IMG/VR virus record: IMGVR_UViG_3300025834_000005
DNA from: a virus
Length of the DNA stretch: 64,000 nucleotides
Direction: 5' to 3' (one strand)
Shown here: positions 1 through 64,000 of the stretch, one piece after another
Position numbering within the stretch: the first letter of the stretch is position 1
How the letters are laid out: the number at the start of each line of letters is the position of its first letter
Position numbers and translations under genes: made by a program
Notes under the pieces: model-generated
Databases searched by the model: none
What the model was told of the DNA's origin: nothing
Seen by the model: only the letters and a program-made list of their open reading frames with translations

Positions 1-1509
1 CATCAACATTTAACTGGCGGAACATCTTGCAGCTTGGGCTATAATACTTGGAAGATCAGAATTTTTAATGCTTCTGGGAATATAACTATTTGGAAAATCG
101 GAAAACCTAATAATGATTACGTAACATCATCACCTGTATTATCGGTAAATATTGGCGCATCATATATTACTAATTATGCTTCTACTTTTAGCATGAATAG
201 TGTGTATTGTTATAGATTAAATAAATGTGTAATTTCATCATTTATAGCATGTGGCGATTGTAATATGATGTTTTTATATTGTAACTCATTAAAATCGGTG
301 CAACTACCATCATCTTGGGGTGGCGTAAGTAATACAAATCAAATGTTTGTGAATTGTTATTCTTTAGAATCAATTAATATACCAGCAACTTGGGGCACTG
401 GTATTACTAATACGAGTCAAATGTTTCAGGGCTGTACGTCATTAACTACTTTAACATTGCCAGCAACATGGGGAAATAACATATCCAACGTATCAAGTAT
501 GTTTATAAATTGTTATTCGCTAAGTTCAATTACATTACCAACATCTTGGAATAACATATCCAACGTATCAAGTATGTTTCAGGGCTGTGGTTCGTTACAA
601 TCGATTACATTACCATCATCTTGGGGCGGTATATATAATATAGCTCAAATGTTTGTTAGTTGTACTTCCCTAAAAAGTGTTAACTTACCAGCAGTATGGG
701 GAGTTAGCATAACTTCAACTACAAGTTTGTTTAGTGGATGCGGTTCATTAAAAAATATAATCTTACCAACATCTTGGGGTAGTGTTAGCAATATTGTAAC
801 TATGTTTTACGGCTGTACAGCATTACAGTCTGTTACATTTCCAACATCTTGGGGCAGTGTTAGCAATATTGCAACTATGTTTTATAATTGCACTTCATTG
901 ATTACAATTACGTTTCCAACATCTTGGGGTGATATAACAAATGCGTCATCTGTGTTCCAGAACTGTACAGCATTACAGTCAGTTACATTACCAGCAACAT
1001 GGGGTAATGTAAATAATACTTCAAGCATGCTTTACGGATGTGCCTCATTAGCTTCTGTAGATTTAAGTAGCGGTACTAATAATATTACTAATTTTAGTTA
1101 TATGTTTTATAATTGTCCTACATTAAAATCCATAACGAACCTAAATACTCTTGGAAGCCTTATATCAACAGTAAATGGTGCTGGATTCCTTGGCTATTGC
1201 GCGTTATATAATTCACCAATTGTTATAACATCATTGCTTTCAAGTATTTCATTTTGCGGAAGTTATAATGGAAAAACAAAGATAACATCAATCAGACTTA
1301 CAAATGCAGCATCCACATTTACAGGTAGTGCGCCACATGTTGATGTTTCATATAATGAACTTTCGCAAGCAGCACTTGTAACATTATTTGGTGATCTACC
1401 TACACTTGTTGGAAAAACCATAAATATAACTCAGTGTACTGGTGCTGCCGCATTAACAGCAGGTGAAAGAGCAATTGCAACTGGAAAGGGTTGGACTATA
1501 ACTGGTTAA
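1..1509 (+). CDS. Leucine-rich-repeat (DUF285/BspA-like) virion surface or tail-fibre-associated protein, 5' end cut by window edge
   Basis: Frame is open from base 1, so the TTG at 34 is internal. Tandem ~24-25 aa units LPxxWGxxxNxxxMFxxCxSLxSI. Confidence 0.6.
   Translation, partial: HQHLTGGTSCSLGYNTWKIRIFNASGNITIWKIGKPNNDYVTSSPVLSVNIGASYITNYASTFSMNSVYCYRLNKCVISSFIACGDCNMMFLYCNSLKSVQLPSSWGGVSNTNQMFVNCYSLESINIPATWGTGITNTSQMFQGCTSLTTLTLPATWGNNISNVSSMFINCYSLSSITLPTSWNNISNVSSMFQGCGSLQSITLPSSWGGIYNIAQMFVSCTSLKSVNLPAVWGVSITSTTSLFSGCGSLKNIILPTSWGSVSNIVTMFYGCTALQSVTFPTSWGSVSNIATMFYNCTSLITITFPTSWGDITNASSVFQNCTALQSVTLPATWGNVNNTSSMLYGCASLASVDLSSGTNNITNFSYMFYNCPTLKSITNLNTLGSLISTVNGAGFLGYCALYNSPIVITSLLSSISFCGSYNGKTKITSIRLTNAASTFTGSAPHVDVSYNELSQAALVTLFGDLPTLVGKTINITQCTGAAALTAGERAIATGKGWTITG
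280..1150 (+). repeat. Tandem ~72-75 nt coding repeats (LRR units), some nearly identical
   Basis: 766-840 and 841-915 are near-identical. aacatatccaacgtatcaagtatgttt occurs at ~477 and ~553. Confidence 0.7.
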
Positions 1510-1570
1510 TTTGACAAGTAATTTATTATATCGATAATAATGGCATTGCTATGTCTGATTGTTATATACT

Positions 1571-1586
1571 TAGTATTTATATAAAA
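1571..1586 (+). promoter_or_regulatory. Recurrent phage motif TAGTATTTATAWAAA ~10-25 nt upstream of the start codon
   Basis: tagtatttatataaaa lies 11 nt before ATG 1597. The same motif occurs upstream of at least 10 other genes on both strands. Confidence 0.4.
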
Positions 1587-1596
1587 CAAATTATTA

Positions 1597-2691
1597 ATGA
1601 AAGCAGTAATTATAAAAGACGGCGTTACAACTGGCAGAGAATTCGCCAAAACTATTAATGATAATTTCGCAGAAAATACAGGCAAGATCGTAACATTAGA
1701 AAGCACTGCGAATGCTTTAACAGCAGCTGTTGAGGACGTATTACTTGAAAATGCAGCAATTGCTACAGGTATAACAGAATTACATCTTGTTGACGTTGAT
1801 TTACAAAATCAAATTACTTCTGGCTTTACTGAGTTACATCAGGCTAATATTGATCTCGGAATACGCATAGATGATATAGTTGTCGGAAGTGGTGGAACTT
1901 CAACAACCACATATACCAATTTAACTCCAACACCATCAGCTTTAGGTGGATGGGTTGCTGGTAGTACATTTTCAGGCGTGACAACACAGCAAATGTTTGA
2001 TGGTTTATTTTATCCATATCAAACACCGACATTGGGAAGTTTTGCTATTACAGGTCAAGTTGGGTTAGTTGAGGTTGGCACTAATTTATCAGGATCAAAA
2101 ACATTTACATGGTCGAAAACTAACAACTCGAATATTAAACCTAATATAGGCTTAATTAGAGATACTGGCGATAATTCTGTTGTTGAATCAGGAATCAATG
2201 TTTTTGGTCTTGCAAGTAAGATTAGTACATTAACAATAAATAATTCATCGCCGATTACAAAAACATATAGACTTGAGTCTGAAAATACTAACAATCAAAC
2301 AATTCTAAGTAGTTCATTTTCATTTAGGTCTATTTTTCCAGTATTTTCTGGATTTGTTACACAGGTTGGCAGACCATTATCATCAGCATTGAATATTGTT
2401 AATTCTAATAAGAGGATTGTACTTAGTAACGGTGATACAGTGTTTACAATTAATTCTGCCGCCACCGATTATAGTTGGGTAGCGATTCCTCAAACAGGAA
2501 ATACTCAGTATACAAACTGGTTTATTACTGCTCTTAATAGCGGTAGCATTGGGGGATCAAGCAACTTGTTTGATACAGGCGAAAGTATTTTATTAACATC
2601 AGCAACAGGGCTATGGACAAACATCCCTTATTGGATATACATTACAAATTATCGCACACCAATAGCATCAATAACTTTAAAACGATCATAA
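1597..2691 (+). CDS. Putative tail fibre or structural protein
   Basis: 364 aa ORF in the fibre operon. The N-terminus is heptad-like (TELHLVDVDLQNQITSGFTELHQANIDL) and the C-terminus is Ser/Thr/Asn-rich. Confidence 0.55.
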   Translation: MKAVIIKDGVTTGREFAKTINDNFAENTGKIVTLESTANALTAAVEDVLLENAAIATGITELHLVDVDLQNQITSGFTELHQANIDLGIRIDDIVVGSGGTSTTTYTNLTPTPSALGGWVAGSTFSGVTTQQMFDGLFYPYQTPTLGSFAITGQVGLVEVGTNLSGSKTFTWSKTNNSNIKPNIGLIRDTGDNSVVESGINVFGLASKISTLTINNSSPITKTYRLESENTNNQTILSSSFSFRSIFPVFSGFVTQVGRPLSSALNIVNSNKRIVLSNGDTVFTINSAATDYSWVAIPQTGNTQYTNWFITALNSGSIGGSSNLFDTGESILLTSATGLWTNIPYWIYITNYRTPIASITLKRS

Positions 2692-2692
2692 A

Positions 2693-4630
2693 ATGGCAAT
2701 ACAATTAAGTGATAATATAAGCATAAACGCAGCCAAACCAGATGGTGCAAGATATTTTAATAGAGCTAACAGACCTTACGAAAGTGTTCAACAGGTTTTA
2801 AGTGAACTTGCTCAATCTGTCTTACATGAAGGACTTACAGTCAATGTAATGGGAATCGAATATTGGTTTCCAGATGGTATTAATATAGAGGTTAAATCAT
2901 CAGGAACAGGTAGTGTAGGCGTTACAGACGTTACATATAATGAGTTGATTACTATGATTGACGACGGCGGATTGGTGACAGGTGCTCAATATCGTATAAC
3001 CGATTATAAGACAATTCATAATATGCTTGATTATGCTGATTTAAGCGTATTACTTGACTATGATAATTCTGTGCCAGCTCCTACTAATATAGTTGTTACG
3101 CCAAATGCTGTTGGGGCAAACCCTGTAACATATTATTGCGTTGCTTTCGGCTTATTTGATGTACGCTATAAATTGAATGATACGTATGTTTCACTATTTT
3201 CAGAAGAATTTACATATACCGAAGGCGATGACACAACGTCAACCATGATTAGTTATGATTTTGGCTATATTGATAATGTTGACCTTATCAATATTGTAAT
3301 ATTAAGGGGAATTGAATCTGGCGTGTATACGTCTTATTTGGATGGCATAAGTAAATATGAACCGCTGCCATATGATATGTACAGCCAATTTTCTATTGGC
3401 AATACATCAGATTATTATAATTATAGCGGCTACCCTATAAACGTTGTTAACACAGGTGATCCAGAAGCTTTAATTGTGACAGCTAATGATTCAAATTCAA
3501 TAGACAAGTTGGCACGATCAGAAACATATCCACAGGATATTATTTATTATGATTGGAATCCAGATAAATGGAAATTAGACTCAGCTTTTTCAAACTATAG
3601 TGATTTTAACAATAGTAATGCTGATAGCTTAACTATTGTTGATGGATTTAAAGGCGTAATTTATTTTAGACATGATACATATAATGATAATTATATGGGT
3701 TACGATTTTAGAAATGTTAAATATCGTAGATGGGAGATCATGGAAATGCCTTGGGAGGCTACAAATGTATATAACAAGGGTGTATATGTTACGTATAATA
3801 ATATTTTATATATTTCTATCTCTGAAAGTAATTTAGGCTTCACCCCTCAATTTAACAATCTTAAATGGGGTGGTGTATTAACTTTAACTGATAAATTTTT
3901 TGTAGCTGAGATGAATTATAGTAATGGTAAATTCCAAGCTGGATCGGCATATGTAGACGTCAAGACGTTTGATTTAGACCCAACATTAGGCAATACCGCA
4001 ACATATGAAAAATCATGCTTATCAAATCATTTTTCATCTTATAGAGATGATACTGATAAATGGAATTCTGTTGGAAGCATACTTACTAATAATGTGTTCT
4101 TTTTAAATACTGAACCTCAGATTTATATGAATGCTTATGGTTATAGCTTTGCTAATAACACATGTTTTGGTGCTTTTAATGATTCTAATGTGGGCGATAA
4201 TTGTCAGTTCAACCTATTTATTGGTGGTTTCAGTTTTAATAATGCTTTAACTAAATTTTATAATAATGTAGTGAAAAATATGGATTCCTGTGATATTGCT
4301 ACTAACTTTAATTATAATTTTATTGACAACAATGTTAGTAGCAATACTTTTAAAAATAACGTACAGAATAGTATATTCAATAATGGTTTTTACGGAAATA
4401 CTGTAAACAATAGCGTTAATGGCGTTGTTGTTAGTAGCTATGCATCAAAGTGCGTATTTGACGATGGGGTATCTAATATTAACTTAAACTCGAATACTGA
4501 AGTGTCTGATATGATCAGATACTCAAATTATAATCATAGAATATTTATAGGTAATGGTAACTCTGTTTTCATCGAATGGTTCGACGAATTCTATGATAAA
4601 AATATTTTACAAATTCAGAAAAATAATTAA
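2693..4630 (+). CDS. Tail fibre protein (shared N-terminal anchor, Asn-rich distal part)
   Basis: Starts 1 nt after the upstream stop. The first ~70 aa (MAIQLSDNISINAAKPDGARYFN..EYWFPDGINIEV) are paralogous to the N-terminus of 7679..10297. Confidence 0.6.
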   Translation: MAIQLSDNISINAAKPDGARYFNRANRPYESVQQVLSELAQSVLHEGLTVNVMGIEYWFPDGINIEVKSSGTGSVGVTDVTYNELITMIDDGGLVTGAQYRITDYKTIHNMLDYADLSVLLDYDNSVPAPTNIVVTPNAVGANPVTYYCVAFGLFDVRYKLNDTYVSLFSEEFTYTEGDDTTSTMISYDFGYIDNVDLINIVILRGIESGVYTSYLDGISKYEPLPYDMYSQFSIGNTSDYYNYSGYPINVVNTGDPEALIVTANDSNSIDKLARSETYPQDIIYYDWNPDKWKLDSAFSNYSDFNNSNADSLTIVDGFKGVIYFRHDTYNDNYMGYDFRNVKYRRWEIMEMPWEATNVYNKGVYVTYNNILYISISESNLGFTPQFNNLKWGGVLTLTDKFFVAEMNYSNGKFQAGSAYVDVKTFDLDPTLGNTATYEKSCLSNHFSSYRDDTDKWNSVGSILTNNVFFLNTEPQIYMNAYGYSFANNTCFGAFNDSNVGDNCQFNLFIGGFSFNNALTKFYNNVVKNMDSCDIATNFNYNFIDNNVSSNTFKNNVQNSIFNNGFYGNTVNNSVNGVVVSSYASKCVFDDGVSNINLNSNTEVSDMIRYSNYNHRIFIGNGNSVFIEWFDEFYDKNILQIQKNN

Positions 4631-4650
4631 TAAAAATATAAAAATATATT

Positions 4651-6363
4651 ATGGAAGCAACAACCACAACAACTTTAACACCAGCATTAGAATTAATATT
4701 TTTTAGCTTAGCAGATGCGGATACTTTAATTGGCGGATCATCATCCGATGTTAGTCTTTGGAATGCATTTTTTCAATTGCCAGATAATGGCAATCCCTTT
4801 ACATCTGTAACTACTGAATTCAATACGGTTAAATTAAGTGGCGGCTCAAGCATAAATATAGCACCTAATTTATTTGCGAATAGCACTGTATTATCATCAG
4901 TAAACGATTATGCTAACAGTGTAAAAATTATACGTAGCGGCGCATTTTTTAATGCTGATATATTGACTGAAATTAATTTACCTGCTGTTATCAGTATTGA
5001 CAATCAAGCATTTCAGGATTGTCAATACTTGAATGCTGTGATTATGCCTTCTGTAGCATCTATCAGTAATCAGTGTTTTATGAACTGTATAAATTTAGGC
5101 TATACCGATATTAAATCTGTTACATCTATTGGCGATTATGCTTTTTATGGTTGTACATCTTTGGGTAATATTAACATACCTGTTTGCACCTCTATTGGTA
5201 GTAGCACAGGCAATAATAATGTATTTACAGGTATAAATAGTCGTAATATTACTATAACAATTCCCTCATCATTGATGATAATAAATAACGGTAATCCTGA
5301 TGGGGATATTGTTGAATTACAAGCTCATAATTATGTTGGCGTGATTCAGATTTATCCAGCATTGGAGTTAACATTTGATGAGTTAAGTAATGCTGATTTA
5401 CTAATAGTAGGATCGTCATCAGATATATCTGTATGGAACGCATTCTTTGATTTGCCTAATTACGGCACGCCATTCACATCTGTTGCTGTTGATGGCAATA
5501 TAGTAAAATTATCTGGTTCATCGGATATTACTTTAAGGAATAATATTTTTTATTCAAACACGTCGATACTTTCAGTTGATGATAAGTCTAATTGCATTAC
5601 AACAGCTGGAGGTGATTGTTTTAATAGTTGTACAGCAGTAACAAGCTTCAGCTTACCAGCCTTAACAACTGCTGGATATAGCTGTTTTCAGAGTTGCACA
5701 GCAGCAACAAGCTTCAGCTTACCAGCCTTAACAACAGCTGGTGATGGCTGTTTTAATGGTTGCACAGCAACAAGTTTTAGTTTACCTGCTTTAACAACAG
5801 CTGGGTATAATTGTTTTTATAACTGTGTAGCAACAAGCTTTAGTTTACCAGCCTTAACAACAGCTGGTGATTTTTGTTTTAATAGTTGCACAGCTGCAAC
5901 AAGCTTTGATCTTAGCTCTTGTACTAATTTAGGCTCAACTGTCACAGATAATGAGATATTTGCTGGAATATCTGGTAATACTATTAGTTTAACAATACCA
6001 TCAGCCTTAATGACTATTAATGGTGGAAGTCCAGACGGTGATATTATTTATTTACAGTCTAATAACACTGTAACATTAAATTTAATACTCCTGATGGCGT
6101 TACAGAAGAAGATTCAGCCTAAAATATTTTTTAATCGTGATCCATCTGTCAATGATAATATGATTGCTGGTTTCTCAATTGGTCAGATTTGGCGTAACAC
6201 ATCAGCCAATAAAGAGTTTTTACATAGAACTGATGGTGAATGGATACCCTTAAGCTTTATTGTTAATAATTCATTTAATGGAATTCATGTTATAACGCAA
6301 GTAGACTTTGACGCATTGGTGACAATTGGTGAGAGTACAGTATATATAATAAAGAATACATAA
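4651..6363 (+). CDS. BspA-type leucine-rich-repeat protein (LRR_5-like) with internal duplication
   Basis: Motifs such as AFQDCQYLNAVIMPSVASISNQCFMNC and GDYAFYGCTSLGNINIP. An N-terminal ~65 aa block is duplicated at about nt 5359. Contains SFSLPALTTAG repeats. Confidence 0.6.
   Translation: MEATTTTTLTPALELIFFSLADADTLIGGSSSDVSLWNAFFQLPDNGNPFTSVTTEFNTVKLSGGSSINIAPNLFANSTVLSSVNDYANSVKIIRSGAFFNADILTEINLPAVISIDNQAFQDCQYLNAVIMPSVASISNQCFMNCINLGYTDIKSVTSIGDYAFYGCTSLGNINIPVCTSIGSSTGNNNVFTGINSRNITITIPSSLMIINNGNPDGDIVELQAHNYVGVIQIYPALELTFDELSNADLLIVGSSSDISVWNAFFDLPNYGTPFTSVAVDGNIVKLSGSSDITLRNNIFYSNTSILSVDDKSNCITTAGGDCFNSCTAVTSFSLPALTTAGYSCFQSCTAATSFSLPALTTAGDGCFNGCTATSFSLPALTTAGYNCFYNCVATSFSLPALTTAGDFCFNSCTAATSFDLSSCTNLGSTVTDNEIFAGISGNTISLTIPSALMTINGGSPDGDIIYLQSNNTVTLNLILLMALQKKIQPKIFFNRDPSVNDNMIAGFSIGQIWRNTSANKEFLHRTDGEWIPLSFIVNNSFNGIHVITQVDFDALVTIGESTVYIIKNT
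5641..5910 (+). repeat. 4.3 tandem copies of a 63/66-nt coding repeat (SFSLPALTTAGxxCFxxCTA)
   Basis: acaagcttcagcttaccagccttaacaac... repeats with few substitutions. Confidence 0.8.
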
Positions 6364-6382
6364 GCTTCTTAATAAAAAAAAT

Positions 6383-7480
6383 ATGTCTATAACAACATTT
6401 ATATCAACTTGGAATACTGTAAACATTAGTGCTGGGTCATCAGCAAATAATCAGATTATGCTTCCTCTCGCAAATGGTGGACATAATTTCATTGTCGATT
6501 GGGGTGACGGCAATACAGATACTATAACAGGCACTACGTCGCCAGAAAGAATACACACATATGCTTCAAGTGGAGTTTATACCATTCAAATTGACGGATT
6601 GATCAATGGTTGGAGTTTTAATAATATAGGCGATAAACTTAAACTATTAGATATTGTACAGTGGGGTGATTTACATATCGGAAATGGTGGATATTATTTC
6701 TGGGGTTGCTCAAATATGACGTGTTCAGCTACGGATAATTTGTATTTAGCTGAAACTAATTCAATGTTGTATATGTTCTACGGCTGTATTAATTTTAGTG
6801 GTAATCTTAGCGGATGGAATGTTAGCACCATATATAACATGAACGGTGCTTTCTATGCATGCGCTTTATTTAATAGTGATATTAGCGGATGGAACGTCTC
6901 AAATGTTGCTGACATGTATCAAACATTTTATGGATGCTCATCATTTAATAATAATATTAGCGGATGGATGTTCACGAGTCTATTAAATCTTCATAGCACA
7001 TTTGGTTGGTGCACATCCTTTAATCAGCCTATAGGTGCATGGGATGTTAGCCAAATGGTTGATATGTCAAATGCTTTTTATAATTGCAGCTCTTTTGATC
7101 AAGATTTAAGTGCATGGGATGTGTCAAGCGTTGCTGATATGACAGGCGTATTTCAAGGTTGCGGAATCTCTTCTGTTAATTATGATAAATTACTTGAATC
7201 GTGGGCATTATTATCTGTACAATCAAATGTCGTATTTGATGTCGCACCTTCTAAGTTCACATTCTCGGCTTTGGCATCGAGAGAAGTATTAAGATCATCA
7301 CCTAATAATTGGAGCATTACAGACGGCGGTATGATTGGCGATATTCCAACTACGTCAATTGGTAATCCTATTGGAGCATTCTTTGGCGTTGATAAGATAA
7401 TTTCAGTATATTTTAACGGCGATAAGATATATGATTGGAGTGGTAATGCCACTACAACCACGACAACTATAGCACCATAA
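6383..7480 (+). CDS. DUF285/BspA-like repeat surface protein
   Basis: Repeated FYxCxxFNxxISGWNVSxVxxMxxxF units, the 26-residue bacterial surface protein repeat pattern. Confidence 0.65.
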   Translation: MSITTFISTWNTVNISAGSSANNQIMLPLANGGHNFIVDWGDGNTDTITGTTSPERIHTYASSGVYTIQIDGLINGWSFNNIGDKLKLLDIVQWGDLHIGNGGYYFWGCSNMTCSATDNLYLAETNSMLYMFYGCINFSGNLSGWNVSTIYNMNGAFYACALFNSDISGWNVSNVADMYQTFYGCSSFNNNISGWMFTSLLNLHSTFGWCTSFNQPIGAWDVSQMVDMSNAFYNCSSFDQDLSAWDVSSVADMTGVFQGCGISSVNYDKLLESWALLSVQSNVVFDVAPSKFTFSALASREVLRSSPNNWSITDGGMIGDIPTTSIGNPIGAFFGVDKIISVYFNGDKIYDWSGNATTTTTTIAP

Positions 7481-7620
7481 GTAATTCCTGATGGAAATTA
7501 GAATGTATGATTATCATTAAAATCAATCAAAGCAATTGATGTGATATCAAAAAGGATTATTATTTGACTTAAGTCGTATTGTAATAATGCTTATAAATAT
7601 CGAGATATTGTAATAATATT

Positions 7621-7637
7621 AGTATTTATATTTAAAA
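7621..7637 (+). promoter_or_regulatory. Recurrent phage motif TAGTATTTATAW
   Basis: agtatttatatttaaaa followed by ATGAAAGCA, a near copy of the 1571-1605 region. The main fibre ATG is at 7679. Confidence 0.4.
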
Positions 7638-7678
7638 CTAATAATGAAAGCATTATCAACATCTAAAAATATAAAAAA

Positions 7679-10297
7679 ATGGCTATTGAATTAAATGATA
7701 ATATTAAAATATTAGCACCTAAACCCGATAGTTCACGATATTGGAATCTTGCCAACACGCCATATACTGATACGGTACAAGTATTGTCAGAAATACCTAT
7801 AGGATTACGATTTATCGGAATGCTTGTGAATGTTAATGGTACTGAATACTGGTTTAGAGACGGTATTAATCTCGAATTATATAATAAACCTTTAACTGGT
7901 CTGGATATGGTAGCGGCACTTCAAGCACTGCCATTAGCCGATAAATTAACAGCAAATGATATAACATATAATGCTGTATTATTGAAGACATTTCTGGATA
8001 ATTTAACAGGATCTAATCTTGGTGTACTTGAGATAGAAACGACGTATAATGGTAATTTTTTTAATGGAATGCGTGTAGCATTTTATGATAATACTGATAC
8101 GTTGATAAAAATTGTCGAAACTTTAACAGGATCTACACTGACGACGCTTCCCATTGGCGTTTACACTGCTGTATTACTGCCTCCTACAGGATATATTACA
8201 GATATGGTTACGATCACTGATGCTAATAATTCTGACAACGCTTCCACCGTAACAACAATTAGCGGAATAACTATTAATAGTAGCATTAAATGCACTATTA
8301 ATATTGTATTAGTTCCCGAAGCAATCCCTGTGCTCAATTATATGTTAATTAATAATGGCGATTTATTTTCATCAATTTCATTATTATCAATAACACCAAA
8401 TTCAGTTGGTGTTATTGATCAGTATATGCTTTCAGAGAGTTCAACATTTGCTGGCGCATTGTGGATTAACTATACAGGGGTTATAAATTATAATAAGGAC
8501 TATATTTCAGATATAACAGTAGTCCTTTATTTGAAATTAAGGAATTCTAAGGGCGTTAGTAATAGTGCAAGTGATAGTATAACCATGACAAATGGCTTCC
8601 ATCGTAGCGACGTGAGTGATACGTATAACTTATTAGGTGACGCTATTAACGCTGTTATTGCCGATTATAATGGTAATTTAACTCAAGATGTGATGATTAC
8701 TTGCGTTGGTATGACTATAAATACCAGAAATACTGGATCATATTTAATAGACGTAAATGCTCTAAATAAAAATTCAGATTATGTATTGATTATTGACGGG
8801 ACAAATAGACTAACACTGGACTGCGCAAGTCTTGGGGGAATACGAATAAAAGATAGTAAAAATATTCTAATTAATGATATAAATTTTATTAATGTGGGTT
8901 CGCAATTAACTGAAGCAGCACCTGAAGAACTTGCAGCTGTTTTTTCACAAGGAACTCCATTGAAACCCTGCAATAATATTGTTATAAAATCTTGCCATGT
9001 TGATTGTAGAGAGACTTACAACGGAATTACAAAGGACGGCAGTTATGGTTTTATCGCTAAAAATACTACGAATTTTAGCACTTTTGAAAATAATATCATA
9101 AATGCGGCTGCTGTGTTGATAAAATGTTCATTTGTTAATAATCTCAATGTCATAAAAAATATTTTTAGAGGTACACAAGTTATCGGTATTGTTAGCCAGC
9201 CTACATTAGTATTAAATACTAACGGTAAACGTGTATATATTTCTGATAATGACTTCAATGGCGATACATTTGACACTGGACTCATTATTGATGCCAGATA
9301 TGTGACAATAATTAGAAATAAATTCCACAGCCTCAATGGTGAATCAATTAGAATGATCAACACAACAAGAGGCGTTAGTCTTGATATAAGCTCCAATTCA
9401 TTTTATAACAACTTGTTAGTAGCTCCATATCCTTGGGTAAAATATACTATAATCCTTAATAATTATTTTGAAACAGTGAGATTTGTATCAAACACTTGTG
9501 AAATGAGAGGTGTAAATTATAGTGGAACTGGTGAATCTTTGATTAGAGGATATAATTGTACGATTAATAAATTAATATTTTCAAACAACATTATTTATAT
9601 TAATTGTCCAGATCCACGATACGCTAATAATACAAGCGGTGGTAATATATTGAATTTTAGTGATATTGTTACATTGGAGTCAAATAATAATATCTATTTA
9701 GACATATCTGCTGACAACAACACTTTAAATACGCCCATTATAACAACAGACACAACATCGACAACAGTGTTGAGATTCATGAACAAGATAAGTGATCTTA
9801 ATGCATTAGGCTATGAAATAGATTCAAGGGTTATACCAATTAATTCCGATTTATTTGTGAGTAAATTGGGTTATGATTACAAGCTAACAATCAATGGAAG
9901 CGTACTTGCCGTAAAATTGTCAGGCGATGTTAATGTTATTGATAATAATTATAAATTAACTGGCTCAACTGTTAATTCTGGCGCATTTGGTTATAATTAT
10001 AACGCTATTTCTGAGACGGATTTATCGACGGATTATATTGCCACTGATCTTGATACCGATACTGTTTATACGATAAATGACGTTATAAACGTATTGTCAA
10101 CACAAGAGCTTTTGTTTGAAACACTTAACAAGAATAGAACCGCTGTGCTTTCATGGAAAATAATAGATAGTTCTAATCAGCATATTGTAAATTCGTTATT
10201 AGGATTATCTGGGTTTGTATCTGTATTTTCAAATTTAAACCCTGATGGCACTTATTTATCAGATGCTTCATATAATATTGAAATAAATTTAATTTAA
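7679..10297 (+). CDS. Tail fibre or tailspike with predicted right-handed beta-helix domain (candidate depolymerase)
   Basis: 872 aa with the shared N-terminal anchor. Turns such as NILINDINFINVG, IVIKSCHVDC and VIKNIFRGTQV resemble parallel beta-helix repeats. Confidence 0.55.
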   Translation: MAIELNDNIKILAPKPDSSRYWNLANTPYTDTVQVLSEIPIGLRFIGMLVNVNGTEYWFRDGINLELYNKPLTGLDMVAALQALPLADKLTANDITYNAVLLKTFLDNLTGSNLGVLEIETTYNGNFFNGMRVAFYDNTDTLIKIVETLTGSTLTTLPIGVYTAVLLPPTGYITDMVTITDANNSDNASTVTTISGITINSSIKCTINIVLVPEAIPVLNYMLINNGDLFSSISLLSITPNSVGVIDQYMLSESSTFAGALWINYTGVINYNKDYISDITVVLYLKLRNSKGVSNSASDSITMTNGFHRSDVSDTYNLLGDAINAVIADYNGNLTQDVMITCVGMTINTRNTGSYLIDVNALNKNSDYVLIIDGTNRLTLDCASLGGIRIKDSKNILINDINFINVGSQLTEAAPEELAAVFSQGTPLKPCNNIVIKSCHVDCRETYNGITKDGSYGFIAKNTTNFSTFENNIINAAAVLIKCSFVNNLNVIKNIFRGTQVIGIVSQPTLVLNTNGKRVYISDNDFNGDTFDTGLIIDARYVTIIRNKFHSLNGESIRMINTTRGVSLDISSNSFYNNLLVAPYPWVKYTIILNNYFETVRFVSNTCEMRGVNYSGTGESLIRGYNCTINKLIFSNNIIYINCPDPRYANNTSGGNILNFSDIVTLESNNNIYLDISADNNTLNTPIITTDTTSTTVLRFMNKISDLNALGYEIDSRVIPINSDLFVSKLGYDYKLTINGSVLAVKLSGDVNVIDNNYKLTGSTVNSGAFGYNYNAISETDLSTDYIATDLDTDTVYTINDVINVLSTQELLFETLNKNRTAVLSWKIIDSSNQHIVNSLLGLSGFVSVFSNLNPDGTYLSDASYNIEINLI

Positions 10298-10306
10298 AAA
10301 TACGCT

Positions 10307-13084
10307 ATGACAATTTATAATAATAAAATATTAGTTAGCCAACGTAGGACTCAGTCAAAATTCATTATTGACAACTATTTTCCTGTTATTAATAGTGATG
10401 TTAATTTAATAAGCGAATCAATTGAGGCTGATAATAGCGTGTGGTCATTAAATGACGGTGTTACTCCCGTATCTATATCAGGGGTAACAGGAACAACATT
10501 AACCCCAAGAATTGCAGCACCTCTTATGCAATCGTTGCAAACCGTAAATCGTGTTGGCAATAATGTTTATACAAAATTTGTGTACCCTATATATGCTCCA
10601 ACAAGGGTATATTCAGACATTGTTGTTGATAAGGAAATTATTAGAATCGGCGAATCTGTTACAATCAGTGCTGTTGATTTTAACACTGTGAGTGGATCAA
10701 CTCCGAGTTATTTATTTAGAGTGTATGACAGTAATAGTAATGCTCTGGTAAAGATATTAACAAATAAAATTAATACCACAACTTTTTCAACATTAGGAGC
10801 TTATGATATTGTGTTGGAGATCACAACAAATGGATCGATAGTTAAACAAACTATTCGAAAGTTGCTGACTGTTACGCCCTCATTATCTAATATAGGGGAC
10901 GCTATAATATGTGAATTAGTTCCAGTTACTCAATTGGTTACTAAACAAGATTTTGGTGATAGTAATATTTCTGCTGGTTCGACTATTATTATAAGACTTC
11001 CAGTGTTACCACCCGAAGGTTCGATGTATAGATTATCATTGAATAATTTACAGGGGACTGCGTTAAACCCAATTGTGATTACATTCGATTCGAATACACA
11101 AATTGAGTTTAATTTTAATAGCTATTATGGATTTTTGATGTATAATTGTCAACATGTTATTTTTGATGGCAGAGGCTATAATAATTTAAAATATGGGATA
11201 CATATAACCAAATATGAGTCAACAGATATTGCTATAACTGGTTTTGGTGTAGGTTATTTATGTAGCGATATACAAATATTCGGTGTTGAAATATCAAAAG
11301 CAAGTTTTGCTGGCTTATTAGCAAAAACAGACCCCAACCCAAATGATCCTACAACATGGAGGGAAAATTATTCGTTTAACAATTTTTCATTGCATCATAA
11401 TTATTTCCATGACACCAGCTCAGAGGGCAATTATATTGGATATTTTAGTCCTGAAACACATACAGCCTTGAATAGTACTGGTGGAACTGTGACATATAGA
11501 GCACATGAAATGCGTTCGGCAAAAATTTATAGAAACACTTATTTAAGAACAGGCTGGGACAGTATTCAATTAAATAATGGAACAACAAATTGTGAAATAT
11601 GCTATAATGACATAACAGATGCCTCAATTTATCCTGAAGCTGATCAGGCAAGCTTTATGTCATTATCTATGGACGGATCTATACATCATAATACAATGGC
11701 AAACTCAGGAGGCGTTGGTATCCAATTTGGTTCATTTACTGGTATTGATATTTATAATAATACTATGACAGGCGTTGCCACAGGGTATAGCGGATTGTTA
11801 TTGCTTAGTTCCATAAATGTTCCTGAACAATATGGAACTAACGGTACTAATTCAGGCACAACTATAAATGTTTATAATAACACTATTTTATGCTCTGGTA
11901 CATTTTTTAATGCTCAGAATGTTGTACAATTTAGTAGCGTGTACGTAAAGAATAATTTATTAAAATATGAAGGTTCTTTATTTAGCGGACAAGATACAGT
12001 AACCGAAGCTAATTGGATTGCAAATGCTGAATCTAATTTTAGAATTACTGACGACGGCTCAGCATATCAATTAGCCAATATAGATGATAATGATTTACAG
12101 ATATCATCAAATTCAAATTTAATTGATACAGGTGTAAATTTTGGATCAAACGATGATATAAGAGGCTTTGAGAAATGGAATGTGCCTACAAAGCATATAG
12201 GTGCGTTTTCAGGTTATAGAAGACTGAGTCAATCCATTCTAACATTAACAAATTTTAATTTAAATAGTAGCGGCATAACGACCAGTAATAGACTTGTAAC
12301 AGTATCGTATGCATCAATAGGCTCTCCCACTCAGTATATGATAGGCGAAGACCCTTCATTAATTGGTTCGTCATGGATTGATATCACAGGTGGAACTATC
12401 ACCTACACGCTTACAGAACCAGACGGTTTAAAAACAGTGTATTTTAAATTGAAAAATGCTTCTGACGCTGTTAGTAGTATATTGAGTTATTCGATAAATC
12501 TAAATAGACAAAAGCGAATACTGGTTGACATAGGATCGTCAAATGCATCATATCAAACAGGCACAATGGGTAATCCTCAGACAACTGATAATGTTTGGAA
12601 TAATTTATATTCGGCTGCAAATGCAACACCTGTGGCAACAGGCAATACAGTATCGCCATTGGTTGACGTAAGCGGCGCAGCGACATCATTTTCAATGGTA
12701 GTTTCCACCTCTTTCAGTGATTGGGAGGCAAACGGTGGTGCTGATAATCCTTTGGCTATATATCCGTATACAGCATATAAGGATTCATTCATTGCTAATT
12801 TTGGCACTGTCGGCGAGCTTACGCTATTGAATTTAAACCCAGCTAATTTATATACTGTTAAATGTTTTGGGGCAAGAGGATTTACCAGTAATAGAACTAT
12901 TTACACTATTGACGGAGTATCACAGCCATTATTAACACAAAATAATATTAGTAGTGTTGTTACTTTTAGCGGAGTATCTCCAGATATTAATAATAACATT
13001 ATTATAAGAGTCGGAGGAACTGCTGGTTATCCTGATACAAATGGCTATATCTCAGTCTTAGACATATATGAGCAGATCGTATGA
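10307..13084 (+). CDS. Beta-helix (pectate-lyase-fold-like) tailspike or depolymerase candidate
   Basis: 925 aa. Contains HHNYFHDTSSEGNYIGY, IYRNTYLRTGWDSIQLNNG and IHHNTMANSGGVGIQFG repeats. Confidence 0.55.
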   Translation: MTIYNNKILVSQRRTQSKFIIDNYFPVINSDVNLISESIEADNSVWSLNDGVTPVSISGVTGTTLTPRIAAPLMQSLQTVNRVGNNVYTKFVYPIYAPTRVYSDIVVDKEIIRIGESVTISAVDFNTVSGSTPSYLFRVYDSNSNALVKILTNKINTTTFSTLGAYDIVLEITTNGSIVKQTIRKLLTVTPSLSNIGDAIICELVPVTQLVTKQDFGDSNISAGSTIIIRLPVLPPEGSMYRLSLNNLQGTALNPIVITFDSNTQIEFNFNSYYGFLMYNCQHVIFDGRGYNNLKYGIHITKYESTDIAITGFGVGYLCSDIQIFGVEISKASFAGLLAKTDPNPNDPTTWRENYSFNNFSLHHNYFHDTSSEGNYIGYFSPETHTALNSTGGTVTYRAHEMRSAKIYRNTYLRTGWDSIQLNNGTTNCEICYNDITDASIYPEADQASFMSLSMDGSIHHNTMANSGGVGIQFGSFTGIDIYNNTMTGVATGYSGLLLLSSINVPEQYGTNGTNSGTTINVYNNTILCSGTFFNAQNVVQFSSVYVKNNLLKYEGSLFSGQDTVTEANWIANAESNFRITDDGSAYQLANIDDNDLQISSNSNLIDTGVNFGSNDDIRGFEKWNVPTKHIGAFSGYRRLSQSILTLTNFNLNSSGITTSNRLVTVSYASIGSPTQYMIGEDPSLIGSSWIDITGGTITYTLTEPDGLKTVYFKLKNASDAVSSILSYSINLNRQKRILVDIGSSNASYQTGTMGNPQTTDNVWNNLYSAANATPVATGNTVSPLVDVSGAATSFSMVVSTSFSDWEANGGADNPLAIYPYTAYKDSFIANFGTVGELTLLNLNPANLYTVKCFGARGFTSNRTIYTIDGVSQPLLTQNNISSVVTFSGVSPDINNNIIIRVGGTAGYPDTNGYISVLDIYEQIV

Positions 13085-13136
13085 TAAGGGTAGATATTGA
13101 CGAAATCTATTTATGACTATCGCTAATTAATAATCG

Positions 13137-13153
13137 CCGTATTTATAGAAAAT
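13137..13153 (+). promoter_or_regulatory. Recurrent motif CGTATTTATA
   Basis: ccgtatttatagaaaat lies just upstream of ATG 13161. Confidence 0.35.
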
Positions 13154-13160
13154 ATTGATC

Positions 13161-13376
13161 ATGAGTGTACTTGAAGAGATTTATACAGGATGGAAAAACT
13201 TCGTATTTGAAAACGAAGCAGTTGAGGAAATAGCAAAAAAACGAATCATCATATGTGTTGATTGTGAATTCTTTACAGTTTTAAAAACATGCACGAAATG
13301 TGGGTGCTATATGCCGTTTAAAACAAGAAGTCCTTTATCATCATGCGCATTACCCGAACCTTTAAAAAAATGGTAA
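13161..13376 (+). CDS. Small Cys-rich (zinc-ribbon-like) protein
   Basis: 71 aa with CVDC..CTKCGC. ATG 13161 is preferred over TTG 13155. The stop overlaps the next start (TAATG). Confidence 0.55.
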   Translation: MSVLEEIYTGWKNFVFENEAVEEIAKKRIIICVDCEFFTVLKTCTKCGCYMPFKTRSPLSSCALPEPLKKW

Positions 13377-13981
13377 TGATAGACAATAGACAACGATTAT
13401 TCGAAATAATGGAAAGGGTTAATCCCGAATTCATTAATGAGGCTGGCGTTATCGGCAATGCTTTTAGATCAGCTAATAATGCTGTGTTTGGTGCTGCTGA
13501 TAAAGCCGCAGCAGCTACAGTCGATAAAGCAAAAGCAGCGATCTCAAATAAATTGGGCGATAACTTCCAATTAAGAACATATGGCGATTTAAATAAAGCC
13601 ATCAATGTTATAACAGGCGTAAAAAAGGGCGAATTAGTTGGAGCTGAGTTGTCAAATGTGGGTGTTGACTTTCTATTAGGCTTATTACCAGGACTTAGTG
13701 CAGCGAAATCAGCAATGGATGTATATTCGGCAATGTTTAAAGCACCTGATGATAAAAAAACAAATACATGGCTTGATAAGCTAAATGTTGACGATGATTT
13801 ATCGGCTATTGTTGATGATACTGTTGAAACAGGCTTTATGACTGAATTATCACAGCTTATAGCTAATGAGCCTCCAACAAAACCTCTTGAGCCTAATTTC
13901 GATATCAATGCAAAGATGGTTGATTTTTTATCACGAAAATATAATAAAAGAACTGTTGCAGGTGTTCCGCCGAAAGTTTAA
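13376..13981 (+). CDS. Hypothetical protein with N-terminal RLFEIMERV motif
   Basis: TAATG coupling to the upstream gene. The N-terminus NRQRLFEIMERVNPEF is shared with the genes at 17589 and 23355(-). Confidence 0.6.
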   Translation: MIDNRQRLFEIMERVNPEFINEAGVIGNAFRSANNAVFGAADKAAAATVDKAKAAISNKLGDNFQLRTYGDLNKAINVITGVKKGELVGAELSNVGVDFLLGLLPGLSAAKSAMDVYSAMFKAPDDKKTNTWLDKLNVDDDLSAIVDDTVETGFMTELSQLIANEPPTKPLEPNFDINAKMVDFLSRKYNKRTVAGVPPKV

Positions 13982-13989
13982 TTGCTCAG

Positions 13990-14541
13990 TTATTTAAACT
14001 GAGCAATATTATCGGCAACCATATCGTATAGATACTGTTTTGCAAAAATTCCTTTAATCTTTGGCGATGCTTTACTTAAAGCAACAAAAGCAATTTCTTC
14101 TCCGCCTTTTGTATAAAGAGTAACATCAATATCGCTCCACTCAACATGGCTTATAAGTGATGTTGCGTCATCAGGAACGTCATAATCTCCACTGCGAACA
14201 GTATTGGTATCCATTTGACATGGAACATTGATACCACTCATGTATAATTGAAACGTAATAGGCTCTTTAGCTGGGTCAAATGCATAAACAATATCGCTAA
14301 TATATTCAAGGTCAAAATTACAACTATCGTTATCTTCCATTTCTTTAATATTCGAGTCAATAACATTCTCCTTAATCTTACTCCTATTCGAGATAGAATC
14401 AATTATAAACTGTTTTTGGAAGTCCTCGCTACCAAGTAACTGCGCTCTTTCGTCCTCTCCAACTTGCTTATCGTTATTAAGATAGTCAAATTCTGATATC
14501 ACTTCATTTATGGCTTTAATAATTCTCTTATCAATATTCAT
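13990..14541 (-). CDS. Acidic hypothetical protein
   Basis: 183 aa ORF with an ATG start and the motif cgtatttatattaaaa upstream on the minus strand. Confidence 0.6.
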   Translation of the reverse strand: MNIDKRIIKAINEVISEFDYLNNDKQVGEDERAQLLGSEDFQKQFIIDSISNRSKIKENVIDSNIKEMEDNDSCNFDLEYISDIVYAFDPAKEPITFQLYMSGINVPCQMDTNTVRSGDYDVPDDATSLISHVEWSDIDVTLYTKGGEEIAFVALSKASPKIKGIFAKQYLYDMVADNIAQFK

Positions 14542-14548
14542 ATCAATA

Positions 14549-14564
14549 TTTTAATATAAATACG
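14549..14564 (-). promoter_or_regulatory. Recurrent motif CGTATTTATATTAAAA (minus strand)
   Basis: The reverse complement of ttttaatataaatacg lies 8 nt upstream of ATG 14541(-). Confidence 0.35.
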
Positions 14565-14589
14565 AGGGAAATAAATATTGTTAAAACAC

Positions 14590-14620
14590 TTGCATGTTAA
14601 TATTATATTGCATATATTTG
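14590..14620 (+). promoter_or_regulatory. Bacteroidota-type promoter (TTGCAT ... TATATTTG)
   Basis: cacTTGCATgttaatattatattgcaTATATTTGcag, 20 nt before ATG 14640. Confidence 0.5.
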
Positions 14621-14639
14621 CAGTCTAAAATATAATAAT

Positions 14640-14804
14640 ATGAGCGAGTTAAAATGTGGCGACGTAGTCGAATTAAAATCTGGAAGTCCTAAAATGACAT
14701 TAGGTATATATGACGAGGATGAGGATAGTTGGTATTGCCAATGGTTTAGAGAATCCGATCTTAATGAGGGCGATTTTTATGCTGATCAACTTAAATTGGT
14801 TTAA
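14640..14804 (+). CDS. YodC/DUF2158-like small protein
   Basis: 54 aa, absent from the ORF track. MSELKCGDVVELKSGSPKMTLG..WYCQWF fits the GDxVxLKSGGPxMT..CxWF pattern of that family. Confidence 0.55.
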   Translation: MSELKCGDVVELKSGSPKMTLGIYDEDEDSWYCQWFRESDLNEGDFYADQLKLV

Positions 14805-14849
14805 AATAACGAATAATTAAACTTTTTTTAAAAAAATTACTATTTATAG

Positions 14850-14879
14850 TTGCAGGTTACAAAATAATGATTACTTTTG
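14850..14879 (+). promoter_or_regulatory. Strong Bacteroidota-type promoter of cassette A (TTGCAG-N19-TACTTTTG)
   Basis: tagTTGCAGgttacaaaataatgatTACTTTTGtaccg. The same architecture occurs at cassettes B, C and D. Confidence 0.55.
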
Positions 14880-14907
14880 TACCGAAATAAAAAAATAATT
14901 AGAAACA

Positions 14908-14979
14908 ATGAGAACAATTTTTAACATAGTACCGCAACATCAACCACAACAATTGAAATCTTTTCAATCGAATGGCTGA
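14908..14979 (+). CDS. Leader mini-ORF A (23 aa, MRTIFNIVPQHQPQQLKSFQSNG)
   Basis: The run CCG CAA CAT CAA CCA CAA CAA (PQHQPQQ) uses only Pro/His/Gln, which are exactly the tRNA identities encoded downstream. A terminator follows. Confidence 0.5.
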   Translation: MRTIFNIVPQHQPQQLKSFQSNG

Positions 14980-15007
14980 ACTATGTAAAAAATAAGCATA
15001 CATAATG

Positions 15008-15042
15008 ATCCCCTTTAATTGAAAGATTAAAGGGGATTTTTT
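15008..15042 (+). terminator. Intrinsic terminator of cassette A
   Basis: cccctttaat-tgaaag-attaaagggg (10 bp stem) followed by a T-run. It ends 3 nt before the first tRNA-like gene. Confidence 0.7.
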
Positions 15043-15044
15043 AT

Positions 15045-15131
15045 ATAGGCGTAGACCTGTAGTTGGTAGCAGTCCTGATTTGGGATCAGGCGTAGTAAAA
15101 TACCTCGTGAGTTCGAGCCTCACCGCTTATA
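15045..15131 (+). tRNA. Atypical tRNA(UGG), 87 nt with 16-nt variable region
   Basis: Acceptor ATAGGCG/CGCTTAT. Anticodon arm CCTGA-TTTGGGA-TCAGG. T arm GTGAG-TTCGAGC-CTCAC. The D arm is irregular. Confidence 0.5.
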
Positions 15132-15142
15132 CAAATTTTTAA

Positions 15143-15667
15143 ATGATTTATATGGAAAAAATTAATAATATTATGATTGTCGCTGTTAATAAAGGATATT
15201 ACGCCAATGAAAATGGTGATATATTCTCAGTGAAGAAAAAGTTAATATTAGGAAAGTCAAAAAATGGTTATCTTCGTTTTTCGATTAGATGCAATGGATA
15301 TAGAGAGGTTGTCTTCGTTCACAAATTTGTAGCATATTTAAAGTATGGCGACAAGATGTTTGAAGATAATATTGAGGTTAGGCATTTTAATGGCGATTCA
15401 TCAGATAATTCATTTGAAAATATATTACTTGGGACACACTCAGATAATATGCAAGATATTTCAAAAATAGTGCGGATAACAAAAGCCTTAATAGCATCAA
15501 AAAAAGTAAGGGCTTTTGATGACGACACTGTTAATGAAATATTAAATGATAGAAAATTTGGAATGACATATAAAGACCTTTGCGCTAAATATGATACGAG
15601 TAAGTCAACGTTGAGTTACTTTTTCAATCATGCATATTATAGTGGTCTCAGAGAATTGAAAGAGTGA
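15143..15667 (+). CDS. HNH (HNH_3/NUMOD4-type) homing endonuclease
   Basis: VHKFVAYLKYG..VRHFNGDSSDNSFENILLGTHSDN motif. The gene is inserted between tRNA(UGG) copies. Confidence 0.7.
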   Translation: MIYMEKINNIMIVAVNKGYYANENGDIFSVKKKLILGKSKNGYLRFSIRCNGYREVVFVHKFVAYLKYGDKMFEDNIEVRHFNGDSSDNSFENILLGTHSDNMQDISKIVRITKALIASKKVRAFDDDTVNEILNDRKFGMTYKDLCAKYDTSKSTLSYFFNHAYYSGLRELKE

Positions 15668-15673
15668 ATATAC

Positions 15674-15747
15674 AGGGTAGTTATGCAGAGACTATACAAC
15701 GCAAGTTTGGAACTTGCGGTTCGTGGGTTTGAATCCCACCTACCCTA
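15674..15747 (+). tRNA. tRNA-Pro(UGG), weak D stem
   Basis: Acceptor AGGGTAG/CTACCCT. Anticodon arm GCAAG-TTTGGAA-CTTGC. T arm GTGGG-TTTGAAT-CCCAC. Confidence 0.6.
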
Positions 15748-15768
15748 CAAATTATTAGTTTGTAATAT

Positions 15769-15841
15769 AGAGTAGTATATCAATTGGCAGATTACCGCAT
15801 TTGGGATGCGGAGGTTCTGGGTTCGAGTCCCAGTTACTCTA
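15769..15841 (+). tRNA. tRNA-Pro(UGG)
   Basis: Acceptor AGAGTAG/TTACTCT. Anticodon arm CCGCA-TTTGGGA-TGCGG. T arm CTGGG-TTCGAGT-CCCAG. Confidence 0.8.
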
Positions 15842-15872
15842 CTGATTATCAATTAGTTGATAGTTATTAAAT

Positions 15873-15947
15873 GGTGTTTGTAGCTTAAATGGATAAAGCG
15901 CATGCCTGTGAAGCATGTACATGCGAGATCGTACCTCGTCTAACACC
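15873..15947 (+). tRNA. tRNA-His(GUG)
   Basis: G-1 opposite C73. Anticodon arm CATGC-CTGTGAA-GCATG. The T loop is the variant ATCGTAC. Confidence 0.8.
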
Positions 15948-15967
15948 CTAATTTTAAATTAAAGATC

Positions 15968-16732
15968 ATGTATTACGTTGTACAGAAGAATGTTTTTAGA
16001 GAAGAAAATTACGATAATTTGATTATCGCTTTGAATCGGTTAGAGTTGCCTTATGAAATCGTTGATGTGCTACCATTCGTAGACACCTTCGAATTCAAGA
16101 CAACCAGAAAGGATGTATTTCCTTTTGGTGCTGTGAAAATGTCGAGAATTGCCAAAGAATTGGACTGGAATCCAGGCTCTCAATTGTGTGACAATCATGA
16201 TTATAACGTATATAGTAAGTATTATAAGGAGAACTTACTTAATTACGATTCAAAGATCATTAAATTCGGTGATGACTTCTTTCAAACAGAAAGGTTCTTT
16301 GCAAGACCAACATTAGATACGAAAGTGTTTACAGGTAAAGTATTCGACATGGGCGAGTGGATTGAATTCAGAGATAATTCCTTTGCCAATGGACATAGCA
16401 CTTTACTGAACGCCGATACAGAAATTCAGATTTCTTCTGTTAAGAACATTCAGAACGAAATAAGATTCTGGATTGTGAAGGGCGAAATCGCCACAGCAAG
16501 TCAGTATTCTCTGGGTGGAAGATTCTGTGTGAATGCAAACGTTGATCAATCGGCATATGACTTTGTAAACAGAATGATAAAGATATTCGAATTAAACGAC
16601 ACCTTTATCATGGATGCATGCCTTGTTAATGGCGAATACAAAATAGTTGAATGCGGTTGCACTAATAGTGCTGGCTTCTACAGAGCAGACATGCAAAAAC
16701 TGCTTATGAAATTGGAAGACGCTTTCAATTAA
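15968..16732 (+). CDS. ATP-grasp fold protein (R2K-clade/DUF4343-like)
   Basis: FFARPTLDTKVFTGKVF, EIRFWIVKGEIATASQY and FIMDACLVNGEYKIVECGCTNSAGFY match the phage R2K ATP-grasp pattern. Confidence 0.55.
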   Translation: MYYVVQKNVFREENYDNLIIALNRLELPYEIVDVLPFVDTFEFKTTRKDVFPFGAVKMSRIAKELDWNPGSQLCDNHDYNVYSKYYKENLLNYDSKIIKFGDDFFQTERFFARPTLDTKVFTGKVFDMGEWIEFRDNSFANGHSTLLNADTEIQISSVKNIQNEIRFWIVKGEIATASQYSLGGRFCVNANVDQSAYDFVNRMIKIFELNDTFIMDACLVNGEYKIVECGCTNSAGFYRADMQKLLMKLEDAFN

Positions 16733-16739
16733 TATAAAT

Positions 16740-16812
16740 TGTTTCGTGGTGTAATTGGTAACACGTCTGACTCTGAATCAGTTGAGTGCAGGTTCGATCC
16801 CTGCCGAAACAA
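16740..16812 (+). tRNA. tRNA-Gln(CUG)
   Basis: Acceptor TGTTTCG/CGAAACA. Anticodon loop CTCTGAA. T arm GCAGG-TTCGATC-CCTGC. Confidence 0.8.
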
Positions 16813-16822
16813 CTAAACTATA

Positions 16823-16896
16823 TTGCCCTGTTATGTAATGGTTAGCATACGACACTTTGAATGTCGGAGTCATGGTTCGAGTCCATGCAGGGCAAC
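16823..16896 (+). tRNA. tRNA-Gln(UUG)
   Basis: Acceptor TTGCCCT/AGGGCAA. Anticodon arm CGACA-CTTTGAA-TGTCG. T arm CATGG-TTCGAGT-CCATG. Confidence 0.85.
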
Positions 16897-16904
16897 ATTT
16901 TCAC

Positions 16905-16935
16905 TTGCATGTTATTTAAAAAATAACTACTTTTG
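16905..16935 (+). promoter_or_regulatory. Bacteroidota-type promoter
   Basis: cacTTGCATgttatttaaaaaataacTACTTTTGcat, 13 nt before ATG 16949. Confidence 0.5.
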
Positions 16936-16948
16936 CATAAAAAATTTT

Positions 16949-17152
16949 ATGAACTCAGAAAAATTATTGCTACAGATTAAGAAAGATTTAACACCGTTAG
17001 ATATTGGGAAGATAATTGTATTACCATGCAAGGGAGACCCAAGGGTACTACAAAATGAAGTATCGTTTGCAATAATGGGAGAGAATGAAGGCATTATTCA
17101 ATATATTGTAACTGTTGAGAAACTTAATAACAAAACCAATGGGAAACTATAA
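16949..17152 (+). CDS. Hypothetical small protein
   Basis: 67 aa from an internal ATG. The longer track ORF (16823) would run through tRNA-Gln. Confidence 0.5.
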   Translation: MNSEKLLLQIKKDLTPLDIGKIIVLPCKGDPRVLQNEVSFAIMGENEGIIQYIVTVEKLNNKTNGKL

Positions 17153-17540
17153 CCTATTCCTTGATGATTTTAGATCGCCAGAGGACGCTTTCTATTACAT
17201 GCGCAATAGCGATTATTTGAAACTTGAATGGGTAATCGTTCGAAGTTATAATGAGTTTGTGAGCTATATCGAGAAGAATGGTATGCCAGCTACGATTAGC
17301 TTCGACCATGATCTTGCCGATATTCATTATGAACAACAAACAAATATCAACTATGATAATGCTGACGATGATGAGAAGACTGGATATCATTGCGCTAAAT
17401 GGCTTATCGATTACACAATGGATAACGATGTTGAATTACCAGCATATATGTTGATACATTCAATGAATACAGTTGGTAGCCGAAACATTAAATCATTGTT
17501 TGAAAACTACAAGCATTTTGTAAAAAAAGGAGCATCATAA
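17139..17540 (+). CDS. cREC-like (cyclic-phosphate-processing receiver-like) domain protein
   Basis: NLFLDDFR..ISFDHDLA..TGYHCAKWL..IHSMNTVG resembles the cREC family linked to RNA-repair systems. ATG 17139 is preferred over TTG 17115. Confidence 0.45.
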   Translation: MGNYNLFLDDFRSPEDAFYYMRNSDYLKLEWVIVRSYNEFVSYIEKNGMPATISFDHDLADIHYEQQTNINYDNADDDEKTGYHCAKWLIDYTMDNDVELPAYMLIHSMNTVGSRNIKSLFENYKHFVKKGAS

Positions 17541-17556
17541 TGATACTCCTTTTTTG
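17525..17556 (+). terminator. Intrinsic terminator
   Basis: aaggag-catcataatgata-ctcctt followed by TTTT. Confidence 0.6.
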
Positions 17557-17588
17557 TTTATATTAGTATTTATTATAAATTTGATATT

Positions 17589-18587
17589 ATGAGTGATAAG
17601 TATAGCAAAAATAGGCTCTTCGAAATGATGGGCAGGGTGGATAATAATTTCAATGAGGAGTCAACAGCCTCTGATGGTGGCTATCATAGTAAGCATGTAA
17701 ATAATCCACAATCAGCTGGAAAAGAAATACAGAATTGGCTAAATGGCATAGGTCAGGAAAAAACAACGCAAATATATTATAGAATGGCTGACGAATTTAG
17801 AGACATAGTAATTGATGACTCTGATCTATCATATATGCGTTCAGAATCGCCTGATGATTTGGATTATGGCTTTGTTGAAGCATTGGCATGTTATAAGCAT
17901 GACTATAATGAGGATAGTCCTTATATGTACTTCGTTAATTTCTTACTAAGCACTAAATATAGATTCAATCCAAAAACCACATTTAGTTATCGTGCAGAAG
18001 ACTTGGATGAGAAAGGTAAAGCTATTTATAATACTCTTTCAAATGGTGATGACCATTATGGTGAATTGTATGAAGATTTGCTTTATGATCAGGCTGAACA
18101 AGATGATAACAATAATGACCGCAACGGTTATGATGAAAGCGTTAAAAAAAGACTCTCAACTATTTTTGAAATTAAAAACATCGAAGCTCAGAGAAATGGT
18201 AAGAAGAAAGTTTTAAACGAAACTAAGCTTTTTGGCATGATTAATAAACTTGAAAGTAAACGCAAGCTCAATGAATGGGGTGATGAAAATGACTCTGATT
18301 ACGAGAATGATTCAAGTAATTATAGTGAACAAGGTGATTATGATGATCACGAGGGCAGTAGCAGCAATTATGGCGCAAATGACCGTGAAGCCGACAATAC
18401 AGATCATATGGATGAGGAATTATCAACAGAAGACCCTCATTTTCAAATAGGGTCTTTGAGACAGAAACTTAACTCTCATTTAGATCAGGTTCAAAGACTG
18501 TTCACTTATCTGGATGAAAAACCTTCAATAGAAGCTGTTAAGGGGTTTGTAGGAAGCGTTCTAAATGGTTGGGAAAAAGAAAAATAA
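17589..18587 (+). CDS. Highly acidic protein with N-terminal RLFEMMGRV motif
   Basis: 332 aa with Asp/Glu/Asn-rich tracts. N-terminus KNRLFEMMGRVDNNFNE. The motif ttagtatttattataaat lies upstream. Confidence 0.65.
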   Translation: MSDKYSKNRLFEMMGRVDNNFNEESTASDGGYHSKHVNNPQSAGKEIQNWLNGIGQEKTTQIYYRMADEFRDIVIDDSDLSYMRSESPDDLDYGFVEALACYKHDYNEDSPYMYFVNFLLSTKYRFNPKTTFSYRAEDLDEKGKAIYNTLSNGDDHYGELYEDLLYDQAEQDDNNNDRNGYDESVKKRLSTIFEIKNIEAQRNGKKKVLNETKLFGMINKLESKRKLNEWGDENDSDYENDSSNYSEQGDYDDHEGSSSNYGANDREADNTDHMDEELSTEDPHFQIGSLRQKLNSHLDQVQRLFTYLDEKPSIEAVKGFVGSVLNGWEKEK

Positions 18588-18626
18588 AAATATTTTAAAC
18601 TTTTTTGAATTATTTACTATTTATAT

Positions 18627-18656
18627 TTGCAGGTAATAAAAAAAGCATTACCTTTG
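18627..18656 (+). promoter_or_regulatory. Promoter of cassette B (TTGCAG-N-TACCTTTG)
   Basis: tatatTTGCAGgtaataaaaaaagcatTACCTTTGtaccg. Confidence 0.5.
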
Positions 18657-18709
18657 TACCGAAATTAATATTTACTTCCTTTAGGGAATCAAAAAAAAGA
18701 ATAGAAACG

Positions 18710-18844
18710 ATGAGAAATTTACTTAACATGGCACATTACATAGTCAATTCTAATGGGAATCAAAAGAACATGGAATTATTGGCAGTGGAACAGGTCAACC
18801 TCCTATTATGGGCGGATGAGGATACATTGTGCAATGCTGGTTAA
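18710..18844 (+). CDS. Leader mini-ORF B (44 aa)
   Basis: MRNLLNMAHYIVNSNGNQKNMELLAVEQVNLLLWADEDTLCNAG. The block ELLAVEQVNLLLWADED uses the Glu/Leu/Ala/Val/Trp/Asp codons served by the array that follows. Confidence 0.5.
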   Translation: MRNLLNMAHYIVNSNGNQKNMELLAVEQVNLLLWADEDTLCNAG

Positions 18845-18871
18845 GTAGAGTTTAATAATAATATTAAATAA

Positions 18872-18902
18872 AACCTCCAGCATACGTGTTGGAGGTTTTT
18901 TG
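18872..18902 (+). terminator. Intrinsic terminator of cassette B
   Basis: aacctcca-gcatacgtgt-tggaggtt followed by TTTT. Confidence 0.7.
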
Positions 18903-18915
18903 TTTATATGCGTTT

Positions 18916-18932
18916 TTTGACATGTTGGAATT
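18916..18932 (+). promoter_or_regulatory. Conserved 17-nt motif TTTGACATGTTGGAATT before the first tRNA of array B
   Basis: The identical 17-mer recurs at 35854..35870 before array D. It contains TTGACA. Confidence 0.4.
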
Positions 18933-26074: not shown

Positions 26075-26105
26075 TTGCATAATTGAATTATTTAGTTTAT
26101 TTTTG
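26075..26105 (+). promoter_or_regulatory. Bacteroidota-type promoter
   Basis: agacTTGCATaattgaattatttagttTATTTTTGcag, ~35 nt before ATG 26140. Confidence 0.5.
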
Positions 26106-26139
26106 CAGAGTTAAGTATTTAATATAAAAACGTAGTATT

Positions 26140-26472
26140 ATGAAGAAGTAGATTAAGTTAGTAACGATCACCAGAAAAGACCTGAAAGCAGGTTACCAGT
26201 TATGCCAAACCTCACATTCTGTGGCCGAGTTTGCATACACTTATCCAGATCATTTCAATGATTGGATGCGAGATTCCAAATATCTCATTTCATTGTCTGT
26301 CGATAATGAAGACCACCTCAAAACCCTTTTTGACAAATTAAAGACCAATGGTGCTACTATTGTGGCATTCACTGAACCTGATATTAACGATCAGCTGACA
26401 TCGATATGTTATTACGGCACACCTGAGTTGAGAAAATTAACTGACCATTTGGATTTAGCATTAAAAAATTAA
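26140..26472 (+). CDS. Peptidyl-tRNA hydrolase 2 (PTH2)-like protein with in-frame TAG at codon 4
   Basis: ATG AAG AAG TAG ATT AAG TTA GTA.. is in frame with the track ORF (GTG 26221). The 27 residues upstream of the GTG (IKLVTITRKDLKAGYQLCQTSHS) carry the PTH2 R-D-L..G..Q..H signature. Confidence 0.5.
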
Positions 26473-26619
26473 CGTTATGAGAAAGATATAGATACGCCCT
26501 CCATAACGTCATGGGAAACCATGAATTTGCGATTCGCAAATTGCAAATCAACCGCAGAGGTTATTCAGAATGATTAATGCGTATTAATTAAAAATGTTAA
26601 AATTTAAATAAAAAATATC

Positions 26620-27063
26620 ATGGAAACAGTAGTAAATAGTTTGAAAATTGTATCAAAAGATACTAAAGATTTAGTAAATGGCATCGTTAACGTAATTGAG
26701 GTGATTAATAATAAGATCAAAACAACTGATTGGCAGAAATCGGCTTCATTGGAAGCATACGTCAATCCAAAGTTATCTTCATTGGTTAATGATTTGGGGA
26801 CATGTGACAGAAAAAGATTGAAAAGAATGTTAAACAGATGTATGTCTAAACCTTCTATCAGAAACATTAATTCGGTTATTCATTTTCTATCAAAAACAGT
26901 GTATAACAATCTAATCCCTACGTCTTATGTACGTGTATCAGCGAAAGAAGCAAGTATCATTGCTTTACGTAAGAAGTATGTGGAATCTCGTAAAGCTACA
27001 ATAGCTATATACGATGAGTATAAGAGTGTTAAGGGTGATTATTATAAAACTAAATCAATTTAA
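26620..27063 (+). CDS. Hypothetical protein
   Basis: 147 aa ORF. The antisense ORF 26604..26867 is rejected. Confidence 0.6.
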   Translation: METVVNSLKIVSKDTKDLVNGIVNVIEVINNKIKTTDWQKSASLEAYVNPKLSSLVNDLGTCDRKRLKRMLNRCMSKPSIRNINSVIHFLSKTVYNNLIPTSYVRVSAKEASIIALRKKYVESRKATIAIYDEYKSVKGDYYKTKSI

Positions 27064-27110
27064 TTGTAAAATAAAGTTGAATTTATTTAAAAAAATCATT
27101 GCCTAATAAA

Positions 27111-27156
27111 AATAGAACAGGTATATTTGCAGAATGTATCGGTTCTATTTTTTTTG
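27111..27156 (+). terminator. Hairpin + T-run (terminator) whose loop carries a TATATTTG box
   Basis: aatagaac-N23-gttctatt followed by T8. Confidence 0.4.
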
Positions 27157-27216
27157 TGCTAAAAACATGGAAAAATTTATAAATCGATCCTATTTATAAA
27201 AGCAAAAATTAAGTAT

Positions 27217-29766
27217 ATGACAAAAGAAAATGATTTGAAACCTATCTCGCCAGAGATTATAAAGGCAGCATCACTATCGTATTTTAAAGGCGATGCATTA
27301 GCGGCAGAAGTTTGGATGAATAAGTATTGCCTGAAAGATGAGAATAATTTTTACGAGTTATCTCCAGATGCGATGCACCACCGAATTGCCAGAGAGATCG
27401 CAAGGATTGAAAATAATTACCCAAATCCTGTATCGGAAGAAGCGATATACGATTCATTAAAGAATTTTATTAGGATTGTACCACAGGGAGGGCCTATGAG
27501 TGGCATTGGAAATAATCTACAAATCGTATCATTAAGCAATTGCTTTGTGATCGGAGATAAGGGTGTATCTGATTCATATGGCGGAATTTTGAAAATTGAT
27601 CAGGAGCAAATTCAGCTAATGAAACGACGTGGTGGAGTTGGACACGATTTATCGCACATCAGACCAACAGGTTCGCCAGTGAAAAACAGTGCATTAACAT
27701 CAACAGGCATTGTTCCGTTTATGACACGTTTTAGCAACTCAACAAAAGAAGTTGCACAAGATGGTAGACGTGGTGCTTTAATGCTCTCAATAGCTATTAA
27801 ACACCCAGATTCAGAGGCATTTATTGATGCCAAATTAGAAAAGGGTGAAATATCTGGAGCTAATATATCTGTTAAATTGGATGACGAGTTTATGAAAAGT
27901 CGCTATCTACCTAATGGCGAATTCGTTCAGCAGTACCCAATTAACAGTGAAAATCCTACTGTTACGAAGACTATTAACTCTAATAAACTGTGGGATAAGA
28001 TCATTCATAATGCTTGGAAATCAGCAGAACCTGGAATTCTGTTCTGGGATACCATTATAAAAGAATCTATTCCAGATTGCTATAAGGATTTTGGTTTCAA
28101 AACAGTATCGACTAATCCATGCGGTGAGATACCTCTCTGTCCTTATGATAGTTGCAGGCTTTTAGCTTTAAATCTATTTGGCTATGTTATCAATCCTTTC
28201 ATGCCAAATGCATCATTCGATTGGAAATTATTCAAGTCTGACGTTCGTTTAGGTATGAGATATATGGATGATATTATTGATCTTGAAATTGAAAAGATTG
28301 ATTCAATATTGTTGAAGATCGAAAATGATCCAGAAGATGCGTTTATCAAAATGTATGAAAAGAATCTTTGGGAGCAGATAAAAGCAATGACGATCAAAGG
28401 TAGACGTACTGGCTTAGGCATCACAGCAGAGGGTGATATGCTTGCTTCTTTAGGCTTACGTTATGGAACTGATCTTGCTAATGACTTCGCAGAAGAAGTT
28501 CAAAAAACGCTTAAATTAGAGGCTTATAGGGCATCTGTTGAAATGGCTAAAGAACGTGGTGCATTTCCTATTTATGACGCTAAGCTTGAAGAAAATAACC
28601 CTTTCATTGTAAGAATTAAAGAAGAAGATCCAGAGTTGTATGCCGATATGTTGAAATATGGTCGTAGGAATATTGCCGCATTAACAATCGCACCAACAGG
28701 AACAGTGAGTTTAATGACACAGACAACATCAGGTATTGAACCTTGTTTTATGCCAGTTTATATGCGTCGTAGAAAAATTAATCCACAGGAAAAAAATGTT
28801 CGTATTGACTTTACAGACTCAGAAGGTATTTGCTGGACAGAGTACCCAATCTTTCATCATAAATTTGAACTATGGTTAAAAATAAATGGCTACGATGTTG
28901 AAGCTGTTAAGCTTATGAAACCGTCAGAGGTTGAGGAGATTACAAAATTAAGTCCTTATTATCTCGCCACAGCTAATGATGTTGATTGGGTGAAAAAAGT
29001 TGAAATGCAGGGTAGATTACAAAAACATGTTGATCATAGTATTTCTGTAACGGTTAATCTTAAAGCTGACGCAACAGAAGAACTTGTCTCCAAAGTATAT
29101 GAAACTGGATGGAAAACAGGCTGCAAAGGTATTACAGTTTATCGTGATGGATGTCGTGATGGCGTTTTGGTTAGCGCAACCGATAAAAAGGAAAATGATA
29201 AGATCAAAGCATTCCATGATACACAAGCACCTAAGCGTCCAAAACGTTTAAAGGGTGATATTATTAGGTTCAATAATAATAGCGAAAAATGGATTGGTGT
29301 TGTAGGCTTAATCGATGGCAGACCTTACGAATTGTTTACAGGTAAACTTCAAAACGGATTAGCTTCGATTCCTGTTTATGTTAAAGACTGTGTGATTATA
29401 AAAATGAAATTAGCCGATGGGACATCACGGTATGATGTTGAATACACCGATAATGTAGGTGTTGCTCATATTGTTGAAGGCTTATCATATAAATTCCTTC
29501 CCGAATACTGGAATTATGCTAAGCTTGTTTCAGGTATTTTACGTCATGGAATGCCACTTATTTATGTTAAAGAATTGGTTGAGTCATTAAATCTTAATGA
29601 TGACAATTTGAATACATGGAAGAATGGCGTTGTCCGTATCATCAAAAGATATATTCCAAATGGTATAAAGGGTAAAGGTGTTTGTGATGTTTGCGGCGGA
29701 GACCGACTTGAATACGTCGAAGGATGCCTCACTTGTAAAGATTGCGGAAATAGTAAATGTTCGTAA
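27217..29766 (+). CDS. nrdJ: Ribonucleotide reductase, class II (adenosylcobalamin-dependent)
   Basis: 849 aa. Contains TNPCGEIPLCPYDSCRLLALNL active-site region and APTGTVS. C-terminal Cys cluster CDVCGG..CLTCKDCGNSKC. Confidence 0.85.
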   Translation: MTKENDLKPISPEIIKAASLSYFKGDALAAEVWMNKYCLKDENNFYELSPDAMHHRIAREIARIENNYPNPVSEEAIYDSLKNFIRIVPQGGPMSGIGNNLQIVSLSNCFVIGDKGVSDSYGGILKIDQEQIQLMKRRGGVGHDLSHIRPTGSPVKNSALTSTGIVPFMTRFSNSTKEVAQDGRRGALMLSIAIKHPDSEAFIDAKLEKGEISGANISVKLDDEFMKSRYLPNGEFVQQYPINSENPTVTKTINSNKLWDKIIHNAWKSAEPGILFWDTIIKESIPDCYKDFGFKTVSTNPCGEIPLCPYDSCRLLALNLFGYVINPFMPNASFDWKLFKSDVRLGMRYMDDIIDLEIEKIDSILLKIENDPEDAFIKMYEKNLWEQIKAMTIKGRRTGLGITAEGDMLASLGLRYGTDLANDFAEEVQKTLKLEAYRASVEMAKERGAFPIYDAKLEENNPFIVRIKEEDPELYADMLKYGRRNIAALTIAPTGTVSLMTQTTSGIEPCFMPVYMRRRKINPQEKNVRIDFTDSEGICWTEYPIFHHKFELWLKINGYDVEAVKLMKPSEVEEITKLSPYYLATANDVDWVKKVEMQGRLQKHVDHSISVTVNLKADATEELVSKVYETGWKTGCKGITVYRDGCRDGVLVSATDKKENDKIKAFHDTQAPKRPKRLKGDIIRFNNNSEKWIGVVGLIDGRPYELFTGKLQNGLASIPVYVKDCVIIKMKLADGTSRYDVEYTDNVGVAHIVEGLSYKFLPEYWNYAKLVSGILRHGMPLIYVKELVESLNLNDDNLNTWKNGVVRIIKRYIPNGIKGKGVCDVCGGDRLEYVEGCLTCKDCGNSKCS

Positions 29767-29784
29767 AAAAAGTTAAAAAAATCC

Positions 29785-29815
29785 TTGCTGATTTAAAAAT
29801 AAATAATTAAATTTG
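29785..29815 (+). promoter_or_regulatory. Bacteroidota-type promoter + 5' UTR hairpin
   Basis: ccTTGCTG..aatTAAATTTGcag, then gggtcta-N12-tagaccc before ATG 29874. Confidence 0.45.
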
Positions 29816-29873
29816 CAGAGAATATTAACAAGGGTCTATCGTTAATTCGGTAGACCCATATTAAAAAAAGTAT

Positions 29874-30095
29874 ATGGCATTTAAACACATAACCGAAAAA
29901 GAACAATTAAAACTACAATCCTTTGAGGGACAGCAAGCAAAGATTATTGGAAATCATGTGCATAGTGGTGACATCGTGCAATGCTTGAAATTAGTAATGA
30001 CAGCTGTTGGCTATGGCTTACGTGTGGAAAATACAAAGGGCGATATCTATTATATCTTCAAGCCCAAACAACTGGAAAAATTAATTGTAAAATAA
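29874..30095 (+). CDS. Hypothetical protein
   Basis: 73 aa ORF. Confidence 0.55.
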   Translation: MAFKHITEKEQLKLQSFEGQQAKIIGNHVHSGDIVQCLKLVMTAVGYGLRVENTKGDIYYIFKPKQLEKLIVK

Positions 30096-30121
30096 ATAAG
30101 TAAAGTAAATAAATTGTAATT

Positions 30122-32428
30122 ATGTTAAGAACTGTAAAGATTTCGGATGGGTTTTATTTAAACGCCCAAAAAGTGGAAAAAGAACAAGTATTTGTTCAGA
30201 CGAATTCAACAAATCATATTTTTGTTGTTGACGTATCAGGCTCAATGAGTTATGAACTACCATTGATCAGGAAGCAACTAAAGAATAAACTGTCAACGGT
30301 AATGCGTGATGGCGATACTATCTCAATTATCTGGTTTTCGGGTGACAGAGAGAGTGGGATTCTTAAGGAAGAGGTCGAGGTTAAATCATTAAAGACATTA
30401 TCAGAATTAAATGATGCTGTTGATAAATGGTTGCAGCCTGTATGCTTGACAGCTTTCCGTAAGCCGTTAATTCTTGCCAAGGAATTGGTTGAGAGAGTTA
30501 AGAAAAATCGACCAAACACAGCATTCTCACTAATCTTCCTAACGGACGGTTATAACAATGACTGTAGCTGGAGTAGTGTTGTGGATGCATTGAATGATCT
30601 TACTGATGATATTTCATCATCGACATTTGTTGAGTACGGTTATTATGCTGACACTAAAAGGATTCAGGAAATGGCTGCTATTTTAGGCGGCGAGAAAATT
30701 AACACATCAGACTTTGATGAATTCGAACCGATCTTCGATAAGAAAATTTCAACAGGCGGTGGTACAACTAAGAAAATCAGCGTAACAATCGATTCGAAAA
30801 ATGCTTTATATGGGTTGGTTTATAGCTGCGATCAAGATGGCTCAATTATTCTGTATAATATCGTTGACGGAAAAGTATCTGTTAATGAATCTGTTAACAA
30901 TATTTATTTCTTCTCAGATGTTGCTAACACATCAGTTGCTCTAACTGGCGATGACGTTGACACTGCATTATATGTTGCTATTTACGTATTGTCGGATAAT
31001 CTACAGTACGACGAAGCTGAAAAATTGTTTATGATTCTTGGTGACTCTTATTACTATAAAGAGTTGATGGCTGCTTACGGTAAACAGAAGTTGAATAACT
31101 TCAAGATATCTATGAAAGCATGTATCACTGACAATAGATTTAGGTTTCCAAATGGCAAATCATCGATAAAAGCTGTTGATGACAATGCTTATTGTGTCAT
31201 GAATCTTATTTCAGACCTTGGAAAAATTGATAACTGCCTACTATTCACAGGACATAAAGATTTTGTTTATAACAGAATCGGTGCAAAACGAGTGGCGGTT
31301 GGTAGTACTCTTACAGAGGGCGAAAAGGAAAAATTGGCTAATGCTAAGAATGTTGCTGAAATGATTGAGATTAGTAAAGACCTTGAGAAAAACAAAGTCG
31401 ATCTTACATTCACCACAACAGACCCAAACGCTGGAAGTCCTTTAACCAATCTTGTTTGGAACGAAGAAAGAGCTAATTTATCCATCTTAGTGAAATATGA
31501 TGGTAACGTATCACTCCCAAAAAATGAGTTCGGAATTGAGAGCGTAGCAAGCTTTAAATACAATACATATACCGTTATTAAAGATGGTATCTTGAATGTG
31601 AAAAACTTGCCAGTTTCTTATTCTAAGGAACTTGAGACATTGTTAATTGCTAATGGCGTATCGTATTACAATGATTATTTTGAGGACGATTTCATTGACC
31701 CGATCAACCCAAAAAATTCTGTTGTTCATTACGAGCCTCAGTTCATTGTAATTGATCTCGCATCGCTTCCAATAGTAAACAGAGGAATGGTAAAAACTAT
31801 TTCAGCTAATGAGTTATCAAGGCTTGAATGGGAATTAACCAAACTTCAAGGTACAAAGAAGGTTGTTGACTATTACAGAGGACTCTTGTTTCCAAAAACA
31901 AGTAAATCATTCGCCGACATGGTTAGCCCTGAATGTGCTGAATGGCTTAAAACTATTGGAATCACTGATTACAATGGCTTTGCTCCTAAAAGCATGGCAA
32001 GTCTCACTGGTGACAATTATATGTCTGTCAATTTGATTACAAAGATTAAAGGACTTTCATCATTACCGAAAGTACTTGATGTTGTCGCAAAGATTGATAA
32101 GAACGTAGCATTGAAACTTAATGAGTCTTTAATGCAACCAGCTATTCTGGCTATTAGAACGATGGTTGATTCGATTAACGAGAGTTATAAAACGGAAGCG
32201 GAAAAACTCGCAGATATTGAGGCATACCTAATTGAAGAATCAAAGAGCGTGACTACCGTGAAACGTGCCCTTCTACAATACATTGCGCAGATTAAATTCT
32301 CGCTAATTTTGTCGAAGAAATGGTTTACAGAATTCAAGTCATTCGATGACAATAAACTATCTGTTAATTACGACGGAAATGCATTAGAATTTACTTTCGA
32401 TCTTACCGAGAAAGAAGTGAAAATTTAA
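30122..32428 (+). CDS. von Willebrand factor type A (vWA) domain protein
   Basis: N-terminal MIDAS-like FVVDVSGSMS..SIIWFSG..LIFLTDGYNND. 768 aa. Confidence 0.65.
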   Translation: MLRTVKISDGFYLNAQKVEKEQVFVQTNSTNHIFVVDVSGSMSYELPLIRKQLKNKLSTVMRDGDTISIIWFSGDRESGILKEEVEVKSLKTLSELNDAVDKWLQPVCLTAFRKPLILAKELVERVKKNRPNTAFSLIFLTDGYNNDCSWSSVVDALNDLTDDISSSTFVEYGYYADTKRIQEMAAILGGEKINTSDFDEFEPIFDKKISTGGGTTKKISVTIDSKNALYGLVYSCDQDGSIILYNIVDGKVSVNESVNNIYFFSDVANTSVALTGDDVDTALYVAIYVLSDNLQYDEAEKLFMILGDSYYYKELMAAYGKQKLNNFKISMKACITDNRFRFPNGKSSIKAVDDNAYCVMNLISDLGKIDNCLLFTGHKDFVYNRIGAKRVAVGSTLTEGEKEKLANAKNVAEMIEISKDLEKNKVDLTFTTTDPNAGSPLTNLVWNEERANLSILVKYDGNVSLPKNEFGIESVASFKYNTYTVIKDGILNVKNLPVSYSKELETLLIANGVSYYNDYFEDDFIDPINPKNSVVHYEPQFIVIDLASLPIVNRGMVKTISANELSRLEWELTKLQGTKKVVDYYRGLLFPKTSKSFADMVSPECAEWLKTIGITDYNGFAPKSMASLTGDNYMSVNLITKIKGLSSLPKVLDVVAKIDKNVALKLNESLMQPAILAIRTMVDSINESYKTEAEKLADIEAYLIEESKSVTTVKRALLQYIAQIKFSLILSKKWFTEFKSFDDNKLSVNYDGNALEFTFDLTEKEVKI

Positions 32429-32446
32429 AAAAGCATTATTTTATAT

Positions 32447-32475
32447 AAAAAACCCCATAATATGGGGTTTTTTTA
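32447..32475 (+). terminator. Intrinsic terminator
   Basis: aaccccata-a-tatggggtt followed by T-run. Confidence 0.75.
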
Positions 32476-32531
32476 TGTTTATATAAGTAGTTTATTAGTA
32501 TTGAAGTATTTATTAAAAAAATCACAAGTCA

Positions 32532-35399
32532 ATGATAAATGGGATAAAAGAAAGCTTTGAGTACCAAAATCTTAGCACATCAGCAAAACAAGACGTATTC
32601 AATGTTTTCAAAGCAGCTTATGAAAAGGCAACAGGCTCGGCGTGGGACTTTAACAAATTCAATAGCAGAGCATATGGGTGGCAATTTTTTGGTGAAGAAG
32701 ATGGCTATGTTACATTAAGACCACAAAATAGCGGTTACTATAAATTAACAGGTGTTGCAGGCAATCCAAGATCAATTCTACGTGGACTTGGCGAAATAAT
32801 GGGTAAAAATATTCCTGTTTGGGGTATGGTTAGTCAAGATATCTCAAATATTTTAACAAGAAAATTTGAGTTTAGAAAGCCTAATAAAATTGAAACGATT
32901 GCGATTTTTAAAATGATATCATCAAATGTATTTGGTGACGTAAAATATACGGTAAATAAGGATGGTGGCGTAACATTTGATTACGCAGACGTTGGCTCAA
33001 CAACAAAATACTTTGTAGGCAATAAGCCATATTTCTCAAAGGTTCGACAGGAATTATTCAAGACTGTTAAGAATAAACTCGGTTTATCTAAATATCTAAA
33101 TGAGGGTGAGGAATTGGATGAAAAAAGAGCTGTTGACGATTATACTGTGAACTCGTATGACGAGATAATGAAAGTTATTAATACGATTGGTTATAAGAAG
33201 CTGTACATCTCTTTTAGAGAAACCGTTAACGTATCAACAATCAATACTAATAATAAGTACAATACTCCAACAGGCTTATATTGTTATCCTCTAATATCAT
33301 ATAAGTCAAAAATAGAAAATGCTGATAATATTAAGGATTTTACAAATTGTTTTCCTTATATGAGTAGCTCAAAATATATTCACATGTTCTCGTTGGAGAG
33401 TGATGAGAATGTATTATTTTCATCAGCATTTAGTAAGAGTCAGATCAATGGCTATGTTGAAAAAATTAGAGATTATTATCCCACAAATGATAATATTCAG
33501 GAATATTGTCTACAATGGTTTAACGGAACATTTAAGGGATATGGTTCATACACAGCTGTTCAGGGCAATTTGGTAAGCGGAATCTGGTTATTTTTATATG
33601 CTATTGCAGATCAAATAAAAAGAGGTAGTGTGGCTCATTCTGTTACAATTCTCGCAGCATGGCTTGGGATAGACGGATTTGTTGACGATGGTTGCCTTGG
33701 GTATATTCACGAAGCCGAAAAATGTCAGGCTGTATTCTTTAATAATAATTTCAGAAAGATCATAGGTAATTATCAGATATTGTCTGCTCATGATGATAGA
33801 GGTGACGTTCCATTAAAATTTGATGCCCCAAAGGATGTTCAGAATGGCGATGGTAGCGAACAATTTGATGCCTATAGGAAGCAAATTGAGAAAAAATTTA
33901 ATACCATAGACATTAGTTTCGAAGACTCATATAAAAAAATCAAATCAAATATAAAAGCCGAAATACCTAATGTTATAAGTGTTAATGGTATATGGAATTA
34001 TTATGATAGGATGTGTAAAAAATCCTTAAAAAATATAAATTATAGTGAAATATATGATAACGATGATAAAGCAAAAGCATATTATAATACACTGATTAAT
34101 AATAAATTTAATATTATATACATCGTTCATAACAGCTCAACATTTGCTATAGCCAGAAGTGATGCTGGTGACTTATTTGCGGCATCATCAAATATGGTAG
34201 AGCCTTTAGCTGCTTATAAATTAGACAAATCAAGACTTCAAGACTATTCGTCAACATTTTTAGATTATTATATCAATGCTGTTCATAAACATGCATACAG
34301 TTTAGATAGCGTTGAACGATTTGATAATAATGGACAAGCTTTTGCTACGAATTTTAATGGCGACTTACTTACGTTTGATGCTAATGGTAATGAGATACCA
34401 AAAGAAAATGTTATTATCAATTTCGATAATAATATAAATTTGGCAAAGAAGATGAACTACCTTTTAGGCGAACACAGATTTGCTCGTATCGATGGATTCA
34501 ACATTGCTAATAATACATTAGCTGTAGCGTATTCAGCAAATTCAAGTGATAAGTATTTTATAAACAAAAAGGGCGAAAAAGACCTTGTTATTTTGTCACG
34601 ATATGATTTAAATATGATGAGCGTAGATGTACGTGCCATATATATCAATCAGCTGATAGATGAGAATAAGTATTATGAGGTAAATTCATTCGATGAGGGA
34701 AATGAACATTTAGCAAGAGCGACAACATTCGACGGCGATACAAATTTTATCAATATGGATGGACACCCAAGCGTGTCTGGATTATCTGAGGATGATGTTA
34801 ATGGCTTTAGTGCTCGTACATTAGCAGCTTATATGAATACAATTATTGGTAAGTCATTATACAAATATGCTCGAAAAGTTAATTCATATCTTGATTTTAA
34901 TGCCGATGCGTTATTTGGTGACGCTGAGGTTTATAAGTGCGAAATAGAAAATGATGTTGCGATATACTCTACTCTTAGTGGTGGTATTCCTGATATTGAT
35001 CTTACTAAAGCAACTAATTGGAATAGTACGGACGAAAATGCCATCATGTTGAATACTAAATTTAAATCATTAAGATTTAATTACGCTTATAAGTATGCCG
35101 ATGACGTATATCAGGCAAAAATGCCCGATAAAGGATATGTATTTTATAATGGAGAAGGTAAGCCAACTTTGGAAGGAATCGATATAAACAGTTACGATCT
35201 TGGTAATGGAGAGAGAGCAGCATATTTTAACACCAAATTGAATACAGATGTATTTCATTCTGTCTATGGATTTAATGTCAACGATATGGCTGAATTTAGT
35301 TCTTTAAATAAATATGGATACATTAATAAGAACGGCGAGACATTCGATGATGAGAAGGGTAACTTTAAAATAACAATAGCTGACATCGAAAACGCATAA
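32532..35399 (+). CDS. Large hypothetical protein (955 aa)
   Basis: Uninterrupted ORF with the motif aagtatttattaaaaaa upstream. No family recognised. Confidence 0.65.
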   Translation: MINGIKESFEYQNLSTSAKQDVFNVFKAAYEKATGSAWDFNKFNSRAYGWQFFGEEDGYVTLRPQNSGYYKLTGVAGNPRSILRGLGEIMGKNIPVWGMVSQDISNILTRKFEFRKPNKIETIAIFKMISSNVFGDVKYTVNKDGGVTFDYADVGSTTKYFVGNKPYFSKVRQELFKTVKNKLGLSKYLNEGEELDEKRAVDDYTVNSYDEIMKVINTIGYKKLYISFRETVNVSTINTNNKYNTPTGLYCYPLISYKSKIENADNIKDFTNCFPYMSSSKYIHMFSLESDENVLFSSAFSKSQINGYVEKIRDYYPTNDNIQEYCLQWFNGTFKGYGSYTAVQGNLVSGIWLFLYAIADQIKRGSVAHSVTILAAWLGIDGFVDDGCLGYIHEAEKCQAVFFNNNFRKIIGNYQILSAHDDRGDVPLKFDAPKDVQNGDGSEQFDAYRKQIEKKFNTIDISFEDSYKKIKSNIKAEIPNVISVNGIWNYYDRMCKKSLKNINYSEIYDNDDKAKAYYNTLINNKFNIIYIVHNSSTFAIARSDAGDLFAASSNMVEPLAAYKLDKSRLQDYSSTFLDYYINAVHKHAYSLDSVERFDNNGQAFATNFNGDLLTFDANGNEIPKENVIINFDNNINLAKKMNYLLGEHRFARIDGFNIANNTLAVAYSANSSDKYFINKKGEKDLVILSRYDLNMMSVDVRAIYINQLIDENKYYEVNSFDEGNEHLARATTFDGDTNFINMDGHPSVSGLSEDDVNGFSARTLAAYMNTIIGKSLYKYARKVNSYLDFNADALFGDAEVYKCEIENDVAIYSTLSGGIPDIDLTKATNWNSTDENAIMLNTKFKSLRFNYAYKYADDVYQAKMPDKGYVFYNGEGKPTLEGIDINSYDLGNGERAAYFNTKLNTDVFHSVYGFNVNDMAEFSSLNKYGYINKNGETFDDEKGNFKITIADIENA

Positions 35400-35487
35400 T
35401 ATGAGAAATTAATTCCCTATAATAAACATTGATAATCAATTACTTAAAATTATTATCAATATTTTTTGTATTTTTTATAGAAAAATG

Positions 35488-35518
35488 TTTGGCGGTTGAG
35501 AAAATTGTATTACTTTTG
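35488..35518 (+). promoter_or_regulatory. Promoter of cassette D (TTTG-N19-TACTTTTG)
   Basis: atgTTTGgcggttgagaaaattgtatTACTTTTGtgccg. Confidence 0.5.
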
Positions 35519-35622
35519 TGCCGTGATCAACAAATGAAGCGACGAGATTTTATTTTAACACTTCTGAAACTTTTATGAAAATCACACTATTTATAAGTCT
35601 AAAAGCATTAATAAAAACGAAA

Positions 35623-35769
35623 ATGAAAAAGAACATATCATCATCAGTAACCATATCGGGAATAACAACGAGATCATCTCGCAGTTGTAATGGTATGTCT
35701 ATGTTCAATAGAATTTTTACAGGCATTAATACAGGCATACAAAAAATAGATTGGGTTCTCTTAATGTGA
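35623..35769 (+). CDS. Leader mini-ORF D (48 aa from ATG 35623; the frame is open from 35575)
   Basis: MKKNISSSVTISGITTRSSRSCNGMSMFNRIFTGINTGIQKIDWVLLM. A 36-codon block uses only N,I,S,T,G,R,C,M,F plus one V, the identities of the tRNAs downstream. A 14-codon uORF at 35534..35578 precedes it. Confidence 0.5.
   Translation: MKKNISSSVTISGITTRSSRSCNGMSMFNRIFTGINTGIQKIDWVLLM
35747..35757 (+). promoter_or_regulatory. Candidate antiterminator segment of cassette D
   Basis: TAGATTGGGTT matches 10 of 11 nt of the terminator 3' arm TAGATCGGGTT. It can pair with the 5' arm AACCCGATCTA and lies 10 nt upstream of the mini-ORF stop. Confidence 0.5.
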
Positions 35770-35792
35770 GAATATAAAACCTTAAAACAGGA

Positions 35793-35828
35793 AACCCGAT
35801 CTACCGCAAATAGATCGGGTTTTTTTGT
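35793..35828 (+). terminator. Intrinsic terminator of cassette D
   Basis: aacccgatcta-ccgcaaa-tagatcgggtt (11 bp stem) followed by T7. Confidence 0.8.
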
Positions 35829-35853
35829 TTGATAGCAGTAAGGCTATCGTTTC

Positions 35854-35870
35854 TTTGACATGTTGGAATT
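35854..35870 (+). promoter_or_regulatory. Conserved 17-nt motif TTTGACATGTTGGAATT before the first tRNA of array D
   Basis: Identical to 18916..18932. Lies 8 nt before the tRNA at 35878. Confidence 0.4.
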
Positions 35871-35877
35871 AAAATAA

Positions 35878-35962
35878 GCAAGGCTGATCGAGTGGTCGAA
35901 GGTAGGTGGCTGCAAACCATCTGGAAGATTTTCCCTCATTGGTTCGAATCCAATGCCTTGCT
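35878..35962 (+). tRNA. tRNA(GCA, Cys anticodon, U73) with class II shape (16-nt variable arm)
   Basis: Acceptor GCAAGGC/GCCTTGC. Ser-like D arm ATCGAGTGGTCGAAGGT. Anticodon arm GGTGG-CTGCAAA-CCATC. Variable arm T-GGAA-GATT-TTCC-CTC. T arm ATTGG-TTCGAAT-CCAAT. Confidence 0.7.
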
Positions 35963-35974
35963 CAAAATTTATAT

Positions 35975-36047
35975 TGGCTCTTAGCTCATTTGGTAGAGTT
36001 CTTCCCTGATACGGAAGCGGTGGTGGGTTCGAATCCCACAGAGCCAA
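35975..36047 (+). tRNA. tRNA-Ile(GAU)
   Basis: Acceptor TGGCTCT/AGAGCCA. Anticodon arm CTTCC-CTGATAC-GGAAG. T arm GTGGG-TTCGAAT-CCCAC. Confidence 0.9.
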
Positions 36048-36115
36048 CAACAAAGAAATAAAAAAAGTTATTTAATTTTGTAACCTTTTAAAAGTTTCTT
36101 CGTATAACTAAAAAT

Positions 36116-36198
36116 GGAAGGAGTCCGAATGGACGAGGACACGGTCTTGAAAACCGCTGGGTGTAAAAGCTTTATGGGTTCGATTCCCTTTTCTTCCG
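36116..36198 (+). tRNA. tRNA-Ser(UGA)
   Basis: Class II. Acceptor GGAAGGA/TTCTTCC. Anticodon loop CTTGAAA. T loop TTCGATT. Confidence 0.8.
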
Positions 36199-36462
36199 CA
36201 TAGCTGTTTGATCGACAGAATCATTCAGTCTGATATTGATAAGTAGTGTTAGTAATTATTCTGTTTATTTGCTAATAATATTTATTAAGTATCGTTTCCG
36301 AATTGCTTAAGATGCTGTCATTAAAATTCTGTTGGGACAATTAGAAAGGATGTATTGAACTACCCGATTATAAAAGGTCTCCTGAGATTTTGTGAATCTT
36401 TGTAATAAGGTTCGTGGTCGTGAGTACGAGGCTCACATCGGAAATAAAATTTTGCTTCAATT
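36199..36462 (+). other. 264-nt non-coding stretch inside the tRNA island (several hairpins; decayed tRNAs or unknown RNA)
   Basis: No credible ORF. Hairpins ctgt-ttgatcg-acag and gtgag-tacgagg-ctcac (T-arm-like but with a degenerate loop). Confidence 0.25.
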
Positions 36463-36536
36463 GGGGAGGTAGCTCAGTGGTAGTTAGCGGTGGAGTGAAG
36501 CCCCACAGGTCGTCGGTTCGATCCCGACTCTCCCCA
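36463..36536 (+). tRNA. tRNA-Phe(GAA)
   Basis: Acceptor GGGGAGG/TCTCCCC. Anticodon loop GTGAAGC. T arm GTCGG-TTCGATC-CCGAC. Confidence 0.8.
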
Positions 36537-36618
36537 CGAAAAACAATGGCGTTTAGTACTGTTACTTCACAGGAAATGAAACAAACACAGTACTTCTATC
36601 TACCTTGTTTTTATTATT

Positions 36619-36692
36619 GCAGGTGACGCATAAGTGGTGGTGCATCAGGTTGCCAATCTGAAATAGAGACGGATCGTTCCCGTTCACCTGCT
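36619..36692 (+). tRNA. tRNA-Gly(GCC)
   Basis: Acceptor GCAGGTG/CACCTGC. Anticodon arm TCAGG-TTGCCAA-TCTGA. T arm GACGG-ATCGTTC-CCGTT. Confidence 0.8.
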
Positions 36693-36706
36693 CCACAAAT
36701 TAAATT

Positions 36707-36792
36707 GCAGTAATCGCATAGTTGGTCGATTGCGCCAGCCTTCCAAGCTGGAAAGAGAAATCACGTCGAGGGTTCGAATCCCTCTTACTGCT
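36707..36792 (+). tRNA. tRNA(UCC, Gly anticodon, U73) with 16-nt variable region
   Basis: Acceptor GCAGTAA/TTACTGC. Anticodon arm CCAGC-CTTCCAA-GCTGG. Variable region AAAGAGAAATCACGTC. T arm GAGGG-TTCGAAT-CCCTC. Confidence 0.7.
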
Positions 36793-36806
36793 CAAAATTA
36801 TTAAAG

Positions 36807-37079
36807 ATGAAACTGAAAAATTTATTGAAAGCTTTGTGGGGTCAGTTACCAGTGCAAAGAGCATTTAGGAATTTCTTTATCACTGGAAATGCTCGTGGCA
36901 TGTTTGACATAAGAAGTCACCAACGAGAAGATGGAAGTCCTAAAGTTATGTATAACACCAAAGCCACTGCACAAAAAGCAGCTGATAGTATGGGTAAAAA
37001 AATGGATAGACATTTCTCGGTTTATAAATGCATCTTTTGTGATGGATACCACTTAGGTAAGAATAGAGATAATAAATAA
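36807..37079 (+). CDS. Hypothetical small protein (C-terminal YKCxFCDGYHLG)
   Basis: 90 aa ORF between tRNA genes. Confidence 0.55.
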   Translation: MKLKNLLKALWGQLPVQRAFRNFFITGNARGMFDIRSHQREDGSPKVMYNTKATAQKAADSMGKKMDRHFSVYKCIFCDGYHLGKNRDNK

Positions 37080-37089
37080 TACGATATAT

Positions 37090-37164
37090 TGCGGAATGGA
37101 CTGGAGGTGGCTTCCAGCATGGTCTCATAAGCCAATCACACAGGTTCGAATCCTGTTTCCGCAT
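37090..37164 (+). tRNA. tRNA(CAU), Met or Ile2 undetermined
   Basis: Acceptor TGCGGAA/TTCCGCA. Anticodon loop CTCATAA. T arm ACAGG-TTCGAAT-CCTGT. 4-nt acceptor-D connector. Confidence 0.65.
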
Positions 37165-37177
37165 CTAAATTAAATAA

Positions 37178-37588
37178 ATGGTTAATAATAAAAATTGTAT
37201 TCACTGTGGAAATAGTTTATCTGGTCAACAGTATAAATTTTGTTCGAGTAAATGTAAAAATTCGACTTATCAAAATAAAAAAAGAAGAGAATTTAAAGAT
37301 ATTACAGGTATTTCATTTCAATCATATAAAGGCATAAAGTTAAAACTATTACTTATTTTGGAATTTGGCGGTGCTTGTATTGGATGTGGATATAAAAAGA
37401 ATCTATCAGCATTAGAATTTCATCATCTTGACCCTAATGAGAAGGAATTTACAATTGATGTGAGAACATTGTCGAATCGCAATATTGATAAGATAAGGAA
37501 TGAGCTAAAAAAATGCATACTTGTTTGCTCTAATTGTCATCAGGAAATACATTATCCGCATTTAGATATTGAAACATTAAATTTATAA
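37178..37588 (+). CDS. HNH endonuclease (homing-endonuclease-like)
   Basis: N-terminal Cys pairs. LEFHHLDPNEK..LVCSNCHQEIH HNH core. Inserted between tRNA(CAU) copies. Confidence 0.75.
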   Translation: MVNNKNCIHCGNSLSGQQYKFCSSKCKNSTYQNKKRREFKDITGISFQSYKGIKLKLLLILEFGGACIGCGYKKNLSALEFHHLDPNEKEFTIDVRTLSNRNIDKIRNELKKCILVCSNCHQEIHYPHLDIETLNL

Positions 37589-37598
37589 TTTATACATA

Positions 37599-37829
37599 AT
37601 GATTGAAAGTAATTATAACTCATACGGAAAATTGAAAACAGATAAAGAAACAAAAATTAAAGCTGGCGATACTGTTGAATACAGCTATGCCGATAACGAC
37701 CCAAATGATAAAAATAAAAAAATAATCATAACATTAAGAGGTATTTGGGATGGTGAAAAGGTCTGCTTTGATGATAAGGAACATACTGTTGTAAGAACAA
37801 CATTTTGGTTAACAAAAATAGAAGAATAA
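37599..37829 (+). CDS. Hypothetical protein
   Basis: 76 aa ORF. Confidence 0.55.
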   Translation: MIESNYNSYGKLKTDKETKIKAGDTVEYSYADNDPNDKNKKIIITLRGIWDGEKVCFDDKEHTVVRTTFWLTKIEE

Positions 37830-37830
37830 C

Positions 37831-37962
37831 ATGGAAAGTAAAGACGAAATAATTGAGGAAAAGACAGAAGACCCTATTAATAACTTTGAGGGCGATGGTA
37901 AATTTCATAAATTAAGACTTAAGAATACACATCTTACGCCAAAGAAGAAAAAACGCAAATAG
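37831..37962 (+). CDS. Small basic-tailed hypothetical protein (43 aa)
   Basis: ATG 2 nt after the upstream stop. Ends in KKKKRK-TAG, touching the next tRNA. Below the track size cutoff. Confidence 0.4.
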   Translation: MESKDEIIEEKTEDPINNFEGDGKFHKLRLKNTHLTPKKKKRK

Positions 37963-38034
37963 CGATATTGGTACTGGTTTCCAGTCACGATCTCATAAGT
38001 CGTTGATATGCAGGTTCGATTCCTGTTATCGCCA
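37961..38034 (+). tRNA. tRNA(CAU) with 1:72 A-C mismatch
   Basis: Acceptor AGCGATA/TATCGCC. Anticodon arm ACGAT-CTCATAA-GTCGT. T arm GCAGG-TTCGATT-CCTGT. Unusual D arm (ACTGG-TTT-CCAGT). Confidence 0.65.
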
Positions 38035-38047
38035 CATTAAAACACAC

Positions 38048-38132
38048 TGCGGAATAGTGTAATTGGTAACACACGAGGCTCATAACCTTGAGACATTAAA
38101 TGCTTGTATTGGTTCGAGTCCAATTTCCGCTT
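38048..38132 (+). tRNA. tRNA(CAU) with 17-nt variable region
   Basis: Acceptor TGCGGAA/TTCCGCT. D arm GTGT-AATTGGTA-ACAC. Anticodon arm CGAGG-CTCATAA-CCTTG. T arm ATTGG-TTCGAGT-CCAAT. Confidence 0.65.
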
Positions 38133-38144
38133 CTATATTTACTT

Positions 38145-38218
38145 GGTCGTGTGGCGCAATTGGTTAGCGCAAGATGCTTATATCATCGAGGTTGTGGGTT
38201 CGAGTCCCACCATGACCA
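38145..38218 (+). tRNA. tRNA-Ile(UAU)
   Basis: Acceptor GGTCGTG/CATGACC. Anticodon loop CTTATAT. T arm GTGGG-TTCGAGT-CCCAC. Confidence 0.8.
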
Positions 38219-38229
38219 CAATAATTAAT

Positions 38230-38302
38230 GCTTCCGTAGCTCAGTTGGTAGAGCAATTGACTGTTAATCAATTGGTCACAGGTTCAAGTCCTGTCGGGAG
38301 CG
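38230..38302 (+). tRNA. tRNA-Asn(GUU)
   Basis: Acceptor GCTTCCG/CGGGAGC. Anticodon arm ATTGA-CTGTTAA-TCAAT. T arm ACAGG-TTCAAGT-CCTGT. Confidence 0.9.
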
Positions 38303-38309
38303 CAAAGAT

Positions 38310-38404
38310 ATCAGTGTACTCAAGTGGCTGACGAGAAGTCGTCGAGAAGACGATTAGGATGGGAAAGACTCCCATCCTCATGGGTTCGAATCCCATCACA
38401 GGTA
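38310..38404 (+). tRNA. Ser-type class II tRNA-like gene, 95 nt, odd anticodon loop (CGAGAAG, anticodon AGA if 7-nt loop)
   Basis: D arm CTC-AAGTGGCTGAC-GAG. Anticodon hairpin GTCGT(C)-GAGAA-(G)ACGAT. 8-bp variable arm GGATGGGA/TCCCATCC. T arm ATGGG-TTCGAAT-CCCAT. Confidence 0.5.
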
Positions 38405-38412
38405 TTTCATAT

Positions 38413-38493
38413 GCTTAGTTAGCCAAGTGGAAAGGCAGCACGCTGTTAACGTGCCGAAGAAATTCATCGTAGGTTCGATCCCTGCACTGAGCG
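38413..38493 (+). tRNA. tRNA(GUU, Asn anticodon, G73) with class II shape (14-nt variable arm)
   Basis: Acceptor GCTTAGT/ACTGAGC. D arm GCC-AAGTGGAAA-GGC. Anticodon arm GCACG-CTGTTAA-CGTGC. Variable arm C-GAA-GAAA-TTC-ATC. T arm GTAGG-TTCGATC-CCTGC. Confidence 0.7.
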
Positions 38494-38510
38494 CAAATAA
38501 ATAATGTATT

Positions 38511-38777
38511 ATGAATGATGACACTGGAAGGTATTATATTACCGATTTCAAAACGAAAAGAACGTTTTGTGTAGAGCCGATTGGCGATGATCGAACGAAT
38601 TGGGGCGATGTAGACCCTGTAACTAAGAAGCTTACAGGTGATTATGGAAAGAAACATCGTGGAAGTATTGACGAAGCTGATTCAATAATCACAAAGGAGA
38701 ATGGGTTCAAGAATATTGTCACATTACCAGCTGGTGAATCACCTCAAAGTTATATCGATAATTTGCTAAAATTATAG
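38511..38777 (+). CDS. Hypothetical protein
   Basis: 88 aa ORF. The antisense ORF over the tRNAs is rejected. Confidence 0.55.
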   Translation: MNDDTGRYYITDFKTKRTFCVEPIGDDRTNWGDVDPVTKKLTGDYGKKHRGSIDEADSIITKENGFKNIVTLPAGESPQSYIDNLLKL

Positions 38778-38808
38778 TTGCATATTTAATATATTATGAC
38801 TAAATTTG
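38778..38808 (+). promoter_or_regulatory. Bacteroidota-type promoter
   Basis: tagTTGCATatttaatatattatgacTAAATTTGcag, closely resembling the 14590-14625 promoter region. Confidence 0.5.
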
Positions 38809-38828
38809 CAGTCTAAAATATATTAGAT

Positions 38829-39053
38829 ATGATAGTAAAATATGAACATCATGGAACATTGGTAAATGTAGACATGGATTTAAAAGGATTGCATCGTGAG
38901 CATTGTTTATGCTTTCAAGGTTGTAATTTCTTCAAGCCCGAAGATCATGCAAATAATTGCGAAATCGCCAACGCTGTTTTCAAAAATTGTGTTGACTTCA
39001 ACATTGTTACTCCTGTTTGGGAATGCCCTAAGTTTGAAAAGGAGACTGTATAA
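38829..39053 (+). CDS. Cys-rich small protein
   Basis: 74 aa with 7 Cys (HCLCFQGC..NNC..NC..WEC). Confidence 0.55.
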   Translation: MIVKYEHHGTLVNVDMDLKGLHREHCLCFQGCNFFKPEDHANNCEIANAVFKNCVDFNIVTPVWECPKFEKETV

Positions 39054-39361
39054 TGGCATTAGAAAAATTAATTTTTGCAGAGGATATATTCGACAACCTC
39101 TTTAAAGGAAAAGTATGTACGATTCGACAGGGTCGTAGAGACGTCGAACTTGGTGATCTTTTATGTGAATCACTTGAAGAACATAGATTGAAAACTGTTA
39201 ATGTTATAATGGTTATTTATTGCAGTCTTCAAGATATTCCAGATGAATTTGTTGAGAATGATGGATATCTTGAGCATTATGATATGTTGGCTAAAATGAG
39301 AAGATTCTATCCAGATATTGAATTAACAACCGAGTGCTCAGTAATTATATTCGAGGTATGA
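39053..39361 (+). CDS. ASCH-like (PUA-fold) domain protein
   Basis: FKGKVCTIRQGRRDVELGDLL and a C-terminal ..VIIFEV fit the ASCH pattern. Start overlaps the upstream stop. Confidence 0.4.
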   Translation: MALEKLIFAEDIFDNLFKGKVCTIRQGRRDVELGDLLCESLEEHRLKTVNVIMVIYCSLQDIPDEFVENDGYLEHYDMLAKMRRFYPDIELTTECSVIIFEV

Positions 39362-39624
39362 AAGAAGTTAATGAGCCAGCAAGTTCCGAATTTATAAATG
39401 AATCTGGACTTGATTTTAAAAACATTAGTTCAGAAAGATATAGACAATATGTTTTTCCTAATGGCGAGAATTTGATCATAAATCAGCCTCTTTATCTAAA
39501 CGTTAGTCCGAGTGGCGGACATAGATTATTTGACAATTTCGGTAACAGCTATTATGTTCAGCCTCAAGAGGGTTGGTATATTAAATGGCAAGCAAAATTT
39601 GGATTACCAAACTTCGTTAAATAG
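39358..39624 (+). CDS. Hypothetical protein
   Basis: ATGA overlap with the upstream stop (ATG 39358 preferred over GTG 39334). Stop TAG, with an in-frame TAA two codons later. Confidence 0.55.
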   Translation: MKEVNEPASSEFINESGLDFKNISSERYRQYVFPNGENLIINQPLYLNVSPSGGHRLFDNFGNSYYVQPQEGWYIKWQAKFGLPNFVK

Positions 39625-39690
39625 AAAGACTAAAATGTTGGAGTAACATAATCCGTGTGCCAACTACCTATAATGGGTTTACGGAAATAC

Positions 39691-39763
39691 GCCAGCGTAA
39701 TTCAGTTGATAGAATAGCGCACTTGTAATGCGAATGTCGTGGGTTTGATCCCCTCCGCTGGCT
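39691..39763 (+). tRNA. tRNA-Thr(UGU)
   Basis: Acceptor GCCAGCG/CGCTGGC. Anticodon loop CTTGTAA. T loop TTTGATC. Confidence 0.85.
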
Positions 39764-39771
39764 CTTAAATT

Positions 39772-39857
39772 GCCTTTTTCGCTTAGTTGGTCGATAGCAC
39801 CTGATTAGTAATCAGGATTTCTCCAGAAACACATTGGTTCGAACCCAATAAAAGGCT
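39772..39857 (+). tRNA. tRNA(AGU, Thr anticodon, A34) with class II shape (16-nt variable arm)
   Basis: Acceptor GCCTTTT/AAAAGGC. Anticodon arm CCTGA-TTAGTAA-TCAGG. Variable arm A-TTTC-TCCA-GAAA-CAC. T arm ATTGG-TTCGAAC-CCAAT. Confidence 0.7.
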
Positions 39858-39879
39858 CAAACATTTAAATTAAAAAGTG

Positions 39880-40272
39880 ATGACAATTCAGGAGCAGATT
39901 AATTCAGACATCCATCAAGCAATGTTGGATAAGAACAAAGATTTATTAACATTTTTAAGGGTGGTTGCCAGCGACTTTTATTTTAAGGGTAAAGTGATCG
40001 AAGATGAGACGGCGAAGAAAGTGTTGCGCACATTAAAAGAAGAAGCAACCTTAATGAATAACCAATACGAAATTGAGGTAATCGCTAAATATCTCCCAGC
40101 TTTATTAAGCGAAGCAGAGATCGAGGCACTCGTTGTAGCTGCTATTAATGACAATGGGTTCAATGGAATGAAAGACATGGGTAAGGTTATGGCTGAGTTG
40201 AAAAAGTCTCCTAATGCCTCTCAAATCGACAACACATATGCAAGCAAATTAGTTAGGGTACTTTTAAAATAA
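39880..40272 (+). CDS. GatB/YqeY domain protein
   Basis: KYLPALLSEAEIEALV..GMKDMGKVMAELKK..ASKLVRVLL is the YqeY-family pattern. Confidence 0.7.
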   Translation: MTIQEQINSDIHQAMLDKNKDLLTFLRVVASDFYFKGKVIEDETAKKVLRTLKEEATLMNNQYEIEVIAKYLPALLSEAEIEALVVAAINDNGFNGMKDMGKVMAELKKSPNASQIDNTYASKLVRVLLK

Positions 40273-40279
40273 TTAATAT

Positions 40280-40353
40280 GCCTCATTAGCTCAGTTGAAT
40301 AGAGCGTGGCACTTCTAATGCTAAGGTCGCTGGTTTGAATCCAGCATGGGGTA
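40280..40353 (+). tRNA. tRNA-Arg(UCU)
   Basis: Anticodon arm TGGCA-CTTCTAA-TGCTA. T arm GCTGG-TTTGAAT-CCAGC. Confidence 0.85.
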
Positions 40354-40374
40354 CAAATTAATATAATTACGATC

Positions 40375-40650
40375 ATGAATATAATAAAAATTGAGAATGT
40401 TAAGGAAGTTGACGTTCGTTCTGACGGAATCACGGCGTTAAATAATTTCAAGATGGATAGTAACAGTAATAAATCCGTTATTATTGTTATGAATGATAAC
40501 GATATAAATAATATTAATACAGCTAATAAGCTCAGAGGATTTTATATTAGCTGTATTGTAATTCCTAAAGGTAAGTATTTATTAGCTGAATTGGAAAATC
40601 AATTACGAAATAATTTCAAAAAAGGTAAAATCGTAATTAGCTATTATTAA
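40375..40650 (+). CDS. Hypothetical protein
   Basis: 91 aa ORF between the two tRNA-Arg genes. Confidence 0.55.
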   Translation: MNIIKIENVKEVDVRSDGITALNNFKMDSNSNKSVIIVMNDNDINNINTANKLRGFYISCIVIPKGKYLLAELENQLRNNFKKGKIVISYY

Positions 40651-40657
40651 AAAATAT

Positions 40658-40731
40658 GGCTCTGTAGCTCAACTGGATAGAGCACTTCGCTACGAACGAA
40701 GAGGTTGGGGGTTCGAATCCCTTCAAGGTCA
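40658..40731 (+). tRNA. tRNA-Arg(ACG)
   Basis: Anticodon arm CTTCG-CTACGAA-CGAAG. T arm GGGGG-TTCGAAT-CCCTT. Confidence 0.85.
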
Positions 40732-40745
40732 CAAAAGTATATAAT

Positions 40746-41627
40746 ATGAAAAAGAACGTAATATTTTATAATGCATATCATAAGGGCGACTTGCATTATT
40801 CGCGACAATTTATGAAAGACATTCAAAAGAAGTTATCAGGTAGATATGAGAATTTCTTTTATTCTGATAACTATCCCGATGATAATATTTATTTCGACTT
40901 AGTTGATTTTAAACGAGTTCCATTTGAGAATATGCCCGATGAAAATTCTCAGGTTACTTACGACGAGAAAAACGTTTATATTAACACATGGGTAGGACAG
41001 GGCGGCTTTAAATATGTTGTTGATCTTCTTTGTTGCTTAAAATCATATCATAATATGTATAAGGACATTTACGCAACATTAGGTATTCAAATAAGAAGGA
41101 TTGATACATATATTCCTACGATTGATTATACAATGCTTGACCAACAGCATACCGTAAATATTTTGAATTTCAACAGTCAGCAAAAACTCACCAACGTAAA
41201 GAAGAAGATACTTATATGCAACGGTGATGTGCTATCAAAACAATCTGAGAATTTTAAATTTGAATACATTGTAAACATACTTGCATTCATGAATCTCAAT
41301 TGTACTTTTATATGTACCAGTAAATCTTTCCTACCCAAAACCGATAATATTGTTTTCTGCGAGGATATCATAAAAAAAGATGGCGGCGATCTAAATGAAA
41401 TTTCTTTTCTATCAACATTTTGCGATATAATTGTCGGCAGAGCTTCAGGTTCTTATGCATTCACTCATGTAAAGGAAAACATTGGAAATAAGGATATCGA
41501 CTATGTTTCATTCTGTAGATCAGAATATGAGGGAGTTTGGTATCAGGGAAAAGCTTCTAATAGTTGGTCTGATAAATACACCATAAATAATATTGTTGAT
41601 ATGATTAATTTGAAAATAAATGACTAA
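40746..41627 (+). CDS. Hypothetical protein (first gene of glycosyltransferase cluster)
   Basis: 293 aa ORF, translationally coupled to the next gene. Confidence 0.6.
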   Translation: MKKNVIFYNAYHKGDLHYSRQFMKDIQKKLSGRYENFFYSDNYPDDNIYFDLVDFKRVPFENMPDENSQVTYDEKNVYINTWVGQGGFKYVVDLLCCLKSYHNMYKDIYATLGIQIRRIDTYIPTIDYTMLDQQHTVNILNFNSQQKLTNVKKKILICNGDVLSKQSENFKFEYIVNILAFMNLNCTFICTSKSFLPKTDNIVFCEDIIKKDGGDLNEISFLSTFCDIIVGRASGSYAFTHVKENIGNKDIDYVSFCRSEYEGVWYQGKASNSWSDKYTINNIVDMINLKIND

Positions 41628-42288
41628 AAAGGTATTAATATTTACAAGTGCTTGGGGTAGAAGACCATTAATGACAAGACAATGCATGCTAAGCGTTATG
41701 GCTCAGAGTTATAAAAATCTTGTTCATTCGGTTAACATAACATTAGACGCTAATTCAAAAACAATGGATTATACGCCGATGTTTGAAGACCTTGTGAAAT
41801 TGGATAATAGATTGATTGTAAACCATAGTCCTAATAATCATACTCACCCCAATAACATGTTTGCCATAAAATCAGTTCCTAATTTTATGGAATATGATTA
41901 TTTTCTAAAGATGGATAACGACGATATTTATAAAACTAATTACGTCGAGAATATTGTAAATTTCTTTGAAGCTAATCCAAACATTGATATCACTTCAACC
42001 AGAATAACCTATCATTTAAACGGATGTGATCTTTATAAAGGCTCATGGGATAATTTTGGTGCAAACCCAGAAGGCTCACACTATCACATGCCTATGACAT
42101 TTGCGTTCACACGTAAAGCTTTGGAGTCTATCATTGGATTGACAAATATTTATGGCTTCGATGACATGATGTGGCGTGACGCATGGGATAAGGATGGTTT
42201 AAAACATAAGCCAGTGCTTAATGATAGTGAGGTTATTTGGAATGTTCATGGCGGAAATGTGTCAACTGGAGATTGGCTAAAGAAATGA
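41620..42288 (+). CDS. Putative glycosyltransferase (GT-A-like)
   Basis: VLIFTSAWGRRPLMTRQCMLSVMAQSY N-terminus and an MDNDD acidic motif. Confidence 0.45.
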   Translation: MTKKVLIFTSAWGRRPLMTRQCMLSVMAQSYKNLVHSVNITLDANSKTMDYTPMFEDLVKLDNRLIVNHSPNNHTHPNNMFAIKSVPNFMEYDYFLKMDNDDIYKTNYVENIVNFFEANPNIDITSTRITYHLNGCDLYKGSWDNFGANPEGSHYHMPMTFAFTRKALESIIGLTNIYGFDDMMWRDAWDKDGLKHKPVLNDSEVIWNVHGGNVSTGDWLKK

Positions 42289-42896
42289 ATACAATAAATA
42301 ATACATTCGAGAAAGTATATTGTATTAATCTCGATAGAGCTACAGAGCGATGGAATAAATCATGTAGACAATTTAAGCAGCATCAAATAGAAGTCGAACG
42401 TGTGTCAGGTATTGAACCCAAAGCTGGCGTTAATGACTTGTATGCTGGAGAGATAGGTATCATGCGTACCAATTATCAGCTTGTGAAAAATGCTAAAGAG
42501 AATAACTATAAAAATATTTTCATATTTGAGGATGACTTTATTGTGCCGCCAGATTTTATATCTAAATTTAATTGGTATTTTGACGAAGTGCCTGACGATT
42601 GGGATTTCTTATATCTTGGCGGCTGGCATTTTGGTGATGTTGTACAGATAACCGATAATATCGCCAAAGTTAGACGAACATTTGCAACACATTCATTTGC
42701 GATAAAGAATACGATGTATGATCGAATCCTTATGGATATTTCAAAGGAAAAGCATCCTGTTGATGTTTATTATGCTGATATGATGCCAACCTGTAATGCT
42801 TATTGCATCACACCTAATTTATCCAATCAAATAAATGGATACTCATATATACAAAATATAGTTATGAATCATGATGGATGGGGACGGAAATCGTAG
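42285..42896 (+). CDS. Glycosyltransferase family 25-like (LOS/LPS-type)
   Basis: KVYCINLDRATERW..GEIGIMRTNYQLV..IFIFEDDF pattern. ATGA coupling. Tandem stops TAG-TAA. Confidence 0.6.
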   Translation: MNTINNTFEKVYCINLDRATERWNKSCRQFKQHQIEVERVSGIEPKAGVNDLYAGEIGIMRTNYQLVKNAKENNYKNIFIFEDDFIVPPDFISKFNWYFDEVPDDWDFLYLGGWHFGDVVQITDNIAKVRRTFATHSFAIKNTMYDRILMDISKEKHPVDVYYADMMPTCNAYCITPNLSNQINGYSYIQNIVMNHDGWGRKS

Positions 42897-51836: not shown

Positions 51837-51944
51837 ATGGCGGATAATACTGAGTCTAAGTCAATATCAGATATTGAGATAGAGGATGGACATGGCTTTT
51901 GGGGATGTGAGCAATTTGGTTACACAAAAAATGAGGATTTATGA
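51837..51944 (+). CDS. Small hypothetical protein (35 aa)
   Basis: Not in the track. ATG 3 nt after the upstream stop, and ATGA overlap with the next gene. Confidence 0.4.
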   Translation: MADNTESKSISDIEIEDGHGFWGCEQFGYTKNEDL

Positions 51945-52276
51945 AACTAAAAACACTGGTAAGGTCTTACGAGATTATGGGTTATACTCCGAAAGGATTA
52001 GAACGTGACGAAGAATGCCAAAGCATTATCAAATGGCTATACGTTAAATACAAAATTCATGTCGATGCGAGTTACTGCTCGATGAAGTTTGTAGACTACC
52101 CAAAAACTTATTTAAGATTTAAGGGCGCATATAGATTTGATGTGGGTCAATCTTATAATAATAATTATTACTGTGACGAATCATTTGATAGTCCGTATGA
52201 CGCTTATTTTGACGCACTTAGGCACATGTTGCCAGGATTTAGGTTTCAATATAAATATAATGACGATTACAAATGA
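51941..52276 (+). CDS. Hypothetical protein
   Basis: 111 aa ORF with coupled starts and stops. Confidence 0.6.
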   Translation: MKLKTLVRSYEIMGYTPKGLERDEECQSIIKWLYVKYKIHVDASYCSMKFVDYPKTYLRFKGAYRFDVGQSYNNNYYCDESFDSPYDAYFDALRHMLPGFRFQYKYNDDYK

Positions 52277-52929
52277 CAACAGCTTGCTTAATATCAGACA
52301 CACATAATGGACATAAGAAATTGGTATTACCAAATGCCGATATTCTTATCCATAGCGGTGACTTCACCAGTATGGGTCATGAACATGAGGTTAAAGCCTT
52401 TTTGAAATGGTTTTCAAAAGTTGGTGACTTCAAGTATCGTATCTTTATTGCTGGAAATCATGACTGGCTGTTTGATACGAGCAAGGGATTAGCAAAATCG
52501 CTCATTCCAAGTAATTTAATTTATCTTGAGGATGATGGCGTTGAGGTATTAGGCTTAAACATTTATGGTACTCCTGTCTCACCTGTCTTTTTTGATTGGG
52601 CTTTCATGAAAGAAGAGTTTAGATTGAAAGATCATTGGGAAGCTGTTCCTGATGATACGGATATCTTAATTACACATTGTCCTCCAAAAGGAATCTTAGA
52701 TTTTGTAGGTTGTGATTATACTGGTTCATCGACATTATATTACGAAGTCACCAATAGAATCAAGCCTCTTGTAAGTGTATTTGGTCATATTCACGATAAA
52801 CATGGCGTTATTGAATTCGATGGGACTCACTATATAAATGCTTGTAATGCCAACGTGCATAACAAGATAGAGTATCCTCCGATTCATATTGGAATAAATG
52901 ATGATAAGGTAGAGGTCTTTAGCCTGTAA
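52273..52929 (+). CDS. Calcineurin-like metallophosphoesterase
   Basis: ISDTHNGH, HSGDF, IAGNHD and GHIH motifs. Confidence 0.75.
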   Translation: MTTACLISDTHNGHKKLVLPNADILIHSGDFTSMGHEHEVKAFLKWFSKVGDFKYRIFIAGNHDWLFDTSKGLAKSLIPSNLIYLEDDGVEVLGLNIYGTPVSPVFFDWAFMKEEFRLKDHWEAVPDDTDILITHCPPKGILDFVGCDYTGSSTLYYEVTNRIKPLVSVFGHIHDKHGVIEFDGTHYINACNANVHNKIEYPPIHIGINDDKVEVFSL

Positions 52930-52957
52930 GGTCACTATTTATAACAAAAATTTGAAT

Positions 52958-53290
52958 ATGAAAAAGATTAAAAATTTATTTAAAAAGCTTCAAGACAATA
53001 AGCAATTACAGGAAAAATTAACAGGTGAGTTGACTTTAAAGGGCGACACCATTGTATGGACTTACGATTTCGATAACGATGCAGAAGAATTAGACGACTG
53101 TCAGGAAGAGCTTGATGATAACGATATCACTTTCGGTGATGTTGTATGCGTTGAGGAATATTTGAATGACACATGCGAGACTGACATAGAAGAGATCATG
53201 GATTACATTACAAGCAACGATGATGTTGACGATTATGAATTCTCCGAATCGATTATTAAAGGCTCGATAATTTCTTTTAAAATTAGTTGA
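52958..53290 (+). CDS. Acidic hypothetical protein
   Basis: ATG 52958 is preferred over TTG 52952. Asp/Glu-rich. Confidence 0.55.
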   Translation: MKKIKNLFKKLQDNKQLQEKLTGELTLKGDTIVWTYDFDNDAEELDDCQEELDDNDITFGDVVCVEEYLNDTCETDIEEIMDYITSNDDVDDYEFSESIIKGSIISFKIS

Positions 53291-53367
53291 GATTTATTGT
53301 AACATTTGAAACATTTTTACGTATAAAAGGGAAACAGCATTAAAGTTGTTTCCTTTTTTTATTTATC

Positions 53368-54387
53368 ATGGGCGGAAAAGCATTAAAAAAATACGGAGTT
53401 TTTACCGATAGGAAAGACACCGACGAGTTTTTGAGAATCGGCAAGAAGATGCAAGATATCGTTATGTCCGAAGCTGGGCTTGAAACCGCTATTGTTAGAT
53501 GTTTCGCCGAGAAGAAAGATCATGGAGACTTGGACTTGCTAATTAAAATTCCTGAAAGAACTTTCGGCACTGGTGGAGGAATTAATTTGTTGAGTTTTGT
53601 CGAAAATATTATTAAGCCAAATGCTATTCATAATAATGGCGGTGTAATCTCATTTGACTTCGAAGATTTTCAAATTGATTTCATCCCAATTGAAGAAAGT
53701 GGATGGGAAATCGCAAATACTTATTTCTCTTTTGATCCTTTAGGAAATATTATGGGAAAAACTTATCATAAGTTTAATCTTTCATACGGATGGGACGGTT
53801 TGTTTTACAAATTCAGAAACTTTGATGGAAGAAGCACTCATAAGATTCCAATCTCTAAAGACCCAAGAGCAATTTTTGAGTTTTGTGATTACGATTACGA
53901 CAGATACTTGCTCGGATTTAATTCTATCGACGAGATTTATGATTTTGTAATGAAATCTAAATTTTTCGACACAGGAATTTTTCAATTCGAGGATTTAAAT
54001 CACATAGATCGTAAAAGAAATAAGAAAAGAAAATCATATAATGAATTTCTTACGTTCATGAATGAAAATAATATCGGAACTAAGTATACTTTTGATAAAA
54101 ATAAAGAAAACTATATTGATTTCATCGATAAATCTTTTCCTGATGCACTTTTGAAAATAGAATTAGATAAAATTCGTAAACAAGATGAATTTTATTTGCA
54201 ACTTTCTAAAAAGTTTAACGGAAAAATCGTTATGGAATGGTTTCCTGATCTAAAAGGTAAGGAACTTGGTGAATCTTTGAGACTTTTTAAAGAAAACCTT
54301 GGAGATAATTATAATAAATTCATAATGAACAGCGATATTTTAAAAATTCGTGAAAAATTCGTTGCAGTTTTGAAAATTAATGAGTAA
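53368..54387 (+). CDS. Putative nucleotidyltransferase (Pol-beta superfamily-like)
   Basis: N-terminal GGKALKKYG..HGDLDLLIK resembles the G[SG]..hGDxD NTase signature. Specificity unknown. Confidence 0.4.
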   Translation: MGGKALKKYGVFTDRKDTDEFLRIGKKMQDIVMSEAGLETAIVRCFAEKKDHGDLDLLIKIPERTFGTGGGINLLSFVENIIKPNAIHNNGGVISFDFEDFQIDFIPIEESGWEIANTYFSFDPLGNIMGKTYHKFNLSYGWDGLFYKFRNFDGRSTHKIPISKDPRAIFEFCDYDYDRYLLGFNSIDEIYDFVMKSKFFDTGIFQFEDLNHIDRKRNKKRKSYNEFLTFMNENNIGTKYTFDKNKENYIDFIDKSFPDALLKIELDKIRKQDEFYLQLSKKFNGKIVMEWFPDLKGKELGESLRLFKENLGDNYNKFIMNSDILKIREKFVAVLKINE

Positions 54388-54411
54388 TTTTGTAAAATAA
54401 AAATATAAAAT

Positions 54412-54849
54412 ATGAAACTACAGAAAGCATTGAAGTATAAAAAGAAATTAGCTGGAGAAATTGCTCAGCTGAAATCGAAAATCCAGAGTAAAAATTCGAT
54501 TATCGAGGGAACTACCGTCAGCTATGATGTGCAAGAACTGCACGATCAGTTGATCGGTAAGGTTAAAGAGTTGATTACTCTAAAAATATCGATTAATAAA
54601 GCCAATGTTAAAATTCAGGAGCTTATTTATAAATTATCTGAATACAAAGGTTTGATTAATTTTTGGAGTTCAATGTCAACAACCGAAGGGTCTGTCAATC
54701 GTGGATATGAAGCTGTCGCCATTAAATATGTTGTAACTTATAATGAGCTTACAAAAGACAAATGGATTCAATTTTATCAAACAGAGGTTGATTTGATTCA
54801 GGAAGAAATTGATACATTCAATTACACAACCGAAATCGAAAATTTTTAA
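54412..54849 (+). CDS. DIP1984-family-like coiled-coil protein
   Basis: MKLQKALKYKKKLAGEIAQLKSKI.., INKANV and a C-terminal EEIDTFNYTTEI resemble that family. Confidence 0.3.
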   Translation: MKLQKALKYKKKLAGEIAQLKSKIQSKNSIIEGTTVSYDVQELHDQLIGKVKELITLKISINKANVKIQELIYKLSEYKGLINFWSSMSTTEGSVNRGYEAVAIKYVVTYNELTKDKWIQFYQTEVDLIQEEIDTFNYTTEIENF

Positions 54850-55046
54850 CAATATAGGGACGTTAGAGGATTTTATAGATATTTGATAGCGATATGCCTT
54901 TGGCATATTTACATGACAAAAAAACGATAATGATATAGTTCGTTAAGATTCATTTCTCACAGTTATCAAGACTCATTCGTAAAAAATCAAGACTCATTTA
55001 TTATCATTATTTGTATTACGATCTAACTCCCCTTTTACTTATTTAA

Positions 55047-55421
55047 ATGAGAGAAACAATAGCAAATTTACCAGAAGAAGGAAAAGCCGAATTACTCGCA
55101 AAGTATAACGGCTTTTCTAATTATATCCAATCACATTCATATGACATGCTGCTGTCAGCATTCATCATGGAAGCCTGTTTTAAGCATATTGAATTAAAAC
55201 ATAAAGAAGTCTCAAAGGAAGCTAAAGCGTGGGCTATAACGATAGTTATGCGCAACTATGACGACTTACTTGATGTTGGGCATATTGAGCATATCATAGA
55301 CAAATTTATAGCAGCTTATACAGGCGATGAATATGTTACATACTGTAAAGACATTGTTCTGTGGAATAATATGTATGCAAAGGATGCCGAATTCGTTCGA
55401 AACTTTATATCTCAAATATGA
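55047..55421 (+). CDS. Hypothetical protein
   Basis: 124 aa ORF. Confidence 0.6.
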   Translation: MRETIANLPEEGKAELLAKYNGFSNYIQSHSYDMLLSAFIMEACFKHIELKHKEVSKEAKAWAITIVMRNYDDLLDVGHIEHIIDKFIAAYTGDEYVTYCKDIVLWNNMYAKDAEFVRNFISQI

Positions 55422-55768
55422 AAATAGAATTAGTAACAGTTGAAGAAGGAATAACTATTGGTATAGTTACCAGTAGGTTATTAAATGAAGGACATGGTGC
55501 ATTTGGAGAATCAGATAATTCTTATGAAAGTATTGTTCATGTGGGTGGCAAAGTAGAAAGATTATCAGATGATGATTTAATACTATTACGAGGAGAATCC
55601 CCTAACAGAGAAGTAATACAGGTTATAAGCGAATGGGAATGTTCTGATAAGCTTTTGGACGTTGTAAACCCAAAAGCTTTAAACAAAAGAAAAAAAGAGA
55701 AATACAAAAGATACATTGAGTTAAAAATGGAAATAGAATCAGACGAGTTTTATAAACCCAAAGCATAA
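55418..55768 (+). CDS. Hypothetical protein
   Basis: ATGA overlap with the upstream gene. Confidence 0.6.
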   Translation: MKIELVTVEEGITIGIVTSRLLNEGHGAFGESDNSYESIVHVGGKVERLSDDDLILLRGESPNREVIQVISEWECSDKLLDVVNPKALNKRKKEKYKRYIELKMEIESDEFYKPKA

Positions 55769-55815
55769 ATGAAAGTCTGACTATTTATCACATATGCTCT
55801 AATGCATTACATAAT

Positions 55816-56037
55816 ATGGCAAATTTTATCAGATATAAAAGATCAACAAAAACATTTGATTTAGGATATAATCAGGAGGATATTCAGAAATTCTTAGACT
55901 CATTAATCGTTGAAGGTTGGAAGATAGTCACTTACGAGGAAAAACCTAATAAAGATAATGAAGGCTTTACTATGTATTTACTGTGTGGTAAGGAAAAGGT
56001 TGAATGGGGCAAGGAAAAACAGGTTTTGGGCGATTAA
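55816..56037 (+). CDS. Hypothetical protein
   Basis: 73 aa ORF. Confidence 0.55.
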   Translation: MANFIRYKRSTKTFDLGYNQEDIQKFLDSLIVEGWKIVTYEEKPNKDNEGFTMYLLCGKEKVEWGKEKQVLGD

Positions 56038-56040
56038 TAC

Positions 56041-56071
56041 TTGCATATTGTAATAATAATGTTTACTTTTG
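56041..56071 (+). promoter_or_regulatory. Bacteroidota-type promoter
   Basis: TTGCATattgtaataataatgttTACTTTTGtaaa. Confidence 0.5.
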
Positions 56072-56085
56072 TAAAAAATATTATT

Positions 56086-56415
56086 ATGGAAAAGAATTTA
56101 ACAGATATAAAAGCAGGCTATCCATTTTCGGGATCAATGACAGGTATTGCTACTTCGAGCACATATCCTTGGAATAACACAAGCACCAATATGTTTGTCT
56201 CAAAATACTCAAGCGTTGATCTAATTGATACACTTGTATCGGAGGATATAATCGAATTGGTCTATAAAGGTGTATTAGCATATAATACAAATCCCTATAG
56301 TTTTAATGTTGAGATTTGGAAGGATGTATATGGCTGCGTTGATGGTAAACTCGTAAAAATAGAACAGGTGTTTGGTGAATATATTCCACCACAGGAGGAA
56401 TCCTATAGCTTCTAA
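56086..56415 (+). CDS. Hypothetical protein
   Basis: ATG 56086 lies downstream of the promoter. The track start 56041 lies within the promoter. Confidence 0.55.
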   Translation: MEKNLTDIKAGYPFSGSMTGIATSSTYPWNNTSTNMFVSKYSSVDLIDTLVSEDIIELVYKGVLAYNTNPYSFNVEIWKDVYGCVDGKLVKIEQVFGEYIPPQEESYSF

Positions 56416-56421
56416 AACATC

Positions 56422-56463
56422 ATAACAATCACTCAGGTTTATTCTGAGTGATTGTTATTGTTT
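56422..56463. terminator. Bidirectional terminator
   Basis: aacaatcactcag-gtttatt-ctgagtgattgtt (13 bp stem) between convergent genes. Confidence 0.7.
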
Positions 56464-57377
56464 ATAACATTTGTCATATATTTGTTCGAATCTGTAAATC
56501 CACCTCTATCTTCGATAAATTTTATAGCTTCATCGGTGGTTGTTGTGAAATATGCTGTACCTGTGATAAAACTCTCAAGGTCTGTACGCATTTTGTTCAC
56601 GTATTCATTATATCCATCAAGCTCTTTTTGTTCATCATCATTCAATTTATATTCATATTCCGATAATCTAACATAATCACTATACCAGCCAGTCCTAATT
56701 ATTGTCCATAAAACGTCAACAACTTCAATATTGGTAATAAGCATTTCATTCCAGTTATCACTGCTCTGAACATCTATAAAAGCATCAGCTAATTCTGTCT
56801 TATATTGTTGTAAAAATTTATCACTTTCGCTTATATATAAATTAATAAATTCATTCTTTTCATCTTCGGTTATACTTAAGCCATATGTTCCGTTTTTAGC
56901 CTCAAGATCACTAAATCTTGGAATAGTTTTTAAATGCTGTATCCATTCTTGTTTTATGGGTCTAAATATTTCCCTAACTTTTCGGGGTACATAATCCTCA
57001 ATATCAATCCAACGTCTACCCTGATCATCTGGGCGTGACATGATATCACTTGTCGAATCAATTATTAGGTCACCAGTCATTTGATATATAATACCTCCAT
57101 CGGTTTGGATGCCGTCCATTGATTTAAGCCTGTATTCCTGCATGAATTTAAATGTCGATATGGCTACATCCTTACCTACAAATTCTTTAATATACCCGAT
57201 ACTATCAACATTGCTAACATGGAATGTTGTGACTCTTCTACTGTCATTCATAATAGCACCAAGAGCTTTTGTAAATGGAAAACTACGATGTCTAATATGT
57301 GCTGTTGAATCTTGTAGCCACGCAAGCCCATCCAGAGCCTCAATTTCTTCATTAATAATTTCTTTGATATTCAGCAT
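56439..57377 (-). CDS. Hypothetical protein
   Basis: 312 aa minus-strand ORF. An ttatttattataaaa motif lies upstream. Confidence 0.65.
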   Translation of the reverse strand: MLNIKEIINEEIEALDGLAWLQDSTAHIRHRSFPFTKALGAIMNDSRRVTTFHVSNVDSIGYIKEFVGKDVAISTFKFMQEYRLKSMDGIQTDGGIIYQMTGDLIIDSTSDIMSRPDDQGRRWIDIEDYVPRKVREIFRPIKQEWIQHLKTIPRFSDLEAKNGTYGLSITEDEKNEFINLYISESDKFLQQYKTELADAFIDVQSSDNWNEMLITNIEVVDVLWTIIRTGWYSDYVRLSEYEYKLNDDEQKELDGYNEYVNKMRTDLESFITGTAYFTTTTDEAIKFIEDRGGFTDSNKYMTNVINNNNHSE

Positions 57378-57419
57378 TAGTAATATTTTATAATAAATAA
57401 TTGAAATTTCAAATAAAAC

Positions 57420-57450
57420 TTGATTATTCGAAATTTATTAACTATTTTTG
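57420..57450 (+). promoter_or_regulatory. Bacteroidota-type promoter
   Basis: cTTGattattcgaaatttattaacTATTTTTGtaccg. Confidence 0.5.
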
Positions 57451-57474
57451 TACCGTTAAATGAATAAGTAATAT

Positions 57475-58131
57475 ATGCATAAGTTTTTAAAACAGGTAAA
57501 TAAATTAGAAGGCAATATATTTATTGATATCCCAGAGCTTAATATATCATGCTGGCATGAATATGTTATGGACGATACCACCTATTCCAGTTCTGTGCTG
57601 ACATATTGGGTTGATCATTATGAAAAAATGTATAATCATAATGATGACCAATTACTTATCGTAGTTACAAAATATAATGGCAACAATAACAGTATCCCCA
57701 CATGCCTCATATTCAGATCAATAAAGGAGCTTGTTGGTAGAACGGAACGCTTAAAACTAAAATCAGTGAAGCATAATAAACTAAAAACAATAATTGAAGA
57801 AATGGAAAACGAAGGTAAATCTTTATCAGGCGTTGAGTTAATTTCAAAAGAAAGAAATGAAATGGTAACAAAACATCATAATACCATTGAAGCCGACGTT
57901 AAATTCAACAGTGTATCGGACTCTAATTTTCCATATATAATGCCTTTGGTAAGGGGTGCTTTAGGCTTATTGGATAAGTCCTATGAGAGAAGTCCAGATC
58001 ATTGGAATCCAGCAACTGTTGATCATATGAAAGAAAAGAAATATAAAGATAAACTTATAACAGCTGGAGCATTAATAGCAGCAGAAATCGACAGGCTTAT
58101 TTATATCGAATTACAACCAAAAAATAAATAA
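57475..58131 (+). CDS. Hypothetical protein
   Basis: 218 aa ORF. Confidence 0.6.
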   Translation: MHKFLKQVNKLEGNIFIDIPELNISCWHEYVMDDTTYSSSVLTYWVDHYEKMYNHNDDQLLIVVTKYNGNNNSIPTCLIFRSIKELVGRTERLKLKSVKHNKLKTIIEEMENEGKSLSGVELISKERNEMVTKHHNTIEADVKFNSVSDSNFPYIMPLVRGALGLLDKSYERSPDHWNPATVDHMKEKKYKDKLITAGALIAAEIDRLIYIELQPKNK

Positions 58132-58340
58132 TGATTATAAAAACAGTTGACAATGGGTCATTCGTAGTTGATGATATACCATTAGTGTATGGTGAACCTT
58201 ATGTATTTGCTGATATAGACACACCCGATGAATTCTGGTTTGGTCAAGAGTGGAAATATGCACCATCAACAGGTGGAGTAAATGTGCTCGAAATTATTAA
58301 CCCTAACATGATTAGAAAACATGTTATATATAAAATATAA
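58131..58340 (+). CDS. Hypothetical protein
   Basis: TAATG coupling. Confidence 0.55.
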   Translation: MIIKTVDNGSFVVDDIPLVYGEPYVFADIDTPDEFWFGQEWKYAPSTGGVNVLEIINPNMIRKHVIYKI

Positions 58341-58615
58341 TGGAAAAAGTAAGATCAACATCAAATTTAACTGTAGGCGTAATCTTATCGCTAACAGAAG
58401 TGGAAGCCAGAGCATTACAGGCAATCACTGTTTATGGCGCAAAGGAATTTTTAAATACTTTCTATGATAAATTAGGCAAGGCATATTTGCAGCCTTTTGA
58501 GGAAGGAGTTAAATCTTTATTTGAAACAATTAACGAAGAATTGCCAAGGCATTTAAACAGAGCAGATAAAGCCAGAGACATTTGGCGCAATGCCGCACAA
58601 AACGAATCGAAATGA
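58340..58615 (+). CDS. Hypothetical protein
   Basis: TAATG coupling. Confidence 0.55.
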   Translation: MEKVRSTSNLTVGVILSLTEVEARALQAITVYGAKEFLNTFYDKLGKAYLQPFEEGVKSLFETINEELPRHLNRADKARDIWRNAAQNESK

Positions 58616-58812
58616 GAACCAGAGGAAAGTTTTTAAATAAGGCGACATGGATTTCGATATGTAGTATGCATCCCGACTACGACGAGAAGTGTGTAGCATG
58701 TAATCATGGTAATTGGTCAAACAATTTTAAGCGTGGAATAAGTTCGCTTATATTCGATTACTTTCCAGAATTATGGAAATGGTATATAAATAGGGGAATC
58801 AGACGCAGATGA
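58612..58812 (+). CDS. Small Cys-containing hypothetical protein
   Basis: ATGA overlap (ATG 58612 preferred over TTG 58582). Confidence 0.5.
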   Translation: MRTRGKFLNKATWISICSMHPDYDEKCVACNHGNWSNNFKRGISSLIFDYFPELWKWYINRGIRRR

Positions 58813-59255
58813 AAAAGATTTATCAAACTATAATAGATAAGGGTCATGGTAATTGTATGCAAGCTACTATTGCCAGTATATTTGATTTAACTTTAGATGA
58901 AGTACCTAATTTTATTGAACTTGATTGTAATTGGTTTAATGTTATGGGGCAAATGTATATTGACCGAGGCTATGATTTGTGCTGTTTTAATCCTCAAAGA
59001 GATATTGAGCAAACTAAAGAAGTGCTTGCTGTTGATAAAGGGGTTAATGGATATTGGGTTGCCACAGTTAATAGCATTTATTTTGGTGGCAGTATTACAC
59101 ATTCTGTTATTATAGATAAAGATTTAAATGTGGTACATGATCCTAATCCCAATAACAAAGGACATGTTTATAAAGTTGAAGATATACTTGCAATAGATGT
59201 TTGTGGTAAATCACAATGGTATATAGATATTGATGGAAAACTAATAATTAGATAA
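58809..59255 (+). CDS. Hypothetical protein (possible papain-like Cys peptidase motif GHGNCMQATIASIF)
   Basis: 148 aa with ATGA coupling. The functional call is tentative. Confidence 0.5.
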   Translation: MKKIYQTIIDKGHGNCMQATIASIFDLTLDEVPNFIELDCNWFNVMGQMYIDRGYDLCCFNPQRDIEQTKEVLAVDKGVNGYWVATVNSIYFGGSITHSVIIDKDLNVVHDPNPNNKGHVYKVEDILAIDVCGKSQWYIDIDGKLIIR

Positions 59256-59257
59256 AA

Positions 59258-59509
59258 ATGGTGAATAAAGATTTTTTTGAAGACGATATGCCGAACACTA
59301 AACGAATTTTATGGCGGATATTCGAGGAAGCCACATTAAAGGCATATGAACTCATTGATAAAAATCCTGTGACAATCGAAGAAGATAAAGGTGATTACGG
59401 GTATGACTTTGTTTATGGTTTCTGGGTGAAGGATGATCAAGGCAACCGAGTGTTGCTTAGCCGTGATAAAGAAAAATGTGTCGAATTGTTGAAAATAATA
59501 CTGCCTTAA
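59258..59509 (+). CDS. Hypothetical protein
   Basis: 83 aa ORF. Confidence 0.55.
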   Translation: MVNKDFFEDDMPNTKRILWRIFEEATLKAYELIDKNPVTIEEDKGDYGYDFVYGFWVKDDQGNRVLLSRDKEKCVELLKIILP

Positions 59510-59510
59510 A

Positions 59511-59918
59511 ATGAAAAGTGATGAAATAGTGAAAGATTTATTCGTTCCTTATGATATAGCCGAATCATTAAAGCTTTTGGGTTTTAATGAACCATGTATC
59601 GCATTTTACTCAACAGAGCCGTATCTCCATATGTTATCTCAGAAGCCTACGGAAAGTATTAAGATTTGTACTAATGACGAGTTTGGCACAAATACAGCAG
59701 CACCTATAATCCAACAAGCAGCTGATTGGCTAATGGCGAAATATGGCTATTTCATATCGCCAACATATGACACACGCTTAAAAGAATATGGCGCAATGGC
59801 TGGTGACGAATATGACCTATACTTTGTTGGTTATCATGAAACACAAAGTATGGCAATGAACGCCATGATAAAAAAGACAATTGAATTAATAAACGAAAAG
59901 AATGATACCAAGTCTTAG
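59511..59918 (+). CDS. Hypothetical protein
   Basis: 135 aa ORF. Confidence 0.6.
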   Translation: MKSDEIVKDLFVPYDIAESLKLLGFNEPCIAFYSTEPYLHMLSQKPTESIKICTNDEFGTNTAAPIIQQAADWLMAKYGYFISPTYDTRLKEYGAMAGDEYDLYFVGYHETQSMAMNAMIKKTIELINEKNDTKS

Positions 59919-61233
59919 AGTACTGATTTATATGAATCCATTAGTCGTAGATAAAATCTCAAAGAAATTTATCTACGAGAAAGACTCTGGCTTCCTATAT
60001 ACAAAACAATTATTATCAGAACTACCTTCAAATTGGAGATATGTTATCTTAGTACCTAAAGATACCAAGAGAGAATTCTTTCCAGCTAATCGAATTATCG
60101 AATTAATAGATTATGATTACTCAACATCTATTCACCAAAACCGATATCACTTCAATCGTAATATCATAACGAAATCTTTACCTTATAGTGTAGATATTGA
60201 TCTTATCATTAATAATCAACCAGAGGTATCGGCTAATCTTAGGGTAGTCTTCGAAAACCAGAAAAGAGAAAAGCCAATCATATTTTCATTCTACCATTGG
60301 ATAGACTGCGAAGCATCATGTAAGTTCTCAAAAGAATTAAGCGGTTTCTTCTGGCGACAATACGACGGAGCACTTAATTCTGATATTTCTTTCTTTCATA
60401 GCACCTACGCACTGTCGTTGTTCACAAAAGAGATCGATAAGAATATAAAAAACCCAGCAGAGATAAAAGTTGGATACTTTAAACCTCAACCTACTATCTT
60501 CGGCACAAATCCTGTTGAATTACCTGATAAGAAAATTATCTTATTCAATCATCGCTGTAACGAAACAACTGGCTGGAAAGATGTTCTAAATGCTTGTAAA
60601 AAACTGTGGACAGAAAGAGACGATTTCGTTCTATGGCTAACCGATGACGCTAATCTCACAAATCGAAAAGAAATCGAAGCCATAGACTTTGTTATACAAA
60701 AACGATTGGACTTCAAAGACTATGGGTTTTTAATTAAAAACTCTCACTTCGCTGTCTGTAATACCAAAGGCTACGCAACATGGAACATGGCGGCAATGGA
60801 TGCTCATGCAAATGGTTGCCTATGCTTATTACCAGATGACAACAGATGTATGTATAAAGGTATGTTCAATAACGGATTCTATCATAATGGTAAAAACCTA
60901 TATGAGATAATGAATAAAGCATTGAACTCAACCAAAGCCGAACTCAATATGATCAACCAAAGCGTAAGCCTGAAAGTCCCTGAGAATAGCATGACAAATA
61001 TTATCCTCAATACGATTCAAAATAAACTCAAAGACGAAAACCCAAAGAAAATGGACGACGTCATAGCTTTTATTAAATCACAAAACCTTACAGAGAAAAA
61101 AGAATGGGTGAATAAATTCTGGAGCTTTCACGCTAATTCCAACTTTCAAAAAATTAGATGGAAAATGCTATTCGGTAACTATAACCTTACTGACGATACA
61201 ACAAAGGAATATTCAACATATAAAATAAATTAA
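59902..61233 (+). CDS. Hypothetical protein, possibly GT-B-fold glycosyltransferase
   Basis: 443 aa. N-terminal LRVLIYMNP strand and C-terminal YATWNMAAMDAHANGCLCLLPD resemble GT4-like sugar transferases. Weak call. Confidence 0.5.
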   Translation: MIPSLRVLIYMNPLVVDKISKKFIYEKDSGFLYTKQLLSELPSNWRYVILVPKDTKREFFPANRIIELIDYDYSTSIHQNRYHFNRNIITKSLPYSVDIDLIINNQPEVSANLRVVFENQKREKPIIFSFYHWIDCEASCKFSKELSGFFWRQYDGALNSDISFFHSTYALSLFTKEIDKNIKNPAEIKVGYFKPQPTIFGTNPVELPDKKIILFNHRCNETTGWKDVLNACKKLWTERDDFVLWLTDDANLTNRKEIEAIDFVIQKRLDFKDYGFLIKNSHFAVCNTKGYATWNMAAMDAHANGCLCLLPDDNRCMYKGMFNNGFYHNGKNLYEIMNKALNSTKAELNMINQSVSLKVPENSMTNIILNTIQNKLKDENPKKMDDVIAFIKSQNLTEKKEWVNKFWSFHANSNFQKIRWKMLFGNYNLTDDTTKEYSTYKIN

Positions 61234-61234
61234 T

Positions 61235-61624
61235 ATGAATTTAAACGATTTTGTAATAAACGAGAATGGTAACTACACCGTAACGGTGAGAGACTATACA
61301 TTCGATTGTAAAGGACTTTTAGATAAAGTCAGACTAACTCCCGACACAAGCTTAGACTTTAAACATGATTTCGAGAGATACGAAATACATCAAGTGAAGC
61401 TACTCTTAGCAAGCCCCGACTCCTCCGCCGATGTAAACCATTTCCTAACCAAACTCTATTATGATTGCCAACGATCATATCACCGAGAAAATTTCGGTTA
61501 TAAACAAGACTTCGTCTTAGAAAACGAAAACACTAAAGTCCGCTTAGAAGAATGCGCAGTATCTTACTTCGAAGATAATATCCTTATTCTCGAAGTATGC
61601 GGAAAAATGATCATACTTAAATAA
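61235..61624 (+). CDS. Hypothetical protein
   Basis: 129 aa ORF. Confidence 0.6.
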   Translation: MNLNDFVINENGNYTVTVRDYTFDCKGLLDKVRLTPDTSLDFKHDFERYEIHQVKLLLASPDSSADVNHFLTKLYYDCQRSYHRENFGYKQDFVLENENTKVRLEECAVSYFEDNILILEVCGKMIILK

Positions 61625-61628
61625 CATC

Positions 61629-61988
61629 ATGAGCTGCATAAGAGAATACCAACAATACGTGAGGCGTATCACAGATAAATATATCTCAATGCTCACAAGT
61701 AACGATGAAGAATATATGCACTTATGCTATAAGCTCGAAGTTGTCGATAACCGTTGCATTACTAAACACCTAATAGCGGAAAACATGAAATCAAATAACG
61801 AATACGCCTTAAAATGGTTCAGACATAGCATGGTTAGCTTCGAACAATGGAAAATAGAAGAAATAGAAAGAAATAACCTAAAACGTCAAGCCTTAGAAGC
61901 CGAAGTTATCAGATTAACAAAAGACCCCATCATATGCGATAGCCTGATGGAACAAATGAGAAAAGAAGTTCTAAAATCAAATCTATAA
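61629..61988 (+). CDS. Hypothetical protein
   Basis: 119 aa ORF. Confidence 0.6.
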   Translation: MSCIREYQQYVRRITDKYISMLTSNDEEYMHLCYKLEVVDNRCITKHLIAENMKSNNEYALKWFRHSMVSFEQWKIEEIERNNLKRQALEAEVIRLTKDPIICDSLMEQMRKEVLKSNL

Positions 61989-61992
61989 TATC

Positions 61993-64000: not shown

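Follow-up and report, generated by a model that had tools for sequence, protein, structure and literature searches.

A putative leader-peptide attenuator ahead of the tRNA-Pro/His/Gln genes of a phage tRNA array

Transcription attenuation by a translated leader is a known mechanism, and the new point of the present analysis is that its target is a set of tRNA genes. In the Proteobacterial amino-acid leaders trpL, hisL, leuL, pheL, thrL and ilvL, regulatory codons clustered in a short ORF are combined with an intrinsic terminator, and the position of the ribosome decides among mutually exclusive 1:2, 2:3 and 3:4 pairings. Moreover, thrL and ilvL are precedents for mixing codons of several amino acids in one leader. 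The pheM leader/pheST attenuator of E. coli, in which the leader is rich in the cognate codon, controls phenylalanyl-tRNA synthetase. In mgtL and mgtP, consecutive Pro codons sense the supply of Pro-tRNA(Pro) and switch alternative stem-loops. T-box riboswitches also let tRNA status set the transcription antitermination of translation-related genes, here by binding uncharged tRNA directly via a specifier codon and the T-box sequence, with no leader ORF. Within Bacteroidota, tryptophan biosynthesis genes are preceded by the Bacteroid-trp RNA motif of Rfam, a candidate leader-peptide attenuator which shows that this kind of control is plausible in these bacteria. Genes for tRNAs are themselves regarded as either subject to promoter-level control (growth-rate and stringent control) or unregulated.

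Here we describe a locus, cassette A, in a 64,000-nt stretch of viral DNA (IMG/VR record IMGVR_UViG_3300025834_000005, hereafter the window) with a G+C content of 33.6% and 34 tRNA genes found by ARAGORN plus 3 by Rfam alone, all on the + strand. Its organisation makes it probable that cassette A acts as a leader-peptide transcription attenuator of the ribosome-mediated type, situated before a phage tRNA operon and sensing the tRNAs under its control. The resemblance to the amino-acid operon leaders lies in the short ORF with its codon run, the intrinsic terminator and a proposed set of exclusive pairings. In contrast to those leaders, the targets are tRNA genes and the sensed molecule is the product itself, the system is phage-encoded, the expression signals are of Bacteroidota type (TTG/TAnnTTTG, no Shine-Dalgarno sequence), the codon sets are mixed for up to ~9 amino acids in the huge-phage family described below, and there is an extra helix, P1, joining codons 4-8 to the stop region, with no match in Rfam. 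The pheM/pheST system is similar in that a component of the translation apparatus lies under a leader rich in the cognate codon, and differs in that a synthetase rather than tRNA genes is controlled, by a single amino acid, in a cell rather than a virus. With mgtL/mgtP the locus shares Pro codons in a leader ORF as a supply sensor and alternative stem-loops; the output of mgtL/mgtP is instead a Mg2+ transporter and virulence genes, with no link to tRNA genes. For Salmonella mgtA/mgtCBR, a pair of leader ORFs has been described, and stem-loop formation is expected to depend on their translation (PMC3641672).

No Rfam leader family matches the locus. Rfam models run over the whole window found tRNAs and nothing else at the gathering threshold, and none of the leader families His, Thr, Leu, Trp, Bacteroid-trp and PyrG reached its gathering score on cassette A; the targets of Bacteroid-trp, tryptophan biosynthesis genes, are different as well. 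T-box identity was rejected, there being no T-box match at the gathering threshold or at E<=10. A relaxed scan (E<=10 on 14780-15150) returned a sub-threshold PyrG-leader, a sub-threshold tRNA and noise. The PyrG_leader match (31 vs 65 bits) covers the P1 3′ strand, the spacer and the terminator, and we take it as chance. Among GenBank phages, a near search with 20 kb found nothing relevant and a distant search with the cassette found no match. Searches of the openly accessible full-text literature found no report of leader peptides controlling tRNA genes, and neither "attenuat" nor "leader" occurs in the text of the huge-phage paper PMC7162821.

The features of cassette A are given below; L055, from Ga0302292_1000001, is the related locus with 88% nucleotide identity to the window over the cassette.

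14837-14854, + strand: conserved upstream box TTACTATTTATAGTTGCA, the 3′ end of which includes the -33 TTG (14850-52)
14850-14879, + strand: Bacteroidota-type promoter, TTG, 19-nt spacer and TACTTTTG (-7 box 14872-79), also in L055
14908-14979, + strand: leader mini-ORF MRTIFNIVPQHQPQQLKSFQSNG, 23 codons and UGA, with homologous ORFs in relatives
14917-14930, + strand: 5′ strand of the P1 helix, AUUUUU.ACAUAGU, codons 4-8, pairing with 14980-14993
14932-14952, + strand: putative regulatory codon run CCG CAA CAT CAA CCA CAA CAA (P Q H Q P Q Q), codons 9-15
14952-14968, + strand: local hairpin AUUGAAA-UCU-UUUCAAU (segments 1 and 2), proposed anti-antiterminator
14962-14975, + strand: proposed antiterminator 5′ strand (segment 2), UUUCAAU.GAA.GG, in the final five sense codons of the leader
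14980-14993, + strand: 3′ strand of the P1 helix, ACUAUGU.AAAAAU, directly after the stop codon
15007-15038, + strand: intrinsic terminator, with 5′ arm 15007-20, loop GAAA and 3′ arm 15025-38

As expected of an attenuator leader, the mini-ORF lies 3′ of a promoter-type match. The promoter consensus of Bacteroides and Flavobacterium is TTG/TAnnTTTG, and the pattern TTGCA-N17-21-TANTTTTG matches the window 8 times where 0.27 matches are expected, every time on the + strand. We infer a transcription start at ~14885. The 18-nt upstream box has just three exact copies in the window, one each at cassettes A (14837), B (18614) and C (23842), and allowing up to 3 mismatches there are 7 matches against 1.8 expected; a promoter-box scan of IMG/VR gave 32 single matches, mostly in unrelated contigs. 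No TAnnTTTG box was found on the + strand between 14880 and 16927, and the next promoter-like site begins at 16905. From this lack of another box, the tRNA genes that follow cassette A appear to depend on transcription passing the terminator.

The mini-ORF and its seven consecutive Pro/Gln/His codons, reported by the first-pass annotation, were found just where it had placed them. Runs of at least seven residues from {P,Q,H} occur twice in the six frames of the window, once in cassette A, where ~0.007 are expected and the mean of 200 shuffles is 0.005. Of the 22 residues counted in the leader, 8 are P, H or Q against 1.5 expected (P=6e-5, binomial, with the window's own amino-acid usage as background). 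The 5′ UTR is A-rich and carries no Shine-Dalgarno sequence, and start, frame and stop of the putatively translated ORF are kept in 8 homologues.

Beyond the terminator, the next + strand genes encode a tRNA-Pro-like molecule, two tRNA-Pro, tRNA-His and two tRNA-Gln, the amino acids served being the same three that make up the codon run. These genes went unmentioned in the first-pass annotation.

15051-15132, + strand: tRNA-Pro(UGG)-like gene with a long variable arm, first of the putatively regulated genes (ARAGORN, relaxed threshold)
15143-15667, + strand: HNH endonuclease ORF (Pfam HNH_3, E=7e-9)
15674-15748, + strand: tRNA-Pro(tgg)
15769-15842, + strand: tRNA-Pro(tgg)
15874-15948, + strand: tRNA-His(gtg)
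15968-16732, + strand: R2K-clade ATP-grasp gene inside the tRNA operon (Pfam R2K_3, E=2e-15)
16740-16813, + strand: tRNA-Gln(ctg)
16824-16896, + strand: tRNA-Gln(ttg)

The tRNA-Pro-like gene starts 13 nt past the terminator hairpin. It scores 25.2 bits with the Rfam tRNA model over 15051-15131 (gathering score 29), and its homologue in L055 is called as tRNA-Pro(tgg). In L055 the HNH ORF is missing and the tRNA-like gene runs straight to the next tRNA-Pro; on this comparison we take the HNH ORF to be a lineage-specific insertion in the operon and no part of the mechanism. In roughly one in three of the related loci that were checked, the R2K gene has tRNA genes on one or both sides. Brevundimonas phage Kabachok was considered as a cultivable model and rejected, its R2K homologue lying outside any tRNA array. 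The targets are not those of a classic attenuator, amino-acid biosynthesis or transport genes, but tRNA genes, with an HNH insertion and an R2K ATP-grasp gene among them.

Between the leader ORF and these genes, as an attenuator requires, sits an intrinsic terminator. The hairpin had been annotated as a stem of 10-13 bp at 15010-15035; it exists, and its size was understated, since it comprises 14 pairs spanning 15007-15038. Its free energy is -18 to -19.1 kcal/mol (z -5.0), a value equalled by 0/200 shuffles, and it ends in a run of six U (15037-15042). The gap between the stop codon and the terminator is 27 nt. The A-run that follows the stop codon is also complementary to the U-tract of the terminator over 13 bp (-11.9 kcal/mol), a pairing we judge irrelevant to termination because the U-tract would at that time still be in the RNA-DNA hybrid.

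Two structures that could act as an anti-antiterminator, as expected for the ribosome-free state, were found within the leader, and both are weak in free energy. Directly after the codon run, the predicted pairing with UUUCAAU was recovered as a 7-bp hairpin between 14952-58 and 14962-68. By itself this hairpin is weak (-2.6 kcal/mol, z -1.7) and is matched by 11/200 shuffles. The second structure is P1, a duplex of -13.3 kcal/mol (z -3.9, p ~0.003).

The alternative pairing with 15018-25, at the top of the terminator, likewise exists, as UUUUCAAU (14961-68):AUUGAAAG, with -5.5 kcal/mol. It had been thought to remove merely the apical 2 bp and the loop of the terminator. This is not so: with two single mismatches the helix extends through GAA:UUU (14970-72/15014-16) and GG:CC (14974-75/15011-12), and thus spans 10/14 positions of the terminator's 5′ arm. 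The resulting antiterminator is imperfect, with 12 pairs and -8.7 to -10.6 kcal/mol compared with -18 to -19 for the terminator. When the ribosome is masked on codons 9-15, the predicted pairs are 14962-68/15018-24, 14970-72/15014-16 and 14974-75/15011-12 (-8.7 kcal/mol). Their probabilities are mostly 0.7-0.97 at 37 C (~0.45 for the end pair 14962:15024) and mostly near 1 at 15 C (~0.7 for the end pair). Before the 3′ arm exists, mean pairing of the 5′ arm is 0.36 with no ribosome, rises to 0.55-0.58 when one of codons 9-15 occupies the A site and returns to 0.36 after the ribosome moves on, in folding that is thermodynamic rather than kinetic and uses an assumed ribosome footprint. This profile is that of L033 or L062, two related loci, over a smaller range.

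Statistically the antiterminator of cassette A is, as a whole, borderline against chance. The isolated fold of 14957-15027 has -10.6 kcal/mol with z -2.0, and 9/200 shuffles do as well; a duplex test gives p ~0.1-0.2. A strict test of the 3′ part of the leader against the 5′ arm of the terminator was negative for cassette A (-2.3 kcal/mol, z +0.8) and positive for cassette D of the same window (-17.5 kcal/mol, z -4.2) and for most relatives, which bears out the earlier remark that the antiterminator here is much less convincing than that of cassette D. The helix is nonetheless the positional homologue of the clear antiterminator of L062 (GAUUGAUAGG:CCUGUUAAUC), compared with which it has two mismatches and an extension into the terminator loop, the part flagged by the first-pass annotation. 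Three-way pairing in cassette A is a plausible model, and even its weak antiterminator may suffice for regulation.

In the mechanism we propose, host RNA polymerase would start at the Bacteroidota-type promoter, at ~14885, and a ribosome would load on the A-rich leader and translate the 23-codon ORF as the polymerase nears the terminator at 15007-15038. When Pro-, His- and Gln-tRNAs are plentiful, the ribosome would reach the final codons and UGA in time and cover 14962-14975, leaving the 5′ arm of the terminator free, so that the hairpin would form and transcription would end before the tRNA genes. When any of the Pro, His or Gln aminoacyl-tRNAs is scarce, the ribosome would stall within 14932-14952, which would keep P1 and segment 1 (14952-58) melted and 14962-14975 free. 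The latter would then pair with 15011-15024 and delay the terminator hairpin, resulting in read-through into the tRNA-Pro, -His and -Gln genes, and the tRNA products would relieve the stall, a negative feedback on tRNA supply. With no translation, P1 and the 1:2 hairpin would sequester segment 2 and the terminator would form. The direction of regulation, from stall to read-through, is our inference. To our knowledge, coupling of transcription and translation in Bacteroidota has been little studied.

The window has four such cassettes, each consisting of a promoter, an A-rich leader, a mini-ORF, a strong terminator and a tRNA cluster, and in all four the composition of the leader mirrors its own tRNA cluster (binomial P of 6e-5, 0.03, 1e-4 and 5e-5 for A, B, C and D, respectively).

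Cassette B, 18710-18844: leader ...ELLAVEQVNLLLWADEDTLCNAG; tRNAs Asp, Asp, Glu, Leu, Val, Leu x3, Ala, Gly
Cassette C, 23914-23991: 8 Lys in 25 residues; three Lys tRNAs
Cassette D, 35623-35769: 37 of 47 residues from {C,F,G,I,M,N,R,S,T}; Cys, Ile, Phe, Gly, Met, Asn, Ser, Thr and Arg tRNAs

As a separate observation, Tyr codons remain in leader C and a Trp codon in leader B, the matching tRNAs being missing.

Using the R2K gene as an anchor, 91 related loci were collected from viral and metagenome contigs, together with two published huge-phage genomes. They were surveyed blind to ORF composition, the sole criterion for an ORF being that it precedes a terminator. The 63 unique tRNA clusters yielded 25 cassettes of mini-ORF, terminator and tRNAs, 22 of which had a leader enriched for its own tRNA set. 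Permuting the assignment of leaders to clusters over 12 non-homologous leader types, 0/100,000 permutations reached the observed match. At 35 of the 63 clusters an upstream terminator is absent, and therefore not all clusters are under leader control. The leaders follow gains and losses of individual tRNA species between phages, as in the following examples.

L037: leader MKNSVNILLQQLQLLQL..., which reads LLQQLQLLQL; tRNAs Gln, Gln, Leu, Leu, Gln, Leu, Leu
L084: leader ...AQQQQQQ...; tRNAs Gln x4
L041: leader ...YTYITLLGTTDKKWADEGKVY...; tRNAs Trp, Asp, Lys, Lys, Arg, Gly, Thr, Gly, Leu, Tyr, Tyr
L092: leader MRRHSIHTISIISST...; tRNAs Ser, Thr, Ile, His
LR756501 (735-kb phage): leader TPAPAVAFRRGTGTGTGT; ...TPAPAVAFRRGTGTGTGTCVPAGCG...; tRNAs Arg, Thr, Val, Ala, Gly, Pro

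Cassette A fits the huge-phage tRNA-array leader family that we define here, namely a mirroring mini-ORF, a terminator and then tRNAs, with about 15-45 nt between stop codon and terminator (22-31 nt in most cassettes). It has 8 distinct homologues, and homologous ORFs occur in L055, L062, L033/34, L053/63, L040, L035/36 and L180, the last of which was added by a scan for the leader DNA pattern whose remaining matches were chance. The homologues keep the ORF, its P/Q/H content and the following terminator before Pro/His/Gln tRNAs, with the order of codons shuffled; four of the leaders, with permuted residues, are MKNLVNIVPQPQQHPQILEWGNYA, MKNLMNINPQQHPQTLEWGFYA, MRIICNIVAPQQHQPLISSD and MRTIFNIVPQHQPQPLKYLQSNG. 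The comparison with homologous cassettes that had been suggested as a check therefore lends the attenuator reading strong support: the homologues are conserved, the same architecture with matching codons stands before other tRNA clusters, and an antiterminator is clear in most relatives.

In most cassettes a G-rich segment in the final leader codons is complementary to the 5′ arm of the terminator. The segment would be hidden by a ribosome that has reached the end of the ORF and left exposed by one stalled earlier. The clear antiterminators of the relatives and of cassette D have -12 to -17.5 kcal/mol and z -3 to -6, and include the following.

L033, L035, L040 and L053: GAAUGGGG:CCCCAUUC
L034: AAGUCGGGU:ACCCGACU
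Cassette D: AUAGAUUGGGUU:AACCCGAUCUA

A P1 helix between codons ~3-9 and the stop-codon region is also significant in most cassettes, its sequence differing by cassette type, and this would explain the conserved N-terminus M-[KR]-N-x-x-N-I (AACAUA in the RNA). RNAalifold gave no consensus structure for the alignment of A-type cassettes, because the outer P1 helix lies in different registers in different phages, and statistics of duplexes in single sequences were used in its place.

The strength of the relatives' antiterminators raises the possibility that cassette A is a decayed attenuator, in which the antiterminator has eroded in this lineage, the terminator is constitutive or leaky and the leader no longer regulates. 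The strict test of the 5′ arm is negative for A and L055 and positive for the homologues L062, L033, L053, L040 and L035; the relatives' G-rich GAAUGGGG segment has shrunk to GAAUGG in cassette A, and the operon has already been disrupted by the HNH insertion. However, the comparison with L055 points the other way. Identity is ~94% from the ATG to the terminator and ~79% over the promoter and the 5′ UTR upstream of the ATG, so that the leader-to-terminator stretch is better conserved than its flanks. Of the 8 substitutions from ATG to terminator none falls in the terminator, which is 100% identical. One is synonymous (CAA>CAG), and another, the two-nucleotide change CAA>CCC, replaces Q by P and so leaves the run within the P/Q/H set. 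A compensatory pair, A14958>G with U14962>C, preserves the local hairpin. This pattern of synonymous, in-set and compensatory changes with an unchanged terminator argues that the leader-to-terminator element is under constraint. The imperfect antiterminator fold is likewise kept in both phages, L055 having -9.6 kcal/mol (z -2.0) for the counterpart of the -10.6 kcal/mol fold and lacking one terminal pair. Moreover, no alternative promoter box serves the tRNAs, and a fully efficient terminator would silence five conserved tRNA genes. We therefore consider decay unlikely.

Less likely still is that the leader is a sensor of amino-acid starvation, reading free Pro, His and Gln through tRNA charging and so tying phage tRNA output to host nutrition. 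Attenuation, as established for trp and his, senses aminoacyl-tRNA and hence both amino acid and tRNA. The match of the leaders is at the level of the amino acid and not of the isoacceptor, the codon-anticodon match between leaders and tRNAs being weak (z=2.0), so the sensor alone cannot tell a shortage of tRNA from one of the amino acid. Yet extra tRNA gives no relief from amino-acid starvation, and such logic would be futile. All of the ~25 cassettes control tRNA genes and none biosynthetic or transport genes, and their leaders track the individual tRNAs gained and lost across phages. It is very improbable that the mini-ORF simply codes for an ordinary small protein and has a strong terminator to itself, incidentally matching independently expressed tRNAs that might use a second promoter such as the conserved motif TTCTTTGACATGTTGGAA found 3′ of the terminator in cassettes B and D, given the outcome of the permutation test, leader compositions that follow tRNA content across phages, residue orders too permuted for a conserved protein, RNA elements that account for every part of the ORF, and the lack of either TTCTTTGACATGTTGGAA or a -7 box after the terminator of cassette A.

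The attenuator reading of cassette A, extended to the family, suggests that huge phages of Bacteroidota control their tRNA arrays by product-sensing leader peptides that spell out the controlled tRNAs in their codons, a generalisation towards which we lean with somewhat less assurance. If it is true, a phage would transcribe a given subset of tRNAs only when ribosomes stall for want of those tRNAs, whether the shortage stems from codon usage at odds with that of the host or from host defences acting by tRNA cleavage or depletion. These would be the first tRNA genes under ribosome-mediated attenuation, which would close a direct feedback loop from tRNA supply to tRNA synthesis and act as a built-in sensor of host translational capacity. 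It would offer an explanation of how a huge phage carrying dozens of tRNA genes selects the ones to express, and makes testable the idea that phage tRNAs respond to a host tRNA shortage or to tRNA-targeting defences. The leaders would also be readable labels of operon content, which could help to define tRNA operons and reveal recently lost tRNAs, and the cassettes, as compact parts responding to several aminoacyl-tRNAs, might be reused in engineering.

Cassettes of this kind are present, unannotated, in published genomes including that of the 735-kb phage LR756501. This genome falls in the Mahaphage clade, and Bacteroidetes are the predicted hosts of the largest phages in that clade (PMC7162821). 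The prediction agrees with the promoter type of cassette A and with a BspA-type LRR protein encoded in the window, and the related huge phages probably infect Bacteroidota.

At 15674-20109, the tRNA clusters are arranged according to the first codon letter. The tRNAs of cluster A read CCN and CAN codons, with a G at the end of every anticodon, and those of cluster B read GNN codons (C at the anticodon end), together with Leu. Attenuator control, by a terminator behind a leader mini-ORF, does not cover all tRNAs of the window; tRNA-Ser(gct) has its own upstream box, with neither a leader nor a terminator. The features considered here, inside and outside the cassettes, are as follows.

15051-15132, gene resembling tRNA-Pro(UGG), whose variable arm is long and whose acceptor stem is poor
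15143-15667, HNH endonuclease gene inserted in the tRNA operon of cassette A, downstream of the tRNA-Pro-like gene and upstream of the following tRNA-Pro
15968-16732, R2K-clade ATP-grasp gene within the tRNA array
17115-17540, adjoining gene with a 'cyclic-phosphate processing receiver' (cREC_REC) domain
18913-18930 (cassette B) and 35851-35868 (cassette D), motif TTCTTTGACATGTTGGAA, immediately 3′ of the terminator
19082-19154, 24063-24134 and 37090-37165, three aberrant tRNA genes
25652-25726, tRNA of amber-suppressor type with anticodon CUA, labelled 'Pyl' by ARAGORN
35535-35579, additional mini-ORF MKRRDFILTLLKLL, located 3′ of the promoter box of cassette D (35511-18), ahead of the D leader ORF
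45256-45361, tRNA-Ser(gct) with a TACTTTTG box 14 nt upstream

The leaders of cassettes B (18710-18844) and C (23914-23991) retain codons for tRNAs that are missing from this phage. The C leader contains three Tyr codons, and the C cluster of L055, a close relative (88% nucleotide identity over cassette A), has two copies of tRNA-Tyr. Similarly, the B leader contains a Trp codon and a tRNA-Trp is found in the B cluster of L055. Compared with L055, the B leader also carries an Asn-rich insertion of 14 codons.

The HNH endonuclease gene in the cassette A operon is not present in L055, which retains a counterpart of the tRNA-Pro(UGG)-like gene preceding it. This tRNA-like gene scores 25.2 bits, under the Rfam threshold of 29 bits; tRNA-Pro genes of 96 nt occur in the related loci L033 and L035. 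Furthermore, an A-run 3′ of the cassette A leader stop codon (14981-14993) is complementary over 13 bp (-11.9 kcal/mol) to 15035-15047, comprising the terminator U-tract and the bases following it. This pairing could play a role in the structure or processing of the read-through transcript.

No copy of TTCTTTGACATGTTGGAA was found 3′ of the cassette A terminator. The motif also lies 3′ of the terminators of B-type cassettes in related loci (L034, ~14712; L035, ~13632). This conserved element could act as a second promoter or as a signal for processing.

The R2K-clade gene is likewise embedded in a tRNA array in approximately one third of the related loci checked. Together with the cREC_REC neighbour, this placement points to a setting in which RNA is repaired or the translation apparatus modified. 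In L037 a frameshift splits the R2K gene (10001-10821 of that locus); possible explanations are misassembly, a pseudogene and programmed frameshifting.

Lastly, one of the aberrant tRNA genes has a 6-nt anticodon loop, another resembles tRNA-Lys(UUU) and has C33 and an atypical T-loop, and a third has an ambiguous anticodon or a short insertion. The CUA-anticodon tRNA is present also in L055, L043 and L071, and its recurrence suggests that TAG recoding may be possible in this phage group.

Follow-up and report, generated by a model that had tools for sequence, protein, structure and literature searches.

Bacterial class II tRNAs (Ser, Leu and Tyr) have a variable stem-loop, a D stem that usually has 3 bp, additional nucleotides following G18G19, and an R15-Y48 pair; the tRNAs described here share these features, but have the anticodons, discriminators and first acceptor pairs of Thr, Gly, Asn, Cys, Met, Ile and Lys tRNAs. 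Bacterial tRNA-Tyr (E. coli sequence) has a similar tail of about 3 nt and a 3-bp variable stem, whereas the tRNA-Ser species of the phages themselves have a much longer arm that is joined differently to the body. In allo-tRNAs (Mukai et al. 2017, PMC5389517), the acceptor/T stems measure 8/4 or 9/3 instead of the 7/5 found here, and the D arm is tRNA-Sec-like, with predicted or shown serine identity instead of cognate-type acceptors; one allo-tRNA (L153, Ile-UAU, G73) was met in an Acidobacteria genome. Nematode nev-tRNAs (Hamashima et al. 2012, PMC3333845) also combine class II bodies with Gly or Ile anticodons, but they are eukaryotic and leucine-charged, and the five tRNAs confirmed here do not have the A73 needed for leucine. 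The selC* tRNA-Cys (PMC5389517), which keeps U73 and the GCA anticodon on a long-armed body and is charged by CysRS, is by analogy the best precedent for the long Cys tRNA of this locus, but its acceptor branch is of the tRNA-Sec type (8/4-like), its arm is long, and it is cellular and tied to selenium metabolism. Defence-resistant phage tRNAs (T5 tRNA-Lys versus PARIS, PMC11464382; PMC10264068) likewise keep the anticodon while differing in structure from the host copy, but through substitutions in the anticodon stem-loop rather than the variable region. Engineered hairpin-tagged tRNAs (PMC7590224) show that a small variable-region hairpin is compatible with translation, although these are artificial constructs on an allo-tRNA chassis. 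A literature search found no published description of the mini-arm tRNAs reported below.

The window (the whole 64,000-nt stretch of DNA analysed, from a phage of about 328 kb) had been read by hand folding as containing six class I tRNAs with class II-like variable regions; all six lie on the + strand. Five of these (Cys-GCA, Gly-UCC, Met-CAU, Asn-GUU and Thr-AGU) are called at the same positions by both ARAGORN and the Rfam tRNA covariance model (44.9-60.0 bits, gathering score 29), with variable regions of 14-17 nt by ARAGORN segmentation. The Rfam model places an insertion of 10-14 nt within the variable region of every one, so that model-based folding does not yield the ordinary 4-5 nt loops that might have been expected had the hand folds been wrong. 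ARAGORN draws a 3-bp D stem in four of the five (Cys, Gly, Asn and Thr), not in three as first thought, and the extra stems have the 3-4 bp originally described except that of Gly. Position 73 is U, U, U, G and U in Cys, Gly, Met, Asn and Thr, respectively.

The long tRNA-Cys(GCA) (35878-35963, 86 nt as called, 44.9 bits) has a 16-nt variable region (35922-35937, u GGAA gauu UUCC cuc), a 3-bp D arm whose loop is GAGUGGUCGAA, and U73; no short Cys partner is present within the window, and a close homologue (contig L011) carries this arm with a GAAA loop. The long tRNA-Gly(UCC) (36707-36793, 87 nt) has G1-C72, C2-G71, U73 and a 16-nt variable region (36752-36767, aaa GA gaaa UC acguc) with a stem of just 2 bp, which recurs unchanged in two syntenic relatives (L004 and L007) plus 27 further contigs; this is the long family with the highest sequence conservation in the clade. 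Except in the D loop and variable region, long Gly matches E. coli tRNA-Gly(UCC) (verified against the glyT sequence), with which it shares its D stem. A short UCC tRNA at 20035 is a doubtful glycine partner because of its A1-U72 pair, its G73 and its poorly formed anticodon stem. The long tRNA-Met(CAU) (38048-38133, 86 nt) has a 17-nt variable region (38091-38107) with a CAU/AUG stem, a U1.U72 mismatch, U73 and A15-U48, and a near-identical copy is found in contig L033; a 1-72 mismatch is present in 7 of 12 long Met tRNAs. Upstream lies a short tRNA-Met(CAU) (37961-38035, +; ARAGORN; Rfam 28.8 bits) with an A1.C72 mismatch. For the long tRNA-Asn(GUU) (38413-38494, 82 nt, G73), which has a 14-nt variable region (38455-38468, c GAA gaaa UUC auc), the five-arm cloverleaf is the minimum-energy fold, and its L033 homologue has compensatory changes in the anticodon stem together with an identical variable region; its partner is a canonical short tRNA-Asn(GUU) (38230-38303, +; ARAGORN; Rfam 75.7 bits). 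The long tRNA-Thr(AGU) (39772-39858, 87 nt), with G1-C72, C2-G71, U73, the D arm UCGCUUAGUUGGUCGAUAGCA and a 16-nt variable region (39817-39832, a UUUC ucca GAAA cac), belongs to a large long-Thr family, and a canonical short tRNA-Thr(UGU) (39691-39763, +; Rfam 56.4 bits, not called by ARAGORN) is located directly upstream. Class I partners are thus present, as the sequence-only reading held, for Met, Asn, Thr and Pro, in the last case in the form of two short tRNA-Pro(UGG) genes (15674-15748 and 15769-15842, +; ARAGORN and Rfam).

The sixth candidate, a Pro-UGG tRNA-like sequence (15045-15131, +), is of uncertain membership: it is not called by ARAGORN, its Rfam score of 25.2 bits is below the gathering score, and no homologue with a long variable region was found in IMG/VR. 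Hand folding gives it a 7-bp acceptor stem (15045-51 with 15124-30), A1-U72, A73, and a variable region laid out like the others (15091-15106, c GUA guaaaa UAC cuc), but the fold is non-canonical, with 5 nt instead of 2 nt between the acceptor and D stems. Codons matching the long tRNAs are regularly used in the open reading frames of the window, and the proposal that the long tRNAs are meant to decode is accepted for the other five, which would serve on the ribosome. Genes for HNH and GIY-YIG endonucleases are scattered among the tRNA genes of the arrays.

Comparison of families shows covariation in the extra stem to be as strong as in the four standard stems. Among 28 long Thr-UGU sequences from IMG/VR, pairing in the extra stem reaches 95%, and each of its three pairs occurs as four pair types with both bases changing, as in the other four helices; in long Ile-GAU all three pairs have compensatory changes and are 100% paired, while the remaining tRNA is nearly invariant. 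Individual extra stems, being so short, form no better than shuffled sequence, so the evidence for the stem is comparative. The earlier suggestion that insertions are merely tolerated in the variable loop is therefore too weak, since this covariation places the arm under selection. In 51 of 55 long tRNAs the variable region ends in a base that pairs with position 15, as G15-C48 or A15-U48, and within the Ile, Lys and Met families both partners change together. Long tRNAs have a mean D loop of 10.6 nt versus 8.85 nt in short ones, and a 3-bp D stem in 44/55 versus 38/163; the T arms (stem and loop) and anticodon loops of the long tRNAs are fully canonical. Apart from long Thr and long Gly, the tRNAs with precisely the D arm of these two families are genuine tRNA-Ser(GGA/CGA) species from many bacteria, so a class II scaffold may have been recruited, or the core may have co-adapted to an inserted hairpin.

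From these sequence comparisons, the five confirmed genes are probably decoding tRNAs that are charged with their cognate amino acids and have a class II-like core. Their fold retains the 7-bp acceptor, the 5-bp T stem, the 7-nt anticodon loop, the contact of G18G19 with the T loop and the R15-Y48 pair, and adds to this core an enlarged D loop, a mostly 3-bp D stem and a small variable-region hairpin, a structural element of the fold maintained by selection.

The same layout (0-1 nt, a stem of 2-4 bp, a tetraloop that is often GNRA, and a tail of about 3 nt ending at Y48) is carried by distant relatives of the parent phage, and a search of other phage tRNA arrays, as had been recommended, found it in three groups of cultured phages and in some 120 further contigs of metagenomic or viral origin. 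Relatives found via a protein of about 32% identity, among them L004 and L007, have kept syntenic long Gly, Thr, Ile and Lys tRNAs. The arm is seen with at least eight amino-acid identities and in phages whose hosts belong to different phyla, and the recurrence of the architecture with compensatory changes in dozens of unrelated contigs argues that it is more than chance. In many contigs the long tRNA is the sole member of its family nearby, and a short Thr accompanies just 15 of 54 long Thr tRNAs within the same partial locus.

The generalization that long arms in bacteria are restricted to Leu, Ser, Tyr and Sec does not strictly hold. Five Cytophagales genomes, including one contig of 4.28 Mb, have a long tRNA-Thr(UGU) with a 14-15 nt arm beside an orthologous DUF349 gene, and another such tRNA is located among housekeeping genes (NAD kinase, POR and NamZ) in a Kiritimatiellae genome. 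Thr was the only family returned with the arm in a scan of GTDB. About one tenth of the class I tRNAs in these phage contigs have the arm, a frequency biased by the choice of part of the loci by sequence motifs, and the arm is almost absent from bacteria; a purely structural reading leaves this abundance in phages versus rarity in bacteria unexplained.

This distribution would be accounted for if the arm were an adaptive change of shape, by which normally decoding tRNAs escape host enzymes that cut or modify tRNA or the phage's own shutoff nuclease, or are recognized by a phage protein. Such a role, raised as a tag in the sequence-only reading, is possible, though we think it unlikely. Long and short tRNAs of the same family occur side by side in the window, in several relatives and in the cultured Rhodococcus phage Trina, and armless tRNA-Leu with A73, frequent in the same phages (21 short versus 40 long), would be the reverse swap by the same strategy. 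Changes in the anticodon stem-loop do let phage tRNAs defeat tRNA-cutting defences (PMC10264068; PMC11464382), and a bacterial Schlafen protein cleaves tRNAs for Lys-UUU, Met-CAU and Val-UAC, families with long versions here (PMC13056530). The cut site of AriB, between residues 40 and 41, is beside the exit point of the arm, and a gene for a T4 Rnl1-type RNA ligase is found near the Lys tRNAs of relative L004. However, nearly all tRNAs are targeted by some toxin, which makes the overlap of families weak evidence. To our knowledge, variable arms do not protect tRNAs from any nuclease or toxin, the known escapes mapping to the anticodon stem-loop. The scarcity of short Thr beside long Thr and the normal chromosomal setting of the latter in Cytophagales and Kiritimatiellae also count against this explanation.

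Partial recoding of sense codons, by an arm and core that attract a class II-tRNA synthetase (that for Ser, or for Leu in the A73 families), is considerably less probable. Precedents exist in allo-tRNAs (PMC5389517) and nematode nev-tRNAs (PMC3333845), and the main serine identity element is the size of the arm, not its sequence (PMC9976931); moreover, U73 and G73 are both regarded as compatible with serylation of allo-tRNAs (Mukai et al., PMC5389517), so U73 alone has no power to exclude SerRS. However, genuine tRNA-Ser in the same phage contigs has an arm of 4-9 bp, a tail that is almost always 1 nt, and usually G73, as against 2-4 bp and about 3 nt in the long tRNAs, whose hairpin, being too short and differently joined to the body, would not recruit seryl-tRNA synthetase. 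The acceptor features of the long tRNAs track the anticodon family and not tRNA-Ser, other acceptor pairs varying freely: long Thr has U73 in 65/66, G1-C72 in 66/66 and C2-G71 in 65/66, and long Gly has each of these in 19/19, whereas genuine tRNA-Ser has G2-C71 in 58/61 and A3-U70 in 51/61, pairs that are absent here. Discriminators are likewise held within families (G73 in 13/14 long Asn, U73 in 9/9 Cys, A73 in 8/8 Ile and 9/9 Lys), which bears out the initial observation that cognate discriminators are kept. The anticodon is, furthermore, an established major identity element for most of the synthetases concerned (reviewed in PMC9976931), and insertion of serine by a chromosomal, syntenic tRNA-Thr(UGU) would be costly. 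Thus the deliberate mischarging with serine that had been suggested is unlikely from arm geometry and acceptor features. In the A73 families (Ile, some Lys and Met), A15-U48 is combined with a Leu-like D loop, so some leucylation may occur there; in long Ile and some long Lys, A73, A15-U48 and the D loop GAAUUGG together resemble E. coli leucine identity elements. Base 73 of the window's five fits leucine in none.

Glycosyltransferases (several) and a dATP/dGTP diphosphohydrolase-type domain are also encoded in the window. Together with the use of Gly-tRNA-Gly by phage Mu Mom to modify DNA (PMC13219725) and the high conservation of Gly-UCC, these hints of modified DNA could suggest that the long tRNAs supply activated amino acids exclusively to a process outside translation, such as DNA or cell-wall modification, the arm being a handle for a transferase or a barrier to the ribosome. 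We consider this highly improbable, because the amino-acid identities bearing the arm are too many for a single modification pathway, the T and anticodon loops and T stems are fully canonical, the long tRNA is often its family's only nearby member, and the chromosomal Thr copy resembles a housekeeping gene. Equally improbable are neutral insertions, decayed pseudogenes or a DNA-level shield against homing endonucleases between tRNA genes, to which the interspersed HNH and GIY-YIG genes and the degenerate look of the Pro-like sequence could point, given the conservation of the layout across phages of different host phyla and bacterial chromosomes and the other helices, all intact and covarying; this group of readings is contradicted for five of the six by the extra-stem covariation of Ile-GAU and Thr-UGU.

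Cognate-charged decoding tRNAs with a class II-like core therefore remain the preferred interpretation, and a class II-like variable arm on class I anticodons, as originally noticed, holds for five of the six candidates. As a normal chromosomal gene in Cytophagales and Kiritimatiellae, at least the long Thr family needs no phage-specific explanation. The mini-arm design is that of old tRNA sub-families, which occur widely among large phages and, in the case of Thr(UGU), also on bacterial chromosomes.

The window contains 34 tRNA genes by ARAGORN and 33 by the Rfam tRNA model (RF00005), and both call tRNA-Cys(GCA), tRNA-Gly(UCC), tRNA-Met(CAU), tRNA-Asn(GUU) and tRNA-Thr(AGU) at 35878, 36707, 38048, 38413 and 39772, the starts assigned by hand folding in the sequence-only reading. 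All five belong to the tRNA family (44.9, 60.0, 56.5, 53.4 and 55.0 bits, respectively, versus the RF00005 gathering score of 29 bits), and in the Rfam alignments their acceptor, D, anticodon and T arms stay in register, while each variable region receives an unaligned insertion of 10-14 nt and not a loop of 4-5 nt, in agreement with the hand folds. As segmented by ARAGORN, the variable regions measure 16 nt in tRNA-Cys (u GGAA gauu UUCC cuc), 16 nt in tRNA-Gly (aaa GA gaaa UC acguc), 17 nt in tRNA-Met (including CAU uaa AUG), 14 nt in tRNA-Asn (c GAA gaaa UUC auc) and 16 nt in tRNA-Thr (a UUUC ucca GAAA cac). These tRNAs with class I anticodons have class II architecture, with variable regions of 14-17 nt and a stem-loop of 2-4 bp, on a canonical body: a 7-bp acceptor stem, a 5-bp T stem, a 7-nt anticodon loop with U33 and purine 37, a UUCGA-type T loop, G18G19 and R15-Y48. 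They are called long here, and class I tRNAs with an ordinary loop of 3-6 nt are called short. The acceptor and T stems are arranged as 7/5 in all five (ARAGORN and Rfam alignment), not as the 8/4 or 9/3 of allo-tRNAs. A 3-bp D stem of the Ser/Leu type, previously noted in several of these genes, is present in four of the five; that of tRNA-Met has 4 bp. An intron is an unlikely source of the extra nucleotides: the anticodon loops are intact at 7 nt, and the additional segment, between the anticodon and T stems, is itself a conserved hairpin.

The sixth gene of the sequence-only reading, a tRNA-Pro(UGG) at 15045, could not be confirmed, being uncalled by ARAGORN and scoring 25.2 bits with RF00005, below the gathering score. 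A hand fold gives it a good acceptor stem of 7 bp and shows the common layout in the variable region (c GUA guaaaa UAC cuc), with a spacer of 5 nt, not the usual 2 nt, between the acceptor and D stems. In IMG/VR, its anticodon-arm pattern matched coding sequence and short tRNA-Pro genes of the ordinary kind, and nothing else; the candidate is without comparative support because this search yielded no long homologue. Directly upstream of the Pro-like sequence is a strong terminator-like hairpin (15010-15040, CCCCUUUAAU...AUUAAAGGGG) followed by a U run.

To judge from its covariation, the extra arm is a well-defined, selected mini helix inside a normal fold. Long tRNA-Ile(GAU) genes (n = 6) have an almost invariant body, yet their three extra-stem pairs change on both sides and are always paired (CUC/GAG, GUC/GAC, GUG/CAC and GCC/GGU). 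In long tRNA-Thr(UGU) from IMG/VR (n = 28) the extra stem is 95% paired, with four pair types at each of three positions, and covaries as much as the four standard helices; the signal is lost when the partner is shifted by 1-3 columns. The arm typically consists of 0-1 nt, 2-4 bp, a tetraloop (GAAA, GCAA, GUAA or UUCG) and a tail of about 3 nt with a terminal pyrimidine. This last nucleotide acts as position 48: in 51 of 55 long tRNAs it forms G15-C48 or A15-U48, and positions 15 and 48 switch together within long families. The D stem has 3 bp in 44 of 55 long versus 38 of 163 short class I tRNAs, and the D loop is longer in long tRNAs, with 4-5 nt after G18G19 in 47 of 55. The case for a helix rests on covariation because an individual stem, being so short, does no better than shuffled sequence: the mean best stem is 2.9 bp in real versus 2.5 bp in shuffled variable regions, and no single case is significant.

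Other phage tRNA arrays, to which the sequence-only reading had pointed, contain the same architecture, in relatives of this phage, in metagenomic contigs and in cultured phages. A 955-aa protein encoded upstream of the tRNA-Cys gene has homologues (approximately 32% identical) at loci with a shared order of reductase, VWA protein, large protein and tRNA array, and the arrays of these relatives hold long tRNA-Gly(UCC), tRNA-Thr(UGU) or tRNA-Thr(CGU), tRNA-Ile(GAU) and tRNA-Lys(UUU). The long tRNA-Gly variable region as a probe recovered two viral and 25 metagenomic contigs. In a survey of 37 sources, window included, variable-region length is bimodal (3-6 or 10-19 nt) for Asn-GUU, Cys-GCA, Gly-UCC, Ile-GAU, Lys-UUU, Met-CAU, Thr-NGU and Val-UAC, and a long variable region never occurs in Gln, Glu, His, Pro, Trp, Ala or most Arg tRNAs. 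A second, independent probe, the D arm common to the long Thr and long Gly families, identified 95 IMG/VR contigs, mostly of 30-500 kb, in which the motif is carried by 48 distinct long tRNA-Thr(UGU); about one-tenth of the remaining class I tRNAs of these contigs are also long, including Pro, His, Glu, Trp and Ile-UAU. The idea that a long tRNA is always a back-up beside a short one was discarded, a short tRNA-Thr being present in the same partial locus for only 15 of 54 long tRNA-Thr.

Among cultured phages, a tRNA-Met(CAU) of 90-92 nt is found in Xanthomonas phages XaC1 and XbC2, Erwinia phage Kaldavass and the E. coli Asteriusvirus group; in XaC1 (L037, 28115-28206) and Escherichia phage Sharanji (L038, 12001-12090) its variable region is 18-20 nt long and ends in CACAYC. 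Rhodococcus phage Trina (L143, 3905-4072) has adjacent short and long tRNA-Thr(UGU) genes, the long one with an unstructured 11-nt variable loop (AAUACCACACC). Long tRNA-Gly had no blastn match among deposited phages.

The long tRNAs carry the acceptor features of their own anticodon family and not those of tRNA-Ser. Position 73 of the Cys, Gly, Met, Asn and Thr tRNAs of the window is U, U, U, G and U. Across the long families, Thr has G1-C72 in 66 of 66, C2-G71 in 65 of 66 and U73 in 65 of 66, fixed pairs in contrast to the freely varying acceptor pairs 3-7; Gly has G1-C72, C2-G71 and U73 (19/19); and position 73 is G in Asn (13/14), U in Cys (9/9), A in Ile (8/8) and Lys (9/9), A with C1-G72 in Pro (3/3) and C in His (3/3). 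Short isoacceptors in the same contigs have the same preferences. Long tRNA-Gly has the full bacterial glycine set, matching E. coli tRNA-Gly(UCC) outside the D loop and variable region, including U8 C9 and the G-U-A-U/U-U-A-C D stem. The short UCC tRNA of the window (20035) has A1-U72 and G73; therefore, the long gene at 36707 is probably the phage's real decoder of GGA and GGG.

At the acceptor end, the long tRNA-Met at 38048 has a U1.U72 mismatch and the short tRNA-Met(CAU) at 37961 has A1.C72; mismatches at 1-72 are frequent in long tRNA-Met (U.U in 5/12, C.A in 2/12). Such a mismatch is a hallmark of bacterial initiator tRNA. The long tRNA-Met genes are without the three G-C pairs of the initiator-type anticodon stem. 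The gene at 37090-37165, which like that at 19082-19154 has an anticodon loop of irregular size according to ARAGORN, shares the acceptor stem of long tRNA-Met and would have a CAU anticodon on the assumption of a 7-nt loop.

The D-arm motif of long Thr and Gly tRNAs was also used to scan GTDB, with a single genome for each species. Most matches, in CPR bacteria and Gammaproteobacteria, are genuine tRNA-Ser(GGA/CGA) with GGAGAGG acceptor stems and G73; thus, the long Thr and Gly families share an exact D arm with tRNA-Ser. As proof of a Ser/Leu origin the 3-bp D stem is weakened, the U13.U22 D stem of long Gly being found in E. coli tRNA-Gly(UCC) as well, and a derivation of the long families from Ser, Leu or Tyr through a single anticodon step was set aside, as nearly all anticodons are such neighbours and those of Lys and Glu are not. 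Eleven GTDB matches are long tRNA-Thr(UGU) with U73. Five are from Cytophagales (L149, 4796-4880; L203, 6268-6351; L181; L182; L163), with variable arms of 14-15 nt. Two of these lie on contigs of 4.28 Mb (Spirosomataceae) and 344 kb (a second Cytophagales contig), and the other three genomes include Fibrella and Hymenobacter; the tRNA gene directly adjoins an orthologous DUF349 gene in all five, with pyridoxamine-phosphate oxidase nearby in three and no integrase at these loci. The same variant, also with an arm of 14-15 nt, occurs in two Kiritimatiellae genomes, in one of them among genes for NAD kinase, 2-oxoacid:ferredoxin oxidoreductase and NamZ, and in Verrucomicrobia and Lentisphaeraceae genomes (L197, 1225-1310; L164; L173; L191). 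The last two of the eleven (contigs of a Clostridia MAG and a Bacteroides MAG) look like binned phage DNA.

The synteny in Cytophagales therefore indicates that at least one bacterial order inherits a class II-like tRNA-Thr(UGU) on its chromosome, and the initial premise that long arms are confined to Leu, Ser, Tyr and Sec is not strictly true. Because the gene is inherited on chromosomes, charging of the long Thr(UGU) family with threonine is very likely. The exact variable-region pattern of long tRNA-Gly is absent from the GTDB genomes. Candidatus Acidoferrum (L153) has a UAU-anticodon tRNA with a 21-nt variable arm, G73 and the D-arm motif of long Thr and Gly, which fits the published allo-tRNAs of Acidobacteria.

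The source, a jumbo phage, encodes a nearly full complement of tRNAs. Its 328-kb contig is present in several metagenomes, and the products encoded in the window (33% G+C) include HNH and GIY-YIG endonucleases, ribonucleotide reductase and leucine-rich-repeat proteins of the BspA type. When 35000-41000 was compared with deposited phages by megablast, the result was only short matches to ordinary tRNAs and no close relative, and an IMG/VR protein-pattern search with the 955-aa gene returned zero relatives. The 10 kb on each side of the window encode no aminoacyl-tRNA synthetase or obvious tRNA enzyme, with one faint match to a nucleotidyltransferase. A small protein with a YqeY domain (GatB C-terminal-like, tRNA-binding; 39877-40272) starts 19 nt past the long tRNA-Thr(AGU) and is absent from that position in the syntenic relatives L004 and L007. 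Genes of the HNH/GIY-YIG homing-endonuclease type lie in and around the tRNA arrays (15143-15667, 20592-21527, 37178-37588 and 50162-50977), and an ATP-grasp protein of the R2K clade (15968-16732) is encoded between tRNA-His and tRNA-Gln. L004 has a gene for a T4 Rnl1-type RNA ligase, of the tRNA repair type (1-550), approximately 2.4 kb upstream of a Lys tRNA cluster; no counterpart was seen in the window. A protein with an N-terminal dATP/dGTP diphosphohydrolase domain (50970-51833), together with a series of genes for glycosyltransferases and one for a methyltransferase (41620-46011), may indicate modified phage DNA or surface sugars.

Several other tRNAs of these phages are unusual. In a reversal of the long class I pattern, tRNAs with leucine anticodons (UAG, CAG) and A73 have an ordinary 5-nt loop, in the window (19671-19744) and in the loci L014 (1819-1894), L017 (2007-2081) and L007 (15952-16024); across both contig sets, 21 tRNA-Leu are short versus 40 long. 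A few short tRNAs with Ser (UGA/CGA) or Tyr anticodons have A73 or odd acceptor stems. A CUA-anticodon tRNA of the amber suppressor type, with its CCA end encoded, is at 25652-25726, and 33 large ORFs of the window end in 26 TAA, 6 TGA and 1 TAG, which fits avoidance or reassignment of TAG. A wobble A outside tRNA-Arg(ACG), unusual in bacterial systems, is found in three window tRNAs: the long Thr-AGU at 39772, Leu-AAG at 19755 and Ser-AGA at 38309. Among the genes missed by ARAGORN are 24063-24134 (53.5 bits with Rfam; UUU anticodon in the loop CCUUUAA, with C at 33 and an unusual T arm) and a tRNA-Ser(UGA)-like gene at 36116-36197, which scores 35.9 bits with the tRNA-Sec model, below its threshold of 47.

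The best-supported reading of the sequence evidence is that the five long tRNAs of the window have a class II-like core but decode in the ordinary way and receive their cognate amino acids. Their mini arm would be part of the tRNA fold, and may have arisen by recruitment of a class II scaffold, or by an insertion to which the D loop co-adapted, locking it in. Cognate decoding leaves without explanation the abundance of long tRNAs in large phages, often beside a canonical copy, and also the short tRNA-Leu with A73.

An adaptive role of the arm, as a disguise of shape or a handle, is a live rival. In its broadest form, which we consider unlikely, large phages would systematically swap tRNA class, putting a mini arm onto class I tRNAs and taking the arm off tRNA-Leu, and so separate phage from host tRNAs; such a swap could help phage tRNAs to evade host-shutoff nucleases or immunity directed at tRNA, or could let phage factors use them selectively. 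Defences that cut tRNA are defeated by phage tRNAs (PMC10264068, PMC11464382), and the AriB cut site (40/41) adjoins the point where the arm emerges. The link to nuclease evasion is a circumstantial overlap with families known to be targeted, and no such role has to be invoked for the chromosomal Thr copies. Against a disguise, moreover, we know of no enzyme that a variable arm blocks.

Deliberate mischarging with serine, raised in the sequence-only reading, now appears less likely than cognate charging. Genuine tRNA-Ser in the same contigs have G2-C71 (58/61), A3-U70 (51/61) and mostly G73, and their arms have 4-9 bp followed by a single nucleotide, with two exceptions. The long class I arms have 2-4 bp, mostly with a 3-nt tail, and the tRNA-Ser combination of G73 with G1-C72, G2-C71 and A3-U70 is absent from the window's five, 2-71 being C-G in Thr and Gly. 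Serine identity is marked by the size of the arm, and unpaired bases at its foot also count in class II recognition (PMC9976931); by this arm-size rule, a short, differently attached arm therefore argues against serylation. U73, for its part, is regarded as compatible with SerRS in allo-tRNAs (PMC5389517), and the A73 families of relatives (long Ile and some long Lys) resemble leucine identity elements in having A15-U48 and a GAAUUGG D loop. A73 is absent from all five tRNAs of the window, among which the long tRNA-Met combines A15-U48 with U73. The codons that the five read are regularly used in window genes. A use outside translation, and a neutral or DNA-level origin for an arm that covaries as a helix, are likewise less likely.

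Textbooks and reviews restrict long arms to tRNA-Ser, tRNA-Leu, bacterial tRNA-Tyr and tRNA-Sec, the arm being the main mark for charging with serine. In the literature compared (non-canonical tRNAs, allo-tRNAs, nev-tRNAs and tRNA identity), with most subscription journals outside the search, no description was found of 7/5 tRNAs of class I identity with a mini variable arm in phages, or of any tRNA-Thr from Bacteroidota or the PVC group with a long arm. A mini arm is borne by many other identities and is widespread in large phages, while long tRNA-Thr(UGU) is fixed on Cytophagales chromosomes and also present in Kiritimatiellae, Verrucomicrobia and Lentisphaeraceae genomes. Annotators should not throw out tRNAs of 80-90 nt with class I anticodons. 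Long tRNAs are natural examples of changed tRNA identity or architecture, and their mini arm marks how short an arm can become before the serine signal is likely lost. Cultured systems, namely the tRNA-Met of approximately 90 nt in Asteriusvirus and XaC1 (for E. coli phages Sharanji or G17, at OR545507 95373-95462) and the short and long Thr pair of Trina (NC_042040, 96672-96839), make these questions testable. Should the arm prove to shield the tRNAs of phages against host defence, the contest over tRNA would have gained a new route.

What the first reader, a model, noticed from the sequence alone, without database searches (positions are those of the whole stretch)
15968..40272. tRNA arrays are interleaved with a set of tRNA/RNA-end-processing-type proteins
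Within the tRNA island lie:
- an R2K-type ATP-grasp protein (15968)
- a cREC-like domain protein (17139), a family linked to RNA-repair systems
- a PTH2-like hydrolase (26140)
- an ASCH-like PUA-fold protein (39053)
- a YqeY/GatB-domain protein (39880)

A Pol-beta-like nucleotidyltransferase lies further on (53368).

Together with the leader cassettes and the suppressor tRNA, this suggests a coordinated module. Its role would be to maintain or repair decoding capacity during infection.
Basis: inference. Interest (0 to 1): 0.6.

Follow-up and report, generated by a model that had tools for sequence, protein, structure and literature searches.

The report
Phage tRNA island with amber-gated hydrolase
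A huge phage packs about 37 tRNA genes together with small translation-helper genes, and one of them, a peptidyl-tRNA-hydrolase-like gene, can only be translated if the stop-codon-reading tRNA encoded next to it is working, an arrangement kept in dozens of other phages.

Summary
The observation largely holds. A 30-kb island (15674-45361) carries all 34-37 tRNA genes of the held record. Profile or fold searches support R2K ATP-grasp, cREC, PTH2-like, YqeY and ASCH. The Pol-beta-like call (53368) is only weakly supported and lies outside the island.

The island also holds homing endonucleases, a ribonucleotide reductase and glycosyltransferases. It is therefore a loose neighbourhood, not a clean module. 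No RNA ligase or RtcB was found in the held 45% of the genome, and R2K folds like a peptide ligase. "RNA-end repair" is not shown.

What is shown:
- Several families recur beside tRNA arrays in distant large phages. They are R2K, YqeY and two unnamed small proteins of 90 and 79 aa.
- The PTH2-like gene is ATG, two codons, TAG, then the conserved fold.
- The same early stop codon precedes 77 of 81 relatives (33-77% identity), with a CUA suppressor tRNA within 6 kb in 68.
- One relative has a TAA gate and a homologous UUA tRNA.
- This phage is otherwise not TAG-recoded.

Translation of the hydrolase is therefore probably gated by the neighbouring suppressor tRNA. An earlier first-stage note of this scan flagged the TAG on this same DNA; its conservation elsewhere is new here.

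The parts
15674..45361 (+). tRNA island: 34 (ARAGORN) to 37 (with Rfam) tRNA genes in sub-arrays, all on one strand
15968..16732 (+). R2K-clade ATP-grasp ligase (DUF4343 type). It sits 19 nt after tRNA-His and 7 nt before tRNA-Gln.
   Evidence: Pfam. phrog_7313 5e-50. AF2 model, with Foldseek neighbours ArgX/LysX, Ddl and RimK. Same position in clade relatives.
17115..17540 (+). cREC (cyclic-phosphate-processing receiver-like) protein. An ATG at 17139 is the likelier start.
   Evidence: PF20274 3e-22. Invariant DD/D/T positions. Syntenic in L001-L004 and L008.
17589..18587 (+). 332-aa acidic protein of unknown family, downstream of cREC and in the same apparent transcription unit
   Evidence: No Pfam, PHROG or PDB hit. 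No homologue in any fetched locus. Not similar to the RNA-ligase-like ORF of relative G004.
25317..25556 (+). 79-aa conserved protein (family 'P79', motif AITLMRWIRK), upstream of the suppressor tRNA
   Evidence: 15 homologous ORFs in other phages, all within 500 nt of a tRNA. No Pfam or PHROG family.
25652..25726 (+). Amber suppressor tRNA (anticodon CUA, encoded CCA end)
26140..26472 (+). PTH2-like hydrolase gene: ATG AAG AAG TAG, then the conserved IKLVTITRKDL strand. The TAG at 26149-26151 is the gate codon.
   Evidence: Gate conserved in 77 of 81 relatives.
36807..37079 (+). 90-aa conserved basic protein (family 'P90') with invariant H38, C75, C78 and H82. It sits 13 nt after tRNA-Gly and 10 nt before the next tRNA.
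   Evidence: No known fold match.
39053..39361 (+). ASCH-like (PUA-fold) protein
   Evidence: Atlas features 0.94 and structure TM 0.86 to ASCH clusters. No Pfam hit.
39877..40272 (+). YqeY/GatB-C-type protein. It sits 18 nt after tRNA-Thr and 7 nt before tRNA-Arg.
   Evidence: PF09424 3.4e-19 and phrog_1460. Same Thr-YqeY-Arg position in relative G004.
53368..54387 (+). Pol-beta/family-X-palm-like nucleotidyltransferase candidate, outside the island
   Evidence: phrog_24943 7e-33. Family profile against PDB gives only Pol X hits at about 1e-3, with GDxD aligned. No Pfam hit.
15007..15038 (+). Strong terminator-like hairpin that opens the first unit. No further + strand terminator is predicted until 18870-18899, so HNH, tRNA-Pro/His, R2K, tRNA-Gln, cREC and the 332-aa gene appear to form one unit.
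   Evidence: consensus scan; co-transcription is inferred
35789..35825 (+). Terminator-like hairpin that opens the long unit holding about 17 tRNAs plus P90, HNH, ASCH and YqeY. Only one weaker + strand hairpin follows it directly (35830-35849); none is predicted from there to 45500.
   Evidence: inference

Best explanation
The stretch is a translation-support island. The phage's tRNA sub-arrays are transcribed together with small protein genes that act on tRNAs or on the translation machinery. The proteins do not form one repair pathway. They are a mix-and-match set that recurs beside tRNA arrays in many unrelated large phages:
- a YqeY/GatB-type tRNA-binding helper;
- an unnamed 90-aa protein with a probable zinc site, which often abuts YqeY;
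- an unnamed 79-aa protein;
- an R2K ATP-grasp amino-acid ligase;
- a cREC cyclic-phosphate enzyme.

One pair is mechanistically coupled. The PTH2-like hydrolase gene starts ATG-AAG-AAG-TAG and has no other usable start. The protein is therefore made only when the CUA suppressor tRNA encoded 414 nt upstream reads the TAG.

Likely logic (inferred): once suppression is switched on, ribosomes read through host and phage TAG stops. They stall or drop peptidyl-tRNA. The gated hydrolase is then produced to free those tRNAs, which keeps the tRNA pool usable.

Shown: domain identities, tight spacing to tRNAs, recurrence in other phages, conservation of the gate codon and its covariation with the anticodon.

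Inferred: co-transcription, read-through itself, the substrate of every enzyme and the benefit to the phage.
For: 1. Spacing. R2K, P90 and YqeY each lie 7-19 nt from tRNA genes on both sides, on the same strand. No terminator is predicted inside their units.

2. Recurrence of R2K. It sits between tRNA-Gln copies in relatives at 67% identity, and after tRNA-Leu in relatives at 46%. It lies about 15 nt after a tRNA, inside 17-tRNA arrays, in Tunturiibacter phage Tunturi_5 and Ralstonia phage RsoM2USA at 29% identity. In Tunturi_5 an annotated RtcB and a cREC share that island.

3. Distance to the nearest tRNA.
- At or below 500 nt: P90 30/60, P79 15/15, R2K 11/23, YqeY 12/38, cREC 4/10.
- The RNR control from the same island: 1/80.
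- About 9% of the held record lies that close to a tRNA.

4. P90 and YqeY.
- They co-occur in 13 of 52 P90 loci, against 3 of 80 control loci.
- In seven loci representing five distinct contigs they abut, with their stop-to-stop frames 0-23 nt apart or overlapping, on one strand and in both gene orders.

5. The gate.
- 77 of 81 PTH2-like loci (57 of 61 distinct, 33-77% identity) have an ATG, a few codons and then TAG directly before the conserved first strand. The nearest upstream ATG lies 1-4 codons before the TAG in 75 of them.
- A CUA tRNA lies in the +-6 kb locus in 68, and within 2 kb in 64.
- The codon after the gate is never ATG, GTG or TTG in the first ten relatives examined. The median first canonical start lies about 20 codons inside the fold.
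- L190 has TAA instead of TAG. Its linked tRNA has anticodon UUA and is 80% identical to the CUA tRNA of L032.
- Neither this genome nor the 12-kb neighbourhoods of the relatives show general TAG recoding. The TAG gain equals the TGA control.

6. Related phages carry a tmRNA gene in the same tRNA island. That fits a ribosome-rescue theme.
Against: - The island also holds at least 5 homing-endonuclease-type genes, RNR, a vWA protein, glycosyltransferases and a methyltransferase. Proximity alone therefore proves little.
- RNR itself has a tRNA within 1.4 kb in 14 of 80 relatives.
- R2K is more than 6 kb from any tRNA in five other lineages, although those genomes carry 18-60 tRNAs.
- cREC is far from tRNAs in XacN1, LR756500, LR756501 and G003.
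- YqeY is far from tRNAs in five genomes.
- Loci are phylogenetically related, so counts overstate the number of independent events.
- ORF ends were measured stop to stop.
- The canonical Pth2 'GK' lysine is Tyr or Gln in this family. The substrate may therefore not be peptidyl-tRNA.
- No expression or read-through data were examined.
- The residue inserted at TAG is unknown. The suppressor tRNAs of relatives are very diverse.
Confidence: 0.55

Rival explanations
1. Co-location without shared function. tRNA islands are recombination and insertion hot spots, rich in homing endonucleases, that are expressed at one time of infection. Small accessory genes of any function collect there. On this view the five families are a selective reading of a mixed gene set.
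For: - At least 5 endonuclease-type genes plus RNR, vWA, glycosyltransferase and methyltransferase genes sit in the same island.
- RNR relatives have some tRNA within 8 kb in 30 of 80 loci.
- R2K, cREC and YqeY are each far from tRNAs in several genomes.
Against: - The families lie much closer to tRNAs than the RNR control does: 1/80 within 500 nt, against 11/23, 12/38, 30/60 and 15/15.
- The association reappears at 29% identity in phages of Acidobacteriota and Betaproteobacteria.
- P90 and YqeY stay adjacent in both gene orders.
- Hitch-hiking cannot explain the covariation between gate codon and anticodon.
Confidence: 0.2
2. A dedicated tRNA heal-and-seal repair pathway. cREC opens the 2',3'-cyclic phosphates left by host anticodon nucleases. 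Partner enzymes then restore and rejoin the tRNA ends. R2K, ASCH and the nucleotidyltransferase would serve that pathway.
For: - cREC is predicted to process cyclic phosphates and is linked to RNA ligases in phages (PMC7824862 and PMC9503650).
- In relative G003 an RNA_ligase-family ORF lies 1.6 kb from cREC. In G004 a weak one lies 8 kb downstream, in the tRNA island.
- In Tunturi_5, cREC, an annotated RtcB and R2K share one tRNA island.
- Earlier notes of this scan report a CCA-adding/2H fusion protein elsewhere in this genome. I did not check this.
Against: - No RtcB, PF09414 ligase or homologue of the G004 ligase-like ORF was found in the held 148.5 kb, which is 45% of the genome.
- The 332-aa neighbour of cREC is not ligase-like.
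- The nearest folds to R2K are carboxylate-amine ligases (ArgX/LysX, Ddl, RimK), not nucleic-acid ligases.
- The nucleotidyltransferase lies outside the island and resembles DNA polymerase X palms.
Confidence: 0.1
3. The TAG in the PTH2-like gene has no regulatory meaning. Either it is an ordinary sense codon of a TAG-recoded lineage, or translation starts just after it at a non-canonical codon and the short ATG-TAG frame is accidental.
For: - Many large gut phages recode TAG and carry CUA tRNAs (preprint 10.1101/2021.08.26.457843).
- The codon after the TAG is often ATT or ATA, which are rare start codons.
- In L231 a TTG follows the stop directly, and L239 has a plain ATG start.
Against: - Across relatives of 33-77% identity the position is TAG in 77 of 81 loci. 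It is never a sense codon, while the flanking N-terminal codons vary freely.
- No other TAG occurs inside the gene.
- The neighbourhoods and this genome show no TAG recoding above the TGA control.
- In many relatives the codon after the gate is GTA, AAA, ACT or CAT, which cannot start translation.
- An in-frame ATG always precedes the gate.
- TAA is paired with a UUA tRNA in L190.
Confidence: 0.1

Closest known systems
Jumbo-phage RNA-repair and translation gene sets (Iyer, Anantharaman, Krishnan, Burroughs, Aravind 2021, PMC7824862; NAD/ADPr survey PMC9503650)
   Same: The same families are catalogued in large phages that carry many tRNAs. cREC is listed as a predicted cyclic-phosphate enzyme linked to RNA ligases. 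PTH2 is listed for ribosome rescue. R2K is listed as a predicted peptide ligase that modifies host proteins.
   Different: In the passages retrieved there, the families are treated separately and as phyletic patterns. I found no mention of any of the following:
- R2K or YqeY embedded between tRNA genes;
- the P90 and P79 families;
- a stop-codon gate in PTH2.

Here the sealing enzymes are not seen in the held sequence.
'Code change module' of stop-codon-recoded phages (Borges et al., preprint 10.1101/2021.08.26.457843)
   Same: A suppressor tRNA is encoded beside proteins that help to manage a changed reading of a stop codon. In-frame stops delay the expression of certain genes until suppression is active.
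   Different: - That module is suppressor tRNA + aminoacyl-tRNA synthetase + release factor, and it sits upstream of recoded lysis genes. The word 'hydrolase' does not occur in the text.
- Here the partner is a PTH2-like protein.
- The gate is a single stop at codon 2-5 of that one gene.
- The held genome is not otherwise recoded.
Archaeal/eukaryotic peptidyl-tRNA hydrolase Pth2 (PDB 2zv3, 1wn2, 1q7s Bit1, 1rlk, 1xty)
   Same: The profile aligns over the full length of about 105 residues to six Pth2 structures. Pfam PF01981 scores at its cut-off.
   Different: - Where the aligned Pth2 chains have Gly-Lys, this family has Gly-Tyr or Gly-Gln.
- The 'DAG' stretch is replaced by an invariant EPD.
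- That the Lys is catalytic is from my memory of the Pth2 literature. It was not checked here.
RimK, LysX and ArgX ATP-grasp ligases
   Same: These are the best structural neighbours of the R2K model: Foldseek E 7e-9 to 5e-7, TM 0.57-0.67. They add amino acids to the C-terminus of a small protein (S6, LysW).
   Different: - Sequence identity is only 11-16%, and the R2K profile finds no PDB chain by sequence.
- The substrate is unknown.
- The candidate small partner P90 has a variable, basic C-terminus, unlike LysW or S6.
YqeY-motif protein gp65 next to the tRNA clusters of Pseudomonas phage pf16 (PMC5587285)
   Same: A YqeY-domain gene lies adjacent to phage tRNA genes and is speculated to aid tRNA charging.
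   Different: That is a single anecdotal case. Here the association is counted in 38 sites, with a control, and a recurrent abutting partner gene (P90) is added.
Phage T4 Pnk/Rnl1 repair of PrrC-cleaved tRNA-Lys (textbook knowledge, not checked here)
   Same: A phage answer to loss of usable tRNA during infection. cREC would stand in for the end-healing step.
   Different: No kinase-phosphatase or ligase was found in the held sequence. Here the tRNAs themselves are supplied in bulk.

Membership tests
R2K clade ATP-grasp (Pfam PF14243/PF18299; DUF4343 type) | Profile match above the curated cut-off | tested here: met
   PF14243 57.8 bits (cut-off 26.3) and PF18299 46 bits
R2K clade ATP-grasp (Pfam PF14243/PF18299; DUF4343 type) | ATP-grasp fold with two conserved lysines and acidic metal ligands | tested here: met
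   The AF2 model (pLDDT 84.5) matches ATP-grasp ligases. K119, K159, E164, D216 and E228 are invariant in 39 sequences. Assigning these residues to roles is inference.
R2K clade ATP-grasp (Pfam PF14243/PF18299; DUF4343 type) | ATP-dependent amino-acid or peptide ligation to a protein | not testable with these tools
   Needs biochemistry
cREC (PF20274) | Profile match above the cut-off | tested here: met
   79.5 bits against a cut-off of 27
cREC (PF20274) | Receiver-like acidic active-site residues conserved | tested here: met
   D17, D18, D64 and T89 are invariant in 7 homologues
cREC (PF20274) | Genomic link to RNA ligase or NAD/ADP-ribose enzymes | tested here: inconclusive
   None in the held 45% of this genome. 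Present beside cREC in G003, and within the same island in Tunturi_5.
Peptidyl-tRNA hydrolase PTH2 (PF01981) | Sequence profile match | tested here: met
   23.0 bits, equal to the cut-off of 23. The family profile hits six Pth2 structures, best 5.7e-6, over the full length.
Peptidyl-tRNA hydrolase PTH2 (PF01981) | Conserved Gly-Lys of the first helix (catalytic Lys, from memory) | tested here: not met
   Gly-Tyr or Gly-Gln in all 9 aligned members. I therefore call it PTH2-like, not a Pth2 orthologue.
Peptidyl-tRNA hydrolase PTH2 (PF01981) | Hydrolysis of peptidyl-tRNA | not testable with these tools
   Needs an enzyme assay
YqeY/GatB C-terminal domain (PF09424) | Profile match above the cut-off | tested here: met
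   69.8 bits against a cut-off of 27, covering residues 61-130 and profile positions 75-143. phrog_1460 covers residues 2-128.
ASCH (PF04266) | Pfam profile match | tested here: not met
   No hit at E 0.01
ASCH (PF04266) | PUA-like ASCH fold | tested here: met
   The Atlas model has TM 0.86/0.80 to ASCH clusters. Feature score 0.94, with 214 shared features.
Pol-beta superfamily / family X polymerase palm | G[SD]...DxD motif and palm alignment | tested here: inconclusive
   The family consensus has FGDxDIL, aligned with the GDLDFL of Thermus Pol X. 50 of 51 PDB hits are Pol X, but E is only 1e-3 to 1. No Pfam hit in the window protein, and 1 of 40 members hits DNA_pol_B_palm.
Phage heal-and-seal tRNA repair system | End-healing enzyme plus RNA ligase in one genome or neighbourhood | tested here: inconclusive
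   cREC is present. No RtcB or PF09414 ligase was found in the held 148.5 kb, but the record is only 45% complete.
Code change module of recoded phages | Suppressor tRNA with aminoacyl-tRNA synthetase and release factor, and late genes carrying in-frame stops | tested here: not met
   A suppressor tRNA is present. No aminoacyl-tRNA synthetase or release-factor family turned up among the island ORFs scanned, though neither was searched for by name. The held genome shows no TAG recoding.

The most novel reading that the evidence does not exclude
The suppressor tRNA and the stop-gated PTH2-like gene form a conserved two-gene device.

- The hydrolase is synthesised in proportion to suppressor activity, because the gate sits at codon 2-5. 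A failed read-through therefore costs only a di- to tetrapeptide.
- The hydrolase either clears the peptidyl-tRNAs that read-through creates, or feeds back on the suppressor tRNA itself.
- The device tracks whichever stop the tRNA reads: TAG with CUA, TAA with UUA.
- One relative (L231) may even use a four-base gate. There the ATG frame ends at TGAA, one base out of frame with the gene. The adjacent tRNA has an 8-nt anticodon loop with UUCA.

This would be a natural sensor of suppression, possibly with a natural quadruplet-decoding variant.
Probability: 0.3. Interest if true: 0.85.

Novelty: new variant of a known kind. Interest (0 to 1): 0.66.

Why it matters
Large phages are known to carry many tRNAs and scattered translation genes. 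How the two are connected has mostly been argued from gene lists.

This stretch gives a concrete, testable link. A gene's reading frame is physically dependent on the tRNA gene beside it. The arrangement is kept across dozens of divergent phages, and the codon changes when the anticodon changes.

If confirmed, three things follow:
- It shows how a phage can time or meter a protein by its own suppressor tRNA without recoding its genome.
- It gives a function to suppressor tRNAs in phages that are not recoded.
- It offers a compact natural part for stop-codon-controlled expression.

The survey also points to two unnamed protein families, of 90 and 79 aa. Their most consistent feature is that they live inside phage tRNA arrays, which makes them good candidates for new tRNA-handling factors.

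Tried and rejected
- **Megablast against phage records.** A search of 15000-27000 found nothing useful.
- **332-aa ORF (17589-18587).**
  - It has no Pfam, PHROG or PDB-sequence match and no homologue in about 250 fetched loci.
  - I tested the idea that it is a diverged RNA ligase and rejected it: BLASTP E 0.25 against the ligase-like ORF of G004.
- **R2K as an RNA ligase of the RLIG1 type.** Rejected, because the nearest folds are ArgX/LysX, Ddl and RimK. The R2K profile finds no PDB chain by sequence.
- **P90 fold.** Foldseek PDB gave no hit below E 0.6. VIA-align wide gave best Z 4.0, to designed mini-proteins. The profile against PDB gave nothing. The fold is unassigned, which is not evidence that it is new.
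- **P90 as a LysW-like carrier for R2K.** Not supported, because its C-terminus is variable and basic.
- **Complex prediction for YqeY + P90.** There is no result.
- **Other stop-gated genes in this genome.** 52910-53290 looked similar but has an internal ATG that explains it. 40665-41627 overlaps a tRNA.
- **General TAG or TGA recoding of this genome.** Rejected.
- **Suppressor tRNA identity.** It could not be assigned. Its best match to any island tRNA is 69%, and it is not Gln-like.
- **L233.** It has a TGA upstream and no matching tRNA, and remains unexplained.
- **Earlier notes of this scan.** A word search for the gene set returned nothing.
- **Sequencing reads.** No reads were laid on the stretch.

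Full report
**1. What is in the stretch**

ARAGORN finds 34 tRNA genes between 15674 and 45361, all on the + strand. One of them has a CUA anticodon (25652-25726). Rfam adds three more tRNAs, at 24063, 36619 and 39691, and finds no other RNA family.

The held record of this phage is 148.5 kb and is estimated to be 45% complete. All of its tRNAs lie in this 30-kb island.

Consensus scans place strong + strand terminator-like hairpins at 15007-15038, 18870-18899, 20112-20149, 25583-25604 and 35789-35825. Two long units appear to follow from this, by inference:
- Between the first two hairpins lie an HNH gene, tRNA-Pro/Pro/His, R2K, tRNA-Gln x2, cREC and a 332-aa ORF.
- After 35825 only one weaker + strand hairpin follows directly (35830-35849), and none is predicted from there to 45500. 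This stretch holds about 17 tRNAs, a 90-aa ORF, an HNH gene, ASCH, YqeY and a run of glycosyltransferases.

R2K, the 90-aa ORF and YqeY each sit 7-19 nt from a tRNA gene on both sides.

**2. The domain calls**

| Gene | Verdict | Evidence |
|---|---|---|
| R2K (15968-16732) | confirmed | PF14243 2e-15 and PF18299 6e-12. AF2 model with pLDDT 84.5. |
| cREC (17115-17540) | confirmed | PF20274 3e-22. Receiver-like D17, D18, D64 and T89 invariant. |
| YqeY (39877-40272) | confirmed | PF09424 3.4e-19. |
| PTH2-like (26140-26472) | supported | PF01981 at exactly its cut-off, 23.0 bits. A 9-member profile hits six Pth2/Bit1 structures over the full length, best 5.7e-6. |
| ASCH (39053-39361) | supported by fold only | No Pfam hit. 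Atlas feature score 0.94, and its own model has TM 0.86 to ASCH clusters. |
| Pol-beta-like (53368-54387) | weak | No Pfam hit. The family has 2055 representatives. Its consensus contains FGDxDIL, and its profile hits almost only family-X polymerase palms, at E about 1e-3. |

Three further points:
- The best Foldseek neighbours of the R2K model are ArgX/LysX, D-Ala-D-Ala ligases and RimK. It is therefore a carboxylate-amine ligase type, not a nucleic-acid ligase.
- Where the aligned Pth2 chains have Gly-Lys, the PTH2-like family has Gly-Tyr or Gly-Gln. I call it PTH2-like for that reason.
- The Pol-beta-like gene lies 8 kb beyond the last tRNA.

**3. The rest of the island**

The same 30 kb contains:
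- HNH genes at 15143 and 37178;
- a GIY-YIG gene at 20592 (- strand);
- two further homing-endonuclease-like genes at 24538 (- strand) and 44355;
- a class II-type ribonucleotide reductase;
- a vWA protein and a 955-aa unknown protein;
- four or five glycosyltransferases;
- a methyltransferase just beyond the island (46948).

**4. Are the genes tied to tRNAs elsewhere?**

*R2K.*
- In relatives at 67% identity (L001-L004) it sits between tRNA-Gln copies with cREC downstream. At 46% identity (L005-L007) it follows a Gln/Leu array.
- Among phage records, all nine examined carry 18-62 tRNAs.
- R2K lies about 15 nt after a tRNA, inside 17-tRNA arrays, in Tunturi_5 and RsoM2USA at 29% identity.
- It lies 135 nt from a tRNA in LR756500 and 4 kb from one in LR756501.
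- It is far from any tRNA in the Brevundimonas, Rhizobium, Sinorhizobium, Caulobacter and Xanthomonas phages.
- In total, 5 of 11 lineages have it inside an array. With 9-20% of a genome lying that close to tRNAs, this gives p between 0.002 and 0.05.

*Tunturi_5.* Here cREC, an annotated RtcB and R2K share one tRNA island.

*cREC.* It is far from tRNAs in XacN1, LR756500, LR756501 and G003. In G003 it lies 1.6 kb from an RNA_ligase-family ORF.

*YqeY.* It keeps the Thr-YqeY-Arg position in G004 and lies inside the array in G003. It has a tRNA within the locus in about half of 18 IMG/VR loci.

*Control.* Relatives of the island's own ribonucleotide reductase served as control.
- A tRNA lies within 8 kb in 30 of 80 loci.
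- A tRNA lies within 500 nt in only 1 of 80.

*With local HMMs over all fetched loci*, the share of sites within 500 nt of a tRNA was:

| Family | Within 500 nt |
|---|---|
| R2K | 11/23 |
| YqeY | 12/38 |
| cREC | 4/10 |
| RNR control | 1/80 |

All differ from the control by Fisher test. These counts include related genomes and stop-to-stop ORF ends, so they overstate independence.

**5. Two further families emerged**

*P90.* The 90-aa ORF at 36807-37079 is 50-57% identical to ORFs in Ralstonia, Brevundimonas, Caulobacter and Cellulophaga phages.
- It is found in 52 IMG/VR loci.
- 30 of 60 sites lie within 500 nt of a tRNA, and 17 within 100 nt.
- A YqeY gene lies in 13 of 52 P90 loci, against 3 of 80 control loci.
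- In seven loci representing five distinct contigs the two genes abut, with their stop-to-stop frames 0-23 nt apart or overlapping. They are on one strand and occur in both orders.
- It has invariant H38, C75, C78 and H82 and no recognisable fold.

*P79.* The 79-aa ORF at 25317-25556 has 15 homologous ORFs, all within 500 nt of a tRNA. One is in Tunturi_5.

**6. The amber gate**

The PTH2-like frame reads ATG AAG AAG TAG ATT AAG TTA GTA.... The first canonical start after the TAG is 23 codons inside the conserved fold.

In ten relatives first examined, an ATG, a few codons and a TAG always precede the conserved KLVTxTRKD strand.

A profile-based scan then gave 81 loci at 33-77% identity, 61 of them distinct:
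- 77 loci (57 distinct) show the same design. Counted from the nearest upstream ATG, the TAG is codon 2-5 in 75 of them.
- The short N-terminal peptide varies freely (MK, MKL, MS, MT, MKDK, MSL, MTH...), while the TAG stays.
- A CUA tRNA lies within the +-6 kb locus in 68 of the 77, and within 2 kb in 64.

The exceptions are informative:
- L190 has ATG ACT TAA. An ochre-type tRNA (UUA) lies about 800 nt upstream, and it is 80% identical to the CUA tRNA of L032. This is a paired change of codon and anticodon.
- L239 has a plain ATG start.
- In L231 the ATG frame ends at TGAA, one base out of frame with the gene. The tRNA 70 nt upstream has an 8-nt anticodon loop with UUCA, the exact complement. 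A TTG start directly after it is the simpler alternative, so I treat this as a lead only.

General recoding does not explain the gate:
- This genome's ORF coverage is the same under code 11 and under TAG-as-sense.
- The relatives' neighbourhoods gain no more from TAG-as-sense than from the TGA control.

**7. What is missing for 'repair'**

No RtcB, PF09414 RNA ligase or homologue of the ligase-like ORF of G004 is present in the held 148.5 kb. The 332-aa neighbour of cREC has no detectable relatives.

Earlier notes of this scan place a CCA-adding/2H fusion and a Ro60/Y-RNA locus elsewhere in this genome. I did not verify them, and they are not in the island.

**8. Reading**

The best reading is a translation-support island. 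tRNA arrays are co-transcribed with a loose, recurrent set of tRNA- or ribosome-directed helpers. One pair is truly coupled: the suppressor tRNA and the stop-gated PTH2-like hydrolase.

A plausible purpose is to make the hydrolase only when suppression is active. Read-through of normal TAG stops then raises the load of stalled ribosomes and dropped peptidyl-tRNA. Relatives also keep a tmRNA gene in the same island. The purpose is inferred; the genetic dependence is what the sequences show.

The rivals are:
- hitch-hiking in an insertion hot spot;
- a true heal-and-seal pathway;
- a meaningless TAG.

Each is weakened by the data above, but none is excluded.

**9. Relation to what is known**

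- cREC, PTH2 and R2K in jumbo phages are described as separate items in PMC7824862 and PMC9503650.
- R2K is predicted to be a peptide ligase in PMC4431377. tRNA appears there only in the reference list.
- A YqeY gene beside tRNAs was noted once, for phage pf16 (PMC5587285).
- The 'code change module' of recoded phages pairs a suppressor tRNA with a synthetase and a release factor. That text does not contain the word hydrolase.
- I found no description of the stop-gated PTH2-like gene, or of the P90 and P79 families, in the searchable literature. That library is incomplete.
- A first-stage note of this scan had already flagged the TAG at codon 4 on this same DNA.

**10. Limits**

- No expression, read-through or enzymatic data were examined.
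- The genome is incomplete.
- Counts are not corrected for phylogeny.
- The complex prediction could not be run.

Noticed in passing
window 36807-37079; loci L054-L105; L009 11809-12093 (-); L012 4869-5180: A 90-aa basic protein family is 44-87% identical across very distant large phages. It usually sits inside tRNA arrays and often abuts a YqeY gene. It has invariant H38, C75, C78 and H82 and no Pfam family or known fold. Its phage records overlap strongly with those that carry R2K.
   Followed up: partly
window 25317-25556; L022, L024, L040, L067-L071, L082, L089, L115, L154, L160, L163, L166: A 79-aa protein family (motif AITLMRWIRK) always lies directly beside tRNA genes, also in the Acidobacteriota phage Tunturi_5. 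It has no known family.
   Followed up: partly
L231 5858-5933 and 5960-6010; L239 7421-7494: These tRNA genes have an 8-nt anticodon loop carrying UUCA. In L231 the tRNA lies 70 nt before a PTH2-like gene whose upstream ATG frame ends at TGAA, one base out of frame. This may be natural four-base decoding; a TTG start is the alternative.
   Followed up: partly
L002 20044-20394; L003 17518-17873; L008 15460-15823; L102 near 8500: Relatives carry a tmRNA gene inside the tRNA island. In L008 it starts 20 nt after the homologue of window ORF 21647-22333 (phrog_4243). No tmRNA was found in this window, where two - strand ORFs (22420-23836) occupy the corresponding place.
   Followed up: no
L005-L007 10001-10773: The R2K homologue in these three contigs matches in two overlapping pieces in different frames, with 9 stops in a straight translation. 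It is either a frameshifted gene or a programmed shift.
   Followed up: no
L010 (Rhizobium phage RHph_Y65) 1-2106 and 6001-6804: A family-X DNA polymerase and an ASCH-domain gene are annotated within 6 kb upstream of the R2K (DUF4343) gene, with no tRNA nearby.
   Followed up: no
window 25652-25726 compared with L027-L035, L186-L198: The CUA suppressor tRNAs linked to the PTH2-like gene are very diverse: several unrelated acceptor stems, 55-80% identity. The tRNA partner seems to have been exchanged repeatedly while the gate was kept.
   Followed up: partly
window 19082-19154 and 37090-37165: ARAGORN reports two tRNA-like genes with irregular two-base 'anticodons'. The second also passes Rfam's tRNA threshold weakly (35.7 bits).
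   Followed up: no
L233 5948-6010: This PTH2-like gene has no in-frame start. The upstream ATG frame (ATG AAG CGG ATC TAA) is one base out of frame, and no matching suppressor tRNA is present. It is unexplained.
   Followed up: no
window 30122-35399: A 768-aa vWA protein is followed by a 955-aa protein with no family, downstream of the ribonucleotide reductase. The RNR-vWA pair is kept in 24 of 80 RNR relatives.
   Followed up: no

Follow-up and report, generated by a model that had tools for sequence, protein, structure and literature searches.

What does a short open reading frame (ORF), with a promoter before it and an intrinsic terminator behind it, do at the head of a phage tRNA array? 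The locus that raises this question, cassette B, lies in a 64,000-nt stretch of viral DNA from IMG/VR record IMGVR_UViG_3300025834_000005 (referred to as the window). A first-pass annotation had proposed a leader-peptide attenuator for the tRNA array, and our folding and our comparison with relatives support that proposal: the ORF frame, the match between leader codons and array, and an antiterminator are all kept in the relatives. We consider it likely that cassette B is a ribosome-mediated (leader-peptide) transcription attenuator gating a phage tRNA operon; there are no transcript, ribosome-profiling or reporter data. What we observed in cassette B are its sequence elements, their conservation, their covariation and the codon statistics.

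Organisation of cassette B

Promoter boxes of the cassettes were called with what we take to be the Bacteroidota promoter consensus. The promoter-like box TTACYTTTGTRCC occurs 6 times in the window, against 0.45 expected, and four of these boxes head cassettes A–D (at 14871, 18648, 23877 and 35510). The promoter and array of cassette B consist of the following elements.

18609–18631, plus strand: upstream promoter element ATTATTTACTATTTATATTTGCA, with a −33-like TTTG at 18626–18629; also in cassette C (2 matches in the window, 0 expected)
18648–18660, plus strand: −7-type promoter box TTACCTTTGTACC, with TAnnTTTG at 18649–18656, from the promoter-box matches in the window
18946–20109, plus strand: the putatively regulated array of Asp, a tRNA-like element, Asp, Glu, Leu-CAA, Val, Leu-TAA, Leu-TAG, Leu-AAG, Ala and Trp
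20112–20155, plus strand: closing terminator (predicted at 20112–20149), directly after tRNA-Trp

The transcript is predicted to start a few bases 3′ of the box at 18648–18660, and no promoter box was found between the attenuator terminator and the first tRNA of cassette B. ARAGORN and Rfam gave the anticodons Asp-GTC (twice), Glu-TTC, Leu-CAA, Val-TAC, Leu-TAA, Leu-TAG, Leu-AAG and Ala-TGC. For the last tRNA (20035–20109), ARAGORN gave Gly-TCC. Its counterparts by alignment, however, are the Trp-CCA tRNAs at the end of the same array in relatives, and it shares G as discriminator base with them; because of this alignment and discriminator we accepted it as Trp-CCA. The anticodon list given in the first-pass annotation was therefore right for the tRNAs that it named, with CCA resting on homology, and had missed the tRNA-like element at 19082–19154. 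That element has a 6-nt anticodon loop, is reported as '???' by ARAGORN and stays under the Rfam gathering score.

The leader ORF carries codons cognate to its array

18710–18844, plus strand: leader ORF of 44 codons plus TAA (ATG at 18710, TAA at 18842–18844), MRNLLNMAHYIVNSNGNQKNMELLAVEQVNLLLWADEDTLCNAG, with homologous in-frame ORFs in 11 relatives
18773–18823, plus strand: regulatory codon run

The codon run had been quoted in the earlier annotation, and both its letters and its coordinates match the sequence exactly. In agreement with what was claimed there, only Gln and Asn lie outside the array set: 15 of the 17 codons specify Glu, Leu, Ala, Val, Trp or Asp and are thus cognate to the tRNA array at 18946–20109. 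None of 13,459 random 43-residue windows from the phage's own proteins contained a 17-codon stretch in which 15 or more codons were cognate. The codon background was taken from the 48 long ORFs of the window, where 31.4% of all residues are Asp, Glu, Leu, Val, Ala or Trp. Over the whole leader, 21 of 43 codons are cognate (background 0.314; binomial P = 0.0125), and this whole-ORF enrichment is only 1.56-fold because the window leader contains a 14-codon non-cognate insertion.

The observation that the leader uses one codon for each Leu isoacceptor is not beyond chance. Five Leu codons would cover the four groups with a probability of about 0.17 under the Leu usage of the window, and CTG is absent from the leader in those relatives that do carry a Leu-CAG tRNA; we therefore rejected isoacceptor coverage as evidence. 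Synonymous codons in the B leader are rarer than in the phage's own genes (P = 0.006). Rare-codon bias was not significant for leaders A, C or D, nor for all relatives, and it was left out as a general argument. Leaders A, B and C have the A-rich start context TAGAAAYRATGA in common. Taken alone, the B peptide, with its hydrophobic stretch and acidic tail, could pass for a small membrane peptide.

Predicted alternative helices in the leader transcript

18718–18732, plus strand: region 1, the anti-antiterminator strand in the MFE structure of the untranslated leader
18796–18803, plus strand: CAACCTCC, a near copy of the terminator arm, with an AAC CTC insertion relative to relatives
18834–18849, plus strand: region 2, in which ATGCTGG (18834–18840) is the antiterminator strand and 18836–18849 pairs with region 1
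18870–18905, plus strand: intrinsic terminator with a 13-bp stem (−17.8 kcal/mol), a TACG loop and a T tract

The terminator hairpin (18870–18899) reads AAAACCTCCAGCA-TACG-TGTTGGAGGTTTT and is followed by the T tract. The first-pass annotation had seen no partner for an antiterminator and had left the mechanism unresolved; a helix search removed this difficulty by locating both ATGCTGG:CCAGCAT and region 1. ATGCTGG lies in codons AAT GCT GGT, just 5′ of TAA, and is exactly complementary to CCAGCAT (18877–18883, the core of region 3), which comprises the top of the terminator 5′ arm and the first loop base. The pairing forms in the MFE structure of the nascent RNA up to the loop, and an exact 7-mer complement within the 15-nt homologous zone is expected only 0.012 times by chance. 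The helix has only 7 bp, is weaker than the antiterminators of relatives and reaches −8.3 kcal/mol against −17.8 kcal/mol for the terminator. Support from dinucleotide shuffles of the upstream segment was modest for cassette B (18 of 500 as good), and the same control gave 3 of 500 for cassette C, 0 of 500 for D and 81 of 500 for A.

Region 1 begins with TTTACTTAAC (18718–18727, codons 3–6), which pairs with GTTAAGTAGA (18840–18849), and in the MFE structure of the untranslated leader GGC (18730–18732) also pairs with GCT (18836–18838). This 1:2 duplex has a predicted energy of −14.8 kcal/mol, matched by 14 of 2000 shuffles (P about 0.007). Therefore, helices 1:2, 2:3 and 3:4 are all present in cassette B. 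The placement of region 1 at codons 3–6, far upstream of the regulatory run, is atypical. The cognate codons stop 13 nt short of region 2; judged from footprint size, a ribosome reaches about 13 nt ahead of its A site.

The near copy CAACCTCC had been pointed out in the first-pass annotation. Its position is exact, but its likeness to the terminator arm is within chance, with 0.17 such copies expected per ORF. As a necessary part of the switch it was rejected: it forms only a local hairpin with TGGGCGG, and the insertion is not in relatives. It is probably incidental and not region 1.

Conservation and covariation in related phages

Relatives were retrieved from IMG/VR and metagenomes with the 17-mer TTTGACATGTTGGAATT that lies downstream of the attenuator, and several of them are in genomes of 349–363 kb. 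The degenerate pattern TGGGCNGCNGANGANGAT returned mostly random matches, plus the useful loci L148, L207 and L246. Closer relatives of the window were found neither among GenBank phages, where nothing was similar beyond the tRNAs, nor in IMG/VR with three window-specific patterns (the sole match to the terminator pattern, L353, is unrelated). The protein adjoining the cassette has no IMG/VR relative. The sole Logan match was the source contig, SRR5829597_13236, whose gene calls omit the leader ORF. One relative of 362,763 bp was deposited twice (loci L330 and L333, on JBAZIW010000001.1, and L007, L013 and L021), as IMG/VR UViG 3300029288_000055 and as a 'Candidatus Paceibacterota' MAG contig; the latter, JBAZIW010000001.1, is probably a mis-binned phage genome.

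A homologous B leader, MKNLL(D/N)I...LLWAA(D/E)ED.L..VG followed by the stop codon, occurs in 11 distinct metagenomic phage sequences. The leaders of the relatives have 27–31 codons, of which 66–76% are cognate, compared with a background of 31%. Across 12 distinct sequences the ATG and TAA remain in frame despite indels of 3 to 48 nt. Nine to ten consecutive columns of the leader alignment vary, yet only within D/E/L/V/A/W, and the arrays of relatives hold Asp, Glu, Val, Leu, Ala and Trp tRNAs wherever the contig reaches far enough. The correspondence between leader and array, whose absence from related genomes had been named beforehand as grounds for refutation, is thus conserved.

The antiterminator is also kept. 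In every relative, the ORF ends in a stretch (its last three codons and the T of TAA) that is reverse-complementary to the 5′ arm of the terminator; examples are GCAGTCGGGT, GTAGTCGGGT, TTGGTCGGGT and ACAGTCGGGT, with the matching 5′ arms ACCCGACTGC, ACCCGACTAC, ACCCGACCAA and ACCCGACTGT. The helix has 7–10 bp in the 10 sequences resolved by script, and 7 bp (GTCGGGT/ACCCGAC) in L063/L139, read by eye. On alignment A3, 96.3% of the antiterminator cells are paired, with 2 compensatory pairs, compared with 16–46% for a slid partner; the terminator of relatives is 97% paired. RNAalifold, run on nine sequences that ended before the 3′ arm, predicted the antiterminator unaided with 3 compensatory pairs. 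These covariation counts are small because the relatives are few and phylogenetically related. The window terminator differs from those of relatives, yet the antiterminator pairing is retained. The window terminator arm AAAACCTCC resembles a spacer element of relatives, ACAACCTCC, upstream of their terminator, from which we infer homology.

An equivalent of the 1:2 helix was found as well: TTACTCGAC, in codons 4–6 of relatives, pairs with GTCGGGTAA in the MFE structure of 4 of the 5 relatives folded (L005, L009, L013 and L032), and L030 had no convincing 1:2 helix in its MFE structure. Shuffles gave a duplex as good in 47 of 2000 cases for L005 and 16 of 2000 for L009.

Two further features were seen in related phages. 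A helix encloses the terminator and T tract (L005, L009, L013, L029, L032 and L063) and changes in step between genomes, with the pairs ACCTCC/GGAGGT, ACAACC/GGTTGT, ACACACTCC/GGGTGTGT and TACACACT/AGTGTGTA; because its register shifts between sequences, no column-wise covariation could be counted. Only read-through RNA would contain the whole helix, which may serve as a processing site. A tmRNA gene lies a few kb downstream of array B (L009, 9426–9781; L333, 6983–7347).

Four cassettes divide the amino acids

Cassettes A, B, C and D share one layout, in which promoter, short ORF, terminator and tRNAs follow one another, and have upstream elements in common. Array contents were taken from relaxed ARAGORN settings and Rfam.

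14871–16896: cassette A, array Pro, His and Gln; leader MRTIFNIVPQHQPQQLKSFQSNG, 8 of 22 codons cognate, background 0.068
Cassette B (coordinates above): array Asp, Glu, Leu, Val, Ala and Trp; leader 21 of 43 cognate, background 0.314
23877–24567: cassette C, array Lys and Tyr; leader MMNATLKYGKTTKSYKKYKMKKDCV, 11 of 24 cognate, background 0.121
35510–36793 and beyond: cassette D, array Cys, Ile, Ser, Phe, Gly, Met, Asn, Thr and Arg; leader 45 of 63 cognate, background 0.497

The extent of cassette D past 36793 is assumed, with protein ORFs interspersed, and its amino-acid set comprises all plus-strand tRNAs up to 45361 and the D arrays of relatives. With this assignment, the four arrays together cover all 20 amino acids without overlap. 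The match between leader and array over the four cassettes has a Fisher combined P of 8e-11; among the 24 permutations, the actual pairing ranks first.

Each leader being enriched for its own array bears on a reading in which the switch would sense overall translation capacity, so that any slowing of the ribosome led to read-through and the codon content was inherited or incidental. The geometry would allow this, as it needs only a ribosome that reaches or misses the stop codon; the regulatory run does contain non-cognate Gln and Asn codons, and the Leu-isoacceptor coverage is not significant. We nevertheless find such a general sensor unlikely, since four sets that split the 20 amino acids without overlap each match their own leader, the cognate block is kept in 11 relatives and the B leader uses rarer synonymous codons than the phage genes.

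In cassette A, a classic three-helix set is formed by ATTGAAA (14951–57), TTTCAAT (14962–68) and ATTGAAA (15018–24), giving 1:2, 2:3 and 3:4 pairings. A 363-kb relative has an A-type leader (L021, 3150–3300) that reads MKNLINIVPQPQQHPQSLEWGNYA up to its stop. Within this ORF, GAATGGGG exactly complements the terminator arm CCCCATTC, so the antiterminator design holds for cassette A elsewhere.

The sister cassettes showed several other features. In cassette D, the 64-codon leader (35575–35769) is rich in Ile, Ser, Thr, Gly, Phe, Asn, Arg, Met and Cys and overlaps by ATGA with a preceding short ORF at 35534–35578 (MKRRDFILTLLKLL, then a stop); ACG stands where the start codon of A, B and C would align. 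Array A contains an HNH endonuclease ORF (15143–15667) and an ATP-grasp (R2K) ORF (15968–16732), which sit between the Pro, Pro/His and Gln tRNAs. A Lys-TTT-like tRNA at 24063–24134 has C for U at position 33 (loop CCTTTAA). Outside the four cassettes, a suppressor-type tRNA with anticodon CTA (25652–25726; 'Pyl' in ARAGORN) raises the possibility that TAG is reassigned or read through in some part of the genome.

A boxA-like motif between the proposed attenuator and the tRNAs

18916–18932, plus strand: conserved boxA-like leader motif TTTGACATGTTGGAATT, 3′ of the attenuator and 5′ of the first tRNA

The 17-mer occurs at 18916–18932, before tRNA-Asp of array B, and at 35854–35870, before tRNA-Cys of array D; in relatives the motif reads GTTCTTTGACATGTTGGAATT. 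The boxA consensus of gamma-proteobacteria is GYTCTTTAANA (PMC5725501). The motif matches it at 10 of 11 positions in relatives (GTTCTTTGACA) and at 9 of 11 in the window B copy, which has T at consensus position 4, a position mutated in a boxA mutant (PMC5725501). As in rrn operons, where boxA and Nus factors act as they do in lambda, the motif precedes long untranslated structured RNA genes. This is a resemblance only, drawn to a gamma-proteobacterial and not a Bacteroidota consensus, and there are no Nus binding data; that the motif is a Nus-type processive antitermination site remains a hypothesis.

An identical 17-mer lies ~12 nt after a TAnnTTTG box in several termite-gut Prevotellaceae MAG contigs (loci L260, L268, L283, L297, L302, L308, L311, L328 and L329). 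There it looks to stand at the 5′ end of cellular transcripts, although mis-binned phage DNA is not excluded, and its occurrence points to a Prevotellaceae-like host. Its position downstream of a promoter in these contigs argues that the 17-mer is a transcribed leader element and not a promoter. We also considered TTTGACATGTTGGAATT as a second promoter and rejected it, given this spacing in the MAGs and the tRNA that starts 2–3 nt after the motif in relatives.

The same motif is central to a different account, in which the ORF would be an ordinary small-protein gene (a hydrophobic/acidic micropeptide) with its own promoter and terminator, the tRNAs would be expressed independently and the codon match would be a by-product of peptide composition. 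The motif does contain TTGACA, and a sigma-70 scan lists TTGACA-16-AAAAAT at 18917–18944; in addition, the terminator is strong and the amino-acid sequence of the core LLWA(A)(D/E)ED.L is conserved. However, the position of the motif in the Prevotellaceae MAG contigs argues that it is transcribed, and in relatives its distance to the tRNA leaves no room for a −10 or −7 box. Nor would composition explain why four cassettes with quite unlike peptides each match their own array, or why the variable columns stay cognate though the residues (D/A/E/V/L) are chemically unlike. The last codons moreover covary with the terminator arm, which is not required of a peptide gene. We regard this account as improbable and retain attenuation by the leader peptide as our interpretation.

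Relation to known attenuators and phage tRNA clusters

Over cassette B, only tRNA matches reached the Rfam gathering score. Among the Rfam amino-acid leader families (His, Leu, Thr, Trp and Phe), the best match was a sub-threshold Phe_leader (19 bits against a 55-bit cut-off), and the T-box model gave no match even at an E-value of up to 10. A translation-independent RNA element, be it a riboswitch (T-box-like or protein-binding) or an sRNA ending at the terminator, is very hard to sustain: the untranslated leader does fold into a closed stable hairpin (−30.7 kcal/mol, ORF region) and sub-threshold Rfam sRNA/leader matches cover the terminator, but no family, T-box included, reaches the gathering score, start and stop codons of the homologous ORFs keep the same frame although indels of 3 to 48 nt separate them, and leaders A, B and C have their A-rich start context in common.

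Leader-peptide attenuation is textbook knowledge for amino-acid biosynthesis and a few synthetase operons. Leader-peptide attenuators include those of trp, his, leu, thr and pheA, and the multivalent ilvGMEDA leader carries Ile, Leu and Val codons; in the ilv and thr systems, one leader senses several amino acids. Cassette B resembles these biosynthesis attenuators in having an ORF rich in regulatory codons, helices 1:2, 2:3 and 3:4, and an intrinsic terminator before the putatively regulated genes. It differs in that its targets are tRNAs and not enzymes, that six amino acids would be sensed and that it lies in a phage. As the targets are tRNAs, the signal would be relieved by tRNA supply and not by the amino acid. 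Region 1 of cassette B is also at the ORF start, not over the regulatory codons, and neither its sequence nor covariance models link it to the Rfam leader families.

In E. coli, pheST (pheM leader) encodes phenylalanyl-tRNA synthetase and is attenuated, with feedback through the supply of charged tRNA. As proposed for cassette B, pheST shows leader-peptide attenuation of a component of the translation apparatus; unlike in cassette B, the target is a synthetase protein gene, a single amino acid is involved and the system is cellular. The logic of pheA attenuation has been described (PMC3082878). T-box elements share with the mechanism proposed for cassette B a terminator/antiterminator control that reports the state of specific tRNAs. 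They bind uncharged tRNA directly and need no ORF, in contrast to cassette B, where the frame is conserved. A supposed precedent, an attenuated E. coli tRNA-Phe gene, was discarded for pheV (MG1655), which has a promoter upstream but lacks a leader ORF.

T4, T5, jumbo and mega phages, like this phage, carry many tRNA genes in arrays of a large genome. For such clusters we found no leader-peptide control in the literature searched, whereas the arrays here fall into four units, each headed by a putative attenuator; indeed, that search yielded no account of tRNA genes or phage tRNA arrays being controlled by a leader peptide or attenuator. The proposed mechanism is classical, and its nearest counterparts are pheST and the multivalent leaders of ilv and thr. 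What is new is the tRNA-array target, the setting in a very large phage and the four-way division of the 20 amino acids.

A model for tRNA supply on demand

Translation of the ORF, coupling between ribosome and RNA polymerase, regulated read-through and the physiological trigger are all inferred. In the model, the Bacteroidota-type promoter (18626–18656) would start a transcript carrying the 44-codon ORF, and the outcome would be set by the position of the ribosome when RNA polymerase reaches the terminator. With efficient decoding, a ribosome at the TAA would cover 18834–18849, the terminator (18870–18899) would fold and transcription would stop before the tRNAs. When charged tRNA for Asp, Glu, Leu, Val, Ala or Trp runs low, the ribosome is predicted to stall within 18773–18823 and leave region 2 free. 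Region 2 could then pair with CCAGCAT and block the terminator, allowing read-through via the boxA-like motif into the eleven tRNA genes. If the leader is not translated, region 1 (18718–18732) would hold region 2 and termination would result. For region 1 to be masked while a ribosome is stalled, other ribosomes would have to be queued or initiating; this is assumed. The trigger might be, for example, the loss of host tRNAs or a mismatch in codon usage. Because the products of the array decode the leader, the circuit would be one of negative feedback: self-limiting, with tRNA made on demand.

Extending the model to the family, we lean towards the view that, in these very large Bacteroidota phages, four leader-peptide attenuators share out the tRNA genes for all 20 amino acids. 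Each leader would spell out the codons of the array behind it, so that decoding failure would be sensed channel by channel and only the needed tRNAs induced. Such demand-driven, self-limiting tRNA supply would possibly be an answer to tRNA-cleaving defences of the host or to codon mismatch. If the model is confirmed, the leader would predict the tRNAs of its cassette, providing a simple annotation rule for metagenomes, and the leaders would be natural, compact, codon-specific stall sensors for Bacteroidota, where genetic parts are few. Confirmation would also mean that phage tRNA arrays can be regulated and responsive to decoding stress and are not constitutive passengers, which would bear on why phages carry tRNAs, whether for codon compensation or for counter-defence against anticodon nucleases.

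Follow-up and report, generated by a model that had tools for sequence, protein, structure and literature searches.

The stretch of viral DNA analysed here, the 64,000-nucleotide window of IMG/VR record IMGVR_UViG_3300025834_000005, is AT-rich (~33% G+C) and phage-like. Its plus strand carries ~38 tRNA genes in four blocks, and the window also encodes a class I ribonucleotide reductase and other phage-type genes; no close relative of it was found among GenBank phages. Each of the four tRNA blocks is preceded by a cassette of like construction, with a Bacteroidota-type promoter, a short open reading frame (ORF), and a strong intrinsic terminator. Cassette D, the fourth of the four, occupies 35488–35828. 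Its features, and those leading into the tRNA genes, are as follows.

35488–35518, plus strand: predicted promoter, with a −33 element TTTG (35488–35491) and a −7 box TACTTTTG (35511–35518)
35534–35578, plus strand: upstream ORF (uORF) of 14 codons, MKRRDFILTLLKLL and stop, overlapping the ATG of the long frame (35575) as ATGA
35575–35769, plus strand: leader ORF D, 64 codons long (48 if translation starts at the internal ATG, 35623: MKKNISSSVTISGITTRSSRSCNGMSMFNRIFTGINTGIQKIDWVLLM and stop); TGA stop at 35767–35769
35632–35739, plus strand: sensing-codon run (codons 4–39), 35 of whose 36 codons encode Cys, Ile, Phe, Gly, Met, Asn, Ser, Thr, or Arg
35652–35697, plus strand: hairpin within the leader coding region, −13.7 kcal/mol
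35747–35762, plus strand: upstream strand of the antiterminator, UAGAUUGGGUU plus UCUU, within the last leader codons
35789–35803, plus strand: terminator 5′ arm, the shared strand, with either 35747–35762 or 35811–35825 as partner
35811–35826, plus strand: terminator 3′ arm, then seven T; the terminator has 15 pairs and a 7-nt loop (−18.4 kcal/mol)
35831–35848, plus strand: second, weak hairpin followed by GTTTCTTT, −7.8 kcal/mol, conserved in the close relative L044
35854–35870, plus strand: 17-mer TTTGACATGTTGGAATT, 7 nt before tRNA-Cys
35878–40732, plus strand: tRNA cluster D, with Cys, Ile, Phe, Gly(gcc), Gly(tcc), one irregular tRNA, Met (two), Ile(tat), Asn, Ser, Asn, Thr (two), and Arg (two)

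The promoter of cassette D matches the pattern used for scanning, TTTG-N18–22-TAnnTTTG, a consensus that we take to be of the Bacteroidota sigma-A type, as in Bacteroides; in the four cassettes of the window the two boxes are 19–21 nt apart. Like boxes lie upstream of all 20 cassettes examined, so that every cassette has a promoter of its own, 28–56 nt 5′ of the leader ATG; in cassette D the start codons at 35575 and 35623 lie 56 and 104 nt past the −7 box. No full-consensus match occurs inside tRNA cluster D (35.8–40.8 kb). The cluster, about 5 kb with small ORFs interspersed among the tRNA genes, is inferred to be a single transcript. The arrangement of a leader-peptide attenuator requires a short ORF, complete with start and stop, downstream of the promoter and ahead of the regulated genes, and an intrinsic terminator between that ORF and the genes; cassette D has both, with the terminator at 35789–35826. 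The 14-codon uORF and its ATGA overlap with the long frame are just as an earlier note on this DNA described them. It is conserved, with 2 substitutions, in L044, and short uORFs are also found 5′ of the leaders of L014 and L033.

The same note had proposed that the end of the leader ORF contains a near copy of the terminator 3′ arm, which could pair with the 5′ arm and exclude the terminator. The segments TAGATTGGGTT (35747–35757), TAGATCGGGTT (35811–35821), and AACCCGATCTA (35793–35803) are all present at these positions. TAGATTGGGTT is indeed a copy of the 3′ arm TAGATCGGGTT at 10 of 11 nucleotides, and its helix with AACCCGATCTA comprises 11 bp with a single G–U pair (U35752–G35798), to which ViennaRNA adds four more pairs, between UCUU at 35759–35762 and AGGA at 35789–35792. 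The TAGATTGGGTT segment ends at 35757, and 9 nt separate it from the TGA stop at 35767–35769. Folding energies that strongly disfavour the alternative helix would have refuted the proposal; the calculated values, −18.1 kcal/mol for the alternative hairpin versus −18.4 kcal/mol for the terminator, do not.

Paired with the leader region, the terminator 5′ arm forms at best a duplex of −16.2 kcal/mol, reached by only 3 of 1000 dinucleotide shuffles. With the loop included in the target the energy is −17.7 kcal/mol (reached in 6 of 500 dinucleotide shuffles). For five ordinary terminators in the window, which served as negative controls, 69–483 of 500 shuffles reach the best duplex. On these sequence statistics, it is unlikely that the complementarity of 35747–35757 to the terminator 5′ arm arose by chance.

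The effect of a translating ribosome was modelled with constrained partition functions, in which the ribosome is an assumed 30-nt mask and codons are counted from the ATG at 35623. In RNA ending between 35803 and 35816, where the 5′ arm has emerged and the 3′ arm has not, the antiterminator forms with a probability of 0.95–0.96. When the RNA is cut at 35806, the antiterminator probability is 0.96 with the A site at any of codons 1–37 and falls to 0.00 once the A site has reached codon 40, and also at the stop. In this model, then, a ribosome stalled early on the sensing codons would leave the strand free and one at the end of the ORF would block it, which is the geometry that ribosome-mediated control demands. 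The full-length RNA at equilibrium favours the terminator, at a probability of about 0.97, whatever the position of the ribosome; the switch must therefore be kinetic. The switch in classical attenuators is kinetic. Folding under ribosome constraints, which the earlier note had recommended as a check, thus shows a switch to be feasible, though only as a kinetic one.

Masking of the strand by a ribosome at the stop codon, also part of the original proposal, is borne out in cassette D but does not extend to four relatives (L014, L033, L105, and L031C), in which the strand ends 21–30 nt 5′ of the stop. A better wording for the group as a whole is therefore that the helix cannot form when a ribosome covers the strand or has passed it. 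A further element of some attenuators, a region 1:2 helix or a pause hairpin that terminates the untranslated leader, is not provided for here. No anti-antiterminator was found, the best upstream partner of the antiterminator strand having an energy of only −7.8 kcal/mol, and truncated RNA without a ribosome folds into the antiterminator. In the absence of an anti-antiterminator, the untranslated default would be read-through, with the operon on.

The codon content of leader D mirrors the genes that follow it. The nine amino acids of the sensing run are those of the tRNAs downstream, and 37 of the 47 residues of the leader belong to this set, versus a background fraction of 0.51 (P = 8.3 × 10−5). 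The enrichment, a further property expected of an attenuator leader, is absent from the tail QKIDWVLLM, which bears the antiterminator strand. The frame is kept in L044 despite a 3-nt deletion and a 3-nt insertion relative to the window, and each of the eight substitutions that separate the two sensing zones remains within the D amino-acid set. Homologues of leader D occur in five other lineages, including L014, L033, L105, and L020, and the D-type peptides have diverged in sequence while keeping their composition. No Shine–Dalgarno sequence was found at leader D; its absence is usual for Bacteroidota. In the absence of expression and ribosome data, that leader D is translated is only an inference.

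The hairpin at 35652–35697 does not sequester the antiterminator strand. Its core CGAG/CUCG helix is conserved, with three compensated pairs in six D-type leaders, and it might be a pause hairpin for RNA polymerase; that function is inferred, and the evidence for it is weak.

The other three cassettes of the window, with the tRNA genes that follow them, are:

14870–15038, plus strand: cassette A, leader MRTIFNIVPQHQPQQLKSFQSNG at 14908–14979, terminator at 15007–15038; then tRNA-Pro (three), His, and Gln (two)
18626–18901, plus strand: cassette B, leader at 18710–18844 (ending in ELLAVEQVNLLLWADEDTLCNAG), terminator at 18868–18901; then tRNA-Asp, Glu, Leu, Val, Ala, and Gly
23876–24046, plus strand: cassette C, leader MMNATLKYGKTTKSYKKYKMKKDCV at 23914–23991, terminator at 24014–24046; then tRNA-Lys and tRNA-Tyr genes

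Leaders A, B, and C are likewise enriched for the amino acids of their own blocks (P = 4.8 × 10−5, 0.03, and 2.5 × 10−5, respectively), and the true assignment of leaders to clusters in the window is the best of the 24 permutations. Some residues outside the cluster set are also present in the leaders. The third-position G+C content of the four leaders gives no consistent signal with respect to background usage (0.23–0.44 versus 0.27); leader C is an exception in its AAA:AAG ratio of 4:4, versus a background of 71:29. The antiterminators of A, B, and C are weak or non-significant. Their best duplexes are reached in 41 of 500, 470 of 1000, and 53 of 500 shuffles, pairing in truncated RNA amounts to only 0.31–0.36, and the candidate in cassette B has 7 bp (ATGCTGG with CCAGCAT).

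Relatives were retrieved from IMG/VR and metagenomes with the 17-mer as motif. L044 is a close relative, at 77–90% identity; the others are distant and include contigs of 349 kb and 363 kb. All come from uncultured phages and carry homologous cassettes of four leader types, and the terminator is present in every one. A-type leaders (..IVPQPQQHPQ..) precede Pro, His, and Gln tRNAs; B-type leaders (..VLLWAAEED.LC.VG) precede Asp, Glu, Val, Leu, Ala, and Trp tRNAs; C-type leaders, rich in Lys and Tyr, precede Lys and Tyr tRNAs; and D-type leaders, rich in Ile, Ser, Thr, Gly, Arg, Cys, Asn, and Phe, precede blocks with Thr, Cys, Ile, Ser, Phe, Gly, Met, Asn, and Arg tRNAs. All 12 of the relatives' cassettes tested are enriched for their own sets (P from 3.8 × 10−3 to 9.6 × 10−8), with no cluster amino acid missing from its leader, and Trp is present in the B leaders wherever the block has a tRNA-Trp. 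A scan of genome contigs added only the same 362,763-bp contig, deposited within a ‘Paceibacterota’ MAG; the other 92 matches were rejected as chance. No relatives of the neighbouring 955-residue protein (32532–35399) were found among viral contigs, and a contig search with the promoter-region pattern TTACTATTTATANTTGCA returned unrelated contigs only. No leader cassette was found ahead of the first tRNA cluster in L001, where just the terminator of the gene before it is present.

Comparison of the window with L044 shows 100% identity in the antiterminator strand and ORF tail, 95% in the terminator, 82% in the sensing codons, and 66% in the upstream intergenic region. Among 18 unique cassettes of the relatives, 15 contain a significant complement of the 5′ arm (reached in 14 of 500 shuffles or fewer, and in many cases in 0–3 of 500), located at the 3′ end of the leader ORF and with an energy about that of the terminator. 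Absence of the repeat from homologous cassettes had been named as grounds for rejecting the proposal; a complement of the 5′ arm is present in these 15, but no antiterminator in cassettes A, B, and C of the window is convincing. In the distant relatives the sequences differ and the antiterminator pairing is kept, as the following strands illustrate.

L014: upstream strand GATACGGGTTC, 5′ arm GAACCCGTATC
L020: upstream strand GTGTCGGG, 5′ arm CCCGACAC
L011: upstream strand CAGTCGGGT, 5′ arm ACCCGACTG
L025: upstream strand GTAGTCGGGT, 5′ arm ACCCGACTAC
L090: upstream strand TTGGTCGGGT, 5′ arm ACCCGACCAA
L080 (A type): upstream strand GAATGGGG, 5′ arm CCCCATTC
L031 (C type): upstream strand GAATCGGG, 5′ arm CCCGATTC

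MAFFT alignment of the native D-type sequences fails to bring the antiterminator strands into register, since the position of the strand has moved between lineages. Covariation was accordingly scored on an alignment of 17 cassettes anchored on the C-run and the G-run. The upstream strand is in every case the last G-run before the terminator, which leaves little freedom of choice in the alignment. In the antiterminator helix, 83.4% of cells are paired and 7 of 11 pairs show double changes. Its covariation score is 0.429 versus 0.158 in shuffles (none of 500 reaches it), controls in which the strand was slid score 0.139 or lower, and the score is at least as good as that of the terminator helix (0.350). 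Conservation and covariation of the two arms in related phages, another of the checks suggested at the outset, thus gave a positive answer. Truncated RNAs of D- and B-type relatives pair the 5′ arm upstream with probabilities of 0.6–1.0. Taken with the truncated-RNA folds of cassette D, the covariation indicates that the terminator/antiterminator alternative is real, thermodynamically competent, and located as claimed; the mutually exclusive helix that an attenuator needs, with comparative support, is in place. For L014 and L020, the 5′ arm has a better complement in the upstream strand than in the terminator's own 3′ arm, which speaks against a merely passive copy.

Covariation proves pairing and not control by a ribosome. 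It is conceivable, if unlikely, that the helix between 35747–35762 and 35789–35803 is real and acts independently of translation, as a constitutive device for tuning the terminator or as a processing or stability stem in the read-through precursor RNA, and that the codon composition of the short ORFs has another cause. The default formation of the antiterminator without a ribosome, the lack of an anti-antiterminator, and the distance of the strand from the stop in some relatives are all compatible with this possibility. A helix of that kind would not, however, need kept frames, nor amino-acid sets that track the downstream tRNA sets, as they do in 16 of 16 cassettes; and the strand is in all cases located within the 3′ end of an ORF, each with a promoter of its own. 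Within a 13-codon block at the ends of the B-type leaders, there are 5, 7, and 12 variable columns at codon positions 1, 2, and 3, respectively. To the extent that sequence comparison alone can decide, leader composition, frame conservation, set-preserving substitutions, and codon-position bias support translation of the leaders, and selection on codon identity over peptide sequence.

The 17-mer between the terminator and the tRNA genes raises a different question. It is identical in every lineage, occurs twice per genome, and lies 1–13 nt before the first tRNA-Asp or tRNA-Cys; the second copy of TTTGACATGTTGGAATT in the window, at 18916–18932, is just before tRNA-Asp. Its perfect conservation at such a position, the strength of the terminators, and the hydrophobic, conserved character of the B-type leaders (LLWAAEED) would all suit a scheme in which the short ORFs are ordinary small-protein genes with their own terminators, the tRNAs are transcribed separately, for example from the 17-mer, and the copy of the arm is a by-product of duplication. 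We consider this quite improbable. A-type and C-type cassettes have no 17-mer. In L014 and L020 the 17-mer is separated from the terminator by tRNA-Thr genes, and the leaders of both are rich in Thr codons. Nor would ordinary protein genes be expected to diverge while keeping their composition, as the D-type peptides do, or a by-product of duplication to covary with the 5′ arm and, in two lineages, to surpass the 3′ arm as its complement. The 17-mer itself departs from the consensus for host promoters: its hexamer spacing and lack of a −7 box tell against a promoter of the sigma-70 or Bacteroidota type. It is not excluded that it is a promoter for a phage RNA polymerase, and it could serve as an independent promoter that bypasses the attenuator.

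A terminator/antiterminator alternative 5′ of genes for the translation apparatus is also what a T-box-like riboswitch would present, with uncharged tRNA bound directly to stabilise the antiterminator and no part for translation. For cassette D such a mechanism seems hardly tenable. No T-box match was obtained even at E ≤ 10 in 35400–35900, and none at gathering thresholds across the window. The Rfam matches in the cassette are to amino-acid leader families (E = 1.2–7.4) and lie well below threshold (Trp_leader, 16.5 bits against 41; Phe_leader, 15.5 against 55; Thr_leader, 14.8 against 55). Over the whole window there are no gathering-threshold matches to the operon leader families for Trp, Thr, Phe, His, and Leu. 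The leaders are short (about 150–250 nt) and without Stem I or a T-box sequence, their reading frame is conserved, and a single element would be required to respond to as many as nine classes of amino acid.

The reading that we consider probable makes cassette D a ribosome-mediated transcription attenuator of the leader-peptide kind that precedes an operon of phage tRNA genes. It rests on what is observed: two mutually exclusive helices that covary and their placement with respect to the ORF, the promoter, and the match between leader and tRNA set; the kinetic switch and the direction of the response, including read-through that tracks the supply of charged cognate tRNA, are inferred. Host RNA polymerase would start at 35488–35518 and transcribe the leader ORF. 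If a fast ribosome were on or beyond 35747–35762 as the 5′ arm (35789–35803) emerged, the arm would pair with 35811–35825 and transcription would stop at the T-run. If matching charged tRNAs were scarce, the ribosome would lag or stall on the sensing codons and leave 35747–35762 free to pair with the emerging 5′ arm before the 3′ arm could, in a helix almost as stable as the terminator, which would then come too late. Polymerase could then read into the genes for tRNA-Cys, Ile, Phe, Gly, Met, Asn, Ser, Thr, and Arg. The new tRNAs would speed translation of the leader and shut the operon again, a negative feedback on decoding capacity. The same logic would apply, with other codon sets, to the homologous A (Pro/His/Gln), B (Asp/Glu/Val/Leu/Ala/Trp/Gly), and C (Lys/Tyr) cassettes across the phage family.

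Leader-peptide attenuation is a textbook mechanism that, to our knowledge, has been linked only with amino-acid biosynthesis and a few synthetase genes. On the present reading, cassette D shares with the trp (RF00513), his, leu, and pheA attenuators of Proteobacteria a promoter-proximal leader ORF with codons for the regulated commodity, a terminator 5′ arm that can pair with an upstream strand, a choice decided by the position of the ribosome, and a more stable terminator whose competition with the antiterminator is kinetic. It differs from them in regulating phage tRNA genes instead of amino-acid biosynthesis, in carrying the antiterminator strand inside the last codons of the ORF, in sensing up to nine amino acids instead of one, and in having no sequence or model similarity to them; in contrast to trp, it lacks a region 1:2 anti-antiterminator, and its untranslated default would be read-through. 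Among attenuators it is most like the multivalent leaders of ilvGMEDA (Ile/Leu/Val) and thr (Thr/Ile; RF00506), where mixed codons in one leader allow any shortage to be sensed, although these sense two or three pathway products, whereas the phage leaders have sets of 2–9 amino acids that mirror the downstream anticodons. The pheST attenuator and T-boxes likewise use a terminator/antiterminator to couple a gene of the translation apparatus to the matching tRNA pool, but the genes they regulate encode synthetases and not tRNAs, and the T-box binds tRNA directly and needs no ribosome. The tRNA blocks resemble the arrays of large phages (T4, T5, KVP40, Lak) in being clustered on one strand with small ORFs and HNH genes interspersed. 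No report of leader-peptide attenuators before phage tRNA arrays or tRNA genes was found in full-text literature searches, and no GenBank phages with homologous cassettes were found.

If cassette D functions as proposed, its design would offer synthetic biology compact, programmable switches that respond to tRNAs or codons. In content the leaders resemble a list of the tRNAs that follow. The phage tRNAs that are co-regulated would be predictable from sequence alone, and the grouping of phage tRNA genes would have a functional reason. We incline, with less assurance than for cassette D itself, toward the broader view that this phage family (contigs of up to 349–363 kb) carries a near-complete tRNA set in four operons, each with a multi-amino-acid attenuator, which together form a closed-loop sensor and actuator of decoding. 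If the four-operon reading is true, each class of phage tRNA would be made only when ribosomes slow on its codons, as might follow decay of host tRNAs, a mismatch in codon usage, or attack by an anticodon nuclease, for which the Lys/Tyr cassette is suggestive. Such phages would gauge the speed of decoding separately for each class and replenish tRNA pools as needed, the first instance of translational attenuation acting on tRNA genes. The question of why large phages carry tRNAs would then become testable, since the sensor itself would report the shortages that the phage expects.

The leaders of the three sister cassettes match the tRNA blocks that they precede, and the cassettes lie in the window as follows.

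14870-15038, sister cassette A, its leader matching its Pro/His/Gln tRNA block
18626-18901, sister cassette B, its leader matching its Asp/Glu/Leu/Val/Ala/Gly tRNA block
23876-24046, sister cassette C, its leader matching its Lys/Tyr tRNA block

The antiterminators of these window cassettes are weak or absent, whereas clear ones are found in the homologous cassettes of relatives. In B-type relatives on uncultured phage contigs (L011 1296-1328, L017 3984-4013, L025 2139-2170, and others), the spacer between leader stop and terminator contains a conserved ATATTACACACTCCTTTCTTA, which is similar to the pyrimidine-rich 3' end of 16S rRNA; this element is absent from window cassette B.

Small elements also lie within and around leader D and its counterparts, including short upstream reading frames and two hairpins of unequal stability.

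Window 35534-35578, uORF encoding MKRRDFILTLLKLL and a stop codon, 5' of the D-type leader and overlapping the leader ATG as ATGA
L014 (related phage locus) about 1231-1248, uORF encoding MKMNL and a stop codon, 5' of the D-type leader
L033 (related phage locus) about 2241-2264, uORF encoding MKTNLYF and a stop codon, 5' of the D-type leader
Window 35652-35697, stable hairpin (-13.7 kcal/mol) in the leader D coding region
Window 35831-35848, weak second hairpin (-7.8 kcal/mol) followed by a GTTTCTTT tail, 3' of the attenuator terminator and 5' of the 17-mer

Six D-type leaders retain the core of the stable hairpin, in which some pairs are compensated, and it is possible that this structure is a polymerase pause site. 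The weak hairpin is conserved in the close relative L044.

A further element is the invariant 17-mer TTTGACATGTTGGAATT, often GTTCTTTGACATGTTGGAATT, which is kept across lineages despite diverged flanks. Exactly two copies occur per genome, 1-13 nt 5' of the first tRNA-Asp and of the first tRNA-Cys.

Window 18916-18932, 17-mer
Window 35854-35870, 17-mer
L014 1603-1619, 17-mer; likewise L025 (related phage locus) 2231-2247, and others

In L014, L033, and a third relative, L020, tRNA-Thr genes sit between the terminator and the 17-mer. The motif may act as a promoter for a phage polymerase, as an operator, or as a signal for processing.

A further cassette comes from a more distant lineage.

L001 8795-8946 (IMGVR_UViG_3300009169_000335), cassette; the contig ends before a tRNA block can be read

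Its leader, MKRTPIYHSICNPSSVWGRDTFVFLGH, draws on 17 different amino acids, and the last codons of this leader carry an antiterminator strand, TTTGGGGC. Another cassette-bearing phage genome (L270/L273; JBAZIW010000001.1, 362,763 bp) is deposited within a 'Candidatus Paceibacterota' MAG, probably through a binning error.

The tRNA set of the window spans 19 amino acids, tRNA-Trp being the one not found. Its blocks (15.0-16.9, 18.9-20.1, 24.0-24.6, and 35.9-40.7 kb) are split by amino acid, with Gly alone occurring in two, and the partition tracks the first codon base in part: block B takes in the codons that begin with G, together with Leu, and block A takes in CCN and CAN. Several tRNA-like genes either escaped detection or show irregular anticodon loops.

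Window 15051-15132, 19082-19154, 24063-24134, 24370-24475, and 37090-37165, missed or irregular tRNA-like genes

Among them are a third tRNA-Pro(tgg), an extra Lys-like tRNA, and a Tyr-like tRNA; two irregular genes were given 2-nt 'anticodons' by ARAGORN. These genes may contain introns or unusual loops. A small ORF at 37178-37588, between tRNA genes, shares ~70% DNA identity with genes for HNH endonucleases in Lak phages and in Bacteroides phage DAC15, a similarity that fits the nesting of mobile endonucleases among the arrayed tRNA genes. One tRNA stands outside all four cassettes.

Window 25652-25726, lone tRNA with anticodon CTA (amber suppressor), labeled 'Pyl' by ARAGORN

Its presence is a hint that some part of the genome uses recoded TAG codons.
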